NCBI GenBank assembly: GCA_023267755.1
Contig: JAHFMR010000005.1
Location: forward strand, 1 to 46,350
DNA length: 46,350 nucleotides
Direction: 5' to 3'
Source: a bacterium
GTDB taxonomy: Bacteria > Patescibacteriota > Minisyncoccia > Phycocordibacterales > Phycocordibacteraceae
In this document: one piece after another, positions 1 through 46,350 of the stretch
How positions within the stretch are numbered: position 1 is the stretch's first letter
How the letters are laid out: every line of letters starts with the position of its first letter
Program-made: the position numbers and the translations under genes
The notes under the pieces: model-generated
What the model was told of the DNA's origin: nothing
The model's input: only the letters and a program-made list of their open reading frames with translations
The model's database searches: none

Positions 1-53
1 TGGAGGCTCTCGCCTCCTACTCCTGGGGTCAGAACTTCTGGCCGGATCAGGTC

Positions 54-656
54 ATGGCACGGTGGGGAAAAACAGGAATATCCTTCTTCGCCCACGGAGG
101 AATGTGGGGGGACTTCTTCCTCCTGCCAGCGCTCATGGCCTGGGTCATAGTGACCTATGGCTCGACTTGGAGCACCGAGATGATTATGAAGATGGCGGCA
201 ATCGGCGTGCTTGTTACGCTCGGCAACCATCTCATCCTCATCTTCACGCAAGCTATCCCCGATCCGCTCGGATGGAAAGAGGAGAAGTGGTCAGCACTCA
301 TCGCGATGCACTTCGTCTATATGAGTGCCTACGTCGCGCTGGCGGGATTGTTCTACTTCTCGCCAGGCGTGTCGGTGAAGGCAGCGGTGGCTGTGAGCGT
401 AGCCCTAGGGATCCACATGGCCTTTGGGACACACATTCCGCTCGGCTTGCTGAACCTGTGGTACAAGTGGGCGTGGTGCCCGGACTTCTTTAGCAACAAT
501 CCCGGCCTCCCGATCATGACTGCGGGAATCTGGATCACGCTCGCGGCCTTCGCGACTGTTGCTGCAGGTTGGCGCGCCGGACTCTCGGTAGTGATAATCG
601 CCTCTGCTCTCGCTGTTGTGATCCTTGGGATCATAAACGCGAGCCCAAGACACTGA
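54..656 (+). CDS. hypothetical polytopic membrane protein
   Basis: 200-aa ORF with several long hydrophobic segments. The frame has no stop between nt 3 and 54, so the true start may lie upstream of the window. TGA stop at 654-656 is followed by a hairpin terminator. Confidence 0.6.
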   Translation: MARWGKTGISFFAHGGMWGDFFLLPALMAWVIVTYGSTWSTEMIMKMAAIGVLVTLGNHLILIFTQAIPDPLGWKEEKWSALIAMHFVYMSAYVALAGLFYFSPGVSVKAAVAVSVALGIHMAFGTHIPLGLLNLWYKWAWCPDFFSNNPGLPIMTAGIWITLAAFATVAAGWRAGLSVVIIASALAVVILGIINASPRH

Positions 657-672
657 ATCACGTGTTCTTTCC

Positions 673-708
673 CAGCCCGTTGCTTCACGCGACGGGCTGC
701 TTGTTTTT
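673..708 (+). terminator. intrinsic terminator hairpin between convergent genes
   Basis: CAGCCCGT (673-680) pairs with ACGGGCTG (692-699), followed by TTGTTTTT (701-708). Confidence 0.6.
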
Positions 709-718
709 ATATGCGTGT

Positions 719-1735
719 TTATCGGAGGGACACAAGATTTTGGACGAACACATCAGCCGAGCGGTCCCAACTGTACTGCTCCGCCTTGGCACGGCAGTCG
801 GCGGGAGACAGGTCGAGACACTTGAGCGCTGCCTCTTGGAGATCCTCTCCGAGATAACCGTCCTTCCCCACTGTGATAACGTCGCGCGGTCCCATCGAGC
901 TATGTGCGGCGACAGGGACTCCGCAGGCGAGCGCCTCGAGCGCCACAAGGCCGAAGGTCTCGGTGCGCGAAGGAAAGACAAATACATCAGCGAGTGAGAG
1001 CCAGTCGACGAGCTCTTGCCCGCGCTTATAGCCGACAAAGAGGTGATCCTGCCCATACTTCTTTTCAAGCGACTTTCGGAGCGGACCATCCCCAATCACG
1101 AGCTTGGTGCCAGGCAACTTTAATTTCATAAATTCTTCAGGACTCTTCTCCGGAGCGAGACGGCTGAAGTAGACGAACACTGGACTCGGGAGCGCGGGGA
1201 GCGCGGGGAGCGCGGGCGCGCTAGTACGCGTGAAGAGCTTCGTGTCGACGCCAAGCGGCATCACGACCAAGTGTGTGAAGCCGGCTGTTTCGAGCTCTCG
1301 CTTCAGGCTTTCGGTCGACACTATCGTCACTGCTGCCGCTGCATGGAATCGGCGTATAAGCGCGTATACCGGCGTAAGAAGGCCCCGGAGGCGCACATCG
1401 ACATAGAGTTGGAAATGACTGTGATACCAGGTGGAGAAAGGAACCCCCTGTTCCCTGCACACCGAGCGCGCCGCCCAGCCGAGCGGGCCCTCAGTCACGA
1501 TGCACACCGCGTCCGGCTCGATCTCTTTCAACATCTTCTTCACACGCCGTTTCGAGAAGAGTGCGAGACGAATCTCCGGATAAAACGGGAGTGGCACGGT
1601 CGCAAACTGTCCGGGCTCGATGACCGTTACGGTGTATCCGCGCGCGCCAAGGAGCGGGGTGAGCGCCTCGAGCACACGCACGACACCGTTCACCTGCGGC
1701 CGCCACGCGTCGGTCACGAGCACAATATTCTTCAT
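719..1735 (-). CDS. glycosyltransferase, GT4 / group 1 family
   Basis: 338 aa. N-terminus MKNIVLVTDAWRPQVNGVV and C-terminal FVFPSRTETFGLVALEALACGVPV (E-x7-E region) are typical of GT-B group 1 transferases. Confidence 0.9.
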   Translation of the reverse strand: MKNIVLVTDAWRPQVNGVVRVLEALTPLLGARGYTVTVIEPGQFATVPLPFYPEIRLALFSKRRVKKMLKEIEPDAVCIVTEGPLGWAARSVCREQGVPFSTWYHSHFQLYVDVRLRGLLTPVYALIRRFHAAAAVTIVSTESLKRELETAGFTHLVVMPLGVDTKLFTRTSAPALPALPALPSPVFVYFSRLAPEKSPEEFMKLKLPGTKLVIGDGPLRKSLEKKYGQDHLFVGYKRGQELVDWLSLADVFVFPSRTETFGLVALEALACGVPVAAHSSMGPRDVITVGKDGYLGEDLQEAALKCLDLSPADCRAKAEQYSWDRSADVFVQNLVSLR

Positions 1736-2370
1736 ACTGGCGTGTTCTCGATCTCCTTATCCTCCTTGAGGAACTTTCCGCGCATCTTCCAGGTGAACAC
1801 GTAGTACGCCGAGAGCACGAGTGCTGCTATAGCGAGTGCGTATTGCGCATTGTCGATAATCCGCACGATATCGCCACCAAGCGATTCGCCGAGGAAGTAG
1901 CCCGTGAGCAGCAGCGTGCCGTATTCGAGGATAGCCACGAGAACTCCATATTTGAAGAAAACACCAAGCGGCATCTTCACCATCCCCGCTACGACAATGA
2001 AGGCTGAGGCGATGCCGTAGGAGAGCTTGCCGATAAGCATTGTCATCCCGGGCCGCTTCGACCAGAGCACACGCACCTGCTCGAGATGCTCGTCGGTGAT
2101 GCCAATCTTCGTGAGCATCCGCTCGGTAAAGGCGGTACGTCCGCCGAAGTAACCAATCGCGTAGTACGCGCCGTCGAGCCCGATATCGCGGACGAAGAAG
2201 AGTGCCGCTAGGAAATAGATGTTGAAAAAGTCTGCTGCTGCGAGTGTTCCGGCGACAAAAGCGACCACCGGCCCCTCGAGAAACGAGAGTGGAATCAGTA
2301 TCCAATATCGATACTGCAGGATGGCCTGAGTGATGAAGTCGACTGACATCGTTTCCAGGCAGTTTATCAC
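1732..2370 (-). CDS. DedA / SNARE-associated family membrane protein
   Basis: 212 aa with DedA-like LSFLEGPVVAFVAGTLAA and multiple TM segments. Alternative start at 2349 (MSVDF). 4-nt overlap with the downstream glycosyltransferase start. Confidence 0.85.
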   Translation of the reverse strand: MINCLETMSVDFITQAILQYRYWILIPLSFLEGPVVAFVAGTLAAADFFNIYFLAALFFVRDIGLDGAYYAIGYFGGRTAFTERMLTKIGITDEHLEQVRVLWSKRPGMTMLIGKLSYGIASAFIVVAGMVKMPLGVFFKYGVLVAILEYGTLLLTGYFLGESLGGDIVRIIDNAQYALAIAALVLSAYYVFTWKMRGKFLKEDKEIENTPV

Positions 2371-2389
2371 GTTATATAATCAAAGGCAT

Positions 2390-3796
2390 ATGCGTTCGCA
2401 CCACTATTTTGACTGGGAAGGATTCCTCTTCGGGGCGAAGCTGCTAGTAGTTGTCGTCATCGCCGTTTTCGGGGGCCGCTTCGCCCTTGAGTACGCCGCC
2501 ACATCTCACGATGCATCCCCGTCGCTCGTACTTATCCAAGAGACGCGCCCGGCGACCCCACGCGCGCTCGCACTCTCCCTCGCCACCACCACATCAAAAC
2601 ACATTATCCGCACACTCACTTTCAATGACGTCGTTCCGCCAACTGGGAAATTTATCGGCATCGATCTCTCCACAATGGTGCTCACCCTCTATCAAGACGG
2701 CGCAGCTATCGCCAAGTATCCGATACTCGCCAAGGGAGAGGCGGGTTCGCTCTACGAAACGCCTGCCGGCTTCTATACCGCACTGTCTAAAGAGCCGGAT
2801 TACTTCGATGCGAATGCGCAGATTGATCTACCGTGGGAGATACGGTTCTCCGGTAACTACACTATCCACGGATGGCCTCTCGCCGCTGACGGCTCCCCTG
2901 CTGATACAGCGCACGCGGGCGGTGATATCCGACTCTCTACCGACGACGCGAAGAGCGTCTACGACTTTGCTCTCGTAGGCACTGGCATCTTCGTCTATGA
3001 CCCCGCGCGTCCTGCTCCCGCGTCACTCGTGCTCGACGCGCCTCCCGCTCCCTCTATATCGGCGGCTGCATATCTGGTCGCCGATATCGACACCGGGGAT
3101 GTCTTCCTCGAGCGCGGCGCAGGAAATGTCCTCCCGATTACTTCTGTCACTCGGCTAATGACCGCACTCACTGTGAACGAAACGCTTCCCGCCGACACGC
3201 AAGTCGCCCTCCCGCATGGCACCTTAGCCTCTGTGAGAAAAGACGCAGCGAAGACAAAAGAGATGTTCCTCGCGGGTGACTTGCTCTATCCGCTCCTCTT
3301 GGGGTCGAACACCACTGTCGCCAACAGCCTCACTCAGACGTACGGCACTCAAAGCTTCATCGGTTGGATGAACGCTTCGGCAAAAGCGCTTGATATGTCC
3401 TCGACCCACTTCTCTGATGCCCTCGGCACCACGACTGCGAACACGTCGACTACTGACGACCTCTTCCATCTCGCGGCCTATCTCGCAAACAACAAATCAT
3501 TTATCCTTGAGGCTCTGCGTATGCCGGAGAAGGACTTAATTGCCGGGAGTGGGAATGTCTACCGCGCGAACAGGGCGACGACACCCGAGCCCGCGATGCT
3601 TTCTGTCTCTTCTCTCTTTATAAACGGTATCGAACGTCGCGTGGCGATTGTTGTCTTACGTTCCAATGATGCCGCTGCCGACACAGCCGCCCTCACCGCC
3701 TGGGTTAATCAGTCAGCCGAGAGGGGGGCTGATCTTGCTGGTACTACCTGTGTCGCCTGCGCACTCTCTGCTCCCTATCGAAAGATTCAGGAATAG
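2390..3796 (+). CDS. membrane-anchored fusion of a YkuD (L,D-transpeptidase)-like domain and a peptidase S11 (D-Ala-D-Ala carboxypeptidase)-like domain; both catalytic motifs look altered
   Basis: I chose the ATG at 2390 (MRSHH, then a TM segment) over the ORF-track start at 2330, which would overlap the divergent DedA gene. YkuD-like IHGW...HAGGDIRL. S11-like AAYLVADIDTGDVF...PITSVTRLMTAL. Confidence 0.8.
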   Translation: MRSHHYFDWEGFLFGAKLLVVVVIAVFGGRFALEYAATSHDASPSLVLIQETRPATPRALALSLATTTSKHIIRTLTFNDVVPPTGKFIGIDLSTMVLTLYQDGAAIAKYPILAKGEAGSLYETPAGFYTALSKEPDYFDANAQIDLPWEIRFSGNYTIHGWPLAADGSPADTAHAGGDIRLSTDDAKSVYDFALVGTGIFVYDPARPAPASLVLDAPPAPSISAAAYLVADIDTGDVFLERGAGNVLPITSVTRLMTALTVNETLPADTQVALPHGTLASVRKDAAKTKEMFLAGDLLYPLLLGSNTTVANSLTQTYGTQSFIGWMNASAKALDMSSTHFSDALGTTTANTSTTDDLFHLAAYLANNKSFILEALRMPEKDLIAGSGNVYRANRATTPEPAMLSVSSLFINGIERRVAIVVLRSNDAAADTAALTAWVNQSAERGADLAGTTCVACALSAPYRKIQE

Positions 3797-3813
3797 CAGA
3801 TATACTACGGCCT

Positions 3814-4896
3814 ATGCTTCAGCGCTATCGGATGCCGCTTATCTATCTCTTGTGTGGCGGAGTTATTGGCTGGCTTCTTCCTTTTACAAGCCCCATATCT
3901 CCCGCTAATTATCGGGGCGCACTCTTGCGCCAGAGCAGCATCAACTATAAATTCATCAGTCCGCTCTTGGCCTGTGATGTCGGCTCTGAAGAAGCATTTC
4001 CCGAATTCGCGCCGCTCAAGAAGAAGCTGGCAGCACTCACAACCCAGCGAGTGTCAGCGGGTGACGTACAACATATTTCCATCTATCTCCGTTCTCTTGT
4101 GAGCGCGCGTTGGTTCGAAATAAACGGAGACGACACCTACGCACCTGCTAGTCTGCTTAAGATTTTCGTGATGATGGCATATTACAAGGAGGCAAACGAG
4201 ACTGATAATCCAGGCCTTCTGCAAAAGCAAATTCCTTTTGAGGGCTCATCGACCTTCGGCGATAACACGGCAAATGATTCGGTCGGCGGCACTATCGTAC
4301 ATCTTACCAATGGACGATTGTATACCGTTGATCAGATTATCGACCAGATGATTATCTACTCAGACAACGACGCCTACGCAACACTCCTCGACAGCTTTGA
4401 TCCACACACGCTCAAGGCGCTCCAGGCGATATCGAACGACCTCAACATTTCTCTCCCCATAACGCATGCTGAGAATTCACTCAACTTTATGTCGGTTGAG
4501 GACTACGCGATGGTCTTCCGTGTTCTTTTCGGATCCACCTATCTCTCAGAACGTTACTCGGAAAAAGCACTTGCACTCCTCTCGCGGGCCAAGTACACGA
4601 CCGGTATCGTGGCAGGTGTCCCGTCGAACCTCGTCGTTGCGCATAAGTATGGCATCTTAGCGGTACCGGAGGTAAGTCTCGCGACCCCCGATGAGCTCCA
4701 CGACTGTGGCATCATCTACTATCCAGGTCATCCCTATCTTCTGTGTGTGATGACGAAAGGAACCAACCTAATCGCACAACAAACCGTCATCAAGGATGTC
4801 TCTGCGAGTTCCTATCAGTGGCTCAATGCGTTCTATGAGAAACTTCTCTCGTCTTCAACCGCCTCCTCTTCAACTCCATCAATCGTGACGCCGTAA
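3814..4896 (+). CDS. class A beta-lactamase-like serine hydrolase (paralog of 38240-39277)
   Basis: 360 aa with an N-terminal TM/signal segment. Motifs S-L-L-K (SxxK), YSDN (SDN), ENSLN (ExxLN) and HKYG (KTG-like). Confidence 0.8.
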   Translation: MLQRYRMPLIYLLCGGVIGWLLPFTSPISPANYRGALLRQSSINYKFISPLLACDVGSEEAFPEFAPLKKKLAALTTQRVSAGDVQHISIYLRSLVSARWFEINGDDTYAPASLLKIFVMMAYYKEANETDNPGLLQKQIPFEGSSTFGDNTANDSVGGTIVHLTNGRLYTVDQIIDQMIIYSDNDAYATLLDSFDPHTLKALQAISNDLNISLPITHAENSLNFMSVEDYAMVFRVLFGSTYLSERYSEKALALLSRAKYTTGIVAGVPSNLVVAHKYGILAVPEVSLATPDELHDCGIIYYPGHPYLLCVMTKGTNLIAQQTVIKDVSASSYQWLNAFYEKLLSSSTASSSTPSIVTP

Positions 4897-4898
4897 TA

Positions 4899-5102
4899 TG
4901 TGACCCCACGGGGACCGCGAGTACGCTTATCGAAACTTACAGTTTCAGTACACCTTGTGGAGATTTTGCTTCAGGAAATCGCAAAATCTGCTCACAAGGT
5001 CTTCGATTCCCCGCCGCAAAGCCTCCCAGGCTTTGCTTGGGGTCACAACGCAAAACGCCGCCAAACGGCGGCGCTCTGTTTTGCGTTGTGACCCCACGGG
5101 GA
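4899..5102. repeat. 16-nt direct repeat pair (tRNA-Glu 3' end copy) bracketing a hairpin-rich 172-bp spacer
   Basis: tgtgaccccacgggga occurs at 4899-4914 and 5087-5102. The second copy is the 3' acceptor/T-stem end of tRNA-Glu. The spacer carries hairpins at 4932-4946, 4952-5000 and 5039-5095. Confidence 0.85.
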
Positions 5103-5160
5103 ATCGAACCCCGATTTACGCCGTGAAAGGGCGCTGTCCTAACCGTTAGACGATAGGGCC
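5089..5160 (-). tRNA. tRNA-Glu(UUC)
   Basis: Hand-folded cloverleaf: GGCCCTA acceptor, anticodon loop CTTTCAC, T-arm CGGGG-TTCGATT-CCCCG. No encoded CCA. Confidence 0.95.
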
Positions 5161-5274
5161 TCGCTTCGCTCGGCCATACATCCGTCGCCTCGTTCGGAAC
5201 AGGATTCGCCTGTTCACTCTCTCGGCTAGGCTGTAGGGCCGCAACTCCTAAATCCTAGCATTTCCGTGTCTAAA

Positions 5275-5283
5275 TGCTAGAAT
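5275..5283 (+). promoter_or_regulatory. extended -10 promoter (TGcTAGAAT) for tRNA-Ser
   Basis: TGnTAnAAT-type box lies 10 nt upstream of the mature tRNA 5' end and sits inside a 9-bp hairpin CTAGCATTT/AAATGCTAG. Confidence 0.5.
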
Positions 5284-5293
5284 CGCGGAATAC

Positions 5294-5380
5294 GGAGGCG
5301 TGGCAGAGTGGTCGATCGCGCTAGTTTCGAAAACTAGTATGCTCGAAAGGGTATCGGAGGTTCGAATCCTCCCGCCTCCG
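5294..5380 (+). tRNA. tRNA-Ser(CGA), type II with long variable arm
   Basis: Acceptor GGAGGCG/CGCCTCC, anticodon loop TTCGAAA, variable arm ATGCTC-GAAA-GGGTAT, T-arm GGAGG-TTCGAAT-CCTCC. D-stem is weak. No encoded CCA. Confidence 0.88.
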
Positions 5381-5460
5381 CAAAAATAAGGAGTCGTCAT
5401 CGGCGACTATATTTTTGCAGGATGCCGCAGTCCTCTGCGGCGCCGCAGATTCTGGAAATA

Positions 5461-5469
5461 TGGTATAGT
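5461..5469 (+). promoter_or_regulatory. extended -10 promoter (TGgTATAGT) for tRNA-Val
   Basis: Box lies 9 nt upstream of the tRNA 5' end. Confidence 0.5.
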
Positions 5470-5478
5470 CCTTTTTAT

Positions 5479-5554
5479 GCGCCGTTAGCTCAGCTGGTAG
5501 AGCATCTCATTGACGTTGAGAGGGTCGGGGATTCGAGTTCCTCACGGCGCACCA
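5479..5554 (+). tRNA. tRNA-Val(GAC), CCA encoded
   Basis: GCGCCGT acceptor, D-arm GCTC-AGCTGGTA-GAGC, anticodon loop TTGACGT, T-arm GGGGA-TTCGAGT-TCCTC, 3' ACCA. Confidence 0.95.
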
Positions 5555-5568
5555 AAAACTTGATTTCG

Positions 5569-5577
5569 TGCTATAGT
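5569..5577 (+). promoter_or_regulatory. extended -10 promoter (TGcTATAGT) placed 8 nt before the ATG at 5586
   Basis: The spacing implies a leaderless or near-leaderless transcript for the TrmH-family gene. Confidence 0.5.
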
Positions 5578-5585
5578 ATTCTCTA

Positions 5586-6395
5586 ATGAGACCATCTCGA
5601 CACACGAAGCCTCGCGGAGGGCGTTCTCACCCGCCTCGTCACACCTCTGCCGCTATGGGCAAGGTCTATATCTACGGCAAGCACGCGCTTATGGAGGCGC
5701 TTCAGAATACGCCCCGGGTTATCCGCAAGGTGTTCCTCGCTCCCGACCTGCGTGACGCCGATCTGCGCGCACTCCTCGAGAAACACTCTATCCCGACCGC
5801 TACGCTCGCTCCTGGTAAGGGGAAGGAGCTTGTCGGGAGAGAGACGGCACATCAGGGCGTCATCGCTACGATGGACCCCACTGCCCTTCTGATCCCTTTT
5901 GATGATTTTATCGCGACACTCGACACTGCTGCCAATCCCGCTGTTGCCGTGCTCGGCGAAGTACAGGATCCGCACAACGTGGGCGCGATTATCCGCTCGG
6001 CCGCAGCCTTTGGTCTCTCGGCGGTCCTTATCCCCGAACACAATCAGGCGGGCGTCACCGGTGCAGTCGTAAAAACTTCTGCGGGGATGGCATTTCGCAT
6101 CCCGCTTGTCTCTATTGGTAACGTGAACACGACACTCAAGACACTTAAAGAGAAGGGATTTTGGACCTACGGTCTCGCGATGAATGGTACGGCGACACTC
6201 GGGAGTGATGCGTTTGATGCACCAGTCGCATTCGTTATTGGTAACGAGGGTGCTGGCATCCGCCAGATGACCCTCCAAGCCTGTGACGTGACACTCTCTA
6301 TCCCGATGCATCCACGAACCGAATCGCTCAACGCGGCTGTCTCTGCCGCGGTCGTCTTCTACGAGTGGTCTAAGAAACACCCCGAGGCATTATGA
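5586..6395 (+). CDS. SpoU/TrmH-family RNA 2'-O-methyltransferase (RlmB-like)
   Basis: 269 aa. IYGKHALMEAL substrate-binding N-domain, then SPOUT motifs DPHNVGAIIRSAAAFG, FVIGNEGAGI and IPMHPRTESLNAAVSAAV. Alternative internal start at 5655 (MGKVY). Confidence 0.85.
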   Translation: MRPSRHTKPRGGRSHPPRHTSAAMGKVYIYGKHALMEALQNTPRVIRKVFLAPDLRDADLRALLEKHSIPTATLAPGKGKELVGRETAHQGVIATMDPTALLIPFDDFIATLDTAANPAVAVLGEVQDPHNVGAIIRSAAAFGLSAVLIPEHNQAGVTGAVVKTSAGMAFRIPLVSIGNVNTTLKTLKEKGFWTYGLAMNGTATLGSDAFDAPVAFVIGNEGAGIRQMTLQACDVTLSIPMHPRTESLNAAVSAAVVFYEWSKKHPEAL

Positions 6396-7258
6396 CTATG
6401 CGCGATCGCTCATTAATCGCGCTTCCCTGCGGCGACTACGAGCTCCTCGACTCGGGCGAGAATATGAAGCTCGAGCGCTTCGGTGCGGTCGTCGTCGCGC
6501 GCCCCGAGACGCAGGCTCTGTGGCAGAAACAGAAGCCCGAGCTGTGGGACACTGCGCACGCCGTGTTTGCCTTCCGCGACAAGAAGGGTTCCTGGGATAT
6601 CCGCAAGCCGGTACCCGAGTCCTGGCCAGTTATCCGCGAGGGTGTCGCACTCTCGGCGCGCCTTACTGGCTTTAATCACACAGGAATCTTCCCTGAGCAG
6701 GCGCCAAACTGGGCGTGGATTCGCGAGCGTGTTCAAGGCCTCGAACAGCCGAAGGTGCTGAATCTCTTTGGGTATACTGGTGCTGCTTCTGTCGTCGCGG
6801 CGGTAGCGGGTGCCTCGGTCACGCACGTAGACGCCTCTAAGCAGTCGCTCGACTGGGCCCACGAGAATGCGCGTCTCGCGCATCTCCCTGAAGACCGTAT
6901 CCGCTGGATACTCGACGACGCGCTCGCCTTCGCCAAGCGTGAGGCGCGCCGTGGCGCTATCTACGACGGCATCATCCTCGACCCGCCCGCCTTTGGTCGT
7001 GGCGCCAAGGGTGAGGTCTGGAAGATTGAAGAAGATTTACCGAAGCTGCTCGAGATAGTGAAGAGTCTCCTTTCCGACAAGCCGGGTTCCTTCTTCCTCT
7101 TAAACGGCTATGCCGCTGGCTACTCGCCACACTCGTTCGCACAGGCAGTCGAGAGTACTTTTGGTACGGTCGAGGGCGAGGCAGGCGAACTTCTTCTCAA
7201 AGAAGTATCTTCTGACCGTGTTATCCCCGCCGGTATCTATGTGCACTTTGTGCGGTAA
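6392..7258 (+). CDS. class I SAM-dependent methyltransferase (RlmI/RlmK-type catalytic domain, no PUA)
   Basis: 288 aa. VLNLFGYTGAASVVAA (motif I), THVDASK and IILDPPAFG (motif IV). ATGA overlap with the preceding gene. Confidence 0.8.
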   Translation: MTMRDRSLIALPCGDYELLDSGENMKLERFGAVVVARPETQALWQKQKPELWDTAHAVFAFRDKKGSWDIRKPVPESWPVIREGVALSARLTGFNHTGIFPEQAPNWAWIRERVQGLEQPKVLNLFGYTGAASVVAAVAGASVTHVDASKQSLDWAHENARLAHLPEDRIRWILDDALAFAKREARRGAIYDGIILDPPAFGRGAKGEVWKIEEDLPKLLEIVKSLLSDKPGSFFLLNGYAAGYSPHSFAQAVESTFGTVEGEAGELLLKEVSSDRVIPAGIYVHFVR

Positions 7259-7267
7259 TATCTAGAT

Positions 7268-8131
7268 ATGTCACACCAGCATATCGTCGTCCTCTATCAC
7301 GGTAAGTGTCCAGACGGATTTGGCGGTGCGTATGCTGCGTGGAAGAAGTTTGGTGACACCGCGGAATATATCCCTGTTAAGCATGGTGATTCGATACCGG
7401 AGAAGATGGAGGGACGTCAAATATTCCTCGTCGACTTCTGTTACCCAAAAGAAGATATGGAAAGACTCCGAGAGATCGCAGAGTCAGTCACTGTGCTTGA
7501 TCATCACGGGGGCGTTCGTGATGTTGTGACAACATTCCCGGGCATTTTCGATTCAGATCGTTCTGGATCCACTATCGCATGGGGTTACTTCAATCCTGAT
7601 ATTCCAACACCGAGACTCTTCACTCATCTGGAAGATGGCGATCTCTATCGTTATTCGTTCCCCGAGACTAGAGATATTTTCTCCTTTTTGCTCACCTATC
7701 CGTACGAATTCGAGAAGTGGAATGAACTTGTACAGATATTTGAAAATCAACCTACTCGAGATGCCTTGCTCGCAAAAGCAAAAATATATTCAGAATATTT
7801 CTTTCAGTTAGCTGACATGTGTGTGGCCGGCGCGAAAATCGTTTCATTTGAGGGTTATGAATGCTATTTTGCTAACTCTCATCCTGCAACAACAATGAAG
7901 TCGTACGTTGGAAACCAGCTTGTAGAGAAACTGCCACCGATAGCACTTGTCGTTTCCGCACATCCAGATGGATTCGGTGTTTCGATTCGTGGCAATGGTT
8001 CAGTTGATGTGTCAGAGATTGCCAGAAAATATGGCGGTAATGGACATCCAAACGCGAGCGGATTTTTCATCCCCGCATCGGGCCCGCTCCCTTGGCAAGA
8101 GGTAGAAAAGCATGAAAATCCTCGCGATTGA
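7268..8131 (+). CDS. DHH/DHHA1-family phosphoesterase
   Basis: 287 aa. HGKCPDGFGGAYAAW, VLDHH and C-terminal GGNGHPNASGF (DHHA1 GGGH-type motif). Confidence 0.85.
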   Translation: MSHQHIVVLYHGKCPDGFGGAYAAWKKFGDTAEYIPVKHGDSIPEKMEGRQIFLVDFCYPKEDMERLREIAESVTVLDHHGGVRDVVTTFPGIFDSDRSGSTIAWGYFNPDIPTPRLFTHLEDGDLYRYSFPETRDIFSFLLTYPYEFEKWNELVQIFENQPTRDALLAKAKIYSEYFFQLADMCVAGAKIVSFEGYECYFANSHPATTMKSYVGNQLVEKLPPIALVVSAHPDGFGVSIRGNGSVDVSEIARKYGGNGHPNASGFFIPASGPLPWQEVEKHENPRD

Positions 8132-9371
8132 GACTTCCTGCGACGAGACCGCCATCGCGATACTCGAATGCAGTGGCGATGAGAAAAATGCCCAATTCCG
8201 CGTGCTTGGGAATACGCTCCTCTCGCAGATAGATATTCATAAAGAATACGGCGGCGTCTTCCCCGCTCTCGCCAAGCGCGAGCACGCGAAGAACCTTGTC
8301 CCGATACTCGAGTCAACACTTGAGGAGGCAGAGCTCCTCCATGAAGATACGCAGGCATTGTCAGAGGAGACGCGCGCCGAGATTGCCACAATCCTCTCGC
8401 GTGAGCCGGGTCTCGCTGGAGCATTCTTCGATTTCATTACCGAATGCGAGCCGCCCTCTATCGACGCTATCGCGGTGACCACCGGTCCTGGTCTCGAGCC
8501 AGCGCTCTGGGTGGGCGTCAACTTCGCGCGCGCTCTCTCGCTCGTGTGGAATAAGCCCGTGGTCGCGGTGAATCATATGGAGGGACATATTATGGCTGCC
8601 CTGGCTCGCCGAAGCGAGAGCGGGGGTGGCACGAGCGAGGAGGATATTTTAGAAATAAAAGATGTCGAGATGCCGGTGCTCGCGCTCCTTATCTCGGGCG
8701 GGCACACCGAGCTGGTACTGATGAAAGAATGGCTGCAGTATGAGCTCATCGGGGCGACGCGCGACGACGCGGTGGGCGAAGCCTTCGACAAGGTCGCGCG
8801 TATGCTCGACCTCCCTTACCCGGGCGGCCCCGAAATCTCGCGTCTCGCTGAACTCGCCCGTTCCGTCGAATCCTCTGTTCCAGGGTCCCGAGGGGCACCC
8901 TCGTCTGACGAGGGTGCCCCTCGGGATTCCATTCTGGGAATTAAATTGCCACGACCGATGCTGCATGATGCGAGTTGCGACTTCTCCTTTGCCGGACTCA
9001 AGACCGCGGTACTGAATCTCTTGAAGACGCGAGTGGATATAACCGCGGTCGAGAAGCAGCACCTCGCACGCGAGTTTGAAGACGCCGTCGCCGAGGTACT
9101 GATGAAGAAGACCTCTCGCGCGCTTGAGGAGACTACCGCCACAACACTCGTGCTCGGCGGCGGTGTCTCTGCCAATACACACATCCGCCGCGTATTTACG
9201 CACTTTGAGGACACTAGGTGTCCACACGTCACCCTCCGCATCCCCGCCGCTGCTCTCACCACCGACAACGCGATTATGATCGGCCTCGCCGGCTTCTATC
9301 ACGCCGCCCGCGGCGACTTCACCGACCTCGCCTCTTTGAAGGCAAGCGGAAACGCTCATCTGGCCCCATAA
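8112..9371 (+). CDS. tsaD: tRNA N6-adenosine threonylcarbamoyltransferase TsaD with lineage-specific insertions
   Basis: MKILAIETSCDETAIAI, VNHMEGH, SGGHTEL, GEAFDKVARMLDLPYPGGP, DFSFAGLKTAV, GGGVSAN. At 419 aa it is roughly 80 aa longer than the E. coli TsaD I recall (337 aa). Confidence 0.95.
   Translation: MKILAIETSCDETAIAILECSGDEKNAQFRVLGNTLLSQIDIHKEYGGVFPALAKREHAKNLVPILESTLEEAELLHEDTQALSEETRAEIATILSREPGLAGAFFDFITECEPPSIDAIAVTTGPGLEPALWVGVNFARALSLVWNKPVVAVNHMEGHIMAALARRSESGGGTSEEDILEIKDVEMPVLALLISGGHTELVLMKEWLQYELIGATRDDAVGEAFDKVARMLDLPYPGGPEISRLAELARSVESSVPGSRGAPSSDEGAPRDSILGIKLPRPMLHDASCDFSFAGLKTAVLNLLKTRVDITAVEKQHLAREFEDAVAEVLMKKTSRALEETTATTLVLGGGVSANTHIRRVFTHFEDTRCPHVTLRIPAAALTTDNAIMIGLAGFYHAARGDFTDLASLKASGNAHLAP
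8886..8926. repeat. perfect 41-nt palindrome (20-bp arms) inside the tsaD reading frame
   Basis: TCCCGAGGGGCACCCTCGTC-t-GACGAGGGTGCCCCTCGGGA, checked base by base around centre 8906. It encodes RGAPSSDEGAPRD on both strands. Confidence 0.97.
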
Positions 9372-9389
9372 GACAGCCGGCCGCATATT

Positions 9390-9398
9390 TGCTATATT
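9390..9398 (+). promoter_or_regulatory. extended -10 promoter (TGcTATATT) 7 nt upstream of the valS ATG
   Basis: No Shine-Dalgarno sequence lies between the box and the ATG at 9406. The geometry fits a leaderless mRNA. Confidence 0.5.
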
Positions 9399-9405
9399 TC
9401 GAACA

Positions 9406-11577
9406 ATGCCTGACAAGTTTCTCTCACCCTACGACTCGACTGCGACCGAGTCGCGCATCTATGCCGAGTGGGAAAAGAGCGGTCTCTTTAATCCAGACGA
9501 ATGCGTGAAGCAGGGCTTCACCAAGGAAGACGCAGCGACGTACTCTATCGTCCTCCCGCCGCCAAACGTCACTGGCCGTCTCCATATGGGCCACGCGCTT
9601 ATGCTCGCAATCGAGGACACTGTTGTCCGCTATAAGCGGATGCGCGGGCTCCGCACACTCTGGATCCCCGGGACCGACCACGCCGCTATCGCGACGCAAT
9701 CGGTCGTCGAGAAACAGTTGAAAAAGGAAGAGGATAAGAGCCGCCACGATCTGGGGCGCGCAGGGCTCCTCGAGCGCATCGAGCAGTTTGCTGCCGAGAG
9801 CCACGATACAATAACGAAGCAGGTGAAGACGATGGGCGCCTCGCTCGACTGGTCGCGTGAAGCCTTCACCCTCGACGAGACACGCAGCCGCGCGGTGCGT
9901 ACCGTCTTCAAGCAAATGTACGACGCCGGACTCATCTATCGCGGCCACCGCATCGTGAACTGGGATCCGAAGGGTCAGACTACGATTTCTGATGATGAGA
10001 TTGTCTACGAGGAGCGCGCTGCCAAGCTCTACACGTTTAAATATTCAAAGGACTTCCCTATCGCGATAGCGACAACACGCCCCGAGACTAAGGTCGGTGA
10101 TGTCGCGGTCGCCGTGCATCCCGATGATGTACGCTACAAAGAGTTCGTCGGAAAAGAATATGACGCCGTCTTTTGTGATGTGCCAATCCACATCAAGATT
10201 GTTGCTGATAAAGAAGTTGATCCGGCCTTCGGCACGGGCGCGGTCGGTCTCACTCCTGCACACAGCAAGGTCGACTGGGATATGGCCGACCGGCATAGCC
10301 TCTCGCACGACACAGTCGTGATTAATGAATACGCCAAAATGACCGTCGCCGGTCGCCTCGCCGACAAGAAGGCCACCGAAGCGCGCGATATAGTCGTCCA
10401 GTGGCTCACGAGCGAAGGGCTGCTCGAGAAGGAGGAGGATATCAAACAGAACATTGCGACTGCCGAGCGTACCGGCGGCATCATCGAGCCCTTGCCCAAG
10501 CTTCAGTGGTTTGTCGATGTGAACAAAGAGGTTCCCGAACGCAGCAAGACACTGAAGGAACTTATGCTCGAGCCCGTGCGCTCGGGAGAGATTAAGATAA
10601 TCCCCGAACACTTCGAGAAGACCTACTTCCACTGGATAGAGAACCTGCGCGACTGGTGCATCAGCCGGCAGATTTGGTACGGACACCGCATCCCCGCGTG
10701 GTACCGTTCGACTGACACTCACGGCAAGCCGAGTGGTGAAATAGCTGTGGGCGAGGCTCCCGAGGGAGAGGGTTGGGTGCAAGACGAAGACACACTCGAC
10801 ACGTGGTTCTCCTCTGGTCTCTGGACCTTCTCCACGCTCGGCTGGCCCGAGAAAACAAGAGAGCTTCAGGACTATCACCCGACCGACCTGCTCGAGACAG
10901 GGCACGATATCCTCTTCTTCTGGGTCGCCCGCATGATCCTGATGACCGAATTCACTCTCGGCACGATCCCCTTCAAGACGGTCTATCTCCACGGCCTCGT
11001 GCGCGATGCACAAGGGCGGAAGATGAGTAAGTCGCTCGGTAACAATATGGACCCGCTCGACATCACCGCCAAGTTTGGCGCCGACGCCGCGCGTATGGCG
11101 CTCATCGTCGGTAACACACCGGGCACCGACACTCGCATCAGCGAGGACAAGGTGAAGGGCTATAAGCACTTTGCGAACAAGCTCTGGAACATCGCGCGCT
11201 TTGTGCTCGACAATGCCCAAGGGGCCAATTTGCAAGCTCCGCTTACTCCAGCAGACACCGAGCTGCTCACTGCCTGCGACACGCTCGTGCAGGAGGTGAC
11301 AAAAGATATTGAGGAATATCGCGTCTATATGGCCGCCGAGAAGCTCTACCACTACGCGTGGCACGAGCTCGCCGACAAGATCCTCGAGGAATCAAAACCG
11401 ATATTCGCCGGCGCTGATGAAGAAGTGAAAGCGTCGCGGAAAGTGCTTCTCGTCACACTCTTCGATCGCACACTCCGACTCCTTCACCCTTTCATACCCT
11501 TCGTCACCGAAGAAATCTGGCAATCGATGCCGACCAAGGACGCACAGTTCCTGATGGTCGCCAAGTGGCCCTCCTAA
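9406..11577 (+). CDS. valS: valine--tRNA ligase (short form, 723 aa)
   Basis: PPPNVTGRLHMGHAL (HIGH), RKMSKSLGN (KMSKS), WCISRQIWYGHRIP, DTWFSS and LLHPFIPFVTEEIWQ near the C-terminus. Confidence 0.95.
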   Translation: MPDKFLSPYDSTATESRIYAEWEKSGLFNPDECVKQGFTKEDAATYSIVLPPPNVTGRLHMGHALMLAIEDTVVRYKRMRGLRTLWIPGTDHAAIATQSVVEKQLKKEEDKSRHDLGRAGLLERIEQFAAESHDTITKQVKTMGASLDWSREAFTLDETRSRAVRTVFKQMYDAGLIYRGHRIVNWDPKGQTTISDDEIVYEERAAKLYTFKYSKDFPIAIATTRPETKVGDVAVAVHPDDVRYKEFVGKEYDAVFCDVPIHIKIVADKEVDPAFGTGAVGLTPAHSKVDWDMADRHSLSHDTVVINEYAKMTVAGRLADKKATEARDIVVQWLTSEGLLEKEEDIKQNIATAERTGGIIEPLPKLQWFVDVNKEVPERSKTLKELMLEPVRSGEIKIIPEHFEKTYFHWIENLRDWCISRQIWYGHRIPAWYRSTDTHGKPSGEIAVGEAPEGEGWVQDEDTLDTWFSSGLWTFSTLGWPEKTRELQDYHPTDLLETGHDILFFWVARMILMTEFTLGTIPFKTVYLHGLVRDAQGRKMSKSLGNNMDPLDITAKFGADAARMALIVGNTPGTDTRISEDKVKGYKHFANKLWNIARFVLDNAQGANLQAPLTPADTELLTACDTLVQEVTKDIEEYRVYMAAEKLYHYAWHELADKILEESKPIFAGADEEVKASRKVLLVTLFDRTLRLLHPFIPFVTEEIWQSMPTKDAQFLMVAKWPS

Positions 11578-11580
11578 GCC

Positions 11581-11589
11581 TGTTACAAT
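11581..11589 (+). promoter_or_regulatory. extended -10-like box (TGtTACAAT) 6 nt before the GTG at 11596
   Basis: Matches the TGnTAnAnT pattern seen upstream of other units in this window. Confidence 0.4.
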
Positions 11590-11595
11590 AAAGGG

Positions 11596-12306
11596 GTGAC
11601 CGCTACTACTCTCGGCTACGCATTTCTCGGCGGGCTCCTGCCCTCGCTCATTTGGCTCTACTTCCTCCTCAAAGAGGACGCGACGCATCCAGAGCCGAAA
11701 CGGCTTATCGCCTTCGCTTTTATCGCTGGAATGGCAGCGGTCCCGCTCGCGCTCCCGCTTGAACAATGGTCAAAGGCCTATTTACATACCACTAATATCG
11801 ATTCATCTGTCGTGATGATATGGGCGCTCGTCGAGGAGACGCTAAAATATGCTATGGCGGCTATCTTCATCCTTTGGAGAGGGGCGGTGGACGAAGCACC
11901 TGATTACGTCATCTATATGCTCACCGTCGCGCTCGGCTTCGCCGCCGCTGAGAATATGCTCTTCTTGCTCGCGCCGCTCCTCGATGGACATATTGTGACT
12001 GGTGTTTTCACCGGCAATATCCGCTTCCTCGGCTCGACACTGCTCCACGTTGTCGCCTCGGCGTCAGTGGGCTTCGCACTTGCCTTCTCTGCTAACAAGA
12101 CTCCGTTCAAGCGGATGGCGACCGCCGCACTCGGACTTATCCTCGCTGTCGCATTGCACACTGCCTTCAACACGCTTATTATTACTCAAGGCACTTCGTC
12201 CACACTCATTGCATTCTTCCTTGTCTGGACGGTGGCTGTCGCTTTCTTCGCGGCATTTGAAGTGCTCAAATATTTCCAATATCGTACCCGCCCTAACACT
12301 TACTAA
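11596..12306 (+). CDS. PrsW-family intramembrane metalloprotease
   Basis: 236 aa, polytopic, with LVEETLKY (EExxK), GFAAAENMLF and LLHVVASA motifs. GTG start. Confidence 0.8.
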   Translation: MTATTLGYAFLGGLLPSLIWLYFLLKEDATHPEPKRLIAFAFIAGMAAVPLALPLEQWSKAYLHTTNIDSSVVMIWALVEETLKYAMAAIFILWRGAVDEAPDYVIYMLTVALGFAAAENMLFLLAPLLDGHIVTGVFTGNIRFLGSTLLHVVASASVGFALAFSANKTPFKRMATAALGLILAVALHTAFNTLIITQGTSSTLIAFFLVWTVAVAFFAAFEVLKYFQYRTRPNTY

Positions 12307-12309
12307 CCT

Positions 12310-12801
12310 ATGTCTATGAAGCCCTCATTCTTCGATCGTCTCTCCGGCAATACGGTCTCCGGTAGCGAGCTCGACGCCTTCGACGACGAGCTGCCGGTTG
12401 TCGTCTCTCCCTCTGTACGGAAGGACTCTTCTGCGAGCCGTCCGGCCCCCCTCGACGACACTCGTACAAACGAGGGCCAGCTCCCGGTCGACGTCCACCA
12501 GACATCGGGCGATATCGTCATCCGTGCCTTCGTCGCCGGCGTACGCCCTGACGAGCTCAATCTTTCTATAAGTCGCGATATGGTCGAGATAAGTGGGTCA
12601 CGCAGCGAGCGCGAGCAGGTGTCCGGCCCTGACTACTTCACCCGTGAACTCTTCTGGGGCTCGTTCTCGCGCACGATTATGCTCCCGCAAGAGATCGATG
12701 TGGAAGCCTCTTCAGCAAACGCAAAGGACGGTCTCGTGACTATCATCCTCCCCAAACTCGACAAGGCGAGACAAACTAAACTGAAAGTGAAGGCAGGCTA
12801 G
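12310..12801 (+). CDS. Hsp20/alpha-crystallin family small heat-shock protein
   Basis: 163 aa. ACD core VDVHQTSGDIVIRAFVAGVRPDELNLSI...FSRTIMLPQEIDVE...AKDGLVTIILPK. Confidence 0.9.
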   Translation: MSMKPSFFDRLSGNTVSGSELDAFDDELPVVVSPSVRKDSSASRPAPLDDTRTNEGQLPVDVHQTSGDIVIRAFVAGVRPDELNLSISRDMVEISGSRSEREQVSGPDYFTRELFWGSFSRTIMLPQEIDVEASSANAKDGLVTIILPKLDKARQTKLKVKAG

Positions 12802-12831
12802 CTAAAACAAAAAAATACCTCGCCGCTTTTG

Positions 12832-13920
12832 TTATTTTAGAGTAATCGTCTCTTCTGGTGGCGGGAGCGCTACGCGCTCGGCCGTGAAGGGTAGCTGTTC
12901 TATAAGACGGCCGTCGGTCGTCTCAATGTTAACGCGCCACTGCCCTGCATCGGTGATAAGCACTTTTGAATAGCCACGGTAGCCGCCATCACGTCCGCCC
13001 ACAATAGAGTACGCCACTGCCGCCCGGGTCATCCACACCTTCTGTACTGCGTCATACCACTGCCAGCGATGTACGATAGTCGCTTTTACTGCTGTGGGCG
13101 CGAAGACGGAACTGTAAGCAAAAAGCGATTCATTCTGCCCGATGTGTAGCGTCGGTGGGAAGCCGAGATACCGCACCTGCCAAGGCTGGCCTGTCTCGCT
13201 CTTGGCGTAGTAGGCGCCCGGGATATGCCACACTTCGTGGTAAACGCCTGCCGCCGTACTTGAGAGCGGGAGCGGAGGGAGGATGTTAGTGAAATAGAAT
13301 ATGTTCACTACAGCAAGCACGAGAGCCGCTCCCACGCGGATGCGCCACACCTCGGCGAGGAACCGCTCTCTGGCGACCATCCGCAAAAAACCGGTAAACA
13401 ACGCGAAGACACCGATGGCGACTAGCCCGCTCGCCAGGAATGTCGGCGTGCCGATAGAGCCCGTATACATAGGGAGCATAAAGATGGCGCAGGAATAGAG
13501 TGCAAAGAAAAAGAGGATACTCGTGAAGACGAGGCGGGTGTGATACTGGTGAAAATATTCACTTCCGAGGAATACGAGGAACAGGAAAAGGAGAAACGGC
13601 CACGAGGCGCCGAGCACCGCCGAACGTCCGTAGAAGATGACGAACGCGCTCCAGAAGCCGCCGAGTGCAAACTGGGTGATGAGCGGGAGGATAATCCGGA
13701 CACGCGGGAGCGGCGTGCCGCGCCGAGCCGCGCGCGACTCGATCCAGTGCAGGAGCGGTATCGCGAGGAAGCAGACAGCCGCATAGGCGGCGAGGAGCAC
13801 CTGCGTCTGGAGGAGATCAACGCGGACGAAGAGGAGATTGTCAGCGATGAATCCGGCGACCATCGCGAACGCCGAGAGATGCTTCTCGTGCGTGTGCATC
13901 CATGTAAAGAGCCGGTGCAT
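12832..13920 (-). CDS. multi-TM membrane protein with C-terminal DUF2914-like domain
   Basis: The ORF-track N-terminus (to 13983) overlaps tRNA-Phe, so I trimmed it to the ATG at 13920 (alternative 13899). C-terminal IVHRWQWYD...VGGRDGGYRGYSK...GQWRVNIETTDG resembles DUF2914 from memory. Confidence 0.65.
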   Translation of the reverse strand: MHRLFTWMHTHEKHLSAFAMVAGFIADNLLFVRVDLLQTQVLLAAYAAVCFLAIPLLHWIESRAARRGTPLPRVRIILPLITQFALGGFWSAFVIFYGRSAVLGASWPFLLFLFLVFLGSEYFHQYHTRLVFTSILFFFALYSCAIFMLPMYTGSIGTPTFLASGLVAIGVFALFTGFLRMVARERFLAEVWRIRVGAALVLAVVNIFYFTNILPPLPLSSTAAGVYHEVWHIPGAYYAKSETGQPWQVRYLGFPPTLHIGQNESLFAYSSVFAPTAVKATIVHRWQWYDAVQKVWMTRAAVAYSIVGGRDGGYRGYSKVLITDAGQWRVNIETTDGRLIEQLPFTAERVALPPPEETITLK

Positions 13921-13925
13921 ACGAG

Positions 13926-13998
13926 TGCTTGGACCCGGGCTCGAACCGGGGACCCCTTCCTCTTCAGGGAAGTGCTCTACCAACTGAGCTATCCAAGC
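13926..13998 (-). tRNA. tRNA-Phe(GAA)
   Basis: GCTTGGA-TA-GCTC-AGTTGGTA-GAGC, anticodon loop CTGAAGA, T-arm CCCGG-TTCGAGC-CCGGG. No encoded CCA. Confidence 0.95.
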
Positions 13999-14286
13999 TT
14001 ATTGCCCTGTCTTAATCGAGTTTAACAGCTTTCCTAATTGAACGGAAGTCGGCAGACCAAAGGCGCCCTCCGGCGCCGAGATGCCCGAAGCCTGTGAAAA
14101 CTTAGTAACAAACGGCTGGAGATATTGTTGATAGAGATAAAGTGGGAGCGCGAGCACAATTGCCCAGATAATTATCCTCCCGACAAAACCAAGCCACTGA
14201 TCGCGCCGTATCGCGCGGAGCATATCGTGATTGTCCTTGGCGAGCGCATGCGTCTCCAAGAGCAATTGCTTCATCTCTGGGTCCAT
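13999..14286 (-). CDS. small hypothetical membrane protein (95 aa)
   Basis: Single central hydrophobic helix (FVGRIIIWAIVLALPLYLY). It fills the whole gap between tRNA-Arg and tRNA-Phe. No recognisable family. Confidence 0.5.
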   Translation of the reverse strand: MDPEMKQLLLETHALAKDNHDMLRAIRRDQWLGFVGRIIIWAIVLALPLYLYQQYLQPFVTKFSQASGISAPEGAFGLPTSVQLGKLLNSIKTGQ

Positions 14287-14311
14287 ATGGCTTCTAGTAT
14301 AGCAGGCTTTG

Positions 14312-14383
14312 TGCCCCCGCCAGGAGTCGAACCTGAATCAGCTCGTTAGGAGTGAGCCGTTCTATCCATTGAACTACGGGGGC
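14312..14383 (-). tRNA. tRNA-Arg(CCU)
   Basis: GCCCCCG acceptor, anticodon loop CTCCTAA, T-arm TCAGG-TTCGACT-CCTGG. One A-C mismatch at the base of the anticodon stem. No encoded CCA. Confidence 0.9.
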
Positions 14384-14388
14384 CGAAC

Positions 14389-14628
14389 TTACGCGGCGAT
14401 GCCGAGCGAGGACACGAGCCTCTCCTGATCAAAGCCGATAATCAGTTCGTCGCCCACGAGGATAACCGGGACACCCATCTGGCCAGACTTCTGGATCATC
14501 TCCTGACGCTTCTCGAGATCGTGTGCAACGTCGAATTCGCTGTAGCTGATGCCTTTTTCCTTAAGAAAATCCTTGGTCATCTGGCAGAAGTGGCAGGTCG
14601 GGGTGCTGTAAATGGTGACGTTTTTCAT
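14389..14628 (-). CDS. glutaredoxin-like protein (NrdH/GrxC-like, CHFC active site)
   Basis: MKNVTIYSTPTCHFCQMTKDFLKEKGISYSEFDV...GVPVILVGDELIIGFD. The start at 14628 is preferred because the upstream part of the ORF would contain the promoter box. Confidence 0.85.
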   Translation of the reverse strand: MKNVTIYSTPTCHFCQMTKDFLKEKGISYSEFDVAHDLEKRQEMIQKSGQMGVPVILVGDELIIGFDQERLVSSLGIAA

Positions 14629-14649
14629 ATCTATTGAAGTTATGAGCCG

Positions 14650-14658
14650 AGTATACCA
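14650..14658 (-). promoter_or_regulatory. extended -10 promoter (TGgTATACT on minus strand) for the glutaredoxin-like gene
   Basis: The reverse complement of 14650-14658 reads TGGTATACT, 21 nt upstream of the ATG at 14628. Confidence 0.45.
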
Positions 14659-14864
14659 CGTGGAGTTATCCACACCACTTCGCCCTACAGGCTTCGCGGT
14701 GCGCGGCAGAAATATTGGTGCCCCACCTCTGTCTCCTGTCTGACTTGGTGAGACTCCATAGGAGTTCCTTGGCGAGCGCCAGCGTTATGGGACGGGGCAC
14801 CTCGGTCAGGACTTCCCGCAAGCTCCGGGCACTTGACTCCTTGCAGGGTATTATAGTAGTATCG

Positions 14865-14873
14865 TGTATAAGT
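14865..14873 (+). promoter_or_regulatory. extended -10-like box (TGtATAAGT) upstream of the low-GC islet genes
   Basis: Box lies 32 nt upstream of the ATG at 14906. Confidence 0.4.
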
Positions 14874-14905
14874 GTATTCGTTTATTACAAGCTAACACTT
14901 TACAT

Positions 14906-15607
14906 ATGGCCCTAAAAGATCATGTTACAGATTCTGCAAAACTTCGAGAGGAAGAAATCGAGGTAATTATATCTGATTTAATAAAGTACGACCCTGCGAA
15001 TAAGGCAATCGTTCTCCTTCCAAAAGCACAAAGTCTTCCCGTTGAGAAGAAAATACTACTCTATCTTGTCGCTCTGCGTGGTTGGCATTTCGTGGTGAAA
15101 GAAGATCCTCCAGCAACAGATGCCCTTCCCAGGGAGATAGAGCGCGCCACGGGTGTCCGTGGAGGTACCCTTAGGCCAGCTCTACGCGGGCTAGTTCATT
15201 CAAGAATGCTCGATTGCAAAAATGGACGCTATGAAATCCCCGCGCATAATCTTGGTCGAGTCCGTGAGGCCATGACCAGCGGAGGGAGCACGTTGATAGC
15301 CCGTCAGCCCCTCGGGTCAGCCTCAAAAGGAACGAAGGCTAAGCCTCCGAAGGTTAGTAAGAAGGGTTTTGGCGCCAAACCTTCTTTAAAAGAATCTTTC
15401 GACGAACTGGTAGCTAAAAATTGGTTCCAAGGAGGTAAAACTACTACCCAATTAAAAGATAAGCTGGAAGAGTCCGCAGTGATTGTTCCGATGTCTCGAC
15501 TCCCTGTTTACTTGCTCACAGCAGTGCGCGGCAAGCCTCAAAAACTCAAGCGTGAAAAGAAGGATGTTGGGGGTAAGGATATTTGGGTTTATTCGCCCGT
15601 CAAATAA
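14906..15607 (+). CDS. hypothetical protein with winged-helix-like modules and a Lys-rich linker (islet gene 1)
   Basis: 233 aa from the ATG at 14906. The C-terminal about 65 aa (FDELVAKNWFQGGKTTTQLKDKLEE...IWVYSP) resemble the N-terminus of the next protein. Visibly AT-richer than the core. Confidence 0.7.
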   Translation: MALKDHVTDSAKLREEEIEVIISDLIKYDPANKAIVLLPKAQSLPVEKKILLYLVALRGWHFVVKEDPPATDALPREIERATGVRGGTLRPALRGLVHSRMLDCKNGRYEIPAHNLGRVREAMTSGGSTLIARQPLGSASKGTKAKPPKVSKKGFGAKPSLKESFDELVAKNWFQGGKTTTQLKDKLEESAVIVPMSRLPVYLLTAVRGKPQKLKREKKDVGGKDIWVYSPVK

Positions 15608-15608
15608 C

Positions 15609-16289
15609 ATGTCGGGTCAGCTCAAATCTGCTCCGGAACTATTACGAGGTCTTTGGGAGGAACGGTTCTTTGAGCATTCCCGGACCCTGCCTGAGATTAC
15701 AGAAAGGTTGGCAGCCAGCGGTTATCACTTAACCGCCTCTACACTAGGCGTTGCTTTGATTCGTTCTGTGAGAACTGGCAGGTACCTTCTTCGTACCGGC
15801 AGGTTAGGAAAGTGGGTATACACGCAGAAACATCCGTTTTCTGCGCCTTCCGCAGAAACGAGCGAGATGATTGTTCAATATGAGTTCCATCCGCGCATAA
15901 AAGAAGTTTCACTCACGCAATTCAAAAATAAGGATTTCAAAAGTGCGATATTGAACGCTTTTATTGAAGTGGTGACTCAGGTGAAAGTGAAAACCGGACA
16001 TCCCAAAGATAAAAATGGAAAGGACTTGGACGGCGACGATCTGATGAACAGGATCTTCGGCTGCGATGGGATTCAAGTACCAACAGTGAAGTTTAATACC
16101 CTCGCTGACGGCTTGGATCGCGCAGAACAGCGAGGACTCATGTATTTATACAAAGGTGTAGTTGGAGTACGCGACAAGAAGGCTCATTTGAATTTTATTC
16201 AAAATGATCCTTTGAAGACAATTGAGTACTTGAGTTTGGCAAGTCTCCTACTGAGGCTCCTAGACGAGAATCCGGCAACCGAAGCCTAA
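15609..16289 (+). CDS. TIGR02391 (Hypoth_Ymh)-like domain protein with N-terminal wHTH-like module (islet gene 2)
   Basis: The ATG at 15609 lies 1 nt after the previous stop. The C-terminal half FHPRIKEV...FKSAILNAFIEV...AEQRGLMYLYKGVVGVRDKKAHL...EYLSLASLLLRLLDE matches my memory of the TIGR02391 pattern. Confidence 0.72.
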   Translation: MSGQLKSAPELLRGLWEERFFEHSRTLPEITERLAASGYHLTASTLGVALIRSVRTGRYLLRTGRLGKWVYTQKHPFSAPSAETSEMIVQYEFHPRIKEVSLTQFKNKDFKSAILNAFIEVVTQVKVKTGHPKDKNGKDLDGDDLMNRIFGCDGIQVPTVKFNTLADGLDRAEQRGLMYLYKGVVGVRDKKAHLNFIQNDPLKTIEYLSLASLLLRLLDENPATEA

Positions 16290-16319
16290 AGCATCTCAGT
16301 CACCTGGCTTAGCACTAGA

Positions 16320-16393
16320 TGGTGCGGGATAGGAGAATCGAACTCCTGCCTACTGCTTGGGAAGCAGTCGTCCTACCACTAAACTAATCCCGC
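16320..16393 (-). tRNA. tRNA-Gly(CCC), CCA encoded
   Basis: GCGGGAT-TA-GTTT-AGTGGTA-GGAC, anticodon loop TTCCCAA, T-arm AGGAG-TTCGATT-CTCCT, 3' ACCA. Confidence 0.95.
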
Positions 16394-16742
16394 AAAATAA
16401 CCTTTCAGTCTTCTTTTCAAATACCCTCTCCCAAATCCCGTCTTCAATTGAAGTTCTCTTTCTCGCGCATCCTTTTTGTTCAGACAGGCCTCATAGTAGA
16501 CCAAATTTATGGTATCAAACTTCTTGGTTGTGTCTACGTTTTTTGACTTATGCTTTAAGACCCGTTCTCGAAGATTGTTCGTAAAGCCTATATACAAGTC
16601 TGTTTCTAGACCTTTCTTTTTACACAATAAGACGTAGGTGTAATACATATGTTGTTCTACTCCGCCAAAAGCTCGTAGAGCATTTAGGCGGACCCGCCCC
16701 AATGGCGCTGCGCCTTTGGGCGGGCACTAAACTAATCCCGCA
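16377..16742. repeat. 18-nt perfect direct repeat (tRNA-Gly 5' end) flanking the GIY-YIG gene
   Basis: cactaaactaatcccgca occurs at 16377-16394 and 16725-16742. The distal copy is an orphan tRNA 5' fragment followed by a GC-rich hairpin (CCCGCCC...GGGCGGG). Confidence 0.9.
16379..16648 (-). CDS. small GIY-YIG nuclease family protein (UPF0213/YhbQ-like)
   Basis: MYYTYVLLC...LYIGFTNNLRERVLKH...ERELQLK. The last five codons and the TAG stop (F-A-G-L-V-stop) are encoded by the first 15 nt of tRNA-Gly. Confidence 0.85.
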   Translation of the reverse strand: MYYTYVLLCKKKGLETDLYIGFTNNLRERVLKHKSKNVDTTKKFDTINLVYYEACLNKKDARERELQLKTGFGRGYLKRRLKGYFAGLV

Positions 16743-16773
16743 TATTTCATACACAGGGCGGTCCTGTGTATTT

Positions 16774-17112
16774 TTAAAACCAACTGAGGAGCTTCTGCCA
16801 CCAGGACTGCTCTGGAGTCGCTGTGGCGACCACTGGCGGTACCACTACGATAACCTCTTCTCCCGGGCGCGCAACCCCAAAGGACGATCGGATAGCCGTC
16901 TCCTTGCCGCGCGGCGTATCGAGCGCAGCTAGGTTCGCCACGAGGGTCGCCTTACGCTTCTCGAGCTCGTTATACTGCCACTTGGCCTCGCTCGCTTGCG
17001 AGACAGCGATGTGTGCCTTCTCAAAGAGCCCCCAAATGCTTGTGGCGAGCCAGAAGGAAATAAGAAGGAGCACCCCGATCAGGAGCCCTCGCTGTGCTTG
17101 TTTGGCGCGCAT
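16774..17112 (-). CDS. septum formation initiator family protein (FtsB/DivIC-like)
   Basis: 112 aa: N-terminal TM, a coiled-coil segment, then the conserved-looking AIRSSFGVARPGEEVIVV tail. Confidence 0.7.
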   Translation of the reverse strand: MRAKQAQRGLLIGVLLLISFWLATSIWGLFEKAHIAVSQASEAKWQYNELEKRKATLVANLAALDTPRGKETAIRSSFGVARPGEEVIVVVPPVVATATPEQSWWQKLLSWF

Positions 17113-17146
17113 ACCCCCCAGTATACCGTATCTTAAAAGGCTCTGA

Positions 17147-17178
17147 TTGACAGTGGTGATACGAAGTATATACTTCGT
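17147..17178 (+). promoter_or_regulatory. sigma70-like promoter with overlapping palindromic operator for the TA operon
   Basis: TTGACA (17147-17152), 16-nt spacer, TATACT (17169-17174). A perfect 18-nt palindrome ACGAAGTATATACTTCGT (17161-17178) covers the -10. ATG lies 8 nt downstream. Confidence 0.55.
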
Positions 17179-17182
17179 CTAT

Positions 17183-17434
17183 ATGACTACCAGCGTCGTT
17201 TTCAAAATAGATGAGAAGCTGAAACAGCGTGCAATGCGCCGCGCCCACCAAGAAGGCACCACGCTTAGCGCCTTCCTTAAATCGGCCACACACGACTTCG
17301 TCTCGGGAAATCTCCGATTCGGCATCCACTCCGCAAAAGAAGAGCAGGCTGTTGACTACGCTCTCGCGACATATGAGGCAGAAAAGCGCGGTGGCAAGCT
17401 TAAGAAGTTGTCGTCGCTCTCGGCACTTGCTTAG
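17183..17434 (+). CDS. RelB/DinJ-like antitoxin
   Basis: 83 aa. The N-terminal VVFKIDEKLKQRAMRRAHQEGTTLSAFLKSA pattern is typical of DinJ/RelB-type antitoxins. It sits directly upstream of the toxin gene. Confidence 0.7.
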   Translation: MTTSVVFKIDEKLKQRAMRRAHQEGTTLSAFLKSATHDFVSGNLRFGIHSAKEEQAVDYALATYEAEKRGGKLKKLSSLSALA

Positions 17435-17439
17435 ACGGT

Positions 17440-17700
17440 ATGGAGATTCTGACTACGTCTGGATTTAGACGGAAGTTTAAGAAGCTCGGAAAAGAAATTA
17501 AAACAGCCGCTATTGAAAGAGAGCTGCTGTTTCGAGATAACCCATTCGATCCAAAACTCAAAACGCACAAATTGCACGGTAAGTACCGGCGTTACTGGGC
17601 GTTTTCCGTCACGAATACGTACCGTATTATGTTCGACTTCATTACCGAACATTCGGTCGCCTTTATTGATATCGATACGCACGATCTCTATCGAGATTAG
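17440..17700 (+). CDS. RelE/ParE-superfamily toxin (RelE/StbE/YafQ-like)
   Basis: 86 aa. FRRKFKKL...KTHKLHGKYRRYWAFSVTNTYRIMFDF...VAFIDIDTHDLY. Confidence 0.8.
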   Translation: MEILTTSGFRRKFKKLGKEIKTAAIERELLFRDNPFDPKLKTHKLHGKYRRYWAFSVTNTYRIMFDFITEHSVAFIDIDTHDLYRD

Positions 17701-17712
17701 TAACAATAACCG

Positions 17713-19509
17713 CTATTCAGCCGAGGATTGAACCATTTTCATAAAGACTTCTTCGGGAATATTCACCTTCCCTCTTCCCCGCTCGAGGAGCTTCTTCTTG
17801 CCGCGCTTCTGTTTGTCGAGGAGCTTGTTCTTGCGCGAGACGTCGCCGCCGTAGAGATAGCCAGTGACATCCTTGCGCATCGCCGAGAGCGTTCGTGAGG
17901 CGATGATACGCCCGCCCGCCCGCGCTTGTATCTTGGTCGTGAAGAGTTGTTTGGGGAGGATGGTGTGGAGCTTCTCCACCATCTTCTCCGCCTCCTCCTG
18001 CACACGCCGTGAGGCTACCACGCGTGCGAAGGCGGCCACCGGCTCATCTGCCACGAGCACATCGAGACGCACTACGTCTGCCGGACGTTCGGGGAGGAGC
18101 TCGTATGAGAGCGAGGCGTAACCGCTTGAGATATTCTTCAGCTTATCGAAGAAGCCGCGCATCAGCTCGCGTAGCGGCATCTCGACCGTCATCTTGATGC
18201 GGCCGTCCTGATACGTCTCGGTCTCGGTCGTGTTCGCCTCGTGATCGTAGAGGAGCTGCACGAGTGAGCTCACTGCCTCCGGCGGCGTGATGATGATGGC
18301 GGACGCCCAAGGCTCTTCTATCTGGATAATGTCACCGTGTTCGGGAAACTTGGCTGGCGTATAAATAATCTCGCGGGTGCCGTTGGTGCGGGTGATGACG
18401 TAGGAGATGGTTGGTATCGTCACAATAAGAGTGAGGCCGAACTCGCGGCGCAAGCGCTCGGTAATAATTTCGAGATGGAGGAGGCCGAGGAAGCCGCAAC
18501 GGAATCCTCGCCCGAGCACACCCGACGACTCTTCTTCAAACGAGAGCGAGGAGTCTGAGAGACGGAGCCTCTCGAGCGATTTCCGCAGGAGCGGGAGATC
18601 GTCTTGGCTCTCCGGATACACTGACGCCCAGACGACTGGATGTGGCCGTGCATACCCCTCAAGCGAGGGAAGTGCCCCTCTCGCCTCGCCGATAGTGTCG
18701 CCCACGGCAACAACGCCCGCTTCCTTAATGCCCGTAACGATATAGCCTATTTCTCCCGCCGAGAGAGAGTCAGCGGGCGTCTCGCCAGGAGTGAAGATGC
18801 CCGTCTCAAGCGCAATAAAATCTTTCCCCGCCGCGTGGAAGGTGAGCGACTGCCCTTTCTTAAACGTGCCGTCGAAGACACGTAAGTAGACGGCAATGCC
18901 GCGGTGCGTGGAGTAGGAGAAGTCGAAGATAAGCCCACGCGGTTCGCCACTCGCCGAGAGCGAGGCGCGCGGCGGGGGGACATTTTTAACAATCGCCTCA
19001 AGCAGCTCGTCGATGCCCGCACCCGTCTTCCCAGACACGGCGAGCACCGTGTCGGGCGAGACATCGAGCAGCTTCGCGAGCTCGGCCTTCACCTCTGCTG
19101 GGCGCGCGGCGGGCGAATCTATCTTCGATACAATCGGGATAATCGTGCATCCCTGTGCTCTAGCCATCGCGAGCGTGGTGAGCGTCTGTGCCTGCACGCC
19201 CTGCGTCGAGTCGACTAGAAGCAAGACTCCCTCGACCGCATGGAGCGCGCGCGACACCTCGTAGGAGAAGTCGATATGACCGGGCGTGTCGATAAGATTC
19301 AAAACGTAGTCGCCATAGCGCATACGCACTGGCTGCATCTTAATCGTGATGCCGCGCTCGCGCTCCAGGTCCATACGATCGAGCACCTGATCGCGCATCA
19401 TACGCTCCGGAATAGTGCCCGTGCGCTCGAGCAAGCGGTCAGCCAAGGTCGACTTGCCGTGGTCGACGTGCGCGATAATTGAGAAGTTGCGGATGAGTTT
19501 CGGGTTCAC
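17713..19509 (-). CDS. lepA: elongation factor 4
   Basis: IRNFSIIAHVDHGKSTLADRLL, DTPGHIDF and a LepA C-terminal domain. GTG start overlapping the murJ stop (GTGA). Confidence 0.97.
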   Translation of the reverse strand: MNPKLIRNFSIIAHVDHGKSTLADRLLERTGTIPERMMRDQVLDRMDLERERGITIKMQPVRMRYGDYVLNLIDTPGHIDFSYEVSRALHAVEGVLLLVDSTQGVQAQTLTTLAMARAQGCTIIPIVSKIDSPAARPAEVKAELAKLLDVSPDTVLAVSGKTGAGIDELLEAIVKNVPPPRASLSASGEPRGLIFDFSYSTHRGIAVYLRVFDGTFKKGQSLTFHAAGKDFIALETGIFTPGETPADSLSAGEIGYIVTGIKEAGVVAVGDTIGEARGALPSLEGYARPHPVVWASVYPESQDDLPLLRKSLERLRLSDSSLSFEEESSGVLGRGFRCGFLGLLHLEIITERLRREFGLTLIVTIPTISYVITRTNGTREIIYTPAKFPEHGDIIQIEEPWASAIIITPPEAVSSLVQLLYDHEANTTETETYQDGRIKMTVEMPLRELMRGFFDKLKNISSGYASLSYELLPERPADVVRLDVLVADEPVAAFARVVASRRVQEEAEKMVEKLHTILPKQLFTTKIQARAGGRIIASRTLSAMRKDVTGYLYGGDVSRKNKLLDKQKRGKKKLLERGRGKVNIPEEVFMKMVQSSAE

Positions 19510-21182
19510 GGTTGTATCGGTTCTTCGGCGCTTGGCGCGAGTACTACGGGATTCCCCTTCTGCAAGAGTTTGCCGAGTGCACTCGTCACGATGCGAAATT
19601 CTTCATTCTCCACCACGTAGAGCGCGAGCGCCGCGGCAACAAGACCCGCGACACCCGCGACAAATCCCTGTAGGAAGACCGCCATCAGCGTTGTGAGCGG
19701 CGCAATGCCTCCTTCAAGAGTGAGCACTACGTACGTCGCGATACCTCCCGCGATGGCAGCGAGGGTTCCGTCGAAAAGAGGTCGGATGAGCGTCTTAGCC
19801 AGACCGCGAGAAACACTCCAGAGCGCGAGTAGTGAGAGGAGTGCGAGGAATACTTGCCCGACTGTGGCCGCGAGCGCGACCAGGAGGACTGCTGTCCCTG
19901 ACACGTCGCCGACCTTCAAGACATCGGCGAGCATTGTGGGGAATCCTTGTGTTGGCAGAGAGAGGAACCACGCTGCGACGCCGATAGTGAGCGCTCCTCC
20001 GAGAACCTGATAGATGAACGGCCGCCACGACTGGTGCACGGCGTAGAGCGCCCGCGAGAAGAGGAGCACCAACCCTTGAGCGACGAGACTCACCGCGAGC
20101 GTCGCGAGAAGTGCTGCGGTGAGTCTTGTGGCATTCCAGTCGAATGCGCCTGTGCCAAGGATGACACGCACGAGATGCGCGCGAAGCACCACGATGAGTC
20201 CGAGCGCCACGAGCGACCAGAGAATCACATGTCGCGCACTTGCGGAGAGGATGCCGGTGAATTCTTCGCGGCGCTCGAGCGCAGACGCTTCCGAGAGCGC
20301 TGGGAACGCCGCCACCGCGTAGGAGGCACCGATAAGACCAAGCGGGACCGCTTCCAAGTTGCTTGCAAAGGTGAATACGGAGATAGCCCCTGTCCCCACT
20401 CTTGAGGCGAGCGCAGTGAGCACGAGCATCGTTATTGAACCCATCCCGAGCGCGAGTGAGCGCGGGACCGAATCACGAACCACGCTCGCCATCAGCTTCC
20501 ACGTGGGGGCACAAAGCCGCGGCATCACCCCTGCCTCGAGTACCACCGGGATATTCACTGCCAGGTAGGCAATCGCCCCAATAATAACGCCTACTCCGAT
20601 GCCCGGCAGTCCCCAGAGCGGATAGAAGAAGATGGTGCCAAGGATGATGCCAAGATTGTAGAGCACTGGCGAAATAGCGAAGAGGGTGAAGCGTCGATGC
20701 ACCTGCGTGACGCTCCCGAGGATACCGGAGAGTCCGAGCAGGATGGGTTGTATGAGCAGCATACGCGCAAGCAGTACGAACTCGGCTTGCTGTGGCGAGG
20801 CCGCGAGGTCCGGATACAGGAATCCAAGGAATTGTGGCATAAAGACTGCGAGCACCACGCAGATAGCCCCACCAAGACCGAAGAGGAAGGATGCCGATTC
20901 GGAGAGCAATCGTCGCGTCGCGTCCCTATCCATACCTGTGATGCGCGGGATAATGACATACGCGCTCACGAGTGAAGAGACGAGCGCGAAGACGAGATCG
21001 GGAACGCGGAACGCCGCGTAGTAGAGATCGAGTGTCTGCCCTGCTCCAAAGGAATGCGCGAAGGTGCGGTCCCGTAGGAGCGCGAGCGCCTGCGACGCGA
21101 GCGTGAGTGCAGCAAGCAAGTACGCGGCCTGATGCAGGCCGCGTACCGGTGCCGCGATGCGTTCGAATAGTCGCCGAACCAT
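19506..21182 (-). CDS. murJ: lipid II flippase MurJ/MviN
   Basis: 558 aa with about 14 TM segments. The N-terminal LLRDRTFAHSFGAGQTLDLYYAAFRVPDLVF signature is typical of MurJ. Confidence 0.9.
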   Translation of the reverse strand: MVRRLFERIAAPVRGLHQAAYLLAALTLASQALALLRDRTFAHSFGAGQTLDLYYAAFRVPDLVFALVSSLVSAYVIIPRITGMDRDATRRLLSESASFLFGLGGAICVVLAVFMPQFLGFLYPDLAASPQQAEFVLLARMLLIQPILLGLSGILGSVTQVHRRFTLFAISPVLYNLGIILGTIFFYPLWGLPGIGVGVIIGAIAYLAVNIPVVLEAGVMPRLCAPTWKLMASVVRDSVPRSLALGMGSITMLVLTALASRVGTGAISVFTFASNLEAVPLGLIGASYAVAAFPALSEASALERREEFTGILSASARHVILWSLVALGLIVVLRAHLVRVILGTGAFDWNATRLTAALLATLAVSLVAQGLVLLFSRALYAVHQSWRPFIYQVLGGALTIGVAAWFLSLPTQGFPTMLADVLKVGDVSGTAVLLVALAATVGQVFLALLSLLALWSVSRGLAKTLIRPLFDGTLAAIAGGIATYVVLTLEGGIAPLTTLMAVFLQGFVAGVAGLVAAALALYVVENEEFRIVTSALGKLLQKGNPVVLAPSAEEPIQP

Positions 21183-21207
21183 CGCTTTAGTATACTCTTT
21201 TCGTCCT

Positions 21208-23577
21208 TTATTTCACTGGTGCGGGAGAAGCGGAGAGGAGGTTCGCCGGGAAGGGATTCTTTCCTGCCTTAAGCGCTGCGAGCTGTGACTCTACCGCCTT
21301 GGCGTTGTCAGCGGACATGTCAGAGATTGCCTGCATCTGCACGAGCGCATTGGTCAGATCACCCTGCTTCGCGTAGATAGCCGAGAGGAAGTACCGTGCG
21401 TTCGCGAACTGCGGATTCGCTGCCACCGCGGCGGCGAGCGCCGCACCGGCATTCGCCATATCGTTCTGAGCCGCATACAGGATACCCACCTGGAAGAGGA
21501 TGTTTGGGTTATTCGGGGTGAAGTAGGCGGCTGCGAGTGCGGAAGTAAGCGCGTCCTTCACGTTGCCGTCCTGCACCTCGAGCTTGGAGAGGAGGAAGAT
21601 TGCTTCGGTGTAGTCCTGTTTGAGGGTGATAGCTGCCTTGAGGTCATCCTGCGCCGCTTTGGTGTCCTTGTTCGCGATATCAAGCTGCGCGAGTGTGTAC
21701 GGAATCTGTGGATTCGTCGGGTTCAGTGCTGCTGCCTTGTTGTAGGCCGTCTTCGCGCTGTCGTAGGCACCAGCCACGCCAAGCGGTACCGCCTGTGCGT
21801 AGAGATTGCCGAGCGCGAGCCAGCTCTGATAATCAGATGGATTGAGGTTCGTTGCGGTAAGGGCGGCATTAATACCGGACGAGAGTGCTGCCTGGTAAGC
21901 CTTCTGCGCTGTTGTTCTGTCCATCGTTGTGGAGACTGCAATCTGGTTGAGGCGCGCATTTGCGATGCCTGCCTGCACCTGATACGCCATCGCCGACGGA
22001 GCGAAGGAGATTGCGCTCTGTACCGACTGATCAGCCTGATCAAGATTGCCTGCTCCGGCAGCGGTCACCGCGTTTGCAAGCGTCGTCGCGGCGACATAGC
22101 GCCCAACGAGTGTGTACGCAGCAACCACTGATGCGAGCAAGAGGATTGTCAGAGAGAACACAATGACGAAGCCGAGTCGCGGACTACGCGAGAAGATAAT
22201 TCCCCGCTGCTCACCGTTGGTAGCAAAGCGCGTTGTGGAGATGAAGAATCCTGCGAAGACAAAAGCGAGCGCGAGAACAATCGTTCCCGGAAGATCGAAG
22301 AACGCGATTGCGAGGAGGTAGACCGTCCCCACAAACGTGGTGATAGCGACATAGCGCGTGAACGCGTCCTGCGGCGCGCGACGCACCAACATACGTATAC
22401 CGAGTCCGATAAGGAGCCCAATGAGTGCGAGCCATGCGAGTCCGCCCACGATACCGGTCGTCACGAGCGAGGTGGGAATAAAGCCAATACCCGAGGTGAA
22501 ATCAATATTCCAGAAGACGGTCGAGTTGAGCGATGCTTCACGGTACTTGAGCCACTCCACCCCGAAAGTGCTCGGGCCCGAACCGAAGACTGGCGAGGTG
22601 CTGTAGGTCTTACCCACGGCCGAGAAGGTCGACTGCCAAGATGGGCGGACATTTAGCAGATTCACATGGAGTGAGTTCGCGAGTGCACCGCTGAGGGTCC
22701 CGCCGATGAGGAAGAAGAGTGAGACAGCTAATATCGCGAGTGGGAGGACGAGCGAGTGATTCCCCTCGTCTGACTCAACCGGGGCTTCGCTCATAACAAT
22801 CGCCTCGTCGAGATCGCTATCGCCGGCCTTCGAGCCTCGGCGCATTATCGACTCGACAAAGAGGCCGAGCGATACGAGTGCGAGCAATACCCACACGAGC
22901 GATGCATTCGCCACTGCGAGCAAGAAGAGTGCTCCGACGACGCTTGCGAGGAGCAGACGGCGTGCACGACCCGATATTTCGACAAACCGAAGAGCTATAA
23001 GCACGCTGATGATGCCAAGTCCGAGAATGAAGGCAAGGTCATTGAAGGAGCCTATGACCGAGAATGAGGGCGAAACGATGTTTGGAGCGAACTGGCCTCC
23101 GATAACCGCGAGAAGCTCCACGAGCGTGAGGATGCCAAACGCGTAGGCGCTCGCCTTGAGGAACGAGCGATACTGTTCCGGGCGGCGGAGTGTGAGTGCG
23201 GTGAGTGTCCCGAGCACTGCGGCAATGAGCATAAAGCCGAGCGTATCTGGCTCGAGCGCCGCACCCCAGAGAGCATTATTGAACGAAACACCAGAAAAGG
23301 TTGCCGAGAGTGCATACGCGATAACCGGGAGCCAGAGCACGCCGAGAAGCATCGAGGATGGGTAAATAACATTACCGCGTCCAAGCCGCGCGAGGATATA
23401 AAGCGCGAGTGTGATAAGCGCCCCTGCACCGAGGATAAAGGTCTTCGTCGTTGGAAGCGCGGTCGAAAGCGACGGAGTAATGATAAATACAGCGGCAGCG
23501 ATTGTGGCGAAGAGCGCACCGATGCTGATAGTGTCGAGCGAACGGCGACGTGGAGCAACTGCAGATTGCGGAGGCAT
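21208..23577 (-). CDS. O-antigen ligase-like (Wzy_C) polytopic membrane protein with C-terminal TPR repeats
   Basis: 789 aa. The N-terminal two thirds are polytopic. The C-terminus carries repeated TPR-like A..Y..AL.L.P units. Confidence 0.85.
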   Translation of the reverse strand: MPPQSAVAPRRRSLDTISIGALFATIAAAVFIITPSLSTALPTTKTFILGAGALITLALYILARLGRGNVIYPSSMLLGVLWLPVIAYALSATFSGVSFNNALWGAALEPDTLGFMLIAAVLGTLTALTLRRPEQYRSFLKASAYAFGILTLVELLAVIGGQFAPNIVSPSFSVIGSFNDLAFILGLGIISVLIALRFVEISGRARRLLLASVVGALFLLAVANASLVWVLLALVSLGLFVESIMRRGSKAGDSDLDEAIVMSEAPVESDEGNHSLVLPLAILAVSLFFLIGGTLSGALANSLHVNLLNVRPSWQSTFSAVGKTYSTSPVFGSGPSTFGVEWLKYREASLNSTVFWNIDFTSGIGFIPTSLVTTGIVGGLAWLALIGLLIGLGIRMLVRRAPQDAFTRYVAITTFVGTVYLLAIAFFDLPGTIVLALAFVFAGFFISTTRFATNGEQRGIIFSRSPRLGFVIVFSLTILLLASVVAAYTLVGRYVAATTLANAVTAAGAGNLDQADQSVQSAISFAPSAMAYQVQAGIANARLNQIAVSTTMDRTTAQKAYQAALSSGINAALTATNLNPSDYQSWLALGNLYAQAVPLGVAGAYDSAKTAYNKAAALNPTNPQIPYTLAQLDIANKDTKAAQDDLKAAITLKQDYTEAIFLLSKLEVQDGNVKDALTSALAAAYFTPNNPNILFQVGILYAAQNDMANAGAALAAAVAANPQFANARYFLSAIYAKQGDLTNALVQMQAISDMSADNAKAVESQLAALKAGKNPFPANLLSASPAPVK

Positions 23578-23668
23578 AATGATATAAATAATTATCTAAA
23601 TAATGCTAATAGTTTTCACTGTACTCCAAATCTCTTACTAGAAATTTCGTTATCCACACAATATCTCT

Positions 23669-23727
23669 AGGTGTCACCTTGCGATTATTTTATATTCTAT
23701 TGACTCCGCGAGGTGACACCTTATAAT
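23669..23727 (+). promoter_or_regulatory. sigma70-like promoter interlaced with a 15-nt inverted repeat upstream of the Y1-transposase-like gene
   Basis: TTGACT (23700-23705), 16-nt spacer, TATAAT (23722-23727), and the ATG 6 nt later. IR arms are AGGTGTCACCTTGCG (23669-23683) and CGCGAGGTGACACCT (23707-23721), with 1 mismatch. The right arm fills the spacer. Confidence 0.6.
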
Positions 23728-23733
23728 TGAACC

Positions 23734-24396
23734 ATGAAGAGAGATGCCCCATTTAAAACTGGTGAATGGTATCACTGCTATAACCAGAGTATTGAGGGGC
23801 GTTCAGCTTTTGTTGATTCTCAAGATTACTTTCGTTTTCTTGAGCTCCTCTACTTGGCAAATGATGAATGGCCACTACGTCGTAATGATATAGGTATACG
23901 AAAATTTGAAGAGGTCTTGAACCTTCCACGGAACAAGAAACTTGTTGCTATCGGCGCATTCTGTCTGATGACAGATAATTTTCACTTAGTATTACAGGAG
24001 ACTACCGAAGGAGGTATTACTGCCTTTATGCGGAAAATAGGGACGGCGTATACACTCTATTTCAACACACGGCATAAGCGAGTGGGGAATCTATTCCTTA
24101 AACCCTTCCGATCCCGTCATGCCACTCCTGACTCCATCCTCGACCTCGTCACCTACGTACACGCCAACCCAGCAAAACTCTATGAGCCAGAATGGAAGAA
24201 TAATCATGTTGTGGATCCTCAATTCCTTGAAGAACACTTGATTTCCTATCCATATTCAAGCCTTGGAGCCTATACTGGCACACGTACGCCAAATACTCTT
24301 ATTTTGGATGAGCAAATACAATCTGCAACACGAATTTCGCTACAGAAAATGCTCCAAGGAGCTCGGCGCTATTCTGCTAATTCTGGCATATTCTAA
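23734..24396 (+). CDS. IS200/IS605-type Y1 (HUH) transposase homolog, RayT-like
   Basis: 220 aa. LMTDNFHLVLQE (HUH position), YFNTRHKRVGNLF, YVHANPAK (Tyr motif). AT-richer than the core. No second copy or clear right-end hairpin seen. Confidence 0.8.
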   Translation: MKRDAPFKTGEWYHCYNQSIEGRSAFVDSQDYFRFLELLYLANDEWPLRRNDIGIRKFEEVLNLPRNKKLVAIGAFCLMTDNFHLVLQETTEGGITAFMRKIGTAYTLYFNTRHKRVGNLFLKPFRSRHATPDSILDLVTYVHANPAKLYEPEWKNNHVVDPQFLEEHLISYPYSSLGAYTGTRTPNTLILDEQIQSATRISLQKMLQGARRYSANSGIF

Positions 24397-24424
24397 CCCC
24401 ATTCTTCTTATAGTTCGGCAAATG

Positions 24425-24433
24425 TGGTATAGT
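24425..24433 (+). promoter_or_regulatory. extended -10 promoter (TGgTATAGT) for RNase P RNA
   Basis: Box lies about 6 nt upstream of the inferred P1 5' strand. Confidence 0.5.
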
Positions 24434-24438
24434 GTCTG

Positions 24439-24785
24439 GCAGACCAGGCTAGACGGTCGCTCTTGTCCGCCGCCGCAAGGCTTTGGCGTGACGAGGGAGG
24501 AAAGTCCGAACATACTTCCCTACCCTTGGGTAGGAAAATAGGTAGCGGGTAACGCCCGTCGTTCGTGAGGATAGAGGTGACCACAGTGACGCCAACGGCG
24601 AGAGCCCGAGGCTCCCTTCGGGGAGAATCCTGTCGAGAGACAGGGGTGCAACGAACAAATCCTTACCCGTATGCAAGGCCGTGTCCCGCTTCTAGCGGGA
24701 AGTGCCGCTCGATCCCGCTAGCAATGGCGGGACCAGATAAATGATCGTCCACGACAGAATTCGGCTTATCGGCCTGGTCTAACAC
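24439..24785 (+). ncRNA. rnpB: RNase P RNA, bacterial type A
   Basis: P1 pairing AGACCAGGC (24441-24449) with GCCTGGTCT (24772-24780). Conserved P4 strands GAGGAAAGTCCG and ACAGAATTCGGCTTAT are present. Confidence 0.9.
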
Positions 24786-24788
24786 ATG

Positions 24789-24818
24789 CAAACACCCACG
24801 CTCCTGCGTGGGTGTTTG
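24789..24818 (+). terminator. 13-bp hairpin terminator after rnpB
   Basis: CAAACACCCACGC-tcct-GCGTGGGTGTTTG followed by CTTTGCT. Confidence 0.65.
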
Positions 24819-24944
24819 CTTTGCTCATTGGAGAGCGAGACACATCTTGAGAAGAGAGTCTCGCAGCGCGACGGCGCGAGAGGAGGCGATTTTCTAGCAA
24901 GAAAATACGCCGCTCTCTTCGAGAGATGTGTCGAGCGGCCCAGG

Positions 24945-27332
24945 TTAGACAATCTCGCAGGTACCGCCGGCGCACGCGAGCTCTCGCTTCATATCACTCT
25001 CATCCTGGCGCTCGTAGGCAGTGAGCTTGGAGTAATCAACCTTCGGGAAGCGTGACATCCGTGCCTCGTACTCTTCCTTTGTAATCGTCTCGTACGGTGC
25101 GAGGCGATACACGTGGTTGCTACGCGGGAGGAACGACAATCCGCCGATAATATTCCAATTCTTCTGTACCCAATCAACAACGCCAATCCACTCATCCTCG
25201 CTCACCGAGATGGTCGCTGACGGATTGTGCTCGGTGTAATTAAGCTTCACGGTCTTCCAGTATTCGAGCTGGTCGAGCGCGGTGAGATCGTCCTTGAACC
25301 GAGCTTCTTTTGAGTGATCAGGTGCCTTGACCGGGAACTCCAGCACAAAGGTGTTAGCCTCTTCCATCGACTGCCCCACTTCTGGGTAATACGGCACGCC
25401 CTGGTCGCGCATAAGCTTAAAGAGCGAGTCGGTGGCGCTGATGCGCACACGGCGGATATAGTACGGCGCATGACGCGGATGAATGCCCGACGCGCAGTTG
25501 AAGGTCTGAGAGACGGTGCCCGAGGGCTTTACCGCCGTAACCGCCATCGATTGCGCAACGCCGAAGCGCTTCGCGTAGGTCGCGTTCGTCTTGACGGCTG
25601 CATCACGAATCTTGCGCAAAACTTCTGGGCGGCGTGCAACCGGAGAGTCCCACTGACCGGTGACCGAGACACCCAGGAGACGCTCCACGGCGCAGTGATC
25701 GGTCCAATCCTTTGAGATATAGCCGAACTTCGTCAATGTCGATTGGTAGGTACCGAGGATACTCGCGAGACGCGCCTTGCGCACGAGCGATGCTTCGGTG
25801 TCTGAAGCGCGTGCGATAACCTCTGACAGGTTGCAGAACTGCTTCGACTGCAGAATAATCTCGGCGCACGGATTCGTGCCGATAGAGCCGCGCACGACGC
25901 CGTCTTCACCGATGAACCCGACCTTGCTGAAGTATTCCTTACGGCGCTTCGGGAAGGTCTCGGCGAGCGCACCGCGATTGAAGATACCGCGCTCTCCCGA
26001 GCCGCTCTTCATAAGCGCTACCCACTCGTCCATAAGCTCGGCATTGGTGGGCTGCATCTCGTAGACGGCCGAGTTGTTCGCCACCGAACGGTGCGGATCG
26101 GTCATATAGAACTGCCCCTTCTTAGCGTCGCGCATCTCCACGTCGTCGAGATCGGAGAGGGAAATCATCGCGGTGCGGCGCACGCCGCCGGCGACCACAC
26201 ACTCGCCAATCTTGCAGATGATATCGTGTGCATCGATTGCGCGTAGACGGCGGCCCTGTCGAGAGAGGATCTTCTCGCGGGCGAAAGCGAGCAGAGAGCT
26301 CAGCGGCTCAGGGCCAGAAGCCTTTCCACCCATCGTCTTCAATCGCGCGCCAGCCGGACGGATCTGCGAGAAGTCGAAGGTGACATCCTTCCCGGCATAC
26401 CACGTCTTCATCCCGAGCGTGAGCGCATCGCACCACCCTTCCTTTGAGTCCAAGATAACGTGCGTCGGGAGCTTCTGCTTAGTCTGCTTCATAATCTGTG
26501 GGAGCTGTTCGATATTCTGACTCTCCACTGCAAAGCCGACGCCGCATCCCTGCATTGAGAGATACATAATCTCAGCGAAGTCTTCGAGCTTGACCGGCGC
26601 GGTGAAGGTGCAGTTGTAGGCACAGGTGTTGCAGCGACGTGCCGGATCGCCCGCGAACTGCATCAAGCGCATCGAGGGCATCACTTCCTGTTTCAATATT
26701 CCCATACGCACCTCTGCGTACTCTTTTTCTGTGAGCTTGGTGCCCAAGTTCTCGCGCATAAAGTTAACATAGCGATCCACCGTCTCGATCCACGTCTCAC
26801 GACGACCCTCTTCTGGAATCCACTTTGCATAGGTGCGCAGATAGACGAACTCGCCGAGCGAATTCCCCTCAAAATATTTCTTACTCTCTTCTGCGAGCTT
26901 CCGTACGTGCTCAGGCACTTCGATATGCGCTGAACGCAGCTGTGCTCGCTTATCGCGATAGAGGATGTACGCCTTTGCCGTCTTCACATAGTCGTTCAAT
27001 ATAAGGTGCTTCTCGACCGAGTCCTGCATTCCCTCGACGGTCGGCATAAAGCCCTTATACTTCTTCGCGAAGCGTCCGAGCTCACTCGCCACTTGGTGGG
27101 CGACGAGCGTAGCATCGTCCTGACTCCCTTCTTCAGACATCATCATCGCCTTCCACACGGCGGCAACAATCTTGTCGAAGTCGAACGCGACCAGTCGTCC
27201 ATCGCGCTTCTCTATCTGTGGGATCATCTCGCGATAGCGTCGCGTCTCCTTGGAGACGGGTGTCTCCACCGCCTTTGACGCGGGGGCGACAAGTACCTTC
27301 GAGTGCACAGGGGTCTTCACGGTTTTCGACAT
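24945..27332 (-). CDS. nrdJ: class II (adenosylcobalamin-dependent) ribonucleotide reductase with N-terminal ATP-cone
   Basis: ATP-cone IEKRDGRLVAFDFDKIV, catalytic core TNPCAEI, and a C-terminal redox tail CAGGTCEIV. The ATG at 27332 is preferred over the GTG at 27365. Confidence 0.95.
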   Translation of the reverse strand: MSKTVKTPVHSKVLVAPASKAVETPVSKETRRYREMIPQIEKRDGRLVAFDFDKIVAAVWKAMMMSEEGSQDDATLVAHQVASELGRFAKKYKGFMPTVEGMQDSVEKHLILNDYVKTAKAYILYRDKRAQLRSAHIEVPEHVRKLAEESKKYFEGNSLGEFVYLRTYAKWIPEEGRRETWIETVDRYVNFMRENLGTKLTEKEYAEVRMGILKQEVMPSMRLMQFAGDPARRCNTCAYNCTFTAPVKLEDFAEIMYLSMQGCGVGFAVESQNIEQLPQIMKQTKQKLPTHVILDSKEGWCDALTLGMKTWYAGKDVTFDFSQIRPAGARLKTMGGKASGPEPLSSLLAFAREKILSRQGRRLRAIDAHDIICKIGECVVAGGVRRTAMISLSDLDDVEMRDAKKGQFYMTDPHRSVANNSAVYEMQPTNAELMDEWVALMKSGSGERGIFNRGALAETFPKRRKEYFSKVGFIGEDGVVRGSIGTNPCAEIILQSKQFCNLSEVIARASDTEASLVRKARLASILGTYQSTLTKFGYISKDWTDHCAVERLLGVSVTGQWDSPVARRPEVLRKIRDAAVKTNATYAKRFGVAQSMAVTAVKPSGTVSQTFNCASGIHPRHAPYYIRRVRISATDSLFKLMRDQGVPYYPEVGQSMEEANTFVLEFPVKAPDHSKEARFKDDLTALDQLEYWKTVKLNYTEHNPSATISVSEDEWIGVVDWVQKNWNIIGGLSFLPRSNHVYRLAPYETITKEEYEARMSRFPKVDYSKLTAYERQDESDMKRELACAGGTCEIV

Positions 27333-27399
27333 GCTGGTAATGACTAAATTGTATAAATAAAACACTCCTCTTTCTTATTGGTAAGTTTACTCCTCTCTA

Positions 27400-27423
27400 C
27401 AAAAAATGCGCTGTGGACAGCGT
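27400..27423 (-). terminator. short intrinsic terminator ending the long minus-strand gene string
   Basis: On the minus strand CGCTG-tcca-CAGCG is followed by a U6 run (plus-strand A run at 27401-27406), immediately after the DUF192 stop. Confidence 0.5.
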
Positions 27424-27890
27424 TATTGCGTAACGACTGGGAGATTTTTCAACAACAGTGGCGTACCGGTGGCGATAGAATGAGCGCGTGCGAAGCCCGC
27501 TGCAGTCTCTAGGACATATCGCGCTGGGGTACTTGGATAAAAGACATTTGGGTAGCTGGAGGTCGCGACATCCTGGGCGATATAGACCACGTGTCCTTGA
27601 GCGTCCAGCCAGAACATATCGAGCGGAACAAACGTATCCTTCATCCAGAAGCCATACTGGTCGTCTCTCGGAAAGACAAAAAGCATCCCGTAATCGCTCG
27701 GAATGCTCTCTCGCCCGCCAAGTCCACGCTCTCGTGCCTCTGGCATTGTCGCATAGTCTATCCTTAAGGACACGCCGCCGAAACTTGCAGCAGGATGTGA
27801 TGATGCTAAGAGCTCAAACCTCCAGAAAAGCCCACTCATCACCCCCACGACTGCGATACCAAGAAAACCGAGAATTTGATTCCTCGACAC
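27423..27890 (-). CDS. DUF192 domain protein with N-terminal membrane anchor
   Basis: 155 aa. GMLFVFPRDDQYGFWMKDTFVPLDMFWLDAQGHVVYI is typical of DUF192/COG1430. Confidence 0.8.
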   Translation of the reverse strand: MSRNQILGFLGIAVVGVMSGLFWRFELLASSHPAASFGGVSLRIDYATMPEARERGLGGRESIPSDYGMLFVFPRDDQYGFWMKDTFVPLDMFWLDAQGHVVYIAQDVATSSYPNVFYPSTPARYVLETAAGFARAHSIATGTPLLLKNLPVVTQ

Positions 27891-27895
27891 AGTTA

Positions 27896-28330
27896 TTATG
27901 CTTCCTTGATGTCTTTTACTTCTACGGTTACTTCCGGGATCCCTTCGCTACGAGTCGAAGCTTTGATGATTTCCTCTACTTTCTCCATCACTTGTTTCGG
28001 GCTGTATTCACTCTTCACCAGATACAGTACGGCTCCGAGACTGAGTCCTTTTTCTGCATCTTCTTGACCAGCGAGATTTGTAAGTAAAATGACCGGTATC
28101 TTCTTCAGATTTTCGTCCTCCTTAATCTTACGCAACACGTCAAAACCGCTCATTTTCGGCATCATAACGTCGAGGAGGATAAGAATCGGCTTTGGGTCCA
28201 TCTTCCCGAGCACCGCGAGTGCTTCTTCACCATCGCCGGCCATAGTAAGGTCGTGCCCGCCGAGACGGAATGCGCGCTCATACATACGGATCATCAAGGG
28301 ATCGTCTTCTGCAATAAAGAGTTTTGCCAT
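27896..28330 (-). CDS. stand-alone receiver-domain response regulator (no output domain)
   Basis: 144 aa. FIAEDDPLM, LILLDVMMPKMSGFDVL (phospho-Asp), PVILLTN. Confidence 0.9.
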   Translation of the reverse strand: MAKLFIAEDDPLMIRMYERAFRLGGHDLTMAGDGEEALAVLGKMDPKPILILLDVMMPKMSGFDVLRKIKEDENLKKIPVILLTNLAGQEDAEKGLSLGAVLYLVKSEYSPKQVMEKVEEIIKASTRSEGIPEVTVEVKDIKEA

Positions 28331-28383
28331 ACGATTTAGATTATACCATTAATTATACCCATGCGATTTATGTACTGAGTATA

Positions 28384-30693
28384 TCAGGACGCGATTGGCA
28401 CCGTAAAGACAAAGGTGCTCCCCTTGCCTAATTCGCTCTTCTCTAACCCTATCGTACCGCCCATGCTCGAGATTATAAGCCGTGAGATATACAGACCCAA
28501 CCCGGTGCTTTGGGTGACATCTCGCGCAAGCATCTGTTCTCCTGCTTGTTGGAATTTCCTGAAAAGGAGCGCCTGATTGTGTTCTGAGATGCCCGCTCCC
28601 GTATCAGTGACTCTCACTTGAATGAAATTCTCTGCTGCTGTAAGCGCAACAGTGATACTCCCCTCCTTGGTAAATTTCGCTGCATTCCCGATCAAATTGA
28701 CAAGAATCTGCTCGACCTTGTCCTTATCAGCATTCACCGCAGGCAACGGCGCAGTCGGTGGCACATAGACGAGCGCCAACCCTTTCTTGCTAATCATCTC
28801 TCTCAGATCCCGATCTACCTTAGCGACTACTTCGGCTATGTCGAATTTTTCCTTTTTAATCTCCACTCGTCCTTGCTCAAGGCGCGACGCTTCGAGGAAA
28901 TCATTAACGATGGAGATGAGTCGCACACTGGAGGTGCCGATATCTGTAAGCATTTCTTTCATATCTTTATCGACTATCTTATCCGCGTACATATCAAGAA
29001 TCATATCGGCATTGCCGCGAATAGCCGTTAGCGGCGTACGGAGTTCGTGAGAGGCTACTGCGAAGAATTCGTCGCGACTCCGCTCCATAACCTTCGCCTC
29101 GGTGATGTCTTCGACCAGGATTACGTACCCGATAGCCACTTCTGCAGACTGAGCCGTGTCATCCTTCGTAAGGATGGGGGTGCAGAAGACGCGAAGATAT
29201 TTCTTCCCATGAGAGATTTCCTTCAATTCAACCATCCTCTTGATTTCCAAACATTCCCGGCAGGAATGCGCCAGCGCATCCAGATTTGAGGTCACTCCCT
29301 TGAAGGAATCGACGATATCTGCTATGGAAGCGGGTTCTTCGGCCAATTCGAGTATGTTCAGAAGCGCCTCGTTCCTAACGAGAACCTTGTCATCGGTATC
29401 CGCGATAATGAACCCGAACGGCAGACTATTGATAGAAGCAAGGAGGCGCGCTTTCTCATTACTAAGCTCACGTGTCCTGATAACGACTATCTCTTCAACT
29501 TTCTTCTTCTCTCCCTCGATGTCTTCGAGAAGGTTGAGAATAGCTTTCTTCGAGCTCTCTACCTCGATAATCTGCTCCGATAACTGTGCTGTTTTTTCTT
29601 GTATCCTCTGTTCAAGCCCTGACCGAGCGTTTCGAAGATTTTCCGCCATTTCGTTAAATGCCTGTCCGAGAGTTCCTATCTCATCTTTCGTGTCAATATC
29701 GATCTTGGTATCTAAATTACCTTGACTGATGACCAGAGCGGCATTGGTTAATCTCCGTATCGGCCTCGAAATTGATCTTGTAATCAGCAACCCGCTTATT
29801 GTTACGAAAATCAAGATACCGAATCCGATTGGCAATGAGTTATACGCTATCGCGTATGCAGGCTTCATAGCTTCGTCATAATCGATACTCGCAATCAAAC
29901 AGACGCTATTTCTTGGTATCCATCTATGCAAGCCGATAACACTCGACCCCGCATAGCTCGTATCATGGAACCCATCGTGCTTTTTTAGACAATCGGTGAT
30001 GCCAGCTGAATAGACGTATTTCTGAAATTCTGTTCCTTCATTCTTTCTAAGTGTCGTAACCGCAAGGTTATATTTGTTGACGAGATACGTCTCTCCAGAG
30101 TCACCGAGACCAGCTCTTTCCGTCATCAAGTCTGAAATTGATTTCAAATTAATCCTCCCCGCAAGAATTGCGAATTCTTTACCGGATGCGTCGACAAACG
30201 GGGTTGCGAGCGTGGAAGATGGTTTGAGCGTAATCGAATCATAATAGAAATTTTCGAGATATGAATCCCCCTCTTTACTCTTATTGAAATAGTCCTCGCC
30301 AGACACGATATTGCCAACATGTGTAGTGTCCGTAGAGAAAAGTATCTTTCCCTGCAGGTCAATGATGAAAAGTTCGGTAAAATTACTCCCCGTCAAATGC
30401 TCCTGTAATATGTGATCGATAGAAATGTCCGACGTACTTTTAGTAGTAGAAAAGAGCTCTTTTGCGCTTGCGATAGACCAATCTTCCCTGGCGAGCCTCT
30501 GCAACTGACCGACGATGGAAGTGATGAAGGTGTTAAGCTGATCCTCTTTGATGACCACAACGCTCTCGAGCTGGGCCTTGACACGGTTCACTATGGCCTC
30601 TTTGGCAAAATGGTAACTAATCGACATATCGATCGCTACCGCGAACATAGCAATCAAAACTGTTATCAGTACTAATTTATGCCCTATCTTCAT
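28384..30693 (-). CDS. sensor histidine kinase: TM-dCache-TM-HAMP-coiled coil-PAS-HisKA-HATPase_c
   Basis: 769 aa. HAMP RPIRRLTNAALVISQGNLD...EIGTLGQAFNEMAENL, H-box FFAVASHELRTPLTAIRG, N box LVNLIGNAAKFT, G boxes DTGAGI and GLGLYISR. Confidence 0.95.
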   Translation of the reverse strand: MKIGHKLVLITVLIAMFAVAIDMSISYHFAKEAIVNRVKAQLESVVVIKEDQLNTFITSIVGQLQRLAREDWSIASAKELFSTTKSTSDISIDHILQEHLTGSNFTELFIIDLQGKILFSTDTTHVGNIVSGEDYFNKSKEGDSYLENFYYDSITLKPSSTLATPFVDASGKEFAILAGRINLKSISDLMTERAGLGDSGETYLVNKYNLAVTTLRKNEGTEFQKYVYSAGITDCLKKHDGFHDTSYAGSSVIGLHRWIPRNSVCLIASIDYDEAMKPAYAIAYNSLPIGFGILIFVTISGLLITRSISRPIRRLTNAALVISQGNLDTKIDIDTKDEIGTLGQAFNEMAENLRNARSGLEQRIQEKTAQLSEQIIEVESSKKAILNLLEDIEGEKKKVEEIVVIRTRELSNEKARLLASINSLPFGFIIADTDDKVLVRNEALLNILELAEEPASIADIVDSFKGVTSNLDALAHSCRECLEIKRMVELKEISHGKKYLRVFCTPILTKDDTAQSAEVAIGYVILVEDITEAKVMERSRDEFFAVASHELRTPLTAIRGNADMILDMYADKIVDKDMKEMLTDIGTSSVRLISIVNDFLEASRLEQGRVEIKKEKFDIAEVVAKVDRDLREMISKKGLALVYVPPTAPLPAVNADKDKVEQILVNLIGNAAKFTKEGSITVALTAAENFIQVRVTDTGAGISEHNQALLFRKFQQAGEQMLARDVTQSTGLGLYISRLIISSMGGTIGLEKSELGKGSTFVFTVPIAS

Positions 30694-31709
30694 TTATAGA
30701 TGGCGTTCAGAAATTCCATCGTGTACGCGCTACTCACATCGCTCTTATTCGTGATAATCTTCTGCTCAGAGAGCGTGTCTTGCACTTGTTCCCATTTTGT
30801 CTGTTCCATCCAACCGATGGAGGTATCTCCGGTATTAATAAGTGGGATAGAAGAGTGGAGCATATAGCTCTCGTGACTCTTGGTGCTCTTTAGTGCGTAA
30901 GCAAGTACGATGTCGACGGTTTCAGATTCGTTCTCAATCGCATATTTCCACCCTTCGATGGTTGCCTCGACGAATTTCTGAACCGTCGCCGGATTCTTTT
31001 GTATCGTATCTTCTCGTACAAACAACACATCAGCGTACATATTTGCGCCATAATTCGCCATCAGGATGGTATTCACCTCTTGTCCCGCCTCGACGACCAG
31101 TTGGGGCTCATTGATAACATACCCCGTTGAGACATCGGTAGTCCCATTTAGCAATTCCGTCGCGTCATATCCGATTGTTACCTCATTTATTTTTTTCTTA
31201 TCGATACCAAGCTTGTTTAACATAGTGGCGTAGAGGATGCCCACGTTGACCTCCGATCCGTCTGCTGCTCGTTCAATGCCAACCGTCTTGCCGATGAAAT
31301 CTTGCGGCTTCGTTATGTTATTCTTTTTGAGCGAGTAAGCGACGACAGGATTTATCTTATAGATAACCGCGACAGCCTTAATTGGTGCTCCTTTTGATCG
31401 AGCGATGATGAGTTCGTCAGCACCGGTGATGCCGAAATCTGCTTTACCATCCACCACGGCACTGATAGTGGGTTGTTCGAATGAGAACGGCTTGATATCT
31501 ACCGCGAGCCCCACTTTTTCATAGAACCCTTTATCCTTGGCGACATAATTCCCGGCAAATTGTGCCTGATGCAACCACTTCAAATTCAGCGTAACCGGGG
31601 TGAGAACAATCGAATTCTTGTCACTTGAGGACAGCCCTCCCCGCATATAGATGCCGCCGAGTGCGATGATACCGAGTGCGACCCCGATTGCTATTCTTTT
31701 TACGTTCAT
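30690..31709 (-). CDS. NMT1/THI5/SsuA-type periplasmic solute-binding protein, membrane/signal anchored
   Basis: 339 aa. LKWLHQAQFAGNYVAKDKGFYEKVGLAVDIKP...ADFGITGADELIIARSKGAPIKAV. ATGA overlaps at both ends. No permease or ATPase gene in the window. Confidence 0.85.
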   Translation of the reverse strand: MNVKRIAIGVALGIIALGGIYMRGGLSSSDKNSIVLTPVTLNLKWLHQAQFAGNYVAKDKGFYEKVGLAVDIKPFSFEQPTISAVVDGKADFGITGADELIIARSKGAPIKAVAVIYKINPVVAYSLKKNNITKPQDFIGKTVGIERAADGSEVNVGILYATMLNKLGIDKKKINEVTIGYDATELLNGTTDVSTGYVINEPQLVVEAGQEVNTILMANYGANMYADVLFVREDTIQKNPATVQKFVEATIEGWKYAIENESETVDIVLAYALKSTKSHESYMLHSSIPLINTGDTSIGWMEQTKWEQVQDTLSEQKIITNKSDVSSAYTMEFLNAIYK

Positions 31710-32233
31710 GGCGTATAACGTTGGTTGGTAAGCCTCCGGTTCTCTTCTTTTAATTCGATCATCTTCAGCTCCCGATCGATCATGAGCTGATTGAGTTTTT
31801 TAAGTTCCTTAATATTCTCATCTTTCTGTATCTCCGCCTCTTTTTCAGAAGTCACGTCTTTTGAAATGAAGAGGATGTATTTGAAATTCCCGTTCTTATC
31901 CTTAGCCGGAGCCAGACTACTATGGCACCAGTGCCCGGTTGATGTCCCCGGAACATGTTCCATATCAAATTCGCTCGATTCCCCTTCAAGAGCCTTCTTC
32001 ATACTTTCTTTTACCAGATCGTGATATTTCTCCTCAATGCAATCCATATATTTCCAGTGTTTGATTTCTTCATCGCTCTTATCAAGCAAGAAGTGTTCTT
32101 CGCGCGCACCCTTGTTCACTGAAACTAAATTGCCCTGCGCATCAAATAGCTTGATGCACAGCGGCGCGGTGTCAAGAAGCGTCTTGTAGAGATATTCGCT
32201 TCCTTCTTCTGCTGGTTCTTGGTTTTGGTTCAT
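31706..32233 (-). CDS. cytoplasmic PAS-domain protein with C-terminal coiled coil
   Basis: 175 aa. YKTLLDTAPLCIKLFDAQGNLVSVN...FISKDVTSEKEAE, then a heptad-like KELKKLNQLMIDRELKMIELKEE. Confidence 0.75.
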   Translation of the reverse strand: MNQNQEPAEEGSEYLYKTLLDTAPLCIKLFDAQGNLVSVNKGAREEHFLLDKSDEEIKHWKYMDCIEEKYHDLVKESMKKALEGESSEFDMEHVPGTSTGHWCHSSLAPAKDKNGNFKYILFISKDVTSEKEAEIQKDENIKELKKLNQLMIDRELKMIELKEENRRLTNQRYTP

Positions 32234-32234
32234 A

Positions 32235-33722
32235 TCATTCAGTCGTTAAACGCTTGGTAAAGCGGTAGATGGGATAGACCAGCACGAGCATGATAAGAAT
32301 GACGGTCATGAGGGTCAGCCGATTTGTCGCGTTCGAGATATCAAGAATATCCTGTTCGGGCTTCGCAGCCCCGATCATACCGACGATCTTGCCATCGCCG
32401 TTTGAAAGTGGTAGATAGCTCGCGAGGAACGGCTGCCCCGCTAGCGTCTCGTGCGCCGTCATCGAGCTCCCCGTGGTAAGTACCGCCCCCGCAACACTCT
32501 TATCTGTGAGCACCGATCCGGTTATGCGCGTACGACCGTCTGTGGCAAGCGCCGTTGCCGCAACAGCGACGTCTTTCTGATAGATGAACATTTCGAGTCC
32601 GGTGACGCGCTTGATATTGTCGACGAGCGGATTATCAAGCGGATACCCACCGATGACTGTCCCGACAATCTTCCCGCCCTCGAGGATTGGGGCGCCCGCT
32701 CGGATCGAGAACTTCTCGACCGGGCTCTCCTCGATAGTCACGAATGTGTTGCCGAGAATCGCCTCCTCGAACGCCCGCTCCTCTGCAAGCGAGTCCCCGC
32801 GCCGCGAGAGCGCGTGCGCGCGAACAAGTACATTTCCCTGCTTGTCGGTGATAATAAGGAACCCGAGATGATTAATCTCCATATACTGCTCTGCCAGTGT
32901 GCTGAGCGTGGTGAAATCATTCTTCGCGACAGCCTGCGCGAGGAGCGCATCGCGAGCTATCAATGCGACTTTTGCCGAGGATTGTTCCTTGAGTCCGGCG
33001 ATATCCAGATCGAGAACACGAGCATCGGTCAGCAGGTTCGCCTCGGTCTCCGACGTTATCTGATTGATGAGGATAGTGGAGAACGCGAGCGTGACAATCG
33101 TCGAGAGGAGCAGCGCCGCAGATATGAAAATGAGAATGAGGCTCTCGCGTATGCGCAGCTGCAGATATTGCCACACCCAACGAGCCAGCAGGATGAACGC
33201 GCCCATGTCAAACAGAAGCTCTGCAATAAACGCGACACTGGTCTGATTGCCGGCGAATATCCCGCAGAGGGTTCCCACGCCAAGCCCAGTGAACGCCCAG
33301 TAGAACGGCTCCCAGGTCTTATTGAATTCCTGCCGCGCGGTCCGATAGGCATAATAGGCGATCGCGAAGAGCAGAAGCGCCGCTGCCGTGCGCAACGATC
33401 CGTTCCACGCGGCAAACGTCGGCAACACGATAATCGCCGTTACTTGAAGCCGCTCTTGCCGCAAGAAACTTACAAGCACCAGGAGAAGCGCAATGAGGAA
33501 TATGCAGAAGCTTATATAGGACAAGACGTCGCTGCCACCGCTCATAGCGTAGAGAATCTGCCACAATGCGTACAAGCTGAATCCGATTGCGCGCGTGAAC
33601 GTCGCGCTGTCTCTCCGCACCAAGTAACTATCGAAGGCGAGCCACGCCGCCATCAAGAAAATAACCGCCCCCATGAGCTCTATCGCGAAGTGGAAATTAT
33701 TTATGAAGAACGAAAGGGACAT
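32235..33722 (-). CDS. multi-TM (about 7 N-terminal helices) protein with extracytoplasmic double-Cache-like domain and terminal TM; no transmitter domain
   Basis: 495 aa. Cache-like HLGFLIITDKQGNVLVRAH...IRAGAPILEGGKIVGTVIGGYPLD...FLASYLPLSNGDGKIVGMIGAAKP. The protein ends 12 aa after the last TM. Confidence 0.75.
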   Translation of the reverse strand: MSLSFFINNFHFAIELMGAVIFLMAAWLAFDSYLVRRDSATFTRAIGFSLYALWQILYAMSGGSDVLSYISFCIFLIALLLVLVSFLRQERLQVTAIIVLPTFAAWNGSLRTAAALLLFAIAYYAYRTARQEFNKTWEPFYWAFTGLGVGTLCGIFAGNQTSVAFIAELLFDMGAFILLARWVWQYLQLRIRESLILIFISAALLLSTIVTLAFSTILINQITSETEANLLTDARVLDLDIAGLKEQSSAKVALIARDALLAQAVAKNDFTTLSTLAEQYMEINHLGFLIITDKQGNVLVRAHALSRRGDSLAEERAFEEAILGNTFVTIEESPVEKFSIRAGAPILEGGKIVGTVIGGYPLDNPLVDNIKRVTGLEMFIYQKDVAVAATALATDGRTRITGSVLTDKSVAGAVLTTGSSMTAHETLAGQPFLASYLPLSNGDGKIVGMIGAAKPEQDILDISNATNRLTLMTVILIMLVLVYPIYRFTKRLTTE

Positions 33723-33744
33723 ACGCCTCTTAGTATATCACCGG

Positions 33745-34317
33745 TTATTGCAAGACTCGGTCAACCCTGTCCATAAGTTCTTTCTCGCTCAAGACTCCCG
33801 CGTGGACATCGCGGACAATCCCGGTGGAGTCGATGAAAAAGAAGGTTGGGAGGCTCTTTATCTGATACTGGCTTGTCGCGATGCCCTGCGTATCGAGCAC
33901 TACTTGTACCTGATACCCGCCCCGACTGACAAATGAGGAGACAAGACTCTTCTCTTCTTGGCTATTGATAGCGACAACGGGCGCCAGTTGTGCCTCTGGA
34001 GACTTGTGCGCAATATATTGATCGAGGATCTGTATCTGGTCAGCGGCTTGGCTATTCCACGTCGACCAGAATACGACGATAATAGGAGTCGTGCTGAATT
34101 GGGTTAATTTCACATGCGTGCCAGATATGTCGGGCAGGTCGAAATAGGGCGATTGCTGCCCTATCAAGGACGCGCTCGGCGGCGCTTCTGTAGTATCTAA
34201 GCGCGGAGCGCCTGTGATGCTCGGTAACACGCTTGAGCCGCCGAGATACACGAAGAGGAAGAGTGTGCCCACGATACCGAGCGCGATGAGTGGAGTCTGT
34301 ATTGTTTTAAACGTCAT
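33745..34317 (-). CDS. membrane-anchored TlpA/ResA-like thioredoxin-fold protein lacking the CxxC cysteines
   Basis: 190 aa. IIVVFWSTWNSQAADQ occupies the position where FWATWCPPC is expected. Distal LPTFFFID (cis-Pro region) is present. Confidence 0.75.
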   Translation of the reverse strand: MTFKTIQTPLIALGIVGTLFLFVYLGGSSVLPSITGAPRLDTTEAPPSASLIGQQSPYFDLPDISGTHVKLTQFSTTPIIVVFWSTWNSQAADQIQILDQYIAHKSPEAQLAPVVAINSQEEKSLVSSFVSRGGYQVQVVLDTQGIATSQYQIKSLPTFFFIDSTGIVRDVHAGVLSEKELMDRVDRVLQ

Positions 34318-37300
34318 AGGCCATAATGAAGATACGTAATAATCCCTTTCAGGAATCCCAAGAAGCCTTGCTGCCTCTCTGTGGTGAATGATACCCCGAC
34401 GAACGAGGGTCGTTCGAACGTACTGTCCTGTCCCACCGTCACATATCCTGGCGCATGCACGATGAGTCTGAACGTCCCCTGCGGGAGGGCGAGTTCGTAC
34501 GCACCGTTCTCGTCGACAGCGACATCCGCACTCGTCGATACCTGTGACGATACGAACGGCACATACGCATTCGTCTGTTCATTTAGCTTAAGTACCCGAA
34601 CAAGCGCACCAGGAATGGTATTCCCATGTGCCACAACACTCCCGCGCGGAATAGTCGCGAGCGTCCCAAAGCGTACGGCGGTCTCGGCATTGTGCGACGC
34701 ATCTTTTGCCGTAAGTAGCAGCGGCGTCGCACCGGCCGCTGGCGCTGTGAGCATCCCTTCCCAGAGACCGGAAGCAATATTCCGTGTGAGCTCCGTCATA
34801 CGCTCGCCAGCTGTGACCGAAGCGCTCACTGTATCTGCTTCGAGCGATATGCCGAATAGGAATGTGCTGTTCTCATACACAGTGAGCACACCTTCGGCGT
34901 CCGGAGTGATGTTGAGACCGTCTTTTACTGCCTCAAAGCTCCCAACATAGGGAGATGCCGTGTCGACCGTGATATCTGCGGACTGCGCCGGGGAGACATT
35001 ACCTGCAGCGTCTACTGCGCGCACGAAGAGACGATACGCACCGTCAGTAAGCTCGCTTGGATACGTGATGCTGTATGACGCACTCTTCTTGAGATATCCG
35101 TTCCTAAGAAGCGCAACCGACCAGTCGTCTTCCCGCGGGGACGCGTCGCGCGCAGTAAGGGCATATTCTACGGCGGCGATGCCTGAGAGCGCGTCGCTAG
35201 CGCCCCCAGTGGCCTTGAGCACGTCCGACTTCCCCAGCACCGTCTTCGCGAGCACTAGAGACGTGAGTGTCGGGGGCGTGCGATCGATAGCGAAACCGAC
35301 TGTCTCGGTAGACGTTGCGAGACCGTCTCCGACAATAAGCCGGAGTTCATAATCGACTGCTTCGCTTAGATGCATGACGTCCCAAACATACGACGTGTCC
35401 GTCTGCGCCACGGGAAGTGTGGTGAATGCCCCATTCCCGCGATGCCAACTAAGCGCGACTCCCGAGAGCGGCACCTTGTCGCGATTCACAATCTTCCACT
35501 GTATATCTGCAGTATCGCTAAACCCGTGAGACGATTGCGGCGTGATGAATGAAATAATCGGAGGATTATCATAGAGGAAAGAAGTAGTTGTCGGGCCGCT
35601 CGTATTCTCCGCCTGATCTGTCGCGGTGAGACGCACCGAGTTGCGTCCGCGGCTCGTCACGTTTACATCGCGAAACGCGAAGATCCCGTCGAACAGTGCC
35701 TTGGTTGTCTCGACGGTACTCCCGAACGTGAGCGTGACGACGCTCTCCGGCTCCGCCGTCCCCGAGACGATTGTTTGGACACCCTGCTTGTTTGGATTCG
35801 TGTCGGTGTCGTCGCCCACGCGCGCGTTTGGCGCGGGGGTGAGCACGAGCGGCGCGGCAGGAGGAGTGAGATCAATAATCACTGGGTGACTCACGCGCCC
35901 AACAAGCTTGCGATCATCGGTTACTCGCCAGAGCACCGGATATGTCCCTTCCTTCGTGAAAGTCGAGAACGTGGTCGCGAAACGCGCCCCCGTCGCGTCA
36001 GTAACGAGTGGCACTGCCGTCCACTTCTTACCATTATCAGTGCTGTATTCGACCCTTGCGATAGCGGCGTTAACGGAAAGGTCGCTTGGCACCAGCGCAT
36101 GCCCCGTCACCACAAGAGGTGTCTTGTTTGAGACAGTCTTCCTGCCGTCTTCAAATCGTAAGAACGGGAGCACATTATGGATACTCACCGACACCGGGTC
36201 GGTATACGCCTGTGCTACCCCATCATCAACACGCACACGCACGTAGTAGAGGCCGTTTTCGACCTCGGTCGAATCCCAATTAAAGCGATCCGCGGGGAGT
36301 GCGTCTCCTATAATCGTCCATGCGCTGTCGGTCGAGGAGGCAAAGAGGGATGAGAGCGGGAGGAGCGCATAGTCTCGAGCCGAGATAATCTGATAGGTAA
36401 ACGCGAGTGGATCGGCGTTGGCATCGGCATCGGCGGCAACAAGCGGCGCTGTACCGATCAGCGTCGCGTTCATCACCGGCCTTGAGAGCGCTATCGTCGG
36501 CGGGATATTGTATCGGATAGAAATCGGTACTGCCTCGCTTACGAGCCCTCCTTGATCGCGCGCCGTGATGCTCAAGACGTTGGCGCCACGCCCTTGCGCC
36601 TGTAAGCGTATCTTCGGCACAGTGAATACTCCGTCCTTACCCGGCTTAGCTTCATATGTATCGACGCCGTTCACCTCCACCATTGCTGTTGTGTCTGCTC
36701 GCACAGTTCCTATAATCGAGAGCGTGCTTGTCGCCACGACACTATTAGTGCGTGGCGAGGTGACAACCGGCTTCGGCGGCGGGTTCACCCCGACCGCGAG
36801 CGTCCCGCCGCTCACGACGAGACTCCCCTTATTCCCCGCTTTGTCTACGCCCGAGACGGCAATCCCCGCGACACCGTCATACCCAGGTACGGGAGTATAC
36901 ACGCCTTCGAAGTGGAGTCCGTTCCCTTTCATAATGACAGCACTCACAGCGGCACCTACTTGAGTGACGGTAACTACAGGAATACCCCCGAGCACTTCCG
37001 AGGCATCGACACTGATAGTAACCGGCGTGCCGCGCGTCGCGGGCGGATCGGCTTTCACGATAAAGGTCGGCGGGGTGAAATCGACCGAGAAGAGCCCCGA
37101 GACCATCTCGCCCATATGCCCATCGGTCCCGAGCGCGTCGACGATAACGCGATACAGAGATCCTGGCGTAAGAAGGTGGGTATCCCACGAATAGGATCCG
37201 CTTTTAGGAACATCGCTCGCGATAGAGATTGTATCGGCAGGACTGACGAATGAGCCGTCCCGAAGAGGAATCTTGTTCGAGTAGTAGAGATTAACCTTGA

Positions 37301-37814
37301 TTGCATTCAGTGTGACATAACTGATCGTCCCTTTCTGCGAGAACACATCGCCCTCTTGTGGCGAGCTGATCGTTACGATCGGATTCAGGATCGCGGTCGA
37401 GGCTTGTGTCTCCTCTCCCGCTCCGCCGCCATCTATCGGTATGGGCATCATTGTAAAAAGAGCTTCGCTCACTAAAGTACCTGTCGTTTTGCAATCGGCA
37501 TATACCAATGTGCTACAATCAAGATGATCGGCCGGATCAAACTCCAAAATCGAATAGTGACCAACGCCAAGACCAATATCGTTCATATCCTGATATTGGT
37601 AATACACCGGAACACCTTGCCGTACCGGCAACTCGTTGTCATCTAATCTGTAAATTGTATACCACTCTCCTCCACCCTCATTTGTGGCAGTAACAGGGTC
37701 GCCAACATAATATGACGATTTATCAAGCGTGATGGCGTGTGCGGTTGGAAAGAATGTGAACAGAATACTAAAAAAGGTGCCGGCTAGATAAGAAAGTAGG
37801 TGCCTTTTTTTCAT
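34314..37814 (-). CDS. large secreted protein with multiple bacterial Ig-like domains and a C-terminal CarboxypepD_reg-like domain
   Basis: 1166 aa. Signal peptide MKKRHLLSYLAGTFFSILFTFFPTAHA, many beta-rich repeats of about 90-100 aa, and a C-terminal GALVRVLKLNEQ...DENGAYELALPQGTFRLIVHAPGY. Confidence 0.8.
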   Translation of the reverse strand: MKKRHLLSYLAGTFFSILFTFFPTAHAITLDKSSYYVGDPVTATNEGGGEWYTIYRLDDNELPVRQGVPVYYQYQDMNDIGLGVGHYSILEFDPADHLDCSTLVYADCKTTGTLVSEALFTMMPIPIDGGGAGEETQASTAILNPIVTISSPQEGDVFSQKGTISYVTLNAIKVNLYYSNKIPLRDGSFVSPADTISIASDVPKSGSYSWDTHLLTPGSLYRVIVDALGTDGHMGEMVSGLFSVDFTPPTFIVKADPPATRGTPVTISVDASEVLGGIPVVTVTQVGAAVSAVIMKGNGLHFEGVYTPVPGYDGVAGIAVSGVDKAGNKGSLVVSGGTLAVGVNPPPKPVVTSPRTNSVVATSTLSIIGTVRADTTAMVEVNGVDTYEAKPGKDGVFTVPKIRLQAQGRGANVLSITARDQGGLVSEAVPISIRYNIPPTIALSRPVMNATLIGTAPLVAADADANADPLAFTYQIISARDYALLPLSSLFASSTDSAWTIIGDALPADRFNWDSTEVENGLYYVRVRVDDGVAQAYTDPVSVSIHNVLPFLRFEDGRKTVSNKTPLVVTGHALVPSDLSVNAAIARVEYSTDNGKKWTAVPLVTDATGARFATTFSTFTKEGTYPVLWRVTDDRKLVGRVSHPVIIDLTPPAAPLVLTPAPNARVGDDTDTNPNKQGVQTIVSGTAEPESVVTLTFGSTVETTKALFDGIFAFRDVNVTSRGRNSVRLTATDQAENTSGPTTTSFLYDNPPIISFITPQSSHGFSDTADIQWKIVNRDKVPLSGVALSWHRGNGAFTTLPVAQTDTSYVWDVMHLSEAVDYELRLIVGDGLATSTETVGFAIDRTPPTLTSLVLAKTVLGKSDVLKATGGASDALSGIAAVEYALTARDASPREDDWSVALLRNGYLKKSASYSITYPSELTDGAYRLFVRAVDAAGNVSPAQSADITVDTASPYVGSFEAVKDGLNITPDAEGVLTVYENSTFLFGISLEADTVSASVTAGERMTELTRNIASGLWEGMLTAPAAGATPLLLTAKDASHNAETAVRFGTLATIPRGSVVAHGNTIPGALVRVLKLNEQTNAYVPFVSSQVSTSADVAVDENGAYELALPQGTFRLIVHAPGYVTVGQDSTFERPSFVGVSFTTERQQGFLGFLKGIITYLHYGL

Positions 37815-37837
37815 AGGAATTACCTACTTCAAAAGGC

Positions 37838-38218
37838 CTACGGAGTACCTCCGAGATTAATCGGCGCGACTTCTATAATCTTATTGAGTGACGACCGGTA
37901 GAGGATAGCCTTCCGCGAGACTGAGTAGACCAAGACCTTGTCTCCTTTCTGAGCGTTGGCAAAGAAGGACTGGTCCTTCAGTTTATCCGGATCAGAGACC
38001 GTAGCGAGTGTTGGGGTTTCTTCGGCAGGCAGGACTATCAGCTTCCCCACTGCTGCTACTGTTCGGTCGAGATCTGCCCGTGCTTCTTTAGCAGGGTCTA
38101 TATGTGCTTGTGAATAGAAATAAATCATCCCCCCTACCGAGAGTGCAAGAAGCACGGCCAGCCCAACAATAATGTTCTTGGTGGTGAGAAACTGTTTTAT
38201 TTTTTCTAGAGGTGTCAT
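37838..38218 (-). CDS. small single-pass membrane protein (126 aa), unknown function
   Basis: N-terminal TM IIVGLAVLLALSVGGMIYFY followed by a soluble domain of about 85 aa. Tightly packed between neighbours. Confidence 0.6.
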   Translation of the reverse strand: MTPLEKIKQFLTTKNIIVGLAVLLALSVGGMIYFYSQAHIDPAKEARADLDRTVAAVGKLIVLPAEETPTLATVSDPDKLKDQSFFANAQKGDKVLVYSVSRKAILYRSSLNKIIEVAPINLGGTP

Positions 38219-38239
38219 AACACTATTGTACCACTCGGA

Positions 38240-39277
38240 TTAATTGCCTTCATTGCCAACCATCGCATTGTAGATATCGAGCGACGTATCCTGGAGCACC
38301 TCCTCCAAGTCTGTATAATCATCCCCTTCGGTCAAAATACAAAACGAGTACGGCTCCTTGCCGTCCTTCGCATAGACGATGCCGCACTCGTGCACCTGGC
38401 GGATTATCTGTGCAGGATTCTGCGGGTCTACTCCCGTCCGTTCCGCGAATTTATGTGCGACGACCACCGAGGACGGGAGCTTGGCGGTTGCGCCATTGGA
38501 GAAAGTGCTTTGGGAGAGCGTTTTAAGCGCACTGTTCGAGTATTCTTCAGTGAGATACGATGAGTTGTAGAGCATACGGAATACCCCGGCATAGGTCCGC
38601 GCGGTGATAAGGTTCTCGTTCTCATTAGTAGGTCGTGTAATCTGGATACCGAGCGCCTGCAGGATACGATCGATAAACTCACTCGGATAATAATTGAAGA
38701 GGAGCTGCGCTGCGGTATTATCTGAATAAACAATCGCGCGATGCATCAATTCTCTGATTGTATATTTCGTTCCGGCAACAAGTTGCTCCTTCGGCTTAAT
38801 GATCTGAGTATCATACAAATTCGGCGTTCCGTCGTACTGGATTTCTTGGTCAAGGATTCTCGGCTCCACTTCGGCGAGCTTGTACCCGCCGATGAGCACC
38901 GGGATCTTAAGAAAACTCGCCATATAGAACACGTCATTATCGTTCACTCCTGCGAAGCGGTTTGAGGTGAGATCGCGAACGAAGATGCCAATCCGCTTCG
39001 CCTTTCCTATATTCTTATATCCCTCGGTAAGCACTCGTAATCTATCTTGCAAGTCTGAGAGGGATGCGGCCTTCTGATCGGAGACATCGCAATTTATATT
39101 CGGCTTGATGAACTGCAAATTCGAAACGCAGGGCGTCGAAGCGGTAACGCCAGGAATGGTAAATTCTATAGCGTCATCAACAAGAGCGCCTATAAACATT
39201 CCGATGATGAAAATCGAACCAATGAAGATGTGCTTGCGCTTGAAAATTTCTCGCCAGCGAGATGCCATACGAGACAT
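38240..39277 (-). CDS. class A beta-lactamase-like serine hydrolase (paralog of 3814-4896)
   Basis: 345 aa. ASFLKIPV (SxxK) and VYSDNTAAQLL (SDN), with HKFA at the KTG position. Colinear similarity to 3814-4896 along most of the length. Confidence 0.8.
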   Translation of the reverse strand: MSRMASRWREIFKRKHIFIGSIFIIGMFIGALVDDAIEFTIPGVTASTPCVSNLQFIKPNINCDVSDQKAASLSDLQDRLRVLTEGYKNIGKAKRIGIFVRDLTSNRFAGVNDNDVFYMASFLKIPVLIGGYKLAEVEPRILDQEIQYDGTPNLYDTQIIKPKEQLVAGTKYTIRELMHRAIVYSDNTAAQLLFNYYPSEFIDRILQALGIQITRPTNENENLITARTYAGVFRMLYNSSYLTEEYSNSALKTLSQSTFSNGATAKLPSSVVVAHKFAERTGVDPQNPAQIIRQVHECGIVYAKDGKEPYSFCILTEGDDYTDLEEVLQDTSLDIYNAMVGNEGN

Positions 39278-39289
39278 ATTTTATCACAC

Positions 39290-42200
39290 CTAAGGAAGTG
39301 TTGTGATGTCGTTTGGAGGTACTGTCGGTTCAGGCGGCGGCTCGGTGGGTGGTTCAATTAGCGTAACGATCTGCTCTTCCGGCACTGTTGTTGGTGGAGA
39401 TGCTTGGTCGGTGGTTGAAGCGGTAGTGTCTACTGCAGGAGTCGTACTCGCGCTCTGTACCTCTTCGGGCGGAGTGGTGGTGCCAATCGGAAGCGTTGAG
39501 ACATCGGCCACAGGAACAGTCTCTGACACTACTGTCCGCGAGGTGAACTCCTTAGAATCTTTAATCGCGAGCGCTATCCAGTTGAAGGAGATATCTGCTG
39601 GTGCTTTCTTATTGAGGACGATCGTGAAGCCGTGGACACTCTTCTTGGTGACGATGAATTGTATATTCGCATCAAAGAGCTTCGAGATGTCGGCATCTGT
39701 GGTGGAGGCATCATTGAACGACATCGAGGAGGTAACGATAGGCTGCTCGATATAGTCACGACCGAAGGTGACGTCGACCGACTGTGCGCCTGCCTTAATC
39801 ACCGCGCTCCCGCCCGTGTCAGTGGTGAAGTACGGGCGGCCGAAGAAGGCGGTGTCGCTCATAATATTTATCGTTGTGCTCGCAGAGCCGAGATCAGTAA
39901 CCTGGAGTCCGCCGGTGAAGCTCGCGGCGCCCGAGACCGCGAGAGCTCCGGTAGAGACCTTCTGGGCAACGACTTCTCCAGCGAAGTAGGCATTGCCGGT
40001 GGTGTCGAAGCTGATGACGATATCGCTTGCGTCAGCAACTACCAGCGTAGTCGAAGCAATTGCATCAGTGGTACTCGCATCTTGATGAGTCGTGCTGGCG
40101 AATGCATCGAGTGCGGAAGCAAGCGCGGTCGAGGTTGCGAGCGAGAGTGTTTGAGTTGCTTTCACTCCGTGCACCACGAGCTTGTCGCCGACGATACTAA
40201 GGGCGAGCGAGCCAACCGTGCTTCCCGAGATGGTATCGGTAGTGAGCGCGCTCGTGTGCACCGCGTTCGCGATAAACTCTGGACTGATGACCGAGGAAAC
40301 GGCGCTTATCTTATCGGTAAAGATCTCTGACGGCGCAGAGACTCCCTTCCCACGCTCTTCTTTCAGTGCCGCGAGGAAGCCAAGTACTTCTTGGTCGTGG
40401 CTCTGGATGACTGCAGTAGCGCCACTGCCGACGAGTCCATTGCCGCTGTCAGTCGAGGTCGCCACATCGAGACCCACCTGCGCGCCGAGAGTAGTGAGCG
40501 CATTTGTGTGTGTGCTCTTCCAGTCGCTCATCGCGAGATCGACCGACTGGCCTGTGTAGTCGATCATATTCACGAACATCATAATCGTCGTACACTTCCG
40601 CTCCATCTGATACTCGCTCGCAGGACAATCGATTAGCTTAGCCGGATCAACCGACTCAAGCGCCTTGCCGAGGACTCTCCCCGAGAGCGTCGCCTTCATC
40701 GCATAGCCAGGGACGCTCGCGGCGGTCAGATAATCGCCCGTGCGGATCATCCCATTCTCAGTAGAGACCAAGACCGGGACGCGGCCGATAAGCGCGATGG
40801 GGTATGAATTCTCGGTATAGGCGCCCGCGACGAAGCCCGGATCGGTGGAGACAACGCCGAGCATATCTGGCTGGTATTGATACTTAGAGGGCATCACGCC
40901 GTGATTATTCTGCGGGTCGATAGATACCACCATTCCCTTCTGCAGCTCCACCTGCGAAGTGTAACGCTCTGCCAAGTCGGCGCCGCTCGTGTTAATGGTA
41001 CCGCCAGTCTGTGCGAAGATGTCCCCCCCGGACGTAACTCTGAACACTGAGAGACCATCGGCCTGGAGATTAATAAGATCCTTGTCCTTAGTCACCTTAT
41101 ATTCATAGAGCACCGGGGTCGCTACCGGTCTCTGCGGGAAAGCCATTGCTGAACCGCCGTTATTGTTCCAGGTGTCGGTGTAGATGCCGCTGTAGGATGG
41201 GAAGGTTCTGCGGAAATTGAAGTTAATCTGCAGCCACGTATCGGTTGCCGCAGGATTTATTAATCCACCGGAGTTCGACACTTCTCGTGTTGTAGAAGTA
41301 GCGAGTGCAGCCTGCGTCGGAGCAGTCTTCACTTCTGCGGAGATGCCTCCTAGAGCGGTGCTGAACATATTGCTTCTCCACATAAGAGTCGAGTTGGAAT
41401 CAAGCTTGGTGCCCACCGACGAGAGGTCAAACTGCTCCGACTTATAGATGCCGCTCGGCACCCAACCAGCGTCGTAGGTCATCACCGCATTTGAGGTGGT
41501 CGTCGTCGCTGCGCCCATAATAACAACGAACTTGCCATCAGAGCGCTGGAAGGTGACCGAGCCGCTATTAGTACCGTTGCCGACGCTTGGTCCGGCGGTA
41601 TTAAGACCGATGTTTCCCAATACCCCTGTTGAACCGGTATTCCCCGCTTGTTCATTATAAATATTGGTAACGGGCTGTGGAGCAAACAGAGCTCCGCCAC
41701 CACCAGCGGTGAGAAGCCATGTGCCATCGGGTCGTGGAATTGCCCCTGCACCAAGTCCTACTCCTACAGCGGTAACAAGGGGCGCACCGGCAGGCATGGT
41801 GAGTGCATTGGTAAACGGATTATAAATTTGTGTGGCAAGCAGACCAACACATGTAAGCGTTGTCGCACTCCCTCTCACAATGACCCACTGGCCGTCCTTC
41901 CTCTGAAAAGCGAAAGCTCCGGGGCCATTACCAGTGATGGCCGGAGCGCCCGTAGCGGTAAATACCATCGTATAAGGATTGAAGAGGTTGGTGACAGTAC
42001 TAAGCGTGCCGCACATGGTACCTTGATTGACTGCTGACATTCCAGGAATGAAGAGGTAGGTGCCGTCGGGTCGCGGTATGGACATTGAACCTGGACCAAC
42101 CACCTGCGTAGGAGTGGGTCCCATCGTCATTGTATTATTCACAGGATCGTAGATTGAGGTCTGAGCCGTACCACCACCATGCACAATGAGTACACGCCCG

Positions 42201-45200
42201 TTCGGCAATGGTATGGCGGACGCCCCTATACCGGCACCGGTCGTACCAGACACGCTCGCGAGCGACGGGCCAGCAACGAAAGTGTCCCCGACTGGATCAT
42301 AGATATTGGTGGTGCTGGTGGCTGACGCTCCTGCGCCCATTACAACCAGGAAAGTGCCGTTCGGACGTTTGAACGCGAAACCTCCTATACCGAGCGCGAC
42401 CGTCGGCACCTGCGGCGCAGCCGTACGAAGTGTGGTGGTAGAAGTGTTCTCGTCATAGATTTGGGAATTCAGTGTCGGATTACCGGAAATAATCACGAAT
42501 TGTCCGTTTGGACGCTTCATCACCACGGTCGTAGAGGCAGTAGCGACTTGCAACGGCGAGGAACTCGCGAACGCTCCGTTATAAAAGGTAGCGTTTGTTG
42601 TATTTATCGTAGAGCCCCATCCCACGCCTGCAGAAAGCGCGAGCGCGTTTGCGTTATTCTTATCGTTAGAAATATTCACCATCACCGGCCCCGACGCGGT
42701 CGCCGTGCTTGAAGAGACCGTGTTGCCGAAATCAAATTGGCTCCGGTGAAGCACTGCGCCGTTGTCCACAGTGATGTCATAGAGCACCGGATCGGCGTTC
42801 ACGCGGCGGTATCGCGTCATACTTCCTTTTCTGATCCCCCACTCTTGGTCGAGGAAACGCGGGAGCTCACGCTGGAAGGTAAATTTGAATTGAATACGGT
42901 TATCAGCGGTGGTTGTAGCGTTAATCAAATCACCGCTATTTGCGATATTGCGATAGGTACCAGAAGAACATGCCGCCGGACTCGTAACTGTCCTCACTTG
43001 AGCTTGTATCGTCCCTTCAGTATTTTGCGTCCAATTAAGTGTCGAGTTCGGGGAGAGATTTGTGTTGTCGATACACTCGCTTTCATAATAGGCATCCTGC
43101 GTGTTGGCACGATTAGTACCCGTGACAAAGTTCATATCGTATATATCAAGACCTGTGCCGCCGCCTCGGGCAATGGCATATCGCCCATCGGGAGTCATAA
43201 AGGCAACCATACCGGCTCCGGCTGCTCCCGAAAGAGCCAGTGACCCTCCTGGATTAGTAAACACGGGGTTTTGTGCTCCTACTGTCGCACCGGGCATACC
43301 GGCTCCGGCATCAATTACATTCACTACGGTCGTGTTTGCCGTAATGAGCGTGTATTTGCCATCTTGTCGCCAGACCGCTTGAGCTCCGTCGGCGAGTGCC
43401 GACGAAGGACCTAGGCCAGCACCTGATAGAGCACTACTGAAAGCTCCAGCACCGTTCGGCGTTGTCGTGCCGACTGGGTTATATACGAAAGAGGTAGTAA
43501 TCGCACCGGGTATGGTGAGGAACATGCCGTCGGCACGCCGTATAGAGAATGCCCCTGCCGCAATAGTTGCTGGTGCTGTGGGACCAGTTGTTAAGGTGTT
43601 GTTATAGGGGTTATAGATTTGTGTCGCCGTACCATTGCCGATGTAAATGAGGAATGTTCCGTCGTCTCTCTGAACAGCATGGGAGCCCACTCCGATTGAG
43701 CTTATGGTGGGACCGGCGGTGAATGTGTTCGCGGTCGGGTCATAGATGAAGGTCACGGTATTGCCCGCCCACCAAACAAGATATTTGCCGTCTGGACGGA
43801 GCAATGCGTTCGTACCGCTCGTTGATGGGCAGTTCGTGGGAAGTCCCGCTGTCGGTGCCGCCACTGCGGGAGCTATGCCATAGGGATCAATAATAGTATT
43901 CACGTTGCAGTTTGGGTTTCCTGCACTTGTTATCACCAGATATTTACCGTCAGGACGCTTCAGAGAAAGAGCGCCAGATTGCGGGGTCTGTCCCAAAGTA
44001 GAATTCGGAAGTGTCGTCACAGTGTTTGAATATCCATTCCACACTGAAACGGTGGTGCCGCCGCCGTTTATAATGACGTACTTGCCGTCACTCCGCATAA
44101 TGACGTGCCCCCCAGCACCCATTGTTGCGAAGGTGGCGGTCGAGCTTGCTGCGATAGAACCGTCTCCCGGGATTACCCCGTCTTGAATCGTGATGTAGCC
44201 GTTTGTCGTGGTGGTAGTCGCGAGCGTTGACGCGCCGCCGATACCTCCCTGGAAGTCTGCTGTGGTAGTTTTAACCGTGTCAGAGGTCGCTGCGTTTATC
44301 GTGAGTCCGCCGCTGTTCGCGACCGTGAACTTATCAACGCCTGCTTGTTGGAGTGCAAGGAGTCCACCCGCACCGCGCTGATCGATGATCGCCGCCGCGA
44401 TGACGGCCGAGGTGCTCGAAGCCGAGAGTGTAGCCAGTGGGCTTGAGGTGCCGACACCGAGGCGCTTGTTCGTGGCATCCCAGAAGAAGTTTGCATTGTC
44501 GCCGCTAAACGCAGCGCCGTTCGCAAATTGAACTGCTCCGGTATTCCCTTGAGCGCTCGCGGTGCCGGAGTTGATGCAGGTGCCGTTGATCGCGTAGCAG
44601 ACCGCTGCACCGCTCGAGATATTGAGACCGCCACCAGTGCTGTAGAAGGTCGTCGTAGCCGCCGCGAAGTTCGCGATACTGTTCACCGAGAATATGGTTC
44701 CTGGCGAGGTGGTACCGATACCTACATTACCCGTCGAGGTGATGGTCATGCGAGTAGTATCATTCGTTTCAAGAGAAATATCGTGAAGCGATTGTGTCCC
44801 AATGTCTAAAGTTGTTACACCTGTCGTGTGCATACCAAAATGACCGGTGACTGTATTATTTGATACTGTCAAGACGGAAGCACCCGTTGTTGAATTAACT
44901 GCAAGGAGCGACATCGGGCTCGTTGTACCGACACCAATGGAACCATTCGTCGTGAAGTTGCCCGTACTTGTCGTGGTGGCATTGCCATTGACGACAAAAC
45001 CGTTCTTAAAGTACCAAGCGAGATTGTCGGTAACAGTAGATGAGGCGGTGTAGTAGTTGGTGCCGCCGAAGGAGGTGTAGACGAGATTGGGGACACCGGC
45101 GCCACCTGTTCCGTTAATGGTAACTGGCGATGTTCCGAGTACGTTGAAACCTGAGCAGGAAACCGTCCCGGAACAAGTCACCGATGTTGTGGCCACCCCT

Positions 45201-46350
45201 GCCACGCCGGCGGCGCCGGTTGAGTAGAGGAGGTTGGAGGAGGAAGGCTGGGTGGTGGTGGCGAGGCCGGTGTACGCGATAGTGGAGTTCCCGCTACCAC
45301 CCACGAGTGCGCCAAGTGCCGACCCGACGAAAGGTCCAGTGAAGGTGAGAGTGGTAGTACCAACACTGGTGAGATTGTTCGTGCCGTTGCCGTAGAGAAG
45401 CTGAGAGGAGGTGAATGTGGCAACGCCAGTACCGCCACGTGCGACACCGAGCGTGCCGGAAGTGAATCCAGAGATATCGGTGGAGGTTGCGATGAAGGCG
45501 AGGCCGTTTGTCGTGTTGCTCCAGCCAAGTACTCGCCCGCCAGTGATGCCTGCGCCGAACATCGTGGAAGTGGCGATGAATGAAGGGGCGGTTGAGCCAG
45601 GGGCGGCGTTGGCGAGAACACCGTTCGCTGCCGTGCCCCACGACGTGGCATTGCCCGAACTGGTAACGACGCCAGTGAGGTTTGCGTTGGTAGTGACAGT
45701 CGCCGCGTTCCCACCGATGGAGAGCGAGGAGGTGGCGGTGGTGACGAGGGCGCCAGCATTGTTGGTATAGAGGATCTGGTTGGCGGAGAAGGAGGTGACG
45801 CCGGTGCCGCCTCTGGCGATGCTGAGGGTGCCGGTGGTGAACTGGGAGATGTCAGTGGAGGTGGCGATAAAGGCGAGGCCGTTTGTGGCGTTGCTCCAGC
45901 CGAGGACCTGGCCGCCGGTACCGGTGCCATACAGGGTGCTCGTGGCGAGCGGTGCAGCAGTGTTGCCGTTCGCCACTGAACCGAGAACGCCAGCGTTCAT
46001 AGTGCCCCACGACGTGGCGTTGCCAGAGCTGGTAACCACGCCAGTGAGATTGGCGTTGGTAGTGACGGTCGCCGCGTTTCCCCCGATGGAGAGCGAGGAG
46101 GTGGCCACTTGAGCGAAGGCGGTGCCGGCTGCATCAGTATAGAGGAGACGATTGCCGGTGAGGGAGGAGAGACCGGTACCGCCGTTTGCAATCGCCGCGA
46201 CACCAGTGATGTTCGCTGCCGTGCCCCCGATGTTGAGCGTGCTGGTGGAGAGTGCGGTGACGTTGCCGGCGGCTCCTGTGGAGTTGCCGAGGATGGTGTT
46301 GGCCGCTATCTGTGGAAGCTGAGAAAGGGAGAGTGCGTTGGTGGCAATGC
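39290..46350 (-). CDS. giant tail-fibre-like surface protein, 5'-truncated by the window edge (>2,350 aa)
   Basis: I translated 46109-46348 by hand. The frame stays open to the window end, so the track start at 46108 (a GTG) is internal. Contains 123-aa GGTG repeats, VGIGTTSP motifs, two 7-blade propeller-like arrays and a Pro/Thr-rich tail. Confidence 0.9.
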   Translation of the reverse strand, partial: IATNALSLSQLPQIAANTILGNSTGAAGNVTALSTSTLNIGGTAANITGVAAIANGGTGLSSLTGNRLLYTDAAGTAFAQVATSSLSIGGNAATVTTNANLTGVVTSSGNATSWGTMNAGVLGSVANGNTAAPLATSTLYGTGTGGQVLGWSNATNGLAFIATSTDISQFTTGTLSIARGGTGVTSFSANQILYTNNAGALVTTATSSLSIGGNAATVTTNANLTGVVTSSGNATSWGTAANGVLANAAPGSTAPSFIATSTMFGAGITGGRVLGWSNTTNGLAFIATSTDISGFTSGTLGVARGGTGVATFTSSQLLYGNGTNNLTSVGTTTLTFTGPFVGSALGALVGGSGNSTIAYTGLATTTQPSSSNLLYSTGAAGVAGVATTSVTCSGTVSCSGFNVLGTSPVTINGTGGAGVPNLVYTSFGGTNYYTASSTVTDNLAWYFKNGFVVNGNATTTSTGNFTTNGSIGVGTTSPMSLLAVNSTTGASVLTVSNNTVTGHFGMHTTGVTTLDIGTQSLHDISLETNDTTRMTITSTGNVGIGTTSPGTIFSVNSIANFAAATTTFYSTGGGLNISSGAAVCYAINGTCINSGTASAQGNTGAVQFANGAAFSGDNANFFWDATNKRLGVGTSSPLATLSASSTSAVIAAAIIDQRGAGGLLALQQAGVDKFTVANSGGLTINAATSDTVKTTTADFQGGIGGASTLATTTTTNGYITIQDGVIPGDGSIAASSTATFATMGAGGHVIMRSDGKYVIINGGGTTVSVWNGYSNTVTTLPNSTLGQTPQSGALSLKRPDGKYLVITSAGNPNCNVNTIIDPYGIAPAVAAPTAGLPTNCPSTSGTNALLRPDGKYLVWWAGNTVTFIYDPTANTFTAGPTISSIGVGSHAVQRDDGTFLIYIGNGTATQIYNPYNNTLTTGPTAPATIAAGAFSIRRADGMFLTIPGAITTSFVYNPVGTTTPNGAGAFSSALSGAGLGPSSALADGAQAVWRQDGKYTLITANTTVVNVIDAGAGMPGATVGAQNPVFTNPGGSLALSGAAGAGMVAFMTPDGRYAIARGGGTGLDIYDMNFVTGTNRANTQDAYYESECIDNTNLSPNSTLNWTQNTEGTIQAQVRTVTSPAACSSGTYRNIANSGDLINATTTADNRIQFKFTFQRELPRFLDQEWGIRKGSMTRYRRVNADPVLYDITVDNGAVLHRSQFDFGNTVSSSTATASGPVMVNISNDKNNANALALSAGVGWGSTINTTNATFYNGAFASSSPLQVATASTTVVMKRPNGQFVIISGNPTLNSQIYDENTSTTTLRTAAPQVPTVALGIGGFAFKRPNGTFLVVMGAGASATSTTNIYDPVGDTFVAGPSLASVSGTTGAGIGASAIPLPNGRVLIVHGGGTAQTSIYDPVNNTMTMGPTPTQVVGPGSMSIPRPDGTYLFIPGMSAVNQGTMCGTLSTVTNLFNPYTMVFTATGAPAITGNGPGAFAFQRKDGQWVIVRGSATTLTCVGLLATQIYNPFTNALTMPAGAPLVTAVGVGLGAGAIPRPDGTWLLTAGGGGALFAPQPVTNIYNEQAGNTGSTGVLGNIGLNTAGPSVGNGTNSGSVTFQRSDGKFVVIMGAATTTTSNAVMTYDAGWVPSGIYKSEQFDLSSVGTKLDSNSTLMWRSNMFSTALGGISAEVKTAPTQAALATSTTREVSNSGGLINPAATDTWLQINFNFRRTFPSYSGIYTDTWNNNGGSAMAFPQRPVATPVLYEYKVTKDKDLINLQADGLSVFRVTSGGDIFAQTGGTINTSGADLAERYTSQVELQKGMVVSIDPQNNHGVMPSKYQYQPDMLGVVSTDPGFVAGAYTENSYPIALIGRVPVLVSTENGMIRTGDYLTAASVPGYAMKATLSGRVLGKALESVDPAKLIDCPASEYQMERKCTTIMMFVNMIDYTGQSVDLAMSDWKSTHTNALTTLGAQVGLDVATSTDSGNGLVGSGATAVIQSHDQEVLGFLAALKEERGKGVSAPSEIFTDKISAVSSVISPEFIANAVHTSALTTDTISGSTVGSLALSIVGDKLVVHGVKATQTLSLATSTALASALDAFASTTHQDASTTDAIASTTLVVADASDIVISFDTTGNAYFAGEVVAQKVSTGALAVSGAASFTGGLQVTDLGSASTTINIMSDTAFFGRPYFTTDTGGSAVIKAGAQSVDVTFGRDYIEQPIVTSSMSFNDASTTDADISKLFDANIQFIVTKKSVHGFTIVLNKKAPADISFNWIALAIKDSKEFTSRTVVSETVPVADVSTLPIGTTTPPEEVQSASTTPAVDTTASTTDQASPPTTVPEEQIVTLIEPPTEPPPEPTVPPNDITTLP
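45371..46350. repeat. 369-bp (123-codon) tandem repeats at the 5' end of the giant gene
   Basis: Units at about 45371-45739 and 45740-46108, plus a more divergent unit running to the window edge. The same landmark (gtgccccacgacgtggc) occurs at 45633 and 46002, giving a period of 369. Confidence 0.85.

Follow-up and report, generated by a model that had tools for sequence, protein, structure and literature searches.

The tsaD locus and its palindrome

The window analyzed here is a 46,350-nt stretch of DNA corresponding to contig C11 of G000, a Patescibacteria genome from groundwater that spans 583 kb in 21 contigs and is 89% coding. Among its genes is tsaD (8112..9371, + strand), encoding the tRNA t6A threonylcarbamoyltransferase as a 419-aa ORF with a strong match to Pfam PF00814 (E=2.3e-74), the only such match in the whole genome. 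The TsaD ORF is intact, and both the invariant catalytic and nucleotide-binding positions and the conserved motifs are retained.

A perfect 41-nt palindrome (8886..8926; 20+1+20) lies in frame within this single tsaD gene, as had been recorded in the first-pass annotation of the window. Its arms, at 8886-8905 (TCCCGAGGGGCACCCTCGTC) and 8907-8926 (GACGAGGGTGCCCCTCGGGA), are 100% complementary around a single central base, T8906, and both strands encode SRGAPSSDEGAPR in matching frame, in agreement with the identical peptide that the same annotation had read from the two strands. The palindrome has the organization of a REPIN-like head-to-head pair of two 15-nt REP units, with the stem continuing for 3 nt beyond them on either side. 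The first unit (8889..8903, + strand) reads CGAGGGGCACCCTCG, is translated R-G-A-P-S and constitutes a small hairpin in its own right (CGAGGG-GCA-CCCTCG). The second unit (8909..8923, - strand) is the same sequence reversed, CGAGGGTGCCCCTCG on the + strand, with its in-frame codons shifted by one base (GAG GGT GCC CCT CGG) and thus translated E-G-A-P-R.

An imperfect outer stem (TTCCAGG / TCTGGGAA) encloses the palindrome, and the computed RNA fold carries the stem into the flanks. The full inserted element is therefore likely to cover about 60 nt, or 20 codons (8878..8937, with approximate boundaries), a size compatible with the 17-20 extra residues of TsaD described below. Its left flank resembles that of a second copy of the repeat, located downstream of a RAYT-like gene on contig C5.

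When the 583-kb genome was shuffled in its entirety three times under a Markov model, the longest perfect arm obtained was 11 nt, which excludes a chance origin for a palindrome with 20-nt arms. A Logan contig of 2737 nt from run X1 is identical to positions 8500-9300 of the window, with zero differences, and in a contig from run X3, originating from another sample, the palindrome is present with substitutions at three positions (G8884A, G8885A and T8906A, the latter at the center). The recovery of the palindrome in independent contigs from two samples indicates that it is real sequence and not an assembly artefact. The T8906A variant falls on the exact center of the palindrome and is equivalent to a flipped orientation of the element, and with the G8884A and G8885A changes the left flank exactly matches the one found at the copy downstream of the C5 RAYT-like gene (CCAGAATCCCGAGG).

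Across the whole G000 genome we detected 103 perfect palindromes with arms of at least 10 nt and loops of at most 8 nt, versus about 6 in shuffled sequence; the majority of the intergenic ones resemble bidirectional intrinsic terminators (A-run, GC stem, T-run). Also present in the window, at 5038-5096, is a perfect inverted repeat with arms of 19 nt separated by 21 nt (TGGGGTCACAACGCAAAAC / GTTTTGCGTTGTGACCCCA), the right arm of which extends into the end of a tRNA gene (5089-5160, minus strand) belonging to a cluster of three tRNA genes.

A dispersed family of inverted repeat pairs

A search of the whole 583-kb genome with the arm sequence, which the first-pass annotation had put forward as a check, returned 15 exact copies of the unit CGAGGGGCACCCTCG at 8 loci, so that the tsaD palindrome is not a single occurrence. 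This unit, hereafter referred to as family A, is also the most repeated 12-mer of the genome. All eight loci are inverted pairs, with spacers ranging from 5 to 16 nt: 5-7 nt at tsaD, at the C4 locus, in miaA and in ligA, but 15-16 nt at the remaining loci. The GCA-centered unit comes first in six of the eight pairs, including the one in tsaD, and the TGC-centered unit in the remaining two. One pair is intergenic (C4:53743-53777), two flank a RAYT-like gene (C5:2923-2967 and C5:3637-3681), and the other five are located, in frame, inside tsaD, trmD, rnhB, miaA and ligA. With five of eight loci inside coding sequences, the family is not predominantly extragenic, and all five host ORFs remain intact, with full-length Pfam matches.

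Inspection of the flanks of the 16 family A units revealed a common ACGAGG...CCTCGT context followed by a variable base. The GTAG tetranucleotide is absent from all 16 units and their flanks, and CGTC is confined to the copies in tsaD and on C4. The ends of the eight copies show no visible direct repeat. A 15-nt spacer pattern is common to the rnhB pair and the one downstream of the RAYT-like gene, suggesting that the pair moves as a unit.

The intragenic copies are read in all three frames and in both orientations, yielding the peptides RGAPS, EGHPR, TRGTLV, RGCPS, EGAPR and TRVPLV, and this diversity of frames argues that no particular peptide has been selected. The family A unit contains no stop codon in any of its six frames. 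We considered whether this might be a special trait and rejected it as such, since about 31% of random 17-mers of the same composition are also free of stops; families C, D and E (see below) do have stops in some frames and are nevertheless present in genes. The stop-free reading of family A is hence permissive, and in itself unremarkable.

RAYT-like genes and their flanking repeats

The two family A pairs on contig C5 bracket a RAYT-like gene (C5:2988-3617) with a 209-aa ORF. The encoded protein matches the Pfam Y1_Tnp family (PF01797) with 33.8 bits against a cut-off of 23, and its sole NCBIfam match is to REP_Tyr_transpos (NF047646), with 49.9 bits against a cut-off of 80. It contains the motifs MPNHFHL (HFH) and YIHQNP. 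As judged from these sequence comparisons, the protein is distant from curated RAYTs; the closest RAYT-like protein within the genus is 37% identical, and the best overall match (46%) was found in another family of the same order. The arrangement of a gene bracketed by its own pairs is the layout that has been called a REPtron, and this RAYT-like Y1 (HUH) gene probably encodes the partner enzyme of family A.

The genome harbors five RAYT-like genes, each flanked by a different palindrome family. In addition to family A, these include family C (GTAGGACGTCGTACGTCCTAC), around the gene at C5:12541-12774, family D (CGAAGTCAGACTTCG), around that at C2:915-1133, and family E (CAAGGTCGAACCTTG), around that at C15:35181-35840. 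The family C unit does carry the GTAG tetranucleotide. For the C15 gene, copies of its own unit (CAAGGTTCAACCTTG) lie upstream (35136), within the coding sequence (35337) and immediately after the stop codon (35843).

The remaining RAYT-like gene lies in the window itself (23734..24396, + strand) and had been named in the first-pass annotation as the putative mobilizer of the tsaD palindrome. This assignment did not hold. The gene is preceded by an inverted repeat pair of its own (23668..23722; units AGGTGTCACCT / AGGTGACACCT) that differs from family A, it encodes NFH in place of the HUH motif, and its Pfam score of 19.8 bits falls below the cut-off of 23; we therefore rejected it as the partner of the tsaD element. 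No dispersed copies of its repeat (AGGTGTCACCT) were found in the genome. A unit related to AGGTGTCACCT, TAAGGTGACACCTTA, flanks RAYT-like genes and occupies trmD in relatives (G007). Downstream of the window gene, a bacterial class-A RNase P RNA gene (24441-24784; Rfam RF00010, 117.7 bits) is directly followed by a 14-bp perfect hairpin (24788-24819) that is probably its terminator.

Effects on TsaD and other host proteins

Residues 259-272 of TsaD are encoded by the palindrome and are located between helix 238-255 and the LPRPM block, within a segment (residues 250-277) whose aligned counterpart in solved TsaD structures measures about 4-8 residues. From YPGG to PRPM, the protein of G000 spans 48 aa, compared with a modal 29 aa among 78 metagenomic relatives. 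The ortholog alignment suggested in the first-pass annotation gave, within the genus, a loop of 28 aa in G000 versus a minimum, or baseline, of 8-11 aa. The gain attributed to the pair is about 17-20 residues, and the earlier estimate of ~18 residues more than in E. coli TsaD was thus about right. Structure modeling, also suggested at that stage, placed the insert in a loop: in an AlphaFold model based on 13 orthologues (mean pLDDT 88, pTM 0.88), the palindrome-encoded peptide at 259-272 appears as coil with pLDDT <50. The insert is accordingly modeled as a disordered surface loop in an otherwise confident fold.

Comparable gains in length coincide with the family A pair in three other host proteins. 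TrmD is 18 aa longer than the shortest loop of the genus and 15 aa longer than its closest orthologues, and RNase HII (rnhB) and MiaA exceed the shortest loop of the genus by 18 and 7 aa, respectively. In the orthologue alignments of TsaD, TrmD, RNase HII and MiaA, this pair-linked extra length is present only in G000. The pair in ligA (C6:35974-36008), the second unit of which is degenerate, follows another pattern: ancestral codons have been replaced, for a net gain of 1 aa. In a congener (G001, locus L140), a REP belonging to that species occupies the same position of ligA without altering its length, and simple insertion does not explain either of these cases.

Other repeat families occupy further genes of the same genome. 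The uvrA gene (C18:770-3493) contains three inserts, consisting of a family-E pair (1280-1321), a family-B pair (1849-1897) and a family-D-like unit (1038). In-frame copies of other families were also identified in HolB, class-I LysRS, DnaG, TyrRS, enolase and a P-type ATPase-like ORF, and in likely LeuRS and topoisomerase I ORFs, as judged by eye from their translations. Considering all families together, about 15 of roughly 32 repeat loci fall in coding sequence.

Distribution among relatives

Among 81 sampled species of the genus, family A is restricted to G000. The other 80 congeners contain a few single units with one mismatch, at the level seen in controls, plus one mismatched pair, and the unit was found in 0 of 80 metagenomic tsaD loci. 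A related pair in G052 (CAAGGGGCACCCTCG) was examined as a possible common insertion and rejected, since it is an intergenic terminator-like hairpin. The confinement of family A to one species, together with the distance of its RAYT relatives, indicates a species-specific and evolutionarily recent family. An empty-site tsaD allele was not encountered in four groundwater metagenome runs, in which the element was present wherever the organism was covered. A metagenome scan, from which the records of the window genome itself were possibly left out, returned no tsaD closer than 72% identity.

The loops of tsaD, trmD, rnhB and miaA in congeners contain other perfect palindromes, as single units or pairs, with arms of up to 23 nt. 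For the species whose RAYT loci were retrieved, to which this comparison is confined, we compared the palindromes inside genes with those flanking RAYT-like genes, and in G001, G004, G007 and G014 the latter are the same as those found inside their own miaA, ligA, rnhB, trmD or tsaD loops. The presence of RAYT-linked palindromes of each relative's own in the same loops identifies these loops as recurrent, tolerated landing sites.

In a TsaD tree, the nearest neighbor of G000 is G024, followed by G011, and all three have long loops, those of G024 and G011 (22 and 21 aa) containing other REP-type palindromes. The three palindromes belong to different families and start 5, 2 and 4 residues after R250 in G000, G024 and G011, respectively. 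These differences in offset and family disfavor, albeit not conclusively, a single ancestral insert common to the three genomes, and repeated independent insertion into a few tolerant places is the simplest reading.

A second palindromic stretch was observed at codons 87-97 of tsaD (window 8371-8403), a conserved, indel-free segment (TR-DKIAAILS-RE) that forms a perfect 29-33-nt palindrome with a center of 1-5 nt in about ten congeners (L002, L004, L005, L007-L011, L013 and L014). In G000 the palindrome is only imperfect. Its arms covary between species, with 31 double-change cells versus 15 +/- 3.5 in shuffles (0/500 as high), and the changes alter amino acids on both sides. Outside tsaD, the loci examined contained none of the words of this palindrome.

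Origin of the tsaD insert

The first-pass annotation had proposed that a palindromic element colonized a permissive surface loop. The eight loci, the flanking of a RAYT-like gene, the confinement to one species and the low-confidence coil in the TsaD model lend support to this proposal, and the tsaD palindrome is very probably a REP pair that is associated with a RAYT and tolerated by a surface loop. IS200/IS605-type Y1 enzymes and E. coli TnpA-REP recognize a hairpin in single-stranded DNA, cut beside it and rejoin it elsewhere. By analogy, the C5 RAYT-like enzyme would recognize a single-stranded hairpin and cut beside it, and the REP pair may have been copied by this enzyme into tsaD as single-stranded hairpin DNA, as has been proposed for REP and REPIN elements. 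The insert may then have survived through the combination of a sequence lacking stops in all six frames, a preserved reading frame and a loop tolerant of extra residues. The element would thus be DNA of a selfish or neutral kind, now specifying about 13-20 residues in an essential enzyme, and we infer that the insert is not a selected protein feature.

An alternative scenario is one of replacement, in which an older insert or hairpin in the tsaD loop of the common ancestor of G000, G024 and G011 was overwritten by the dominant REP family, either through conversion between copies or through enzyme-mediated exchange of hairpins. The nearly length-neutral ligA copy and the G001 REP at the same ligA site, which left length unchanged, are compatible with such overwriting, as are the long tsaD loops with other palindromes in the two closest relatives. 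The sister palindromes, however, start at different offsets after R250, and removal of the element returns each sister loop to near the 8-11 aa baseline, which fits three separate insertions; in addition, TrmD and RNase HII show clean gains in length versus many empty orthologues. On balance, we regard replacement as unlikely.

It might also be argued that the stem-loop is kept in tsaD for a function of its own, be it a translation pause between subdomains, mRNA stability or the binding of a host factor, with the repeat family merely serving as the source of the hairpin. As RNA, the hairpin is computed to be very stable (-51.8 kcal/mol, z=-7.5) and it could affect translation; furthermore, many congeners also carry a palindrome in the tsaD loop, and a perfect one with arms of at least 12 nt is present there in 11 of 78 metagenomic relatives, versus 3 of 80 control windows containing a perfect palindrome with arms of at least 9 nt. 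Most relatives, however, have no palindrome or hairpin in the tsaD loop, as reflected in the modal span of 29 aa, and in rnhB the loop is bare and minimal in 11 of 18 congeners. The identical element is also found in intergenic DNA and in four unrelated genes. Moreover, the arms pair up to the single central base, which an RNA hairpin could not use, so that the symmetry must arise at the DNA level. These observations make a selected hairpin very improbable. Lastly, G000 is a metagenome assembly, but an assembly artefact, or an ordinary lineage-specific loop whose palindromic character is accidental, can for practical purposes be dismissed in view of the same unit at eight loci, shuffle arms of no more than 11 nt and the independent contigs from two samples.

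Beyond the insertion of a REP pair into a tolerant loop, a broader and rather doubtful conjecture is that RAYT-linked hairpins of this Patescibacteria lineage also rewrite codons without changing protein length, as in ligA of G000 and G001, and strike a small set of core-enzyme loops again and again in different species. A hint of such rewriting by hairpins comes from the palindrome at tsaD codons 87-97, whose arms covary among congeners. If so, a domesticated hairpin-cutting enzyme would continually re-specify short stretches of essential proteins, and the palindromic symmetry of DNA would constrain protein sequence.

The reading of the tsaD insert as a tolerated REP pair has several implications. 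It depicts selfish hairpin repeats lodged in the translated loops of essential genes present in single copy, in a setting that offers little intergenic space and ranks among the smallest and most gene-dense bacterial genomes and with hosts that include tsaD, trmD, ligA, rnhB, miaA, uvrA, dnaG, topA and several tRNA synthetases. For annotation, it follows that unusual insertions restricted to a lineage, when met in proteins of Patescibacteria, may represent repeat DNA and not new functions; the inserts also mark loops that tolerate insertion. The genus, in which different families have naturally and independently entered the same loops many times and a few cases are length-neutral, offers material for studying the movement of REP elements and RAYTs.

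Comparison with known systems

In-frame REP units and pairs inside genes have been described as giving rise to "REP-decorated proteins", with pairs encoding 20-30 aa (Di Nocera et al. 2013, PMC3733652). These intragenic REPs favor replication and repair genes, with double inserts in uvrA of Opitutus terrae and Thioalkalivibrio; the authors suggested a linker or loop location for the inserts and equated some of them with Rickettsia RPEs (PMC3733652). The hosts identified here are alike, including ligA, rnhB, dnaG, topA, holB and a uvrA gene with three inserts. The family A repeats of G000 differ in being located in Patescibacteria, in lacking a conserved GTAG or CGTC tag, and in having units that are perfect palindromes with an asymmetric center of 1-3 nt. 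Their intragenic share is also far larger, with five of eight family A loci inside genes in a genome that is 89% coding.

The REPIN-RAYT system of Pseudomonas (Bertels and Rainey) and the E. coli REP/BIME elements with TnpA-REP are known as "REPtrons" (Nunvar 2010, Ton-Hoang 2012). As in these systems, the inverted units described here fold together into a single long hairpin, each family has one RAYT gene lying between repeats of that family, and several species-specific families, each with its own RAYT, are found in one genome. Classical REPINs occur in hundreds of copies, nearly all of them extragenic, and contain GTAG, whereas family A comprises eight loci, mostly in genes, has no GTAG and is associated with a RAYT-like protein that scores below the NCBIfam equivalog cut-off.

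RPEs are palindromic repeats located in frame in Rickettsia genes (Ogata et al. 2000, as cited in PMC3733652), and the CGTC tag has been assigned to rickettsial repeat families, with which no dedicated transposase is associated (PMC3733652). The G000 repeats share with RPEs their in-frame position in genes that are still apparently functional, the context of a small, reduced genome and the use of tolerated surface positions. RPE-1 measures about 100-150 bp; in contrast, the element described here is 41-60 nt long, flanks a RAYT-like gene and has a unit without the CGTC tag, and by this description the two are set apart. MITEs span 70-300 bp and have terminal inverted repeats and target-site duplications; the element described here is shorter, at 41-60 nt with approximate ends. 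Our search of the literature found no relevant paper on Patescibacteria, or the candidate phyla radiation, in connection with RAYTs or with palindromic or in-frame repeats. In-gene REP pairs are already known, and family A extends such pairs to a new phylum, the Patescibacteria.

Follow-up and report, generated by a model that had tools for sequence, protein, structure and literature searches.

A 1.6-kb cassette at the 3' end of a patescibacterial tRNA-Gly gene pairs a double winged-helix protein with a predicted HEPN ribonuclease

An integrase-less cassette at the CCA end of tRNA-Gly(CCC)

An insert of 1598 bp (about 1.6 kb) with two co-oriented genes adjoins the very end of a tRNA-Gly gene in the genome of a groundwater patescibacterium. 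The insert and its surroundings within the window (the whole 46,350-nt stretch of DNA that was analysed) are organised as follows.

14311-14383: tRNA-Arg(cct)
14389-14673: ancestral glutaredoxin gene grx, left neighbour of the islet
14716-14721, no strand assigned: left copy of a 6-bp direct repeat, TGGTGC (complement of the tRNA 3' GCACCA), with the ancestral tRNA-to-grx spacer on its left side
14722-16319, plus strand: inserted cassette, 1598 bp, GC 0.476
14722-14733, plus strand: conserved left terminal motif, CCCACCTC[A/T]GTC
14906-15607, plus strand: gene 1, starting with ATG, 233 aa, double winged-helix protein
15609-16289, plus strand: gene 2, 226 aa, a module termed X fused to a Ymh-type HEPN domain
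16296-16319, plus strand: conserved right terminal motif, TCAGTCACCTGGCTTAGCACTAGA, flush with the tRNA 3' end
16320-16393, minus strand: tRNA-Gly(ccc), the insertion target; its 3' terminal GCACCA (16320-16325; TGGTGC on the plus strand) is the right copy of the direct repeat
16379-16648/16702: GIY-YIG gene

The two reading frames lie where the first-pass annotation had placed them, 1 nt apart: the stop codon of gene 1 ends at 15607 and the ATG of gene 2 starts at 15609. The same annotation described an islet bounded by two tRNA genes. This is accurate for the right edge, formed by tRNA-Gly, whereas the left edge is made up of grx and its promoter and not of tRNA-Arg. The GIY-YIG gene reported next door is present (PF01541, 5e-13), and a bona fide RelBE-type pair is inserted in the same hotspot, 0.9 kb away.

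The proposed horizontal acquisition is well supported by comparison with relatives. The order p789-p558-lepA-p112-tRNAGly-grx-tRNAArg-p95-tRNAPhe-memb383 is kept in 80 of them (LepA 71-87% identical), and none of the 80 has gene 1 or gene 2. Two relatives have 7 bp at the position of the window's 1.6 kb. In addition, the same samples contain a contig (depth about 3x) in which grx and tRNA-Gly are linked with no cassette in between, revealing a co-occurring sibling population that lacks it.

The ends of the cassette point in the same direction. In other metagenomes, the same end sequences are found at the 3' ends of further tRNAs. The left terminal motif was found only in the window and, at the equivalent position, in a sister locus, L122, while the right one also adjoins a tRNA-Gly-like 3' fragment in L122 and the 3' end of a tRNA-Gln in another locus (L014). 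In L122 the left repeat reads TGTGC, identical to the tRNA end of that locus's own genome. Around the cassette of the window we found the 6-bp TGGTGC repeat and no long att-type or terminal inverted repeats, and 14722-16319 contains no integrase gene. Since Rfam detects three tRNAs and nothing else over 13800-17800, the conserved leader and termini do not correspond to a known RNA. Thus, the cassette resembles tRNA-targeting integrative islands in its insertion at a tRNA 3' end, its short flanking direct repeat, the empty site in relatives, its atypical composition and the serine or tyrosine recombinases found in sister loci. It differs from them in being just 1.6 kb long and integrase-less and in having a repeat of just 6 bp. 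Taken together, the locus is a discrete integrase-less mobile cassette at the CCA end of tRNA-Gly(CCC).

The base composition of the islet, judged atypical at first pass, is so by several measures. With a GC of 0.464 (window mean 0.544), 14860-16295 lies at the 5.6th percentile among same-size windows, and its tetranucleotide distance is in the top 3%. Genes 1 and 2 have GC of 0.47 and 0.46 and GC3 of 0.42 and 0.48, respectively, compared to GC3 of 0.59-0.74 in grx, p112, lepA and other neighbours. The two G+C counts given earlier (24/60 at 15001-15060 and 36/60 at 20101-20160) are exact. A larger low-GC block lies at 28.4-32.2 kb of the window, so the composition of the islet is not unique there.

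Two proteins with a common module, a predicted winged helix

Both proteins are modular, with domain boundaries as given below (AF2, AlphaFold model; H, helix; E, strand).

14906-15280, plus strand: wHTH-A, N-terminal domain of gene 1 (residues 1-125); helix, beta-hairpin and MarR/ArsR-like winged helix; AF2 pLDDT ~90-96
15281-15385, plus strand: linker of gene 1 (residues 126-160); disordered and strongly basic, net +8; pLDDT <50 at residues 132-156
15386-15604, plus strand: C-terminal domain of gene 1 (residues 161-233), module X; basic winged helix; AF2 H-H-H-beta-beta, pLDDT ~90
15609-15842, plus strand: N-terminal module X of gene 2 (residues 1-78); winged helix; AF2 H8-17, H27-36, H43-55, E60-65, E68-73
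15858-16286, plus strand: HEPN (Ymh, PF09509) domain of gene 2 (residues 84-226); predicted all-helical
16170-16187, plus strand: codons R188-D-K-K-A-H193, the predicted HEPN R-x4-H catalytic motif as defined in PMC3710099

The product of gene 1 belongs to no Pfam, NCBIfam, PADLOC or PHROG family, and a profile search of PDB sequences gave no match for it. It nevertheless represents a sizeable family, with 92 cluster representatives at E<=1e-30 (50%-identity clustering), and its N-terminal MALKD is conserved in 41 homologs. AlphaFold models the protein as a double winged helix, in keeping with the wHTH-like character noted from its sequence. Foldseek finds local matches of wHTH-A to MarR, SmtB and IdeR, and some family members show weak matches to HTH_20, MarR_2 and HTH_5. 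In three sister loci wHTH-A is encoded as a separate 127-aa gene.

In gene 2, residues 92-218 match PF09509 (Hypoth_Ymh) along positions 2-119 of the 119-position profile, with E 8.8e-19 and 68 bits at a gathering score of 25. The first-pass assignment to the TIGR02391 pattern thus holds with respect to Pfam, but not by the NCBIfam model, for which the 35.4 bits fall short of the cut-off of 39.45; homologs 57-69% identical to gene 2 bear the name 'TIGR02391 family protein' (NCBI, JGI). The effector was regarded as one without an assigned mechanism, yet the Ymh family has been placed in the HEPN RNase superfamily with its conserved Rx4-6H motif (Anantharaman et al. 2013, PMC3710099). This motif is intact here: R188, D189, K191, A192, H193 and N195, together with the upstream E173-Q174-R175-G176, are invariant in 64 homologs (53-73% identical). 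AlphaFold predicts six helices over residues 84-220 (pLDDT ~90). A profile search of PDB sequences with gene 2 gave no meaningful relative (a chance mannanase match has E 0.4). Foldseek with both models against PDB, and with gene 2 against BFVD, retrieved generic wHTH matches, all at E>=0.007, and no HEPN structure; for the whole gene 2 model the matches were to wHTH proteins only. The HEPN fold therefore rests on the Pfam match and the motif, which together suggest that gene 2 is a metal-independent HEPN RNase.

The module claimed to be shared by the C-terminus of gene 1 and the N-terminus of gene 2 is real. BLASTP between the two proteins gives nothing significant (E 0.24), and the module is seen by profile methods only. 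HHalign aligns residues 156-232 of gene 1 with residues 3-74 of gene 2 over 71 columns with a probability of 98.1% and E 9.2e-14, compared to E 0.025-0.37 for four control domain pairs. Cross-matches between profile HMMs and sequences recover module X in every locus, and a wHTH fold is predicted for both copies. In the case of gene 2, Foldseek reports local matches of module X to BlaI, PadR, Fur and rpc34 with probabilities of 0.99-1.0, yet all at E>=0.007. As the fold searches return only wHTH proteins, no more than a winged-helix assignment is gained from them. Throughout the family module X is strongly basic, and the copies in gene 1 and gene 2 each have a net charge of +6. Net charges of +5 to +7 on both X copies argue for nucleic-acid binding over simple homotypic pairing.

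Operon, promoter repeats and sister cassettes

The suggestion of a two-component cassette is borne out by the recurrence of the pair. Homologs of genes 1 and 2 occur on the same contig in at least 10 cases, abutting or overlapping; where they overlap, it is by 8-20 nt, and elsewhere 1-6 nt separate them (1 nt in the window). Wherever the contexts examined include sequence upstream of the X-HEPN gene, a gene on the same strand comes before it. Some of these upstream partners, such as those of the 276-aa and 140-aa families, do not have module X, and hence X-X contact is not a universal control mechanism.

Upstream of gene 1 there are two further elements.

14833-14862, plus strand: sigma-70-like promoter, TTGACT / 18-nt spacer / TAGTAT, a consensus match only, ending 44 nt upstream of gene 1
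14864-14887, plus strand: operator-like triple direct repeat with an 8-bp period, GTGTATAA GTGTATTC GTTTATTA, directly after the -10 hexamer

TTGACT and the -10 region are aligned across homologous loci, and the columns of the triple repeat are invariant in 7 loci whose proteins are just 57-73% identical. In a set of 123 loci, every gene-1-type operon is preceded by the exact pattern GTGTATNNGTGTAT, the triple GTGTAT, which is found at no other place; in the window the pattern has one exact match against 0.11 expected. Thus, the repeat is more strongly conserved than the proteins of gene-1-type operons. Other cassette types have different repeats at their own promoters. The idea that a TGTAT half-site common to gene-1-type and 276-aa-type promoters is the target of gene 2 module X is unsupported, as X-HEPN operons headed by a 120-aa gene carry GAATA/TATTC. 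Contigs from one metatranscriptome of the same sample cover tRNA pieces and part of the GIY-YIG gene, not the cassette, and are uninformative for expression.

Beyond this pair, module X is widespread. Some loci encode it as a small gene of its own (81-87 aa), and others carry it in two or three genes upstream. Five patescibacterial sister cassettes contain between two and four copies each, and a family of ~120-aa proteins that bear it has more than 500 members. In three loci, X-bearing proteins are paired with alternative terminal genes instead of HEPN. Pfam assigns no significant family to the neighbour proteins of 121, 108, 140, 246 and 276 aa in sister cassettes. Homologs of the pair are not embedded in housekeeping operons and often have mobile surroundings. 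Out of about 25 distinct sister loci, six have an adjoining serine recombinase and one a tyrosine integrase. Where relatives lie directly beside serine recombinases, the 3' ends of the latter overlap with tRNA genes or occur in duplicate around the cassette. One pair, in contrast, has a cytochrome oxidase operon as its neighbour, and there is no recombinase within 5 kb of it. No match to gene 2 was obtained by tblastn in 50,697 phage and 72,556 plasmid records, a scan of IMG/VR viral contigs found no relative, and a PHROGs search with both proteins gave no match.

These observations make it conceivable, if only tentatively so, that the pair belongs to a large undescribed family of modular cassettes, mainly patescibacterial. 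In such a family, effectors (the Ymh HEPN RNase or a ~260-aa protein with an HKD-like motif) and regulators would be matched by basic winged-helix modules (X and a second module, B) that form a nucleic-acid-templated or homotypic assembly code. Such a code may be the winged-helix equivalent of the Death-like and EAD adaptors. The cassettes would spread as integrase-less units with conserved termini that target tRNA CCA ends and are presumably mobilised in trans by large serine recombinases.

A candidate self-regulated regulator-effector module

Most likely, the cassette is an as yet undescribed kind of self-regulated module, either toxin/antitoxin-like or for abortive infection, with defence or addiction as its candidate roles. 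Specifically, we put the probability at about 0.55 that it is a mobile autoregulated unit in which an HEPN-RNase effector is kept in check by a double-wHTH regulator and freed when gene 1 is lost, leading to addiction, abortive infection or both. Genes 1 and 2 would form one autoregulated operon. Gene 2 would be the effector, a predicted HEPN RNase with a catalytic R-x4-H motif carried on basic module X. Gene 1 would act as the regulator, with wHTH-A repressing the operon by binding to the three GTGTAT repeats, which overlap with the transcription start, and with its basic linker and module X copy restraining the RNase. On one hand, module X of gene 1 may pair with that of gene 2 like an effector-associated adaptor domain. 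On the other hand, it may occupy the same nucleic-acid ligand beside or instead of gene 2, an equally possible option because both X copies are strongly basic. Loss or titration of gene 1 would then free the RNase and stop growth, and the growth arrest could stabilise the mobile element, abort an infection, or both.

Several features of this arrangement are familiar from toxin-antitoxin systems. As in type II pairs, two adjacent, co-oriented and tightly spaced genes form one operon. The DNA-binding partner of such a pair would correspond to gene 1, a predicted wHTH protein, with the conserved GTGTAT repeats after the -10 hexamer as its candidate operator; promoter and operator are pattern matches only. 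Like the HEPN/MNT and RnlA/RnlB pairs, the cassette is a two-gene translationally coupled operon on mobile DNA with the HEPN RNase as the downstream or toxic partner. Unlike the MNT nucleotidyltransferase and RnlB, however, gene 1 is a DNA-binding-type double wHTH protein that shares a domain with the candidate toxin, and at 233 and 226 aa both proteins are larger than typical type II partners. Within the Ymh family (PF09509, TIGR02391), the C-terminal domain of gene 2 matches the profile end to end and keeps R-x4-H. Described Ymh architectures comprise solo domains, fusions to paraMORC, AbiJ-NTD1 or AbiTii, and R-M neighbourhoods (PMC3710099). In gene 2, by contrast, the N-terminal fusion is a basic winged helix absent from Pfam, its partner is a double-wHTH protein with the same module, and there are no R-M genes nearby.

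The shared module also has a parallel in NTP-dependent conflict systems. There, effector-associated domains (EADs) occur both on one gene product and fused to the effector encoded by the adjacent gene, and have been interpreted as homotypic coupling adaptors (Kaur et al. 2020, PMC7159879). Module X is likewise one and the same non-enzymatic domain in adjacent products, one of which is effector-fused. However, the 1.6-kb insertion contains no vWA-MoxR, GTPase (GAP1-type) or STAND core, and module X differs from EADs in being a strongly basic winged helix that may bind nucleic acid instead of itself and can be repeated in several small upstream genes.

A rather less probable explanation is a sensor-effector anti-phage (Abi) system, in which the winged helices of module X would recognise invader nucleic acid or its modification state, and co-assembly on this ligand of genes 1 and 2, or of the arrays of X-bearing proteins in sister loci, would lead to HEPN dimerisation and RNA cleavage. 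This explanation overlaps with the toxin/antitoxin-like one, the main difference being the trigger. It agrees with the known occurrence of Ymh HEPN domains in R-M and Abi contexts (PMC3710099), with the strongly basic nature of module X throughout the family, and with the two to four X copies per locus and alternative terminal genes, a modularity typical of defence systems. The PADLOC matches of gene 2 to the Argonaute-associated Aga_HEPN (E 2.9e-9) and to PD-Lambda-3_B (E 2e-4) fit as well. Yet these are domain-level matches limited to HEPN; no system-level match was obtained, gene 1 has none, and neither pAgo nor a PD-(D/E)XK neighbour, the latter being the partner in PD-Lambda-3 (PMC10952713), accompanies the cassette. 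Furthermore, the cassette has no known defence genes on either side in the window, and neither phage-borne relatives nor a counter-defence context emerged from the phage and viral records. The position of the conserved repeats, at the promoter of the operon itself, points to self-regulation.

It is unlikely that the pair instead serves the mobile element itself, with the wHTH proteins both regulating transcription of an island that is mobilised in trans and functioning as directionality factors for recombination or architectural factors at att sites, and with HEPN as a non-toxic processor of regulatory RNA. Such a role would account for conserved termini flush with tRNA 3' ends in a cassette with no recombinase of its own, for the serine recombinases with tRNA-overlapping or duplicated 3' ends beside relatives, and for the two DNA-binding-type domains and basic linker of gene 1. 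The conserved repeats, however, are at the promoter and not at the element ends, strict conservation of the HEPN catalytic residues fits an effector, and the pair beside the cytochrome oxidase operon has no recombinase in its vicinity. Finally, an ordinary housekeeping transcription factor and RNA-processing enzyme of the lineage with incidentally low GC, an explanation that would suit the evident purifying selection on both proteins and the commonness of winged-helix regulators, is highly improbable, being largely refuted by the absence of the pair from all 80 syntenic relatives and from the co-occurring sibling population, and at odds also with GC3 values 0.2-0.3 lower than in flanking genes and with variable genomic contexts, often beside recombinases.

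Patescibacteria (CPR) have tiny genomes and almost no cultured representatives. To our knowledge, few defence or addiction systems have been recognised in them, and we know of no study on the control of Ymh-type HEPN nucleases. The toxin/antitoxin-like interpretation favoured here defines a compact four-part unit (promoter, operator-like repeat, regulator and predicted HEPN RNase) that is testable in another host. If regulator and effector are coupled through the shared winged helix, a minimal two-gene system would follow the "matched adaptor domain" logic known from NTPase-centred conflict systems, and the control of Ymh-type HEPN nucleases would become accessible to study. The insertion itself, 1.6 kb long with clean junctions and conserved ends at tRNA termini, offers a model for the spread of small integrase-less cargo cassettes.

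A precise insertion in a variable tRNA block

The gene content and synteny of the window match those of a groundwater Patescibacteria genome. The nearest public relatives of its LepA and of the cassette (the insertion carrying genes 1 and 2) come from Paceibacterota/Patescibacteria MAGs, and the sequencing runs containing the window sequence are groundwater metagenomes.

Features of the locus and of other variable regions in the window
14311-14383, minus strand: tRNA-Arg(cct)
14389-14673, minus strand: glutaredoxin gene (grx), between tRNA-Arg and gene 1
14833-14862, upstream of gene 1: sigma-70-like site (TTGACT, 18 nt, TAGTAT), a pattern match
14864-14887, directly after the sigma-70-like site: triple repeat GTGTATAA GTGTATTC GTTTATTA
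14906-15607, plus strand: gene 1, 233 aa
15609-16289, plus strand: gene 2, 226 aa
16320-16393, minus strand: tRNA-Gly(ccc)
16379-16648, minus strand: GIY-YIG gene, abutting tRNA-Gly and terminating inside the tRNA 5' end
17147-17434: RelB/DinJ-like gene, toxin/antitoxin family match below the curated cut-off
17440-17700: RelE/YafQ-like gene, toxin/antitoxin family match below the curated cut-off
28384-30693, 30690-31709 and 31706-32233, minus strand: ORFs of a second low-GC block

The first-pass annotation described an islet of two ORFs 1 nt apart, bounded by tRNA genes and adjoined by a GIY-YIG insertion. Both tRNA genes were located, but grx separates tRNA-Arg from gene 1; the GIY-YIG gene does abut tRNA-Gly, and a single base lies between the gene 1 stop codon and the gene 2 ATG. 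The start of gene 1 is fixed by its N-terminus, MALKD, invariant in 41 homologs. On recount, the GC values given in that annotation were reproduced exactly, and the islet is indeed atypical in composition: its GC is 0.464 against 0.544 for the window (5.6th percentile among equal-size windows), its tetranucleotide distance falls in the top 3% within the window, and third-position GC (GC3) is 0.42 in gene 1 and 0.48 in gene 2, compared with 0.59-0.74 in neighbouring genes, grx, p112 and lepA among them. It is not unique, however, because a larger second low-GC block lies at 28400-32200. That block, with GC of 0.43-0.49 and GC3 of about 0.53-0.55, may be another acquired region.

Scanning metagenomes with the neighbouring LepA as query yielded 80 loci (71-87% identity) with the common gene order p789-p558-lepA-p112-tRNAGly-grx-tRNAArg-p95-tRNAPhe-membrane protein, and relatives of gene 1, of gene 2 and of the RelB/RelE-like pair are missing from all 80. 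In the cassette-free relatives L042 and L073, 7 bp separate the tRNA-Gly CCA end from the conserved grx promoter box, TGTGGATAAC...TATACT, versus 1.64 kb in the window. TGGTGC, the tRNA terminus on the plus strand (16320-16325), is present again at 14716-14721, and the spacer to the left of this copy has the same layout as the tRNA-to-grx spacer of L052, which puts the inserted unit at 14722-16319 (1598 bp), with a 6-bp direct repeat on either side. A form that lacks both the cassette and the GIY-YIG gene, with grx joined to tRNA-Gly and tRNA-Gly to p112, is present at about 3x the depth among contigs from two samples, the source sample and one other. Judged by these comparisons, the cassette is a precise, recent insertion. 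The horizontal acquisition proposed earlier is thus borne out by the syntenic relatives, the exact boundaries, the co-occurring cassette-free form and the atypical GC3.

The closest cassette relative, L122 (proteins 73% identical, unrelated run), aligns with the window from promoter to tRNA end, more weakly toward the left end. Its left end is CCCACCTCAGTC, with TGTGC before it; after its right end, ...TTAGCACTAGAA, comes TGTGCGGGATGGGAG, the 3' fragment of a tRNA, and a full copy of that tRNA end lies about 140 nt further on. This stretch (L122 2356-2500), in which ~125 nt of unrelated sequence separate the 19-nt fragment from the intact tRNA 3' end, looks like a second insertion at the same tRNA, nested or tandem. 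In L014, the right-end motif TCAGTCACCTGACTTAGCA is flush against the tRNA-Gln 3' end, and in L011 gene 2 ends 57 nt from the facing 3' end of a tRNA-Ser; most cassette loci adjoin tRNA genes. Between the cassette left end and the promoter, ~110 bp (14722-14832) are GC-rich, unlike the genes, and partly conserved with L122 (e.g. GGGTTCCTTGGC). This segment could be a recombination-site arm or remnant.

Other insertions lie close by. The tRNA-Gly 5' end is duplicated as an 18-bp direct repeat, CACTAAACTAATCCCGCA (16377-16394 and 16725-16742), that brackets a GIY-YIG unit of roughly 348 bp. The unit is absent from most of the 80 relatives, is found at the same place in L043, L098 and L105, and is missing from a co-occurring contig that joins 16393 to 16837; it has the look of a selfish element that inserted independently at the 5' end of the tRNA. 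Small GIY-YIG genes (82-90 aa) also adjoin tRNA-Gln beside sister cassettes (L002 4705-4977, L005 6310-6561, L020 4765-5013), which suggests that the GIY-YIG/tRNA association is recurrent in Patescibacteria. The RelB/RelE-like pair fills a 600-bp insertion (17113-17712) in the lepA-p112 interval, where L042 has 18 bp. Further insertions of 2-5 kb occupy differing intergenic points of lepA-p112-tRNA-grx-p95 in L082, L083, L089, L099 and L079/L114. The tRNA-rich block is therefore a hotspot for variable DNA.

A HEPN-family protein and a partner with a common predicted winged helix

The earlier assignment of gene 2 as TIGR02391-like holds for Pfam, as PF09509 (Hypoth_Ymh) is matched over the whole profile (E 8.8e-19, 68 bits, cut-off 25), but not for NCBIfam, whose TIGR02391 model scores 35.4, just below its cut-off of 39.45. 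Invariant across 64 gene 2 homologs are R188-D-K-K-A-H193 (codons 16170-16187), N195 and E173-Q174-R175-G176. The first of these, intact in gene 2, corresponds by sequence to the R-x4-6-H signature of HEPN RNases, and together the Pfam match and the motif place gene 2 in the Ymh HEPN family. Ymh/PF09509 has been counted among the HEPN families that have a conserved motif, and is known from restriction-modification contexts as solo domains or as fusions to paraMORC, AbiJ-NTD1 or AbiTii (PMC3710099). PADLOC gave domain-level matches of gene 2 to Aga_HEPN (2.9e-9) and PD-Lambda-3_B (2e-4), and no complete defence system was matched by the cassette.

AlphaFold2 models of both proteins are confident (mean pLDDT 84.9 and 84.4). 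Gene 2 is modelled with an N-terminal winged helix of three helices and two strands (residues 8-73) and, beyond a short linker of low confidence, an all-helical domain (84-220). In gene 1, a winged helix follows a long helix and hairpin at the N-terminus (5-124), and a disordered stretch (132-156) leads to a second winged helix (161-231). Foldseek returned only local winged-helix matches, to MarR, SmtB and IdeR for gene 1 and to BlaI, PadR, Fur and rpc34 for gene 2, with high probabilities, yet with every E-value at least 0.007. Single members of the gene 1 family show sporadic sub-threshold Pfam matches to ArsR, MarR, IclR and GntR HTH families. Gene 1 is outside every described family, and gene 2 outside every catalogued defence system.

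The module reported earlier as common to the gene 1 C-terminus and the gene 2 N-terminus (module X) went undetected by BLASTP of gene 1 against gene 2 and is confirmed by profiles. When the last 79 residues of the gene 1 family were compared with the first 80 of the gene 2 family, HHalign aligned 71 columns with a probability of 98.1% and E 9.2e-14 (E 0.025-0.37 for four control domain pairs), and an HMM of each copy matches the other copy in all loci examined. Both copies are strongly basic family-wide (mean net charge +5 and +7), and the gene 1 linker carries +8.

Promoter repeats and sister cassettes

The columns of the triple repeat are invariant in an alignment of seven gene-1-type loci whose encoded proteins are only 57-73% identical. 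Exact GTGTATNNGTGTAT lies upstream of gene 1 homologs in L001, L011-L014, L122 and L123; L016 has it with a single mismatch. It is present at no other place in the 123 loci searched; in the window it occurs once against 0.11 expected. The repeat is thus specific to the gene 1 family. Operons led by 120-aa proteins have their own promoter repeats (TATTC...GAATA sets), as do 276-aa-type operons (ATACA-N4-5-TGTAT). Repeats that differ by partner type are the pattern to be expected of operators, with putative autoregulation by the first gene product.

Clustered at 90% identity, full-length gene-2-type (X-HEPN) proteins give at least 253 clusters, nearly all of them from Patescibacteria-type metagenomes. 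For gene 1 there are 47 word-indexed relatives, and an exhaustive HMM search found 92 representatives of 50% identity clusters at E<=1e-30, a number that rises to 344 at E<=1e-10. The proposed two-component nature of the cassette is upheld by conservation of the gene 1/gene 2 pairing in other loci. In all contexts examined with upstream sequence, the X-HEPN gene is preceded by co-oriented abutting or overlapping gene(s), of varying kinds.

Partners preceding X-HEPN genes
Gene-1-type: window, L001, L011, L014, L016, L122
Split: 127-aa protein of the gene 1 N-terminal domain (wHTH-A) plus 136-140-aa protein; L010 adds an 81-aa stand-alone X
276-279 aa, carrying another winged-helix-like module twice: L003, L005, L008
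Arrays of two or three small X-bearing proteins (121, 108, 87 aa): L015, L020, L022, L025, L028

The module X profile retrieved more than 500 proteins, mostly of about 120 aa. Such proteins also lead HEPN-less cassettes ending in a ~260-aa protein (L036, L038, L040), in which H-x-R-x4-D-x6-G-x-S-x-x-N, reminiscent of HKD/PLD nucleases, is present in four of five aligned sequences; no Pfam model matched this protein. Terminal proteins of ~250-280 aa in sister cassettes (L020 6903-7643, L024 4313-5149, L038 6144-6932, L040 5798-6586) have in common the HKD/PLD-like C-terminal motif H-D-R-[FY]-x-I-x-x-x6-G-x-[SG]-[IL]-K-[DN], and those of L020 and L024 also have an N-terminal winged-helix-like region resembling the 276-aa and 140-aa partner repeats; neither Pfam nor PHROG gave a significant match to these terminal proteins.

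Large serine recombinases adjoin the cassette in L001, L008/9, L020, L027, L038/39 and L040/41, and L010/L018 has a tyrosine integrase there; the phage, plasmid and IMG/VR viral collections searched held no cassette relative. The serine recombinase 3' end overlaps a tRNA gene in L008 (2105-2187; Gln) and L040 (3385-3460; Thr), and in L038 (3353-3465) a tRNA-Ser gene ends about 25 nt from it, as expected for tRNA-integrated islands with a recombinase at the very edge. Fragments coding for the last 41-85 residues of the adjacent large serine recombinase are repeated beyond the cassette, directly in L001 (6856-6978, 7600-7854; CGACGTTCGAACCTTT at each copy) and inverted in L040 (6680-6838), which points to serial integration into the 3' end of the recombinase gene, or to recombination there.

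Interpretation of the cassette

The best-supported reading is that of a small mobile operon encoding a predicted HEPN RNase effector (gene 2) and a predicted DNA-binding regulator or partner (gene 1). Gene 1 would repress the operon via the promoter-proximal repeats, and would restrain a presumably toxic gene 2 product through module X. Effector-associated adaptor domains, read as homotypic couplers (PMC7159879), are defined by the distribution that module X shows, with one copy on a partner that is not an enzyme and another on the effector encoded next to it. The analogy is weakened on two counts: each X copy is strongly basic, and in some X-HEPN operons the partner has no X. Binding to one and the same nucleic acid, jointly or in competition, is therefore judged no less likely than direct contact between the X modules.

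An abortive-infection system, with sensor and effector, is compatible with the data and would differ from this reading mainly in its trigger. Involvement of the pair in recombination of the element itself is less likely, since it is at the promoter, not at the element ends, that the conserved repeats lie. A housekeeping role is essentially excluded by synteny, all 80 syntenic relatives being without either gene.

In the literature searched, we found no Ymh-winged-helix fusion of this type, no matched-module partner or operator, and no tRNA-end-targeted, integrase-less cassette of this kind. HEPN-based two-gene conflict modules are a known kind of system, and the cassette appears to be one of them, solidly documented by comparative evidence.

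Follow-up and report, generated by a model that had tools for sequence, protein, structure and literature searches.

A tRNA-Gly(CCC) gene of an ultra-small groundwater bacterium, a member of the Phycocordibacteraceae (Patescibacteriota), is occupied by a nuclease cassette of only about 330 bp (16395-16724), which lies between two copies of the 5' end of the tRNA. The window analysed is a stretch of 46,350 nucleotides (GenBank contig JAHFMR010000005.1, positions 1 to 46,350). Cassettes of the same anatomy are found at many tRNA genes of other Patescibacteria and apparently constitute a widespread, hitherto undescribed family of tRNA-invading elements. The cassette is probably, though by no means certainly, a small selfish element that spreads by homing-like repair, with a hairpin doublet acting in cis and with RNase P limiting the nuclease. 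That it is an insertion follows from comparison with related genomes; the mechanism of its mobility is inferred.

The occupied locus and its empty orthologues

The cassette is read on the minus strand (Table 1), where the divIC-like gene is followed by 31 nt, T+GCGGGATTAGTTTAGTG (16742-16725), the hairpins H1 and H2 of the doublet (HH), the stub GTAGAAC, the spacer AACAT and the ATG (16648) of the nuclease ORF. This ORF ends TTT GCG GGA TTA GTT TAG, the last 15 nt being nt 1-15 of tRNA-Gly(CCC). It has no stop of its own: its last four sense codons and TAG (tRNA nt 13-15) are supplied by the tRNA, and no spacer separates it from the complete tRNA gene. The noncoding part of the cassette amounts to only 76 nt. 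Downstream of the tRNA-Gly gene in the window are tRNA-Arg(CCT) and tRNA-Phe(GAA), as at most orthologous loci.

Table 1. Features of the occupied tRNA-Gly(CCC) locus, in window coordinates
Feature	Positions	Strand	Evidence or remark
Intact tRNA-Gly(CCC), functional (rebuilt or retained) copy	16320..16393	-	ARAGORN; Rfam RF00005 69.5 bits, full length
GIY-YIG nuclease ORF, 89 codons + stop	16379..16648	-	PF01541 E 5e-13; ATG at 16646-16648
Proximal copy of 18-nt direct repeat (tRNA nt -1..17)	16377..16394	-	Exact match
Distal orphan copy of 18-nt repeat (nt -1..17 of old tRNA copy)	16725..16742	-	Exact match; native tRNA position
Hairpin H1 of HH (CCCGCCC..GGGCGGG)	16693..16724	.	Starts directly after orphan nt 17; folding, covariation, model R1
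Hairpin H2 of HH (TCCGCC..GGCGGA), mirror image of H1	16661..16692	.	Folding, covariation, model R1
Stub GTAGAAC (nt 18-24 of old tRNA copy)	16654..16660	-	Directly after HH; 1/7 mismatch vs present tRNA (GTAGGAC)
Spacer AACAT, 5 nt, between stub and ATG	16649..16653	-	Sequence
divIC-like gene, conserved upstream neighbour, outside the element	16774..17112	-	DivIC match, weak

A preliminary description of this DNA had reported an 18-nt duplication of the tRNA-Gly 5' end, with an 89-aa GIY-YIG ORF between the copies and its stop codon inside the tRNA. Both observations are confirmed: the 18-mer (CACTAAACTAATCCCGCA) has the two exact copies of Table 1 and no others in the window, even with up to three mismatches allowed (0.03 matches expected by chance), and the ORF coordinates and the PF01541 match bear out the rest. 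The repeat is thus not dispersed in the window; dispersal would have spoken against an insertion. The GC-rich hairpin noted after the distal copy is real, but a second hairpin adjoins it, and the remnant is not the bare 18-mer that had been taken for it, since GTAGAAC continues the old tRNA beyond HH. The old copy survives as nt -1..24 only, broken in the D-loop at nt 17|18 by the 64-nt HH.

Eighty loci encoding an orthologue of the divIC-like gene were collected, and 78 were informative. Comparison with relatives had been proposed as a way to find uninterrupted sites, and they are the rule: at 77 of the 78 loci tRNA-Gly(CCC) lies 3-103 nt after the divIC-like gene without any GIY-YIG gene, in a conserved order of divIC-like gene, tRNA-Gly and, usually, tRNA-Arg(CCT) and tRNA-Phe(GAA). 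The GIY-YIG gene is present at one locus (L119), and another (L113) has the hairpin pair without an ORF. The orphan copy of the window, 32 nt after the divIC-like gene, occupies the normal place of the tRNA 5' end, and in contigs of related genomes from the source aquifer the tRNA 5' end is joined directly to the divIC-like gene. In view of the empty orthologous sites, the orphan at the native tRNA start and the low G+C content of the ORF (37%, versus 54% for the window), the cassette is therefore an insertion. It is scarcely credible that the GIY-YIG gene has instead resided in the tRNA operon since ancient times as a leader gene, with the 18-mer a local duplication or chance repeat: the tight overlap of ORF and tRNA is conserved in many genomes, but the 77 empty loci already contradict this history, and so do the chance expectation for the 18-mer, the association of the gene with different tRNAs in different genomes and a G+C content 17 points below that of the host.

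Occupied alleles of this locus are known from the window, L161, L001, L119 and L002. The protein of L161 is 81% identical to that of the window and its junction is likewise at nt 17|18; the junction of the other three is at 12|13, and their ORFs are closely related to those of the 17|18 class. Neither an occupied and empty pair from the same strain nor an excision joint was found in DNA runs of the source aquifer, and a metagenome scan for the unoccupied locus in the species of the window itself gave only an unrelated locus with nested tRNA (L288).

Integration at tRNA genes is a classical phenomenon, and these genes also harbour group I introns; introns often carry GIY-YIG genes. Like group I introns in bacterial tRNA anticodon loops, one class of the elements described below is inserted there, and like tRNA-targeting integrative elements, whose attP contains the 3' part of a tRNA, the cassette shows a partial direct repeat of a tRNA beside an intact one. 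An att-type duplication by an integrase, or a group I intron with a homing endonuclease, is nevertheless already contradicted, and we give it hardly any credence. The 330 bp between the repeats contain one 89-aa ORF and no tyrosine or serine recombinase, it is the 5' and not the 3' side of the tRNA that is duplicated, and the junctions lie in loops; hence the parallel with integrative elements drawn in the preliminary description stands as an analogy and no further. As for an intron, Rfam gave no intron or ribozyme match at E <= 1 (only the tRNA and one chance-level match elsewhere), 76 noncoding nt are too short for a group I core, and the tRNA, kept intact by duplication, is uninterrupted and needs no splicing.

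A minimal nuclease and a hairpin doublet

The protein matches PF01541 at 49.6 bits (cut-off 22.6), and Y5, Y19, R29, H33, R64 and E65 are invariant in 35 sequences. Its homologues begin at the same MYYTY, which identifies the ATG, and not an upstream TTG, as the start codon. An AlphaFold2 model (pLDDT 93.7) is nearest, by Foldseek, to the UPF0213 protein BH0048 (1zg2), the catalytic domain of At-HIGLE (7wme; TM 0.68, rmsd 2.0) and Slx1, followed by the N-terminal domain of UvrC, all with weak matches (E-values 0.008 or more); the closest PDB sequence is also of UPF0213, the sole family found there by sequence, and is marginal (E 0.33). The model thus places the nuclease structurally in the SLX1/HIGLE/UPF0213 type (YhbQ-type; PDB 7wme, 7cq2, 1zg2), with catalytic residues intact and activity only inferred. 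It is a bare single catalytic domain of 89 aa, without a DNA-binding domain to give sequence specificity. SLX1 and HIGLE are structure-selective nucleases whose substrates are branched DNA, among them Holliday junctions and flaps (PMC9071465), and recognition of DNA shape rather than sequence is inferred from the fold. Cutting of branched DNA would suit cruciform or cloverleaf DNA, although the SLX1, HIGLE and UPF0213 proteins are repair enzymes and not parts of mobile elements.

The wider protein family has 672 members at E <= 1e-5 in a 90%-identity collection and 2001 representatives at E <= 1e-3 in a 50%-identity library, all named just "GIY-YIG nuclease family protein" or "putative endonuclease" in the databases. 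NCBIfam and PHROGs contain no match to the window protein, and PADLOC gave marginal matches only. No homologue was found in phage records, and among viral contigs there is one relative (L167), in which the ORF is followed by a hairpin and then by tRNA-Lys.

HH, between the orphan and the ORF, consists of two adjacent 32-nt hairpins, the second a mirror image of the first, each with a 6-bp G+C clamp, a one-nucleotide bulge, three A-T pairs, a 1x1 mismatch and a variable tip; the mismatch is conserved as A-A in one hairpin and T-T in the other. In an alignment of 24 sequences 93.7% of cells are paired, with compensatory changes in 18 of 22 pairs, while none of 500 shuffles was as good and slid controls reached 34-53%. 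Folded as DNA, the HH of the window has -25 kcal/mol (z = -4.2). Cross-pairing of the hairpins as a cloverleaf or four-way structure (H1 5' arm with H2 3' arm, H1 3' arm with H2 5' arm) was rejected in favour of two separate hairpins, with 78.3% of cells paired versus 76.7% in shuffles. An Rfam search of 15800-17300 (E <= 1) found no family that matches HH. Because covariance model R1 scores the two strands of the window HH equally (68.6 and 69.6 bits), and because G-T pairs (7 of 527 cells) show no excess over A-C pairs (5), the evidence points to selection of HH as a DNA structure, a cruciform or a hairpin on either strand, and not as one RNA; this is an inference.

Recurrence, derivatives and repeated invasion in Patescibacteria

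Most of the 80 loci with the closest homologues belong to Patescibacteria, and the anatomy of orphan, HH, short stub, ORF and intact tRNA recurs at about 35 Patescibacteria loci, with 12 anticodons and four loop positions; distant homologues in other phyla have neither tRNA nor hairpins. The 39 closest homologue loci were taken, of which 36 were informative. At 31 of them a tRNA gene on the same strand overlaps the ORF or starts within 16 nt of its end, and three more have a second hairpin insertion between ORF and tRNA. The targeted tRNAs are those for Gly (CCC, TCC, GCC), Val (CAC, GAC), Ile (TAT), Lys (TTT), Glu (TTC), Gln (CTG), Thr (GGT), Asp (GTC) and Ala (GGC), and several genomes contain two copies at different tRNAs (L011, L020). 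Other small GIY-YIG genes abutting tRNA genes with similar duplications, for which the preliminary description had proposed a search, are therefore many, at many tRNAs and in many genomes. This recurrence, together with the empty sites, supports its reading of the locus as a mobile cassette in the D-loop, with the old 5' fragment left behind and an intact tRNA kept.

An orphan copy of the tRNA 5' end almost always precedes the ORF; about 20 loci have an exact copy of 13-39 nt, and at others it is decayed. The ORF stops inside the tRNA at 27 of the 36 loci (at U8-A9-G10, read as TAG, in 22 of these), and 84 of the 120 closest database proteins have tails that are translated tRNA-Gly 5' ends. 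The sequences flanking HH are contiguous in the tRNA (n|n+1) in at least 18 loci, so that nothing is duplicated at HH itself. The junction index is 12|13, 17|18, 21|22 or 34|35 (about 12/13, 18/19, 21/22 and 35/36 in standard tRNA numbering), that is, in the D-loop, at the boundary of D-loop and D-stem, or between the second and third anticodon bases. To the right of HH is a stub of 5-12 nt, constant in length relative to HH, which usually matches the host's own tRNA (CAAACT in L012, CAAGCAT in L007, 12 nt in L014) and at some loci (L018, L011, L006) matches another tRNA allele. In 7-8 of about 21 loci, more than expected by chance, the duplicated segment begins 3-5 nt before tRNA +1. No fixed right-end sequence was found, 0 to 13 nt following the conserved Y-F/L codons, and the element thus has no sharp terminus there. 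A search of genome contigs with the HH junction pattern TTNGGCGGACCCGCCNAA returned almost only chance matches, in GC-rich genomes, and one real locus (L208, the contig of L005). By neighbour joining, the Val/Ile class and the class with a single long hairpin each form one clade, while the three junction positions of the Gly elements are intermixed and do not follow the nuclease phylogeny.

Various derivatives were also identified. Two loci have lost the ORF and retain HH with remnants of the ORF ends (L113, L028); two have a second orphan and HH between the ORF and the live tRNA (L003, L009); one has a nested appearance (L016); and at L006 the 5' part of the old tRNA, with HH, and the last 16 nt of that old tRNA enclose a complete but different tRNA-Gly. 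L014, L020 and L029 have a mirror form, in which an intact tRNA is followed by a short spacer, a stub of 5-8 nt, HH and an orphan 3' part that runs toward the tRNA 3' end, reaching the encoded CCA in L014, where the form occurs twice in tandem, and truncated in L029. A cycle of invasion, decay and loss is borne out by the ORF-less HH remnants and the decayed orphans, and the re-invaded loci indicate that occupied alleles have no immunity.

These derivatives bear on whether HH and the nuclease gene belong together. HH could be a miniature palindromic element that inserts by itself in tRNA-like sequence and is tolerated only where the fragment it enters is redundant, with the GIY-YIG gene a separate tenant whose adjacency is secondary. 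Solo copies of HH do occur, including one with no tRNA nearby (L020, 774-844), the orientation of HH with respect to the ORF is variable (in the window and L161 it is reversed relative to the 34|35 class), and closely related ORFs at the same locus stand beside HH at differing positions. Such a pair of independent parasites is unlikely, however, given that in almost every member of the family HH is found within about 10-40 nt of the start of the ORF, that the stub length is constant, that some solo HH are evidently deletion derivatives by their remnants of ORF ends (L028, L113), and that about 450 kb of DNA from nuclease-less relatives contains no HH apart from one derivative.

Mobility, expression and relation to known systems

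Under the homing-like mechanism, the nuclease would introduce a break or nick in one of the loops of an unoccupied tRNA gene, and the break would be repaired from an occupied allele, whose orphan fragment and intact tRNA would provide two homology arms. Such homing would carry co-conversion of flanking tRNA sequence, and HH would be a cis-acting DNA structure needed either for spread or for control of the nuclease. Stubs or orphans of foreign sequence (L018, L011, L006, L023) fit copying from a donor. Against homing, the presumed target is still present in the intact tRNA of the occupied allele, and neither nuclease activity nor a target site has been established for an 89-aa protein without a DNA-binding domain. 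Simple homing suffices for host-matching stubs and for duplications that reach upstream of the tRNA only if the donor is conspecific, and changes of tRNA species and of insertion position are so many that some insertions must have arisen de novo, which homing alone does not explain. The lack of immunity at re-invaded loci and the disagreement between insertion position and nuclease phylogeny among the Gly elements also count against homing.

A transposition-like route remains a live rival, possible but in our estimation doubtful, in which the element inserts de novo in any suitable tRNA gene, structure-specific cuts at the tRNA boundary and in or just past a loop are filled in, and a long target duplication (about -5 to n+5..12) leaves one intact tRNA, HH being the cis-acting end or recombination site. 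It would account for orphans and stubs that are mostly the host's own tRNA sequence even where the tRNAs are very different (L012, L007), for the duplications beyond +1, for the frequent changes of position and tRNA species among closely related nucleases and for the mirror elements, which duplicate the tRNA from loop to CCA end (L014, L020, L029); the nuclease also has the fold of structure-specific enzymes. What it does not explain is that HH lies inside the duplicated host segment and not at its edge, an order that a single staggered cut cannot give, and the element has no second HH-like end. The foreign stubs and orphans listed above also favour donor copying. We know of no GIY-YIG enzyme that catalyses strand transfer. 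Nuclease-promoted, homing-like recombination is accordingly favoured, as an inference. Because of the host-specific stubs, the duplications past +1 and the frequent switches of position and tRNA, we infer that the element also inserts de novo, with a long target duplication; sequence alone cannot separate the two routes.

The only site found by a promoter scan is weak and lies inside the ORF (16536-16509). No promoter could fit between ORF and tRNA, so the tRNA transcript must either cross the ORF or start inside it. The sole evidence of expression is a 161-nt metatranscriptome contig from the same sample (16445-16604), inside the ORF, which is of low depth and may be DNA carry-over. If the tRNA is transcribed through the cassette, the nuclease mRNA would be the 5' leader of the tRNA, and the RNase P cut at +1 would remove the stop codon, leaving a stop-less mRNA and limiting the output of nuclease. 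Competition of tRNA maturation with translation termination, which the preliminary description had also envisaged, is plausible and untested, and fits the 27 of 36 loci at which the stop codon lies inside the tRNA.

The closest parallels are the mORFs of fungal mitochondria (Allomyces macrogynus atp6; Glomus atp6, atp9, cox2 and nad3), free-standing mobile endonuclease ORFs that bring a replacement gene terminus (PMC3630166). Like the cassette, they place an endonuclease gene (GIY-YIG in Glomus atp9) inside an essential gene, where a duplicate of the displaced end keeps the gene working and the native end is orphaned; the ORF may share the reading frame of the host gene and lack a stop of its own, and its presence varies between relatives. 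Unlike mORFs, the cassette is on a bacterial chromosome, targets a tRNA, duplicates the 5' rather than the 3' end and encodes a bare 89-aa catalytic domain, and its family has a covarying two-hairpin module at the junction, ORF-less copies and 3'-orphan mirror forms. The Seg endonucleases of phage T4, such as SegB in a tRNA gene cluster, are free-standing GIY-YIG enzymes that spread by break repair with co-conversion of flanks (PMC2330249), but they have DNA-binding domains, are located between genes and have neither tRNA duplication nor hairpin module. HH itself resembles REP/BIME sequences with their RAYT, IS200/IS605 and integron attC in its imperfect hairpins, conserved bulges and mismatches, variable tips, inverted doublets and conservation of shape over sequence. 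Their enzymes, however, are HUH (Y1) transposases or a tyrosine recombinase, never a GIY-YIG nuclease, and no tRNA is rebuilt in any of them; the cassette contains no HUH (Y1) transposase, its GIY-YIG nuclease being the only protein.

The principle of an endonuclease ORF that comes with a substitute gene piece is therefore already known from fungal mitochondria. What appears to be new is the tRNA-loop target, the side that is duplicated, the minimal SLX1-like nuclease and the covarying HH with its ORF-less and mirror forms; a literature search on GIY-YIG proteins with tRNA, CPR/Patescibacteria and UPF0213/YhbQ/COG2827 found no account of this arrangement or of the hairpin module. Only tentatively do we suggest that the family could be a new class of bacterial mobile element, in which a minimal SLX1-like nuclease would read DNA shape (the cloverleaf or cruciform of a tRNA gene and its own HH) and enter the loops of many tRNA genes, each insertion making a long tRNA-rebuilding duplication, with dosage gated by RNase P.

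By carrying or creating a substitute piece, a parasite can inhabit an essential, often single-copy tRNA gene without splicing, and these elements give the mitochondrial mORFs a bacterial equivalent directed at tRNA genes. A function is thereby suggested for some members of the large, uncharacterised UPF0213/YhbQ-like family of GIY-YIG proteins (about 90 aa; about 2000 clusters at 50% identity). The combination of a conserved DNA hairpin module with a tiny nuclease is biochemically tractable, and the stop codon inside the tRNA offers a natural test case for the coupling of RNase P processing and translation. In Patescibacteria genomes, these elements account for tRNA fragments and assembly breaks near tRNA genes.

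Junction with the divIC-like gene

In the window, the stretch between the orphan (the leftover fragment of the broken tRNA copy) and the stop codon of the conserved upstream divIC-like gene contains a 19-nt hairpin (ACACAGGGCGGTCCTGTGT); this hairpin is followed by a T-run on the plus strand only, so it presents no obvious stop for transcription from the divIC-like gene into the nuclease cassette. At three other loci (L001, L119 and L113, the last lacking the GIY-YIG ORF), the last divIC-like codons are fused directly to HH, the 64-nt module of two mirror-image hairpins, and the stop codon of the gene has been lost. Because the end of the gene at these loci (GAATTGGTTT) is similar to nt 4-13 of tRNA-Gly, a microhomology deletion may have merged the orphan into the end of the divIC-like gene.

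Coordinates of the features described in this part
Locus	Position	Strand	Feature	Remark
L014	3347-3610		mirror-image ORF-less element	two units in tandem
L020	2636-2770		mirror-image ORF-less element	
L029	3329-3460		mirror-image ORF-less element	orphan 3' part truncated
L020	774-844		single HH copy	
L167	390-460		viral-contig relative	
L083, L105, L155	about 3337-3500		orphan and complete tRNA-Gly	
L288	8270-8560		nested tRNA genes	
Window	16751-16769		19-nt hairpin	
Window	14864-16289	+	two ORFs	
Window	17147-17700	+	two small ORFs	

Mirror-image, solo and single-hairpin relatives

The mirror-image elements consist, in order, of an intact tRNA, a 7-13-nt spacer, a stub (short tRNA piece beyond HH) of 5-8 nt, HH, and an orphan 3' part that extends towards the tRNA 3' end. 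The single HH copy of L020 has a good score (67 bits), with no adjacent GIY-YIG gene and no tRNA within ~900 nt. A sister group of the nuclease (L037, L038, L056, L066, L042) possesses one long hairpin (CCTGCCCGC..GCGGGCAGG) in place of the doublet, and its host tRNAs are those for Lys, Glu, Gln, Gly(GCC) and Ala. The only relative on a viral contig has its hairpin between the ORF and tRNA-Lys.

Contig ends frequently fall at the GIY-YIG ORF or shortly past it (L002, L005, L015 and many homologous proteins), and most homologues of the nuclease are carried by contigs of < 2 kb; metagenome assemblies seem to be broken by the element or by tRNA repeats.

Other tRNA rearrangements

A different kind of tRNA replacement is found at L083, L105 and L155, where an orphan 5' fragment of tRNA-Gly (nt 1-24) precedes CGGCATTCG(N)TTTTTGT, after which come a complete tRNA-Gly and, downstream of it, the inverted complement ACAAAGTNCGAATGCCG; a GIY-YIG gene and HH are both absent. 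Downstream of the tRNA, L093 and L140 have a D-arm fragment (GTTTAGTGGCAGAACCGG). In L288, a complete tRNA-Gly(CCC), flanked on both sides by a 13-bp inverted repeat (CCCCGTTAGAAAT..ATTTCTAACGGGG), is nested within the anticodon arm of another tRNA-Gly that also contains ~130 nt of hairpins in its D-loop, an as yet unexplained nesting of tRNA genes.

Further putative insertions around the tRNA cluster

Two small ORFs separate lepA from the divIC-like gene; the second of them shows weak likeness to YafQ/HigB (toxin of a toxin-antitoxin pair). Judged from gene order, this pair also looks inserted, since lepA directly adjoins the divIC-like gene in L161, an occupied allele of the same locus, with no ORF pair between them. 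The interval from tRNA-Arg(CCT) to tRNA-Gly(CCC) holds two ORFs of 46.5% GC, versus 54% for the window, one of which has matches to Hypoth_Ymh (PF09509) and, in PADLOC, to Aga_HEPN (E 4e-9); the Gly-Arg tRNA spacing in relatives varies from ~350 to 1500 nt. These ORFs look like a second insertion in the same tRNA cluster, unrelated to the first, and possibly represent a defence gene.

What the first reader, a model, noticed from the sequence alone, without database searches (positions are those of the whole stretch)
27423..46350. Near-gapless minus-strand gene string of at least 19 kb coupling a giant tail-fibre-like surface protein, wall-enzyme-like proteins and a fragmented sensory module (candidate cell-contact sensing/remodelling system)
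Seen: eleven consecutive minus-strand ORFs run from the window edge to the hairpin plus U-run at 27400-27423. Junction gaps are 12, 21, 23, -4, 22, 1, -4, -4, 53 and 5 nt, and I found no convincing internal terminator. In order they are: a giant repeat protein, a beta-lactamase-like hydrolase, a 126-aa single-TM protein and a 1,166-aa secreted Ig-like protein. Next come a thioredoxin-fold protein without CxxC, a multi-TM double-Cache protein without transmitter and a PAS/coiled-coil protein. The string ends with a solute-binding protein without any ABC partner, a dCache-HAMP-PAS histidine kinase, a receiver-only regulator and DUF192. Established: each domain family is common on its own. Inference: the tight packing suggests co-expression of an adhesin-like fibre with envelope enzymes and a sensor that has no DNA-binding output. 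That would imply a post-transcriptional or protein-level response. I know of no described system with this composition, and for a likely episymbiotic small-genome bacterium a host-contact apparatus is a plausible role.
Basis: partly seen in the sequence, partly recalled or inferred. Interest (0 to 1): 0.78.

Follow-up and report, generated by a model that had tools for sequence, protein, structure and literature searches.

The report
Conserved split-sensor signalling and surface-protein locus
This is a real gene cluster of small-genome Patescibacteria, kept in the same order in at least 16 other genomes, that joins surface proteins to a two-component signalling system whose sensor parts are separate proteins and whose regulator cannot bind DNA; what it controls is still unknown.

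Summary
Eleven minus-strand ORFs run from 27423 to the window edge, with exactly the reported spacings and nearly all the reported domains.

The window comes from a Patescibacteria (CPR) genome close to Candidatus Kaiserbacteria. A five-gene core recurs in the same order in 16 other contigs, whether the search starts from the Cache protein or from the Ig protein:
- a ~1,200-aa secreted Ig-like protein
- a cysteine-free ResA-like thioredoxin-fold protein
- a transmitter-less 6TM + double-Cache sensor
- a WalK/PhoR-type histidine kinase
- one or two receiver-only regulators

The Cache protein is the sensor half of a split kinase. Rare relatives carry the same 6TM + dCache module fused to HAMP-HisKA-HATPase. 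The slot between it and the kinase holds different stand-alone sensors in different lineages: five solute-binding families, PAS, FIST, ODP, NIT-HAMP and dCache-GAF.

The giant protein ends in a phage-appendage-like barrel and an H-type-lectin-like domain.

Three things are not supported. The 19 kb is not one obligatory transcript. DUF192 does not belong to the module. A host-contact role cannot be tested here.

I found no published description. I rate it a new variant of two-component signalling, of moderate to good interest.

The parts
39290..46350 (-). Giant secreted or surface protein. It is 5'-truncated by the window edge (at least 2,352 aa). It has Thr/Gly/Ala/Ser-rich N-terminal repeats with a recurring 'GGTG' motif, a weakly duplicated central part, a conserved C-terminal unit and a Pro/Thr-rich tail.
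   Evidence: Open frame to the window edge. No Pfam or NCBIfam family at E<=0.01. The L009/L034 contig holds an orthologue at 61-62% identity over residues 606-2286, and part of that orthologue also aligns to window residues 766-1235 at 29% (weak internal duplication). The N-terminal repeats recur in L034 and L038. The C-terminal 526 aa have 183 homologues, mostly unnamed Patescibacteria proteins.
40556..40975 (-). Phage-appendage-like beta-barrel domain of the giant protein (residues ~1792-1931).
   Evidence: AF2 pLDDT >90 across this stretch. Foldseek BFVD hits to 'preneck appendage protein' and tail or tropism proteins, E 9e-11 to 1e-8, TMt up to 0.63. tblastn hits to jumbo-phage virion structural proteins at 34-37% identity, E ~1e-6. 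PHROG 22593, E 5e-5. The domain is also found in S8 peptidases.
39569..39814 (-). H-type-lectin-like domain of the giant protein (residues ~2179-2260), followed by a Pro/Thr-rich C-terminal tail.
   Evidence: Pfam H_lectin 13.8 bits, E 0.064, spanning the whole model but below the cut-off. Foldseek PDB hits to SLL-2, Helix agglutinins and discoidin, and to tailspike and pyocin-fibre tips, TMt 0.55-0.57, E 0.009-0.08. Homologue P0165 is named 'H-type lectin domain-containing protein' and P0177 carries PF09458.
38240..39277 (-). Membrane-anchored serine hydrolase of the class-A beta-lactamase fold, a likely peptidoglycan peptidase.
   Evidence: Pfam Beta-lactamase2, 122 bits. NCBIfam bla_class_A scores only 64.9 against a cut-off of 200. 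The SxxK and SDN motifs are conserved, and the third motif reads HKF[GA]. Homologues lie beside the module in L003, L008, L009, L010, L029 and L030. A paralogue sits at 3814-4896.
37838..38218 (-). 126-aa N-terminally anchored small protein of unknown function, with a conserved extracytoplasmic motif (LPxxExPTxATVSDPxKLKDQxFFxxAxxGDKVL).
   Evidence: No Pfam, NCBIfam or PHROG hit. One TM helix. Orthologues lie in or beside the module in L003, L005, L009, L013, L030 (three copies) and L039.
34314..37814 (-). 1,166-aa secreted multi-Ig-like protein. A core member of the module.
   Evidence: Signal peptide. Pfam Big_13, Big_6, Glucodextran_B and Big_12. Orthologues carry CarboxypepD_reg near the C-terminus. 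A short amphipathic C-terminal tail is conserved. It lies upstream of the Trx gene in every locus with enough flank, at 34-63% identity.
33745..34317 (-). Membrane-anchored thioredoxin-fold protein of the ResA/TlpA type with no active-site cysteines. A core member, with an ATGA overlap to the Ig-like gene.
   Evidence: Pfam AhpC-TSA 53 bits, Redoxin 38 bits. NCBIfam ResA 67.6 against a cut-off of 170. Every one of the 13 aligned sequences (window plus 12 orthologues) reads FW[ST]TWN-like where CxxC would be, and 12 have no Cys at all. The -4 overlap with the Ig gene occurs in 6 loci.
32235..33722 (-). Transmitter-less membrane sensor: a six-helix MASE3-like N-terminal domain, a stalk helix, an extracytoplasmic double-Cache domain and a C-terminal TM helix with a 9-residue tail. 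A core member.
   Evidence: Pfam dCache_3 and sCache_3_3. AF2 model with pLDDT 80. Foldseek hits to the dCache ligand-binding domains of PctA, DctB, LuxQ and Tlp3. More than 120 homologues at E<1e-134, nearly all ~495-500 aa (a few are truncated), none fused to an output. The N-terminal domain profile finds only 289 proteins among 1.84 billion, and two of them are full kinases.
31706..32233 (-). Stand-alone cytoplasmic PAS protein with a C-terminal coiled-coil-like tail. Occupies the variable slot.
   Evidence: Pfam PAS_4 and PAS_9. NCBIfam sensory_box. No TM helix. Clear homologues only in L011 (53%) and partial ones in L008/L037.
30690..31709 (-). Orphan NMT1/SsuA-type solute-binding protein with an N-terminal anchor or signal. 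Occupies the variable slot. Has -4 overlaps with both neighbours.
   Evidence: Pfam NMT1 166 bits. NCBIfam SsuA_fam scores 73 against a cut-off of 163.5. No ABC permease or ATPase gene in the window. The same family occupies the slot in L012, and other SBP families occupy it elsewhere.
28384..30693 (-). Sensor histidine kinase: TM, dCache_1, TM, HAMP, coiled coil/PAS, HisKA, HATPase_c. A core member.
   Evidence: Pfam. H-box FFAVASHELRTPL. Best NCBIfam models are WalK at 213 bits (cut-off 725), PnpS at 208 and PhoR at 161, aligned from residue ~410. The transmitter is 43-74% identical in the related loci while the sensor end varies.
28331..28383 (-). AT-rich 53-nt gap before the regulator gene, with two perfect TATAAT hexamers at 28352-28357 and 28340-28345. 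The second reads TGGTATAAT and ends 9 nt before the ATG.
   Evidence: Read directly from the sequence. The scan also reports a 9/12 promoter-like site at 28407-28378. In related loci the kinase-regulator spacing is -20 to 59 nt, so a separate promoter here would be specific to this genome.
27896..28330 (-). Receiver-only response regulator (144 aa) with a conserved ~20-residue C-terminal tail. A core member.
   Evidence: Pfam Response_reg only. The acidic pocket, phospho-acceptor Asp (LLDVMMP), Thr and Lys are present. Orthologues are 61-84% identical, and the tail STRxEGIPEVxVEVKD is conserved. The receiver is most like those of OmpR/PhoB/RpaB.
27423..27890 (-). DUF192 protein with an N-terminal hydrophobic segment. 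Last gene of the string in this genome only; not part of the conserved module.
   Evidence: Pfam DUF192 94.7 bits. No homologue in any related locus.
27409..27422 (-). Short GC-rich hairpin (5 bp, 4-nt loop) followed by CATTTTTTGT. A possible weak terminator.
   Evidence: One search lists it. The fold of 27366-27440 is no better than shuffles (z = -0.04).

Best explanation
The locus is a lineage-specific envelope locus of Patescibacteria (Parcubacteria/Paceibacteria type, close to Kaiserbacteria). It has two linked parts.

Part 1, surface genes:
- a giant protein whose C-terminal part looks like the receptor-binding end of a phage appendage (beta-barrel plus H-type-lectin-like domain)
- a class-A-beta-lactamase-fold serine hydrolase
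- a small anchored protein
- a ~1,200-aa secreted multi-Ig protein, translationally coupled to a redox-dead ResA-like thioredoxin-fold protein

Part 2, a split, multi-input two-component system:
- one WalK/PhoR-type kinase (dCache-HAMP-PAS-DHp-CA)
- sensor proteins that have no output of their own: an invariant 6TM + double-Cache membrane sensor, which is the detached sensor half of a kinase, plus a lineage-variable set. In this genome the variable set is a cytoplasmic PAS protein and an orphan NMT1-type solute-binding protein.

Proposed mechanism (inferred):
- Extracytoplasmic ligands bind the solute-binding protein and the Cache domains.
- The signals reach the kinase through three kinds of contact: periplasmic (SBP to dCache, as in LuxP-LuxQ), intramembrane (Cache sensor to kinase TM helices) and cytoplasmic (PAS to PAS).
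- The kinase phosphorylates the receiver-only regulator.
- The regulator has no DNA-binding domain, so it must act by protein-protein contact, probably through its conserved C-terminal tail.
- The most likely targets are envelope and surface functions such as those encoded alongside.

Shown here: the domain architectures, the conservation of order, the split-kinase fusion evidence, the loss of CxxC and the absence of a DNA-binding output.
Inferred: all physical contacts, the ligands and the output.
For: Taxon: relatives are all Patescibacteria.

Conservation of order: Ig, Trx, Cache, (variable slot), HK, RR(-RR) in L002-L006, L008-L010, L012-L014, L016, L029/L030, L035, L039 and L040. The set was reached from the Cache protein and independently from the Ig protein. 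Neighbourhoods are mapped.

Coupling signals: -4 overlaps Ig/Trx in 6 loci, and PAS/SBP/HK in the window.

Split-kinase evidence:
- A profile of the 6TM domain finds 289 proteins in 1.84 billion, and almost all of the full-length hits have the ~480-540-aa Cache-only architecture.
- P0297 and P0388 add HAMP-HisKA-HATPase_c.
- P0388 sits in a non-CPR, LPS-type contig.

Cache fold: AF2 pLDDT 80, Foldseek to PctA, DctB and LuxQ.

Variable slot of output-less sensors: NMT1, Peripla_BP_4, ABC_sub_bind, Phosphonate-bd and Peripla_BP_6 SBPs, plus FIST, ODP, PAS, NIT-HAMP, dCache-GAF and an FNR-like protein.

Kinase and regulators:
- The kinase is catalytically canonical and WalK/PhoR-like.
- The regulators have intact phospho-acceptor sites and no output domain.
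- The window-type regulator is 61-84% identical across lineages, with a conserved tail.

Trx: CxxC is lost in all 13 aligned sequences.

Giant protein C-terminus.

Established knowledge: SBPs are known to stimulate signalling receptors as well as transporters (abstract of PMC10443332).
Against: - No transcript, interaction or phenotype data exist.
- Background synteny is appreciable among these genomes. LepA and MurJ also lie near the module in L005, L009, L013 and the window. Gene order alone therefore does not prove that the surface genes and the kinase work together.
- Opposite-strand insertions in L002 and L014, and inverted beta-lactamase-fold genes in L003 and L030, show that the cluster is not one operon.
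- The kinase has its own dCache domain and could work without the Cache-only protein.
- The Cache gene has moved to the far side of the regulators in L006.
- In this window the MASE3 assignment of the 6TM domain is not significant on the protein itself.
- Only one window of this genome is available, so a DNA-binding regulator encoded elsewhere cannot be excluded.
Confidence: 0.5

Rival explanations
1. Two independent units sit side by side. A surface-protein and wall-enzyme island and an ordinary two-component system are neighbours only because these related small genomes inherited the arrangement. There is no functional link between them.
For: LepA and MurJ also keep their position near the module in several loci, so regional synteny is high. 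The cluster is broken by opposite-strand genes between Trx and Cache in L002 and L014, and by x220-type genes in L009. Tight gene spacing is genome-wide.
Against: The Ig-Trx pair lies directly upstream of the Cache gene (15-66 nt) in most loci, across lineages in which the proteins have diverged to 34-50% identity. Other flanking genes differ between loci. When the Cache gene moved in L006 it stayed inside the cluster. Further surface-protein genes follow the regulators in six loci.
Confidence: 0.28
2. The Ig-like protein, the Cys-less Trx protein and the 126-aa protein are not targets. They are extracytoplasmic accessory subunits of the sensor complex, comparable to YycH/YycI with WalK or LpqB with MtrB. 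They would report the state of the wall or of the cell surface to the kinase.
For: All three are secreted or N-terminally anchored and sit next to the sensor genes in nearly every locus. The Trx protein has lost its chemistry but is conserved, which suits a binding role. The Ig protein family keeps a short amphipathic C-terminal tail that could dock to a partner. The kinase transmitter is closest to WalK.
Against: No sequence similarity to YycH, YycI or LpqB was found in any product. A 1,166-aa multi-Ig protein is far larger than any known kinase accessory protein. No interaction data exist.
Confidence: 0.15
3. The AT-richer PAS-SBP-HK-RR block is a recent, unrelated insertion, so the apparent system is accidental.
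For: GC is 0.43-0.49 and GC3 is 0.50-0.55 for these four genes, against GC3 of 0.67-0.74 for housekeeping genes. The kinase is only 49% identical to that of the closest genome, L002 (where the Cache protein is 77% identical), but 74% identical over its transmitter to that of L003.
Against: A kinase and a regulator occupy the same position in all related loci. The regulator is 80% identical to that of L002. The data fit exchange of the sensor/kinase cassette within a conserved frame, not an unrelated insertion.
Confidence: 0.05
4. The output-less sensor genes are decaying fragments of broken kinase genes.
For: Full-length fused versions exist elsewhere.
Against: More than 120 homologues, nearly all of uniform ~495-500-aa length, 44-77% identical, with many invariant residues in both the TM and Cache parts. 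The frames are intact in all loci.
Confidence: 0.02

Closest known systems
WalK/WalR (YycG/YycF) with the accessory proteins YycH and YycI in Firmicutes (also SpdC-WalK in S. aureus)
   Same: The kinase transmitter (PAS-DHp-CA) scores best against the WalK model. The kinase is surrounded by membrane-anchored extracytoplasmic proteins and lies next to wall-enzyme-like genes. The concept is the same: membrane partners modulate a kinase that governs the envelope.
   Different: The score of 213 bits is far below the WalK cut-off of 725. The sensor domain is dCache_1. The regulator lacks the OmpR-type DNA-binding domain. No YycH, YycI or Abi-domain homologue is present.
Kinases that depend on a solute-binding protein: LuxP-LuxQ, TorT-TorS
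   Same: An orphan SBP gene with no ABC transporter sits directly upstream of, and overlaps, a kinase gene with a periplasmic double-PAS/Cache-type domain. The LuxQ periplasmic domain is among the structural matches of the Cache fold. TorS and LuxQ are among the NCBIfam hits of the transmitter.
   Different: The SBP family here is NMT1/SsuA, and in relatives it is any of four other families. The kinase is not a hybrid kinase. A second, transmitter-less Cache protein and cytoplasmic stand-alone sensors are added.
MASE3-type and dCache-type sensor histidine kinases (one-piece versions, e.g. P0388 and P0297)
   Same: Same N-terminal six-helix domain and dCache_3 domain in the same order.
   Different: In the Patescibacteria family the protein stops nine residues after the last TM helix. 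HAMP, DHp and CA are missing, and a separate kinase gene lies nearby.
The resABCDE operon of Bacillus subtilis (ResA thiol-disulfide oxidoreductase next to the ResD-ResE two-component system). This operon arrangement is recalled from my own knowledge.
   Same: A membrane-anchored ResA-like thioredoxin-fold gene lies in the same cluster as a TM-sensor-HAMP-PAS kinase and an OmpR-type receiver.
   Different: The CxxC is absent in every orthologue. There are no ResB/ResC cytochrome c biogenesis genes. The regulator has no DNA-binding domain. The ResA model score is below its cut-off.
Phage tail fibres, tailspikes, preneck appendages and R-type pyocin fibres with lectin-like tips
   Same: The C-terminal unit of the giant protein matches phage appendage proteins in fold and weakly in sequence, and it has an H-type-lectin-like domain of the kind found at fibre tips.
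   Different: The locus has no phage genes. The N-terminal repeats have no phage match. The lectin domain is followed by a Pro/Thr-rich tail. The protein is chromosomal and conserved in related bacteria.

Membership tests
Classical two-component system (HisKA-type kinase + receiver) | Kinase with a HisKA phospho-acceptor domain (H-box) and an HATPase_c catalytic domain | tested here: met
   Pfam HisKA 62 bits and HATPase_c 83.5 bits. H-box SHELRTPL is present.
Classical two-component system (HisKA-type kinase + receiver) | Adjacent receiver domain with the acidic pocket, phospho-acceptor Asp, and conserved Thr and Lys | tested here: met
   Pfam Response_reg 74 bits. The residues are conserved in the alignment of 30 receivers.
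Classical two-component system (HisKA-type kinase + receiver) | Phosphotransfer from this kinase to this regulator | not testable with these tools
   Needs an in vitro phosphotransfer assay.
WalK/WalR cell-wall two-component system | Kinase reaches the NCBIfam WalK equivalog cut-off | tested here: not met
   213 bits against a cut-off of 725.
WalK/WalR cell-wall two-component system | OmpR-family regulator with a winged-helix DNA-binding domain | tested here: not met
   Receiver only, 144 aa. The same holds in all related loci.
WalK/WalR cell-wall two-component system | YycH/YycI accessory proteins in the operon | tested here: not met
   No such Pfam or NCBIfam family in any of the eleven products.
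Double-Cache (dCache) extracytoplasmic sensor domains | Profile match above the curated cut-off, and a dCache fold between two TM segments | tested here: met
   dCache_3 59 bits (cut-off 25.7) and sCache_3_3 63.5 bits. AF2 model plus Foldseek hits to PctA, DctB, LuxQ and Tlp3.
MASE3 membrane-associated sensor domain | Pfam PF17159 match to the N-terminal TM domain | tested here: inconclusive
   Not reported for the window protein at E<=0.01. The fused relative P0388 reaches 32.5 bits (cut-off 31), while P0297 reaches 23.6 bits.
ResA/TlpA/DsbE extracytoplasmic thiol-disulfide oxidoreductases | Thioredoxin fold with an N-terminal membrane anchor | tested here: met
   AhpC-TSA 53 bits and Redoxin 38 bits. 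One N-terminal TM helix.
ResA/TlpA/DsbE extracytoplasmic thiol-disulfide oxidoreductases | CxxC active site | tested here: not met
   The window protein has no cysteine. None of the 13 aligned sequences has CxxC.
Class A beta-lactamases | Reaches the NCBIfam class A cut-off | tested here: not met
   64.9 bits against a cut-off of 200. The protein is a member only of the broader Pfam Beta-lactamase2 family at 122 bits.
Class A beta-lactamases | SxxK, SDN and KTG motifs | tested here: inconclusive
   SxxK (SFLK) and SDN are conserved. The third motif reads HKFA/HKFG rather than KTG.
SBP-dependent sensor kinases (LuxPQ/TorTS type) | SBP gene next to a kinase gene with no cognate ABC permease or ATPase | tested here: met
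   The window has no ABC transporter component. The same arrangement, with other SBP families, occurs in L005/L029, L008, L010-L013, L015 and L030.
SBP-dependent sensor kinases (LuxPQ/TorTS type) | Direct binding of the SBP to the kinase periplasmic domain | not testable with these tools
   Needs multimer modelling with an interface read-out, or biochemistry.
H-type lectin domain (PF09458) | Profile match above the cut-off | tested here: not met
   13.8 bits against a cut-off of 24, E 0.064, although the match spans the whole model.
H-type lectin domain (PF09458) | H-type lectin fold | tested here: inconclusive
   Foldseek hits to SLL-2, Helix agglutinins and discoidin, TMt 0.55-0.57, E 0.009-0.09. 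Local pLDDT is 86-97.
Phage tail-fibre / appendage proteins | Fold or sequence similarity to virion appendage proteins | tested here: met
   BFVD hits at E 9e-11 to 1e-8 for a ~160-residue barrel, and tblastn hits to jumbo-phage virion proteins. This applies to the C-terminal unit only; the N-terminal 450 aa have no phage match.
DUF192 (COG1430) | Pfam PF02643 above the cut-off | tested here: met
   94.7 bits against a cut-off of 27. The gene is not conserved with the module.

The most novel reading that the evidence does not exclude
The locus would be a Patescibacteria-specific partner- or surface-sensing apparatus. A lectin-tipped, phage-fibre-like adhesin and a wall-spanning multi-Ig protein, docked through its C-terminal tail to the redox-dead thioredoxin-fold protein, would report contact or surface chemistry to the transmitter-less Cache sensor. 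That sensor would gate a WalK-like kinase together with plug-in chemical sensors that are swapped between lineages. The receiver-only regulator would then change wall remodelling or attachment directly at the protein level, without transcription.
Probability: 0.12. Interest if true: 0.85.

Novelty: new variant of a known kind. Interest (0 to 1): 0.58.

Why it matters
Patescibacteria have tiny genomes and few regulators, and many are thought to live attached to other cells. How they sense their surroundings is essentially unknown.

This locus is one of the few signalling systems they keep, and it is kept across several candidate lineages (Kaiser-, Giovannoni-, Lloyd- and Portnoybacteria, Minisyncoccia/Paceibacterota).

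It also shows an unusual design:
- one conserved kinase and regulator
- an invariant detached membrane sensor
- a slot where stand-alone sensor proteins of about ten different kinds are exchanged
- an output with no DNA-binding domain

If the parts work together, this gives a concrete set of proteins to test for ligand sensing, for post-transcriptional control of the envelope, and for the role of giant lectin-tipped surface proteins in these organisms. It would also be a natural example of how a modular kinase can be rewired by swapping separate sensor subunits.

Tried and rejected
- Pfam, NCBIfam and PDB sequence searches on the giant protein found nothing significant. Splitting it into five segments gave only sub-threshold hints.
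- Tandem Repeats Finder found no DNA repeats in the giant gene. A self-BLAST printed no internal pairs, so the weak internal duplication rests only on the L009 comparison.
- The N-terminal 450 aa have no match in the phage collection.
- The PDB fold search of the full Cache protein was dominated by the dCache domain and says nothing about the six-helix domain. The profile search answered that question instead.
- A nine-sequence Ig alignment was too divergent for a locus scan. A five-sequence alignment worked.
- Promoter and terminator scans are at chance level and cannot define transcription units.
- Seven literature searches found no description of this cluster. A paper on heliorhodopsins near kinases in monoderms, Patescibacteria included, is only a loose parallel.
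- Pseudogene fragments: rejected because of the uniform length and conservation.
- Prophage or phage-derived island: rejected because there are no phage genes apart from the fibre-like domain.
- DUF192 and the ribonucleotide reductase as members: rejected because they are absent from all related loci.
- The 'Candidatus Saccharibacteria' labels on several third-party assemblies were not taken at face value. The named relatives are all of the Parcubacteria type.

Full report

Yes. The ORF list shows ten complete minus-strand ORFs between 27423 and 39277. An eleventh starts at 39290 and stays open to the window edge, at least 2,352 codons.

A short hairpin followed by a T-run lies at 27409-27422. 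It has only five base pairs, and the region folds no better than shuffled sequence (z = -0.04). Promoter-like and terminator-like counts over 27-46 kb equal the shuffle expectation. These scans therefore neither support nor exclude internal signals.

Tight spacing is not special to this string. The TPR protein, MurJ and LepA genes further along have gaps of 25 and -4. Packing by itself says little.

**2. What the eleven products are**

| Product | Size | Finding |
|---|---|---|
| DUF192 | 155 aa | Pfam DUF192 |
| Response regulator | 144 aa | Receiver domain only |
| Histidine kinase | 769 aa | dCache_1-HAMP-HisKA-HATPase_c, canonical H-box. The PAS between HAMP and HisKA shows up through alignment to the WalK, PnpS and PhoR models from residue ~410. 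|
| Solute-binding protein | 339 aa | NMT1/SsuA type |
| PAS protein | 175 aa | Soluble, PAS_4 |
| Cache protein | 495 aa | Six N-terminal TM helices, dCache_3/sCache_3, one C-terminal TM helix, no transmitter |
| Trx-fold protein | 190 aa | Membrane-anchored AhpC/TSA-Redoxin fold, closest to ResA/StoA/DsbE, no cysteine |
| Ig-like protein | 1,166 aa | Signal peptide plus Ig-like domains |
| Small protein | 126 aa | One TM helix, no family |
| Beta-lactamase-fold protein | 345 aa | Anchored Beta-lactamase2 protein. It keeps SxxK and SDN but scores far below the class A beta-lactamase cut-off. |
| Giant protein | ≥2,352 aa | No significant profile hit |

No ABC-transporter component is encoded anywhere in the window.

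**3. Where the window comes from**

All relatives of the Cache protein are Patescibacteria. The closest is a Candidatus Kaiserbacteria MAG at 77% identity. Others are labelled Minisyncoccia, Giovannonibacteria, Lloydbacteria, Portnoybacteria and Paceibacterota. Several third-party assemblies carry the label 'Saccharibacteria'; I do not rely on it. The rest of the window holds ordinary housekeeping genes.

**4. Is the neighbourhood conserved?**

- Loci reached from the Cache protein were mapped with the window's proteins.
- Two further loci came with pre-computed Pfam annotation.
- An independent scan that started from the Ig-like protein found three new contigs.
- All of those again carry the whole set.

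In 16 contigs other than the window, the order is: Ig-like protein, Trx-fold protein, Cache protein, a variable stretch, kinase, one or two receiver-only regulators. The contigs are L002-L006, L008-L010, L012-L014, L016, L030, L035, L039 and L040. L029 is nearly the same as L005.

| Core protein | Identity to the window protein |
|---|---|
| Ig-like protein | 34-63% |
| Trx-fold protein | 36-67% |
| Cache protein | 47-77% |
| Kinase transmitter | 43-74% |
| Window-type regulator | 61-84% |

The ATGA overlap between the Ig and Trx genes recurs in six loci.

Upstream, a large surface protein that shares the window giant's C-terminal unit occurs in L003/L038, L004/L036, L008/L037, L009/L034 and L029. 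The beta-lactamase-fold gene and the 126-aa protein occur in several loci.

DUF192 and the ribonucleotide reductase do not recur. They are not part of the module.

**5. Limits of the conservation argument**

- Regional synteny among these genomes is appreciable. LepA and MurJ lie close to the module in the window, L005, L009 and L013.
- The cluster is also not one obligatory operon. An opposite-strand PaaX-like gene separates Trx and Cache in L002.
- x220-type genes sit there in L009 and L014.
- The beta-lactamase-fold gene is inverted in L003 and L030.
- A toxin-antitoxin pair is inserted in L030.
- The Cache gene lies after the regulators in L006.

I therefore treat the locus as at least two units: a surface unit ending with Ig-Trx, and a sensory unit starting with Cache.

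**6. The Cache-only protein is the detached sensor half of a kinase**

- The family is very uniform. More than 120 homologues at E<1e-134 were found, and nearly all are ~495-500 aa (a few are truncated).
- None is fused to an output, and those that carry a name are from Patescibacteria.
- An AlphaFold model built on 45 sequences (pLDDT 80) shows six membrane helices, a long stalk helix, a double-Cache domain and a last TM helix.
- The Cache part matches the ligand-binding domains of PctA, DctB, LuxQ and Tlp3.
- A profile of the six-helix domain alone, run against 1.84 billion representative proteins, finds only 289 proteins.
- Nearly all the full-length hits have the same 480-540-aa architecture.
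- Two exceptions, P0297 (788 aa) and P0388 (767 aa), continue into HAMP-HisKA-HATPase_c.
- P0388 also gives a just-significant MASE3 match. It lies in a contig with LPS and polysaccharide-export genes, so it is not from a CPR organism.

This is classical fusion ('Rosetta-stone') evidence that the module signals to a kinase transmitter. In the Patescibacteria the transmitter is supplied in trans by the neighbouring kinase.

**7. The variable slot**

Between the Cache gene and the kinase gene, different lineages carry different stand-alone sensor proteins. None of them has an output domain.

- This window: PAS + NMT1-type SBP.
- Other SBP families: Peripla_BP_4, ABC_sub_bind, Phosphonate-bd and Peripla_BP_6.
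- Other sensor types: FIST, an ODP di-iron protein, NIT-HAMP, dCache_1-GAF, longer PAS proteins and an FNR-like oxidoreductase.

The N-terminal sensor end of the kinase also varies, while its transmitter is conserved.

In the window this part is AT-richer. GC is 0.43-0.49 and GC3 is 0.50-0.55, against GC3 of 0.67-0.74 in housekeeping genes. The kinase is less like that of the closest genome, L002 (49%), than like that of the more distant L003 (74% over the transmitter). The simplest reading is exchange of sensor/kinase cassettes within a fixed frame, not an unrelated insertion.

**8. Kinase and regulators**

The kinase transmitter is of the WalK/PhoR/PnpS kind but reaches no equivalog cut-off.

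The regulators are OmpR/PhoB/RpaB-like receivers without the winged-helix domain. Two types exist:
- The window type, about 140-150 aa. It is as conserved as LepA and carries a conserved C-terminal tail, STRxEGIPEVxVEVKD.
- A second, shorter type that the window lacks.

Both keep the phospho-acceptor Asp, Thr and Lys. The output must therefore be by protein contact or by phosphate-sink behaviour, unless a DNA-binding regulator is encoded elsewhere in the genome. That cannot be checked from one window.

The 53-nt gap before the regulator gene has two perfect TATAAT hexamers. One reads TGGTATAAT and ends 9 nt before the ATG, and no Shine-Dalgarno sequence is evident. A separate, possibly leaderless, transcript for the regulator and DUF192 is plausible in this genome. 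Related loci have much tighter kinase-regulator junctions.

**9. The surface genes**

*Trx-fold protein.* It has lost the CxxC in all 13 aligned sequences (window plus 12 orthologues), and 12 of them have no cysteine at all. It is a conserved, redox-dead binding protein rather than an oxidoreductase.

*Ig-like protein.* All members have a signal peptide and a short conserved amphipathic C-terminal tail.

*Giant protein.* Its C-terminal 526 residues have 183 homologues, mostly unnamed Patescibacteria proteins. The first sub-domain also occurs in S8 peptidases. The AlphaFold model (pLDDT 73 overall, above 90 in the two folded domains) gives two results:
- A ~160-residue barrel matches phage 'preneck appendage', tropism-determinant and tail proteins (E down to 9e-11 in BFVD). 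It also matches jumbo-phage virion proteins by sequence.
- A C-terminal domain resembles H-type lectins and the tips of tailspikes and pyocin fibres. A sub-threshold Pfam H_lectin match agrees with this.

'Tail-fibre-like' is thus justified for the C-terminal unit only. The N-terminal repeats have no phage match.

**10. Most likely mechanism**

I read the sensory unit as one multi-input two-component system.
- Ligands bound by the orphan SBP and by the two Cache domains, together with a cytoplasmic cue read by the PAS protein, converge on one kinase.
- The contacts would be periplasmic, intramembrane and PAS-PAS.
- The kinase phosphorylates a receiver-only regulator that acts on a protein target.

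That SBPs can stimulate signalling receptors as well as transporters is established (abstract of PMC10443332).

The architectures, the fusion evidence and the conservation are shown. The contacts, the ligands and the target are inferred.

The link to the surface unit rests on conserved adjacency alone, and I give it less weight. Three readings remain open: the surface proteins are targets, they are accessory sensor subunits, or they are merely neighbours.

**11. Comparison with known systems, and novelty**

| Known system | How this locus compares |
|---|---|
| WalK with YycH/YycI | Works like it. Fails the membership tests: score below cut-off, no DNA-binding regulator, no YycH/YycI. |
| LuxP-LuxQ / TorT-TorS | Resembles them in using an orphan SBP. 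|
| One-piece MASE3/dCache kinases | The Cache protein is a split version of them. |
| Bacillus resABCDE | Echoes it in pairing a ResA-like protein with a kinase, but the chemistry and the cytochrome genes are gone. |

Seven literature searches found no description of this cluster.

I classify it as a new variant of a known kind. The components are familiar. New are the conserved combination, the detached invariant sensor, the exchangeable sensor slot and the output without DNA binding.

**12. Verdict**

The conserved, fragmented sensory module with a non-transcriptional output is well supported.
- The single 19-kb operon and the membership of DUF192 are not supported.
- The host-contact role is untested.
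- Interest: 0.58.

Noticed in passing
window 23734-24396 (+); also L003, L004, L006, L009, L014: A 220-aa IS200/REP-associated-tyrosine-transposase-like protein (Pfam Y1_Tnp, sub-threshold; GC 0.43) has homologues inside or right next to the module in five other loci, at only 32-36% identity. The homologues keep the HUH motif (NHFH/NHYH). The window copy reads DNFH, so it has lost the first histidine. Its repeated association with the module is unexplained.
   Followed up: partly
window 24441-24784 (+): Bacterial RNase P RNA class A (117.7 bits), immediately downstream of the transposase-like gene.
   Followed up: no
window 28340-28357 (-): Two perfect TATAAT hexamers lie in the 53-nt gap before the regulator gene. 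The second reads TGGTATAAT and ends 9 nt before the ATG, with no obvious Shine-Dalgarno sequence. This suggests a possible leaderless transcript for the regulator and DUF192.
   Followed up: partly
window 2330-3796 (+) and 3814-4896 (+): A YkuD (L,D-transpeptidase) + Peptidase_S11 fusion protein is followed by a second Beta-lactamase2 paralogue of the one in the module. This is a second wall-enzyme pair in the same window.
   Followed up: no
window 27896-28330 (-) and orthologues: The receiver-only regulator family keeps a conserved C-terminal tail (STRxEGIPEVxVEVKD). In some lineages a long Pro-rich extension follows it. Many loci carry a second, shorter receiver-only regulator that this window lacks.
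   Followed up: partly
window 34314-34370 (-) and orthologues: The ~1,200-aa Ig-like proteins end in a conserved amphipathic tail of about 15 residues (e.g. GFLGFLKGIITYLHYGL). It could be a docking or membrane-association peptide.
   Followed up: partly
L005/L029, L006, L013, L014, L030, downstream of the regulators: Six related loci continue after the regulators with further secreted proteins: a ~450-aa family with a poly-Gly stretch, and several 200-570-aa proteins with faint Big_13 or cohesin hits. These genes are absent from the window.
   Followed up: partly
window 21208-23577 (-): A 789-aa protein with about 12-14 TM helices and C-terminal TPR repeats lies next to MurJ. It may be an envelope glycan or wall assembly protein. 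The TM part has no specific family.
   Followed up: no
window 28384-30693 (-) compared with L002 and L003: Kinase identity is out of line with the rest of the locus. It is 49% to the closest genome but 74% (transmitter) to a more distant one. Together with the lower GC of the PAS-SBP-HK-RR block, this suggests exchange of sensor/kinase cassettes between lineages.
   Followed up: partly
window 5088-5554, 13925-14383, 16320-16393: Six tRNA genes (Glu, Ser, Val, Phe, Arg, Gly). There are also a class II ribonucleotide reductase with an ATP-cone (24945-27365), an Hsp20 gene (12310-12801) and a PrsW protease gene (11596-12306).
   Followed up: no
L030 5484-6007: A ParE/YafQ-type toxin-antitoxin pair is inserted between the Ig-like gene and the Trx gene of a related locus.
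   Followed up: no

Follow-up and report, generated by a model that had tools for sequence, protein, structure and literature searches.

The mosaic adhesive trimer (MAT) proteins of Bdellovibrio bacteriovorus (e.g. Bd2133; 8OND, 8OJN) are chromosomally encoded surface fibers that resemble phage tail fibers and occur in a bacterium that lives on other bacteria. In the sections of the MAT report considered here, they are portrayed as trimeric adhesins that are displayed on the surface and combine a signal peptide with a conserved N-domain, variable tips and, in many cases, an intramolecular chaperone (IMC) of the S74 type (PMC10769870). A second type of C-terminal chaperone is known from phages. 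The D4 domain of Dpo31, traced from Asp664, is trimeric; the expressed proteins lacked it, and it is considered an auto-chaperone (PMC13317679). In phi29 gp12, the D4 domain (MEROPS G2/PF11962; 3GQH, 3SUC) is released by cleavage between S691 and D692.

Patescibacteria (CPR) are ultrasmall, and those in cultivation live attached to host cells. For cultivated Saccharibacteria, genetic work established that this lifestyle requires adhesins (PMC10633639). Here, we analyzed a window of 46,350 nucleotides from the chromosome of a Minisyncoccia/Parcubacteria-type genome. At its edge, this window carries the gene for a giant protein with the same plan as phage tail fibers and Bdellovibrio MAT fibers. 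We consider it reasonably likely that the giant is a secreted cell-surface fiber adhesin of the patescibacterium, probably homotrimeric, that ends in a self-cleaving cassette. The ORF (39290..46348, minus strand, as are all features below) comprises 2352 codons without a stop and is terminated by the stop codon at 39290-39292; because the frame is open up to the window edge, the N-terminus is missing from the window and the protein has at least 2352 aa. Homologs with 61%, 52% and 47% identity, among others, span more than 70% of its length and indicate that the ORF is genuine. All modules listed in a preliminary description of this DNA were recovered in this one uninterrupted minus-strand ORF, where that description had placed them. 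The whole protein and eight segments of it gave nothing significant in Pfam and passed none of the thresholds for G2, Kelch and H_lectin, four segments had no match in NCBIfam, PHROGs returned only matches of unknown function or weak tail-fiber matches, and the best match of the single sequence in the PDB was 8ojn_C at E=0.09 only. The PDB homologies described below emerged from profiles and not from the single sequence.

The part of the giant closest to the window edge is a Gly/Thr/Ala-rich stalk (45428..46348) that consists of a partial unit (aa 1-57) and two 125-aa units (aa 58-182 and 183-307), with GGTG at aa 56, 180 and 305. The two complete units are 71% identical (E=1e-59). The preliminary description had reported repeats of 123 aa; the repeats with GGTG are there, while their period is 124-125 aa. 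At the DNA level, the two units have clearly diverged from each other and TRF reported no tandem repeat; therefore, there is no sign of an assembly collapse, a concern raised beforehand. The GGTG stalk is common to 20 of 66 homologs and has no profile match in Pfam or PHROG. In three orthologs (P0002, L006p and L005a), the protein begins with a segment resembling a signal peptide, after which comes a conserved 'IL(N/S)(Y/F)QGRL' domain.

The stalk leads to a predicted beta-helix or prism region (44249..45031, aa 440-700) in which the three copies of the motif [SNR]-[IVL]-G-[VI]-G-T-[TS]-S-P noticed earlier start at aa 470, 541 and 629 (nt 44941, 44728 and 44464) and would form G[VI]GT[TS]SP loops. 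A profile of this region matched Bd2133 (8ond_A, E=7.8e-18) and 8ojn_C (4e-7) in the PDB and, more weakly, 8ol4_A (1.7e-3) and 8oml_A (3.4e-3); all five PDB matches of this profile are Bdellovibrio MAT fiber proteins. In PHROG, tail-fiber families were matched weakly (E~1e-3). By profile comparison, this region is thus homologous to the trimeric MAT fiber adhesins. Of the two motifs that had been taken as typical of fiber proteins, VGIGTTxP is supported by the MAT and PHROG matches, and the GGTG repeats had no profile match.

The Gly/Thr/Ser-rich composition of the giant, together with a Pro/Thr tail like the regions with which Gram-positive surface proteins span the wall, would also suit a wall protein associated with the S-layer or a giant adhesin acting as a monomer. 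In either case, this tail would serve as the anchor and the fiber likeness would reflect Gly/Thr-rich beta-structure only. We regard this as very unlikely. The E-value of 7.8e-18 to Bd2133 and the GNVGIGTTxP motifs repeated in register argue for homology and not for composition, and by sequence inspection no sortase or other recognizable anchor signal was seen at the C-terminus. Moreover, modules assigned to the giant below resemble trimeric types: H-type lectins, among them the Helix pomatia agglutinin (HPA), are trimeric, and so is the G2-type D4 domain (PMC13317679).

The central part of the giant contains two supermodules, each composed of a Kelch-type seven-blade beta-propeller and a predicted beta-sandwich. 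Propeller 1 (43091..44116, aa 745-1086), assigned from its blade motifs, an AF2 model (pLDDT 70-92) and Foldseek, has seven units with the R/K-x-D/N-G-x-F/Y pattern (aa 752-1052). It is followed by domain D (42719..43090, aa 1087-1210), modeled as all-beta with pLDDT 62-81 and starting with YYESECID at aa 1087 (nt 43090), and by a low-confidence linker (42542-42718, aa 1211-1269). Propeller 2 (41450..42541, aa 1270-1633), assigned from its blade motifs and its paralogy with propeller 1, has seven such units as well (aa 1279-1602) and is followed by domain F (41084..41449, aa 1634-1755; AF2 pLDDT 70-89, all beta), which starts with IYKSEQFD at aa 1634 (nt 41449). Two sets of seven units of about 45 aa, each followed by a domain, had been proposed in the preliminary description, and all of them were located. 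The two supermodules align over 514 aa with 31% identity (E=7e-43) and, on this sequence evidence, are paralogs, with domain D homologous to domain F. In the AF2 model of a supermodule (pTM 0.64), each repeat unit has three to four beta-strands, and Foldseek matched this model to Kelch, NHL and galactose oxidase structures at E~1e-9, in line with the earlier proposal of Kelch-like propellers; with the propeller model, there were 814 matches at E<=1e-3, with Kelch domains and galactose oxidase leading. The giant's own segments stayed below the Pfam Kelch threshold, with sub-threshold matches to PD40 and DUF1668 only; among its relatives, P0006 matches Kelch_6 (34.8 bits against 25.3) and P0223 has precomputed Kelch_1/Kelch_2 matches.

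Because galactose oxidase tops the Foldseek matches, with ~530 columns aligned across the propeller and the next beta-sandwich, we considered whether the propeller modules are galactose/glyoxal oxidase-type enzymes, i.e. radical copper oxidases, which would make the giant a surface enzyme and not an adhesin. This reading is extremely improbable. The identity is 11-14%, the rmsd is about 14-15 Å and Pfam gave no glyoxal oxidase match. In the alignment of 14 supermodules, invariant columns are almost all G, P and D, along with R, S and W; none of them is a His or a Cys, and the one invariant Tyr comes from the repeated 'IYDP' blade motif. Thus, the Cu ligands (two His and two Tyr) and the Cys-Tyr cross-link have no conserved counterparts, and we rejected the enzyme reading on these grounds. 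Most likely, the propeller modules, which lack conserved catalytic residues, bind a ligand (glycan or protein) on the host cell.

The block that follows (block 5; 40544..41038, aa 1771-1935; pLDDT 84-94) is, judged from profiles and models, probably a divergent Peptidase_G2-type intramolecular-chaperone domain of the phi29 gp12 D4 kind. Its three characteristic segments, pointed out in the preliminary description, lie at aa 1791 (DLAERY, nt 40978), 1831 (GVVSTDPGF) and 1855 (GRVPVLVS). The block-5 profile matched phi29 gp12 (6qz9_A), its cleaved D4 (3gqh_A) and Dpo31 D4 (28nb_A) in the PDB in register with the cleavage site, at E-values of only ~1e-3. D1791, A1793 and E1794 align to phi29 D692, A694 and E695 (D1791-L-A-E1794 against D692-F-A-E695), and the crystallized, released D4 chain (3gqh_A) starts at the Asp aligned to D1791. 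Because the D-x-A-E motif aligns directly after the phi29 S691/D692 cleavage site, cleavage is predicted at A1790/D1791 (nt 40979-40981/40976-40978), with E1794 (nt 40967-40969) as a putative catalytic residue. Based on the MEROPS class 'glutamic peptidase G2' and the PDB chain boundaries, we take D692 and E695 to be catalytic in phi29; both the autocleavage of the giant and its exact site are inferred by this analogy. The P1 residue at the predicted site is Ala, not Ser.

The D-x-A-E motif is invariant in 38 block-5 family sequences and kept in 320 of 343 domain copies from 213 proteins. PF11962 (Peptidase_G2) was matched by 13 of the 38 aligned members (best E=6.4e-7), with no match for the window's own sequence, and at the homologous position P0053 reached 25.5 bits, just over the cut-off of 25. 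When the block-5 model was compared with BFVD using Foldseek, the top matches included a 'Preneck appendage protein' (E=6e-11, TMt 0.62); the solved D4 chains were absent from the best 50 Foldseek PDB matches of the C-terminal model. The profile matches to phi29 gp12/D4 and Dpo31 D4, the Pfam matches and the BFVD match agree with the resemblance to auto-chaperone domains that had been suggested beforehand. Peptidase_S74 (PF13884, S-D-x-x-x-K motif), the other candidate named at that stage, was rejected: it had no match at E<=10 in any segment of the giant. A literature search on Peptidase_G2/PF11962 found no paper.

The chain continues for about 415 residues beyond the G2-like domain. In the C-terminal model, two predicted helices (aa 1936-1957 and 1984-2000), whose region contains the conserved motif SE[IV]FTD[KR] among its conserved alignment columns, and then a Ser/Thr/Ala-rich low-confidence linker occupy 39893..40543. 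They are followed by a conserved H-type-lectin-like beta-sandwich of ~100 aa (39530..39892, aa 2153-2273; pLDDT 85-93), which in Foldseek matched SLL-2 (3wmp), HPA (2ccv) and discoidins with probability 1.0 and E~0.01. PF09458 was matched by 13 of 18 members of the lectin-like family (best E=1.1e-4), all sub-threshold, and the window's own domain had E=0.017 and 15.7 bits, under the cut-off of 24; a profile of the domain had no significant match among PDB sequences, so the assignment as H-type-lectin-like derives from just two sources, Pfam with family members and Foldseek. The giant ends in a Pro/Thr-rich tail (39293..39478, aa 2291-2352; 24% P, 24% T) that varies among orthologs, with an SH3b domain (PF08239) in its place in P0004. 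The Ser/Thr/Ala-rich C-terminus and Pro/Thr tail of the preliminary description are correct in composition, while low complexity alone does not describe a part that contains helices and a folded domain. The presence of a conserved domain within these ~415 residues, next to a phi29 D4 that totals 163 aa, speaks against a fragment that is cleaved off and discarded.

The cassette is common to many different Patescibacteria giants with unlike middles (LamG, NosD/beta-helix, LVIVD, Big), a modularity as expected of an assembly chaperone. Some more distant giants with the same stalk repeats (P0018, P0023, P0031 and others) carry Peptidase_S74 at the end instead. More than 30,000 protein clusters, mostly of large proteins, contain the G2-like domain, and in all 147 further representatives with top scores it occurs as two or three tandem copies. 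Two jumbo-phage proteins, PA5oct gp359 and Phosso 292, terminate in the same domain, with 'YADLAERYE', and their genes adjoin a long-tail-fiber gene and genes for giant virion structural proteins.

The tandem copies are left unexplained by a simple model in which the domain is cleaved once and discarded. They would fit a variant of the same fiber adhesin in which the G2-like domain stays uncleaved as a permanent trimerization or 'knot' domain, like the P22 tailspike auto-chaperone or a beta-tulip cement protein, with the lectin-like domain as the distal receptor-binding tip or a cell-wall anchor. We regard this variant as possible, if somewhat unlikely. It is consistent with the C-terminal auto-chaperone domain of P22, which stays uncleaved (PMC3357383), with the conserved lectin-like domain and tail downstream of block 5, and with the SH3b terminus of one ortholog, a fold often serving in wall binding. 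In addition, the second half of block 5 also resembles phage capsid cement/decoration proteins, which are not proteases, and block-5 members match the cement/decoration families PF09956, PF22758 and PF23982 as well as TW1 5wk1_K. By contrast, a purely structural role hardly accounts for a D-x-A-E whose Asp and Glu are strictly invariant and exactly in register with the phi29 cleavage site, and the domain forms the end of PA5oct gp359 and Phosso 292, as an IMC would.

The giant gene has two conserved neighbors. A co-oriented gene for a membrane-anchored class-A beta-lactamase-fold serine hydrolase (38240..39277, minus strand) begins 12 nt past the giant's stop. The hydrolase matches PF13354 (E=2.6e-35), has the SxxK and SDN motifs and scores far under the NCBIfam beta-lactamase cut-offs; members of its family are also encoded immediately after giants with the cassette in L001, L010, L011 and L012. 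The other neighbor encodes a 126-aa single-pass membrane protein (37838..38218, minus strand; TM helix visible in the sequence) that had no family match in Pfam and NCBIfam searches and whose homologs downstream of the giant show 55-68% identity in L001-L007 and 43% in L012. The 39 kb sampled beside the giant hold housekeeping or signalling genes (tRNA synthetase, TsaD, LepA, MurJ, RNR and a two-component system) and six tRNAs, consistent with the chromosomal location assumed for the fiber gene in the preliminary description. Although its modules are phage-like, the giant therefore has next to no chance of being the tail fiber of a prophage or tailocin instead of the product of a cellular gene, and we rejected that reading on gene context. 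Orthologs in seven MAGs have a comparable chromosomal context with the same small membrane-protein neighbor, and proteins of 2300-3900 aa with signal peptides are not virion-like.

We propose the following model for the giant. At the N-terminus, outside the window, it would carry a signal peptide and a conserved N-domain, as in its orthologs. A long Gly/Thr-rich stalk, made of GGTG repeats and then a MAT-type beta-helix with GxGTTSP loops, would bear a distal head consisting of the two paralogous propeller and beta-sandwich modules. The chain would end in the conserved cassette, i.e. the Peptidase_G2-like domain, two helices, the H-type-lectin-like domain and the Pro/Thr tail. As the examples of phi29 gp12 and Dpo31 D4 suggest, the cassette may fold and trimerize before the rest and set the three chains in register; it would then cut itself off at Ala1790/Asp1791 by means of the invariant Asp1791 and Glu1794. 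The resulting homotrimer would be displayed on the cell surface with its C-terminal end distal, where it would probably mediate attachment to the host cell.

In an extended version of this model, which we consider quite unlikely, the self-cleaving cassette would be a cap. After the cut at A1790/D1791, the 562-aa fragment with the G2 beta-domain, the helices and the H-type-lectin-like domain would be non-covalently retained on the fiber tip and would be shed or deposited on host contact, exposing the propeller heads. The cap would work with the two conserved operon partners, the beta-lactamase-fold hydrolase and the 126-aa membrane protein, and tandem domain copies would permit stepwise processing. 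Because the G2-like domain occurs in so many protein clusters, such a cap, if true, would represent a maturation system of Patescibacteria surface fibers that is widespread and has not been described.

The adhesion molecules of Patescibacteria are mostly unannotated "hypothetical" giants, and the locus provides a readable blueprint for one of them, which combines a MAT/tail-fiber-type stalk with a duplicated propeller head, a candidate for host recognition, and with a putative phage-derived self-processing assembly cassette. The core domain of this cassette is barely seen by Pfam; recognizing it as G2-like would improve the annotation of much microbial dark matter. The model also extends the idea, established for Bdellovibrio, that bacteria preying on or parasitizing bacteria reuse phage receptor-binding hardware.

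Several known systems share parts of this design. The endosialidase of coliphage K1F is a trimeric spike whose chains each combine a beta-propeller with a lectin-like beta-domain and lose a C-terminal IMC by cleavage. However, its propeller is a six-blade sialidase propeller with catalytic residues and its IMC is S74-type, and no sequence similarity to the giant was found in our analysis. Domains 2 and 3 of galactose/glyoxal oxidase, the best Foldseek PDB match, also combine a seven-blade Kelch propeller with a beta-sandwich; this resemblance is architectural only, the residues of the copper/radical site not being conserved in the giant. The predicted fold of aa 2153-2273 matches H-type lectins (HPA, SLL-2, discoidins), from which the giant's domain differs in scoring below the Pfam cut-off and in being located after the putative cleavage site.

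Another comparison is with the phage D4 domains of phi29 gp12 and Dpo31. D-x-A-E opens the domain that is released there and that would be released in the giant. Both kinds of domain have the GV[VI]S and G-[RQ]-V-x-V strands and lie C-terminal to a fiber or spike, and the profile alignment, the Pfam matches of family members and the BFVD fold match agree. By contrast, the giant's domain lacks a ~50-aa insertion (seen as an alignment gap), has Ala in place of Ser at P1, is not at the C-terminal end of the protein, is often present in tandem in its family and, in the giant's own sequence, stays under the Pfam threshold. The closest phage sequences are those of PA5oct gp359 and Sinorhizobium phage Phosso 292, with 34-37% identity and the shared pattern 'YADLAERYE...GV[IV]ST...GRVPV'; unlike in the giant, the domain forms the extreme C-terminus of these functionally uncharacterized proteins of 478-626 aa.

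Finally, the giant and the MAT fibers have in common a chromosomal gene, a producer that lives on other bacteria and a stalk with homologous GNVGIGTTxP loops. As far as the sections of the MAT report considered here go, they also share a signal peptide and a conserved N-domain (here in orthologs), variable distal binding domains and a C-terminal IMC, putative in the giant; the N-domain likeness consists in the presence of one in both, the known MAT domain being ~130 aa and beta-rich. The giant differs from MAT proteins in belonging to another phylum, the monoderm-like Patescibacteria, in being two to four times longer and in its duplicated head of Kelch propeller and sandwich, which those sections do not mention for MAT (PMC10769870). 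Instead of S74, its putative chaperone is of a G2-like type, and helices and a lectin-like domain come after it.

The giant, a minus-strand open reading frame at 39290-46348, comprises 2352 codons in one open frame with the stop codon TAA at 39290-39292. Because the frame is unclosed at the window edge, to which it runs open, the N-terminus is missing. A search among 5.8 billion proteins identified 66 relatives, the best of which are hypothetical proteins from Minisyncoccia/Parcubacteria MAGs (61%, 52%, 47%, 44%, 36% and 32% identity over 61-74% of the query), and a genome scan identified seven orthologous loci in Patescibacteria MAGs. The giant is a real gene. The remaining window contains 6 tRNAs and genes for a class I aminoacyl-tRNA synthetase, TsaD, LepA, MurJ, ribonucleotide reductase, a two-component system and cell-wall enzymes. 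Because these are ordinary chromosomal genes, the giant is a cellular gene, as the preliminary description had suggested, and we reject a prophage origin. The six sequence features listed in that description were all recovered at the positions it gives, and its overall interpretation, a chromosomal fibre that may cleave itself, is supported. In one orthologous locus (L005), the giant is divided into two overlapping ORFs (1008-5054 and 5051-11908; 1348 and 2285 aa). This may be an error of that assembly (a frameshift or sequencing error) or a true division of the gene; in the window, the ORF is not interrupted in this way. The MAGs of three orthologous loci (L002, L004 and L007) are labelled 'uncultured Candidatus Saccharibacteria' and the closest relatives Minisyncoccia, Parcubacteria or Tayloriibacteriota; the taxonomic labels of these MAGs may be unreliable. 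Elsewhere in the window, a segment at 28000-32000 with histidine kinase, NMT1 and PAS genes has a GC content of 0.45-0.48 versus 0.53-0.60 outside it and may be laterally acquired.

At its N-terminal end, the giant contains GGTG at aa 56, 180 and 305, and the repeats have a period of 124-125 aa rather than the 123 aa first described. They are common to 20 other giants and match no curated family. Two repeat units (aa 58-182 and 183-307) share 71% protein identity and are well diverged in DNA, and TRF reported no DNA tandem repeats in the giant; thus, there is no hint of the assembly collapse that had been considered a possible source of error. Three motifs of the type G[VI]GT[TS]SP, also noted previously, start at aa 470, 541 and 629. 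As a single sequence, the stalk had no match in Pfam and its best PDB match was only to 8ojn_C (E=0.09). A 14-sequence profile of aa 440-700 matched five PDB sequences, all five of them mosaic adhesive trimer (MAT) fibre proteins of Bdellovibrio (Bd2133 8ond_A, E=7.8e-18; 8ojn_C, 4e-7; 8ol4_A, 1.7e-3; 8oml_A, 3.4e-3), with the GNVGIGTTxP motifs in register, in agreement with the fibre-type nature proposed for this region. MAT proteins are trimeric, surface-displayed adhesins of a bacterial predator. In these proteins, a signal peptide and a conserved N-domain of ~130 aa precede beta-helix/prism stalks, the C-terminal tips are diverse, and a self-cleaving Peptidase_S74 (S74) chaperone is present in 13 of 21 (PMC10769870). 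In three orthologues with complete N-termini (P0002, L006p and L005a), a signal-peptide-like hydrophobic segment is followed by a conserved 'IL(N/S)(Y/F)QGRL...' domain.

The stalk is followed by a duplicated supermodule, i.e. a propeller with seven blade motifs (aa 752, 798, 851, 894, 938, 994 and 1052 in the first; 1279, 1328, 1381, 1426, 1483, 1539 and 1602 in the second) and a beta-sandwich of ~120 aa without an assigned family. The two copies align over 514 residues with 31% identity (E=7e-43), and the duplication is found in all orthologues. For aa 735-1275, AF2 modelling from an alignment of 14 supermodules gave a pTM of 0.64 and pLDDT of 70-92 across the propeller. The model had 814 Foldseek matches in PDB at E<=1e-3, at the top galactose oxidase, Kelch domains and NHL domains (all about 1e-9), in line with the Kelch-like propellers anticipated from the sequence. 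The galactose oxidase match spans the propeller and the following sandwich (~530 columns). Because nearly all invariant columns of the 14 supermodules are Gly, Pro or Asp and none is a conserved His or Cys, we read the propellers as binding modules and not as oxidases. More distant relatives of the supermodule (29-39% identity) are contained in proteins of 650-820 aa from Eisenbacteria and Chloroflexota MAGs and metagenome contigs, some with Pfam matches to Kelch_1, Kelch_2 or TIG. By eye, we spotted a similar short motif on both flanks of the propeller pair, 'LLALQQAGVDKFTVANSGGLTINAAT' at aa ~668-700 (nt ~44249-44346) and 'LINLQADGLSVFRVTSGGDIFAQTGGTINT' at aa 1756-1790 (nt 40979-41083). This would fit an insertion of both supermodules at a junction between stalk and chaperone.

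Block 5 (40544-41038, minus strand; aa 1771-1935) is the most widely shared part of the giant, being present in 39 of the 66 relatives and twice in some. In an alignment of 38 copies, D1791, A1793 and E1794 (D21, A23 and E24 of the alignment) and five glycines are invariant. The resulting profile matches gp12, the pre-neck appendage protein of phi29 (6qz9_A, E=1.1e-3), as well as the C-terminal domain D4 of gp12 in isolation (3gqh_A, E=2.5e-3) and the 'chaperon domain' D4 from the tailspike Dpo31 (28nb_A, E=4e-3). The D-L-A-E of the giant aligns onto phi29 D692-F-A-E695, the Asp of which is the first residue of chain 3gqh_A, and 'GVVS' and 'GRVPV' align with 'GVIS' and 'GQIAV'. PF11962 (Peptidase_G2) is matched by 13 of the 38 copies (best E=6.4e-7), and a relative, P0053, exceeds its gathering score at the homologous position. 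In the AF2 model of aa 1634-2300, block 5 is all-beta (pLDDT 84-94); among its best BFVD matches are 'Preneck appendage protein' entries of 175 aa (E=6e-11, TMt 0.62) and many proteins of uncultured phages, some of them annotated as tail-fibre-like, as a major tropism determinant N-terminal domain or as an intramolecular chaperone. A tblastn search of 50,697 phage genomes showed that Phosso 292 and PA5oct gp359 end in this domain, with 'YADLAERYE'; gp359 is a virion structural protein whose gene adjoins that of the long-tail-fibre distal subunit. The C-terminal phi29 domain is an auto-chaperone that is cut off after folding (PMC3357383). The D4 domain of Dpo31, a structural equivalent of phi29 D4, is trimeric and no longer part of the expressed protein (PMC13317679). 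Because of this combined sequence, structural, phage-homologue and literature evidence, the Peptidase_G2-like nature suggested earlier for block 5 holds, while the S74 alternative fails: the giant has neither an S74 match nor an SDxxxK motif. Cleavage is predicted at A1790|D1791 (nt 40979-40981 | 40976-40978).

Among 1.84 billion cluster representatives, the block 5 profile matched 30,410 at E<=1e-3 and 25,326 at E<=1e-10. The best 150 of these 30,410 have 485-6814 aa. After removal of those already among the known relatives, all of the remaining 147 (P0067-P0213) contain two or three tandem copies, with DxAE in 320 of 343 copies and a median of 240 aa between the end of the final copy and the C-terminus. 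Pfam has no family dedicated to these proteins, and their matches fall to PF11962, to phage cement families and, spuriously, to 5_nucleotid_C. The G2-like domain is a very large, essentially unannotated family.

The ~415 residues after block 5, previously described as Ser/Thr/Ala-rich sequence with a Pro/Thr tail, do include such a linker and tail but are not merely of low complexity. In the AF2 model, two helices (aa 1936-1957 and 1984-2000), with a conserved SE[IV]FTD[KR] motif just downstream, are connected by the disordered linker to a confidently folded H-type-lectin-like domain (aa ~2173-2263, pLDDT 85-93), and the Pro/Thr tail ends the protein. Foldseek matches of the lectin-like domain include SLL-2, Helix pomatia agglutinin and discoidins as well as distal beta-sandwiches of tailspikes and R-pyocin fibres (probability 1.0, E~0.01). 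PF09458 (H_lectin) is matched by 13 of 18 family members (best E=1.1e-4), with the giant itself under the cut-off (E=0.017). For a model in which the domain is cleaved and discarded, the chief difficulties are this long conserved extension with its lectin-like domain, the frequent tandem copies, the marginal E-values of the G2 profile, the similarity between the latter half of block 5 and capsid cement proteins, and the absence of the solved D4 chains from the top PDB matches of the block 5 model. For these reasons, the main rival explanation, which we hold to be rather unlikely, is that block 5 is a non-cleaving trimerisation domain and the lectin-like domain the true tip or anchor. The whole cassette of block 5, helices and lectin-like domain is kept at the C-terminus of giants with wholly different middles (LamG, NosD/beta-helix, LVIVD or Big), and other giants with the identical stalk repeat type terminate in S74 instead; this exchangeability matches the expectation for an intramolecular chaperone. 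We suggest a model in which the giant would be a secreted surface fibre, probably trimeric, with the stalk anchored via its N-terminal end. The two propeller/sandwich heads would bind a host-cell ligand, and the C-terminal cassette would nucleate chain registration and then cut at A1790|D1791. This model is built on homology, predicted folds, the duplication, conservation and genomic context, from which trimerisation, cleavage, topology and ligand are inferred.

Twelve nucleotides past the giant's stop starts a gene for a membrane-anchored class-A beta-lactamase-fold protein (38240-39277, minus strand; PF13354, Beta-lactamase2). It has intact SxxK and SDN motifs, scores far under all NCBIfam beta-lactamase cut-offs and probably serves wall remodelling, not resistance. 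A second paralogue is at 3814-4896 (plus strand), adjoining a DD-carboxypeptidase/YkuD gene. The next gene (37838-38218, minus strand) encodes a 126-aa single-pass membrane protein without a family match, which could anchor the fibre or act as its partner. The 126-aa protein is directly 3' of the giant in 7/7 orthologous loci (55-68% identity), and the beta-lactamase-fold family is immediately 3' of cassette-bearing giants in four loci (L001, L010, L011 and L012); the giants that it follows include the more distant, cassette-bearing Moranbacteria giants P0010 and P0007. In L012, a 126-aa homologue (43% identity) is present as well, behind a different, LamG-type giant. Both proteins are probably functional partners of the giant. 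The same gene string contains a second large surface-type protein of 1166 aa (34314-37814, minus strand) with Big_13, Big_6, Big_12 and glucodextranase-B-like domains, which is conserved in L001 (46% identity). On the 5' side of related giants, L006 has a run of small-to-medium genes without Pfam matches (750-4941), with five consecutive ones of about 168-200 aa, and L010 and L012 share a conserved set of four genes without Pfam matches (84-3891); the counterpart of these runs falls past the window edge.

Our data support that the giant is a MAT/tail-fibre-like adhesin with an intramolecular chaperone of the phage G2 type, i.e. known kinds of parts in a new combination. What is unusual about it is that it belongs to a Patescibacteria host, that its Kelch head is duplicated, that its cassette is extended and that it has conserved partner genes.
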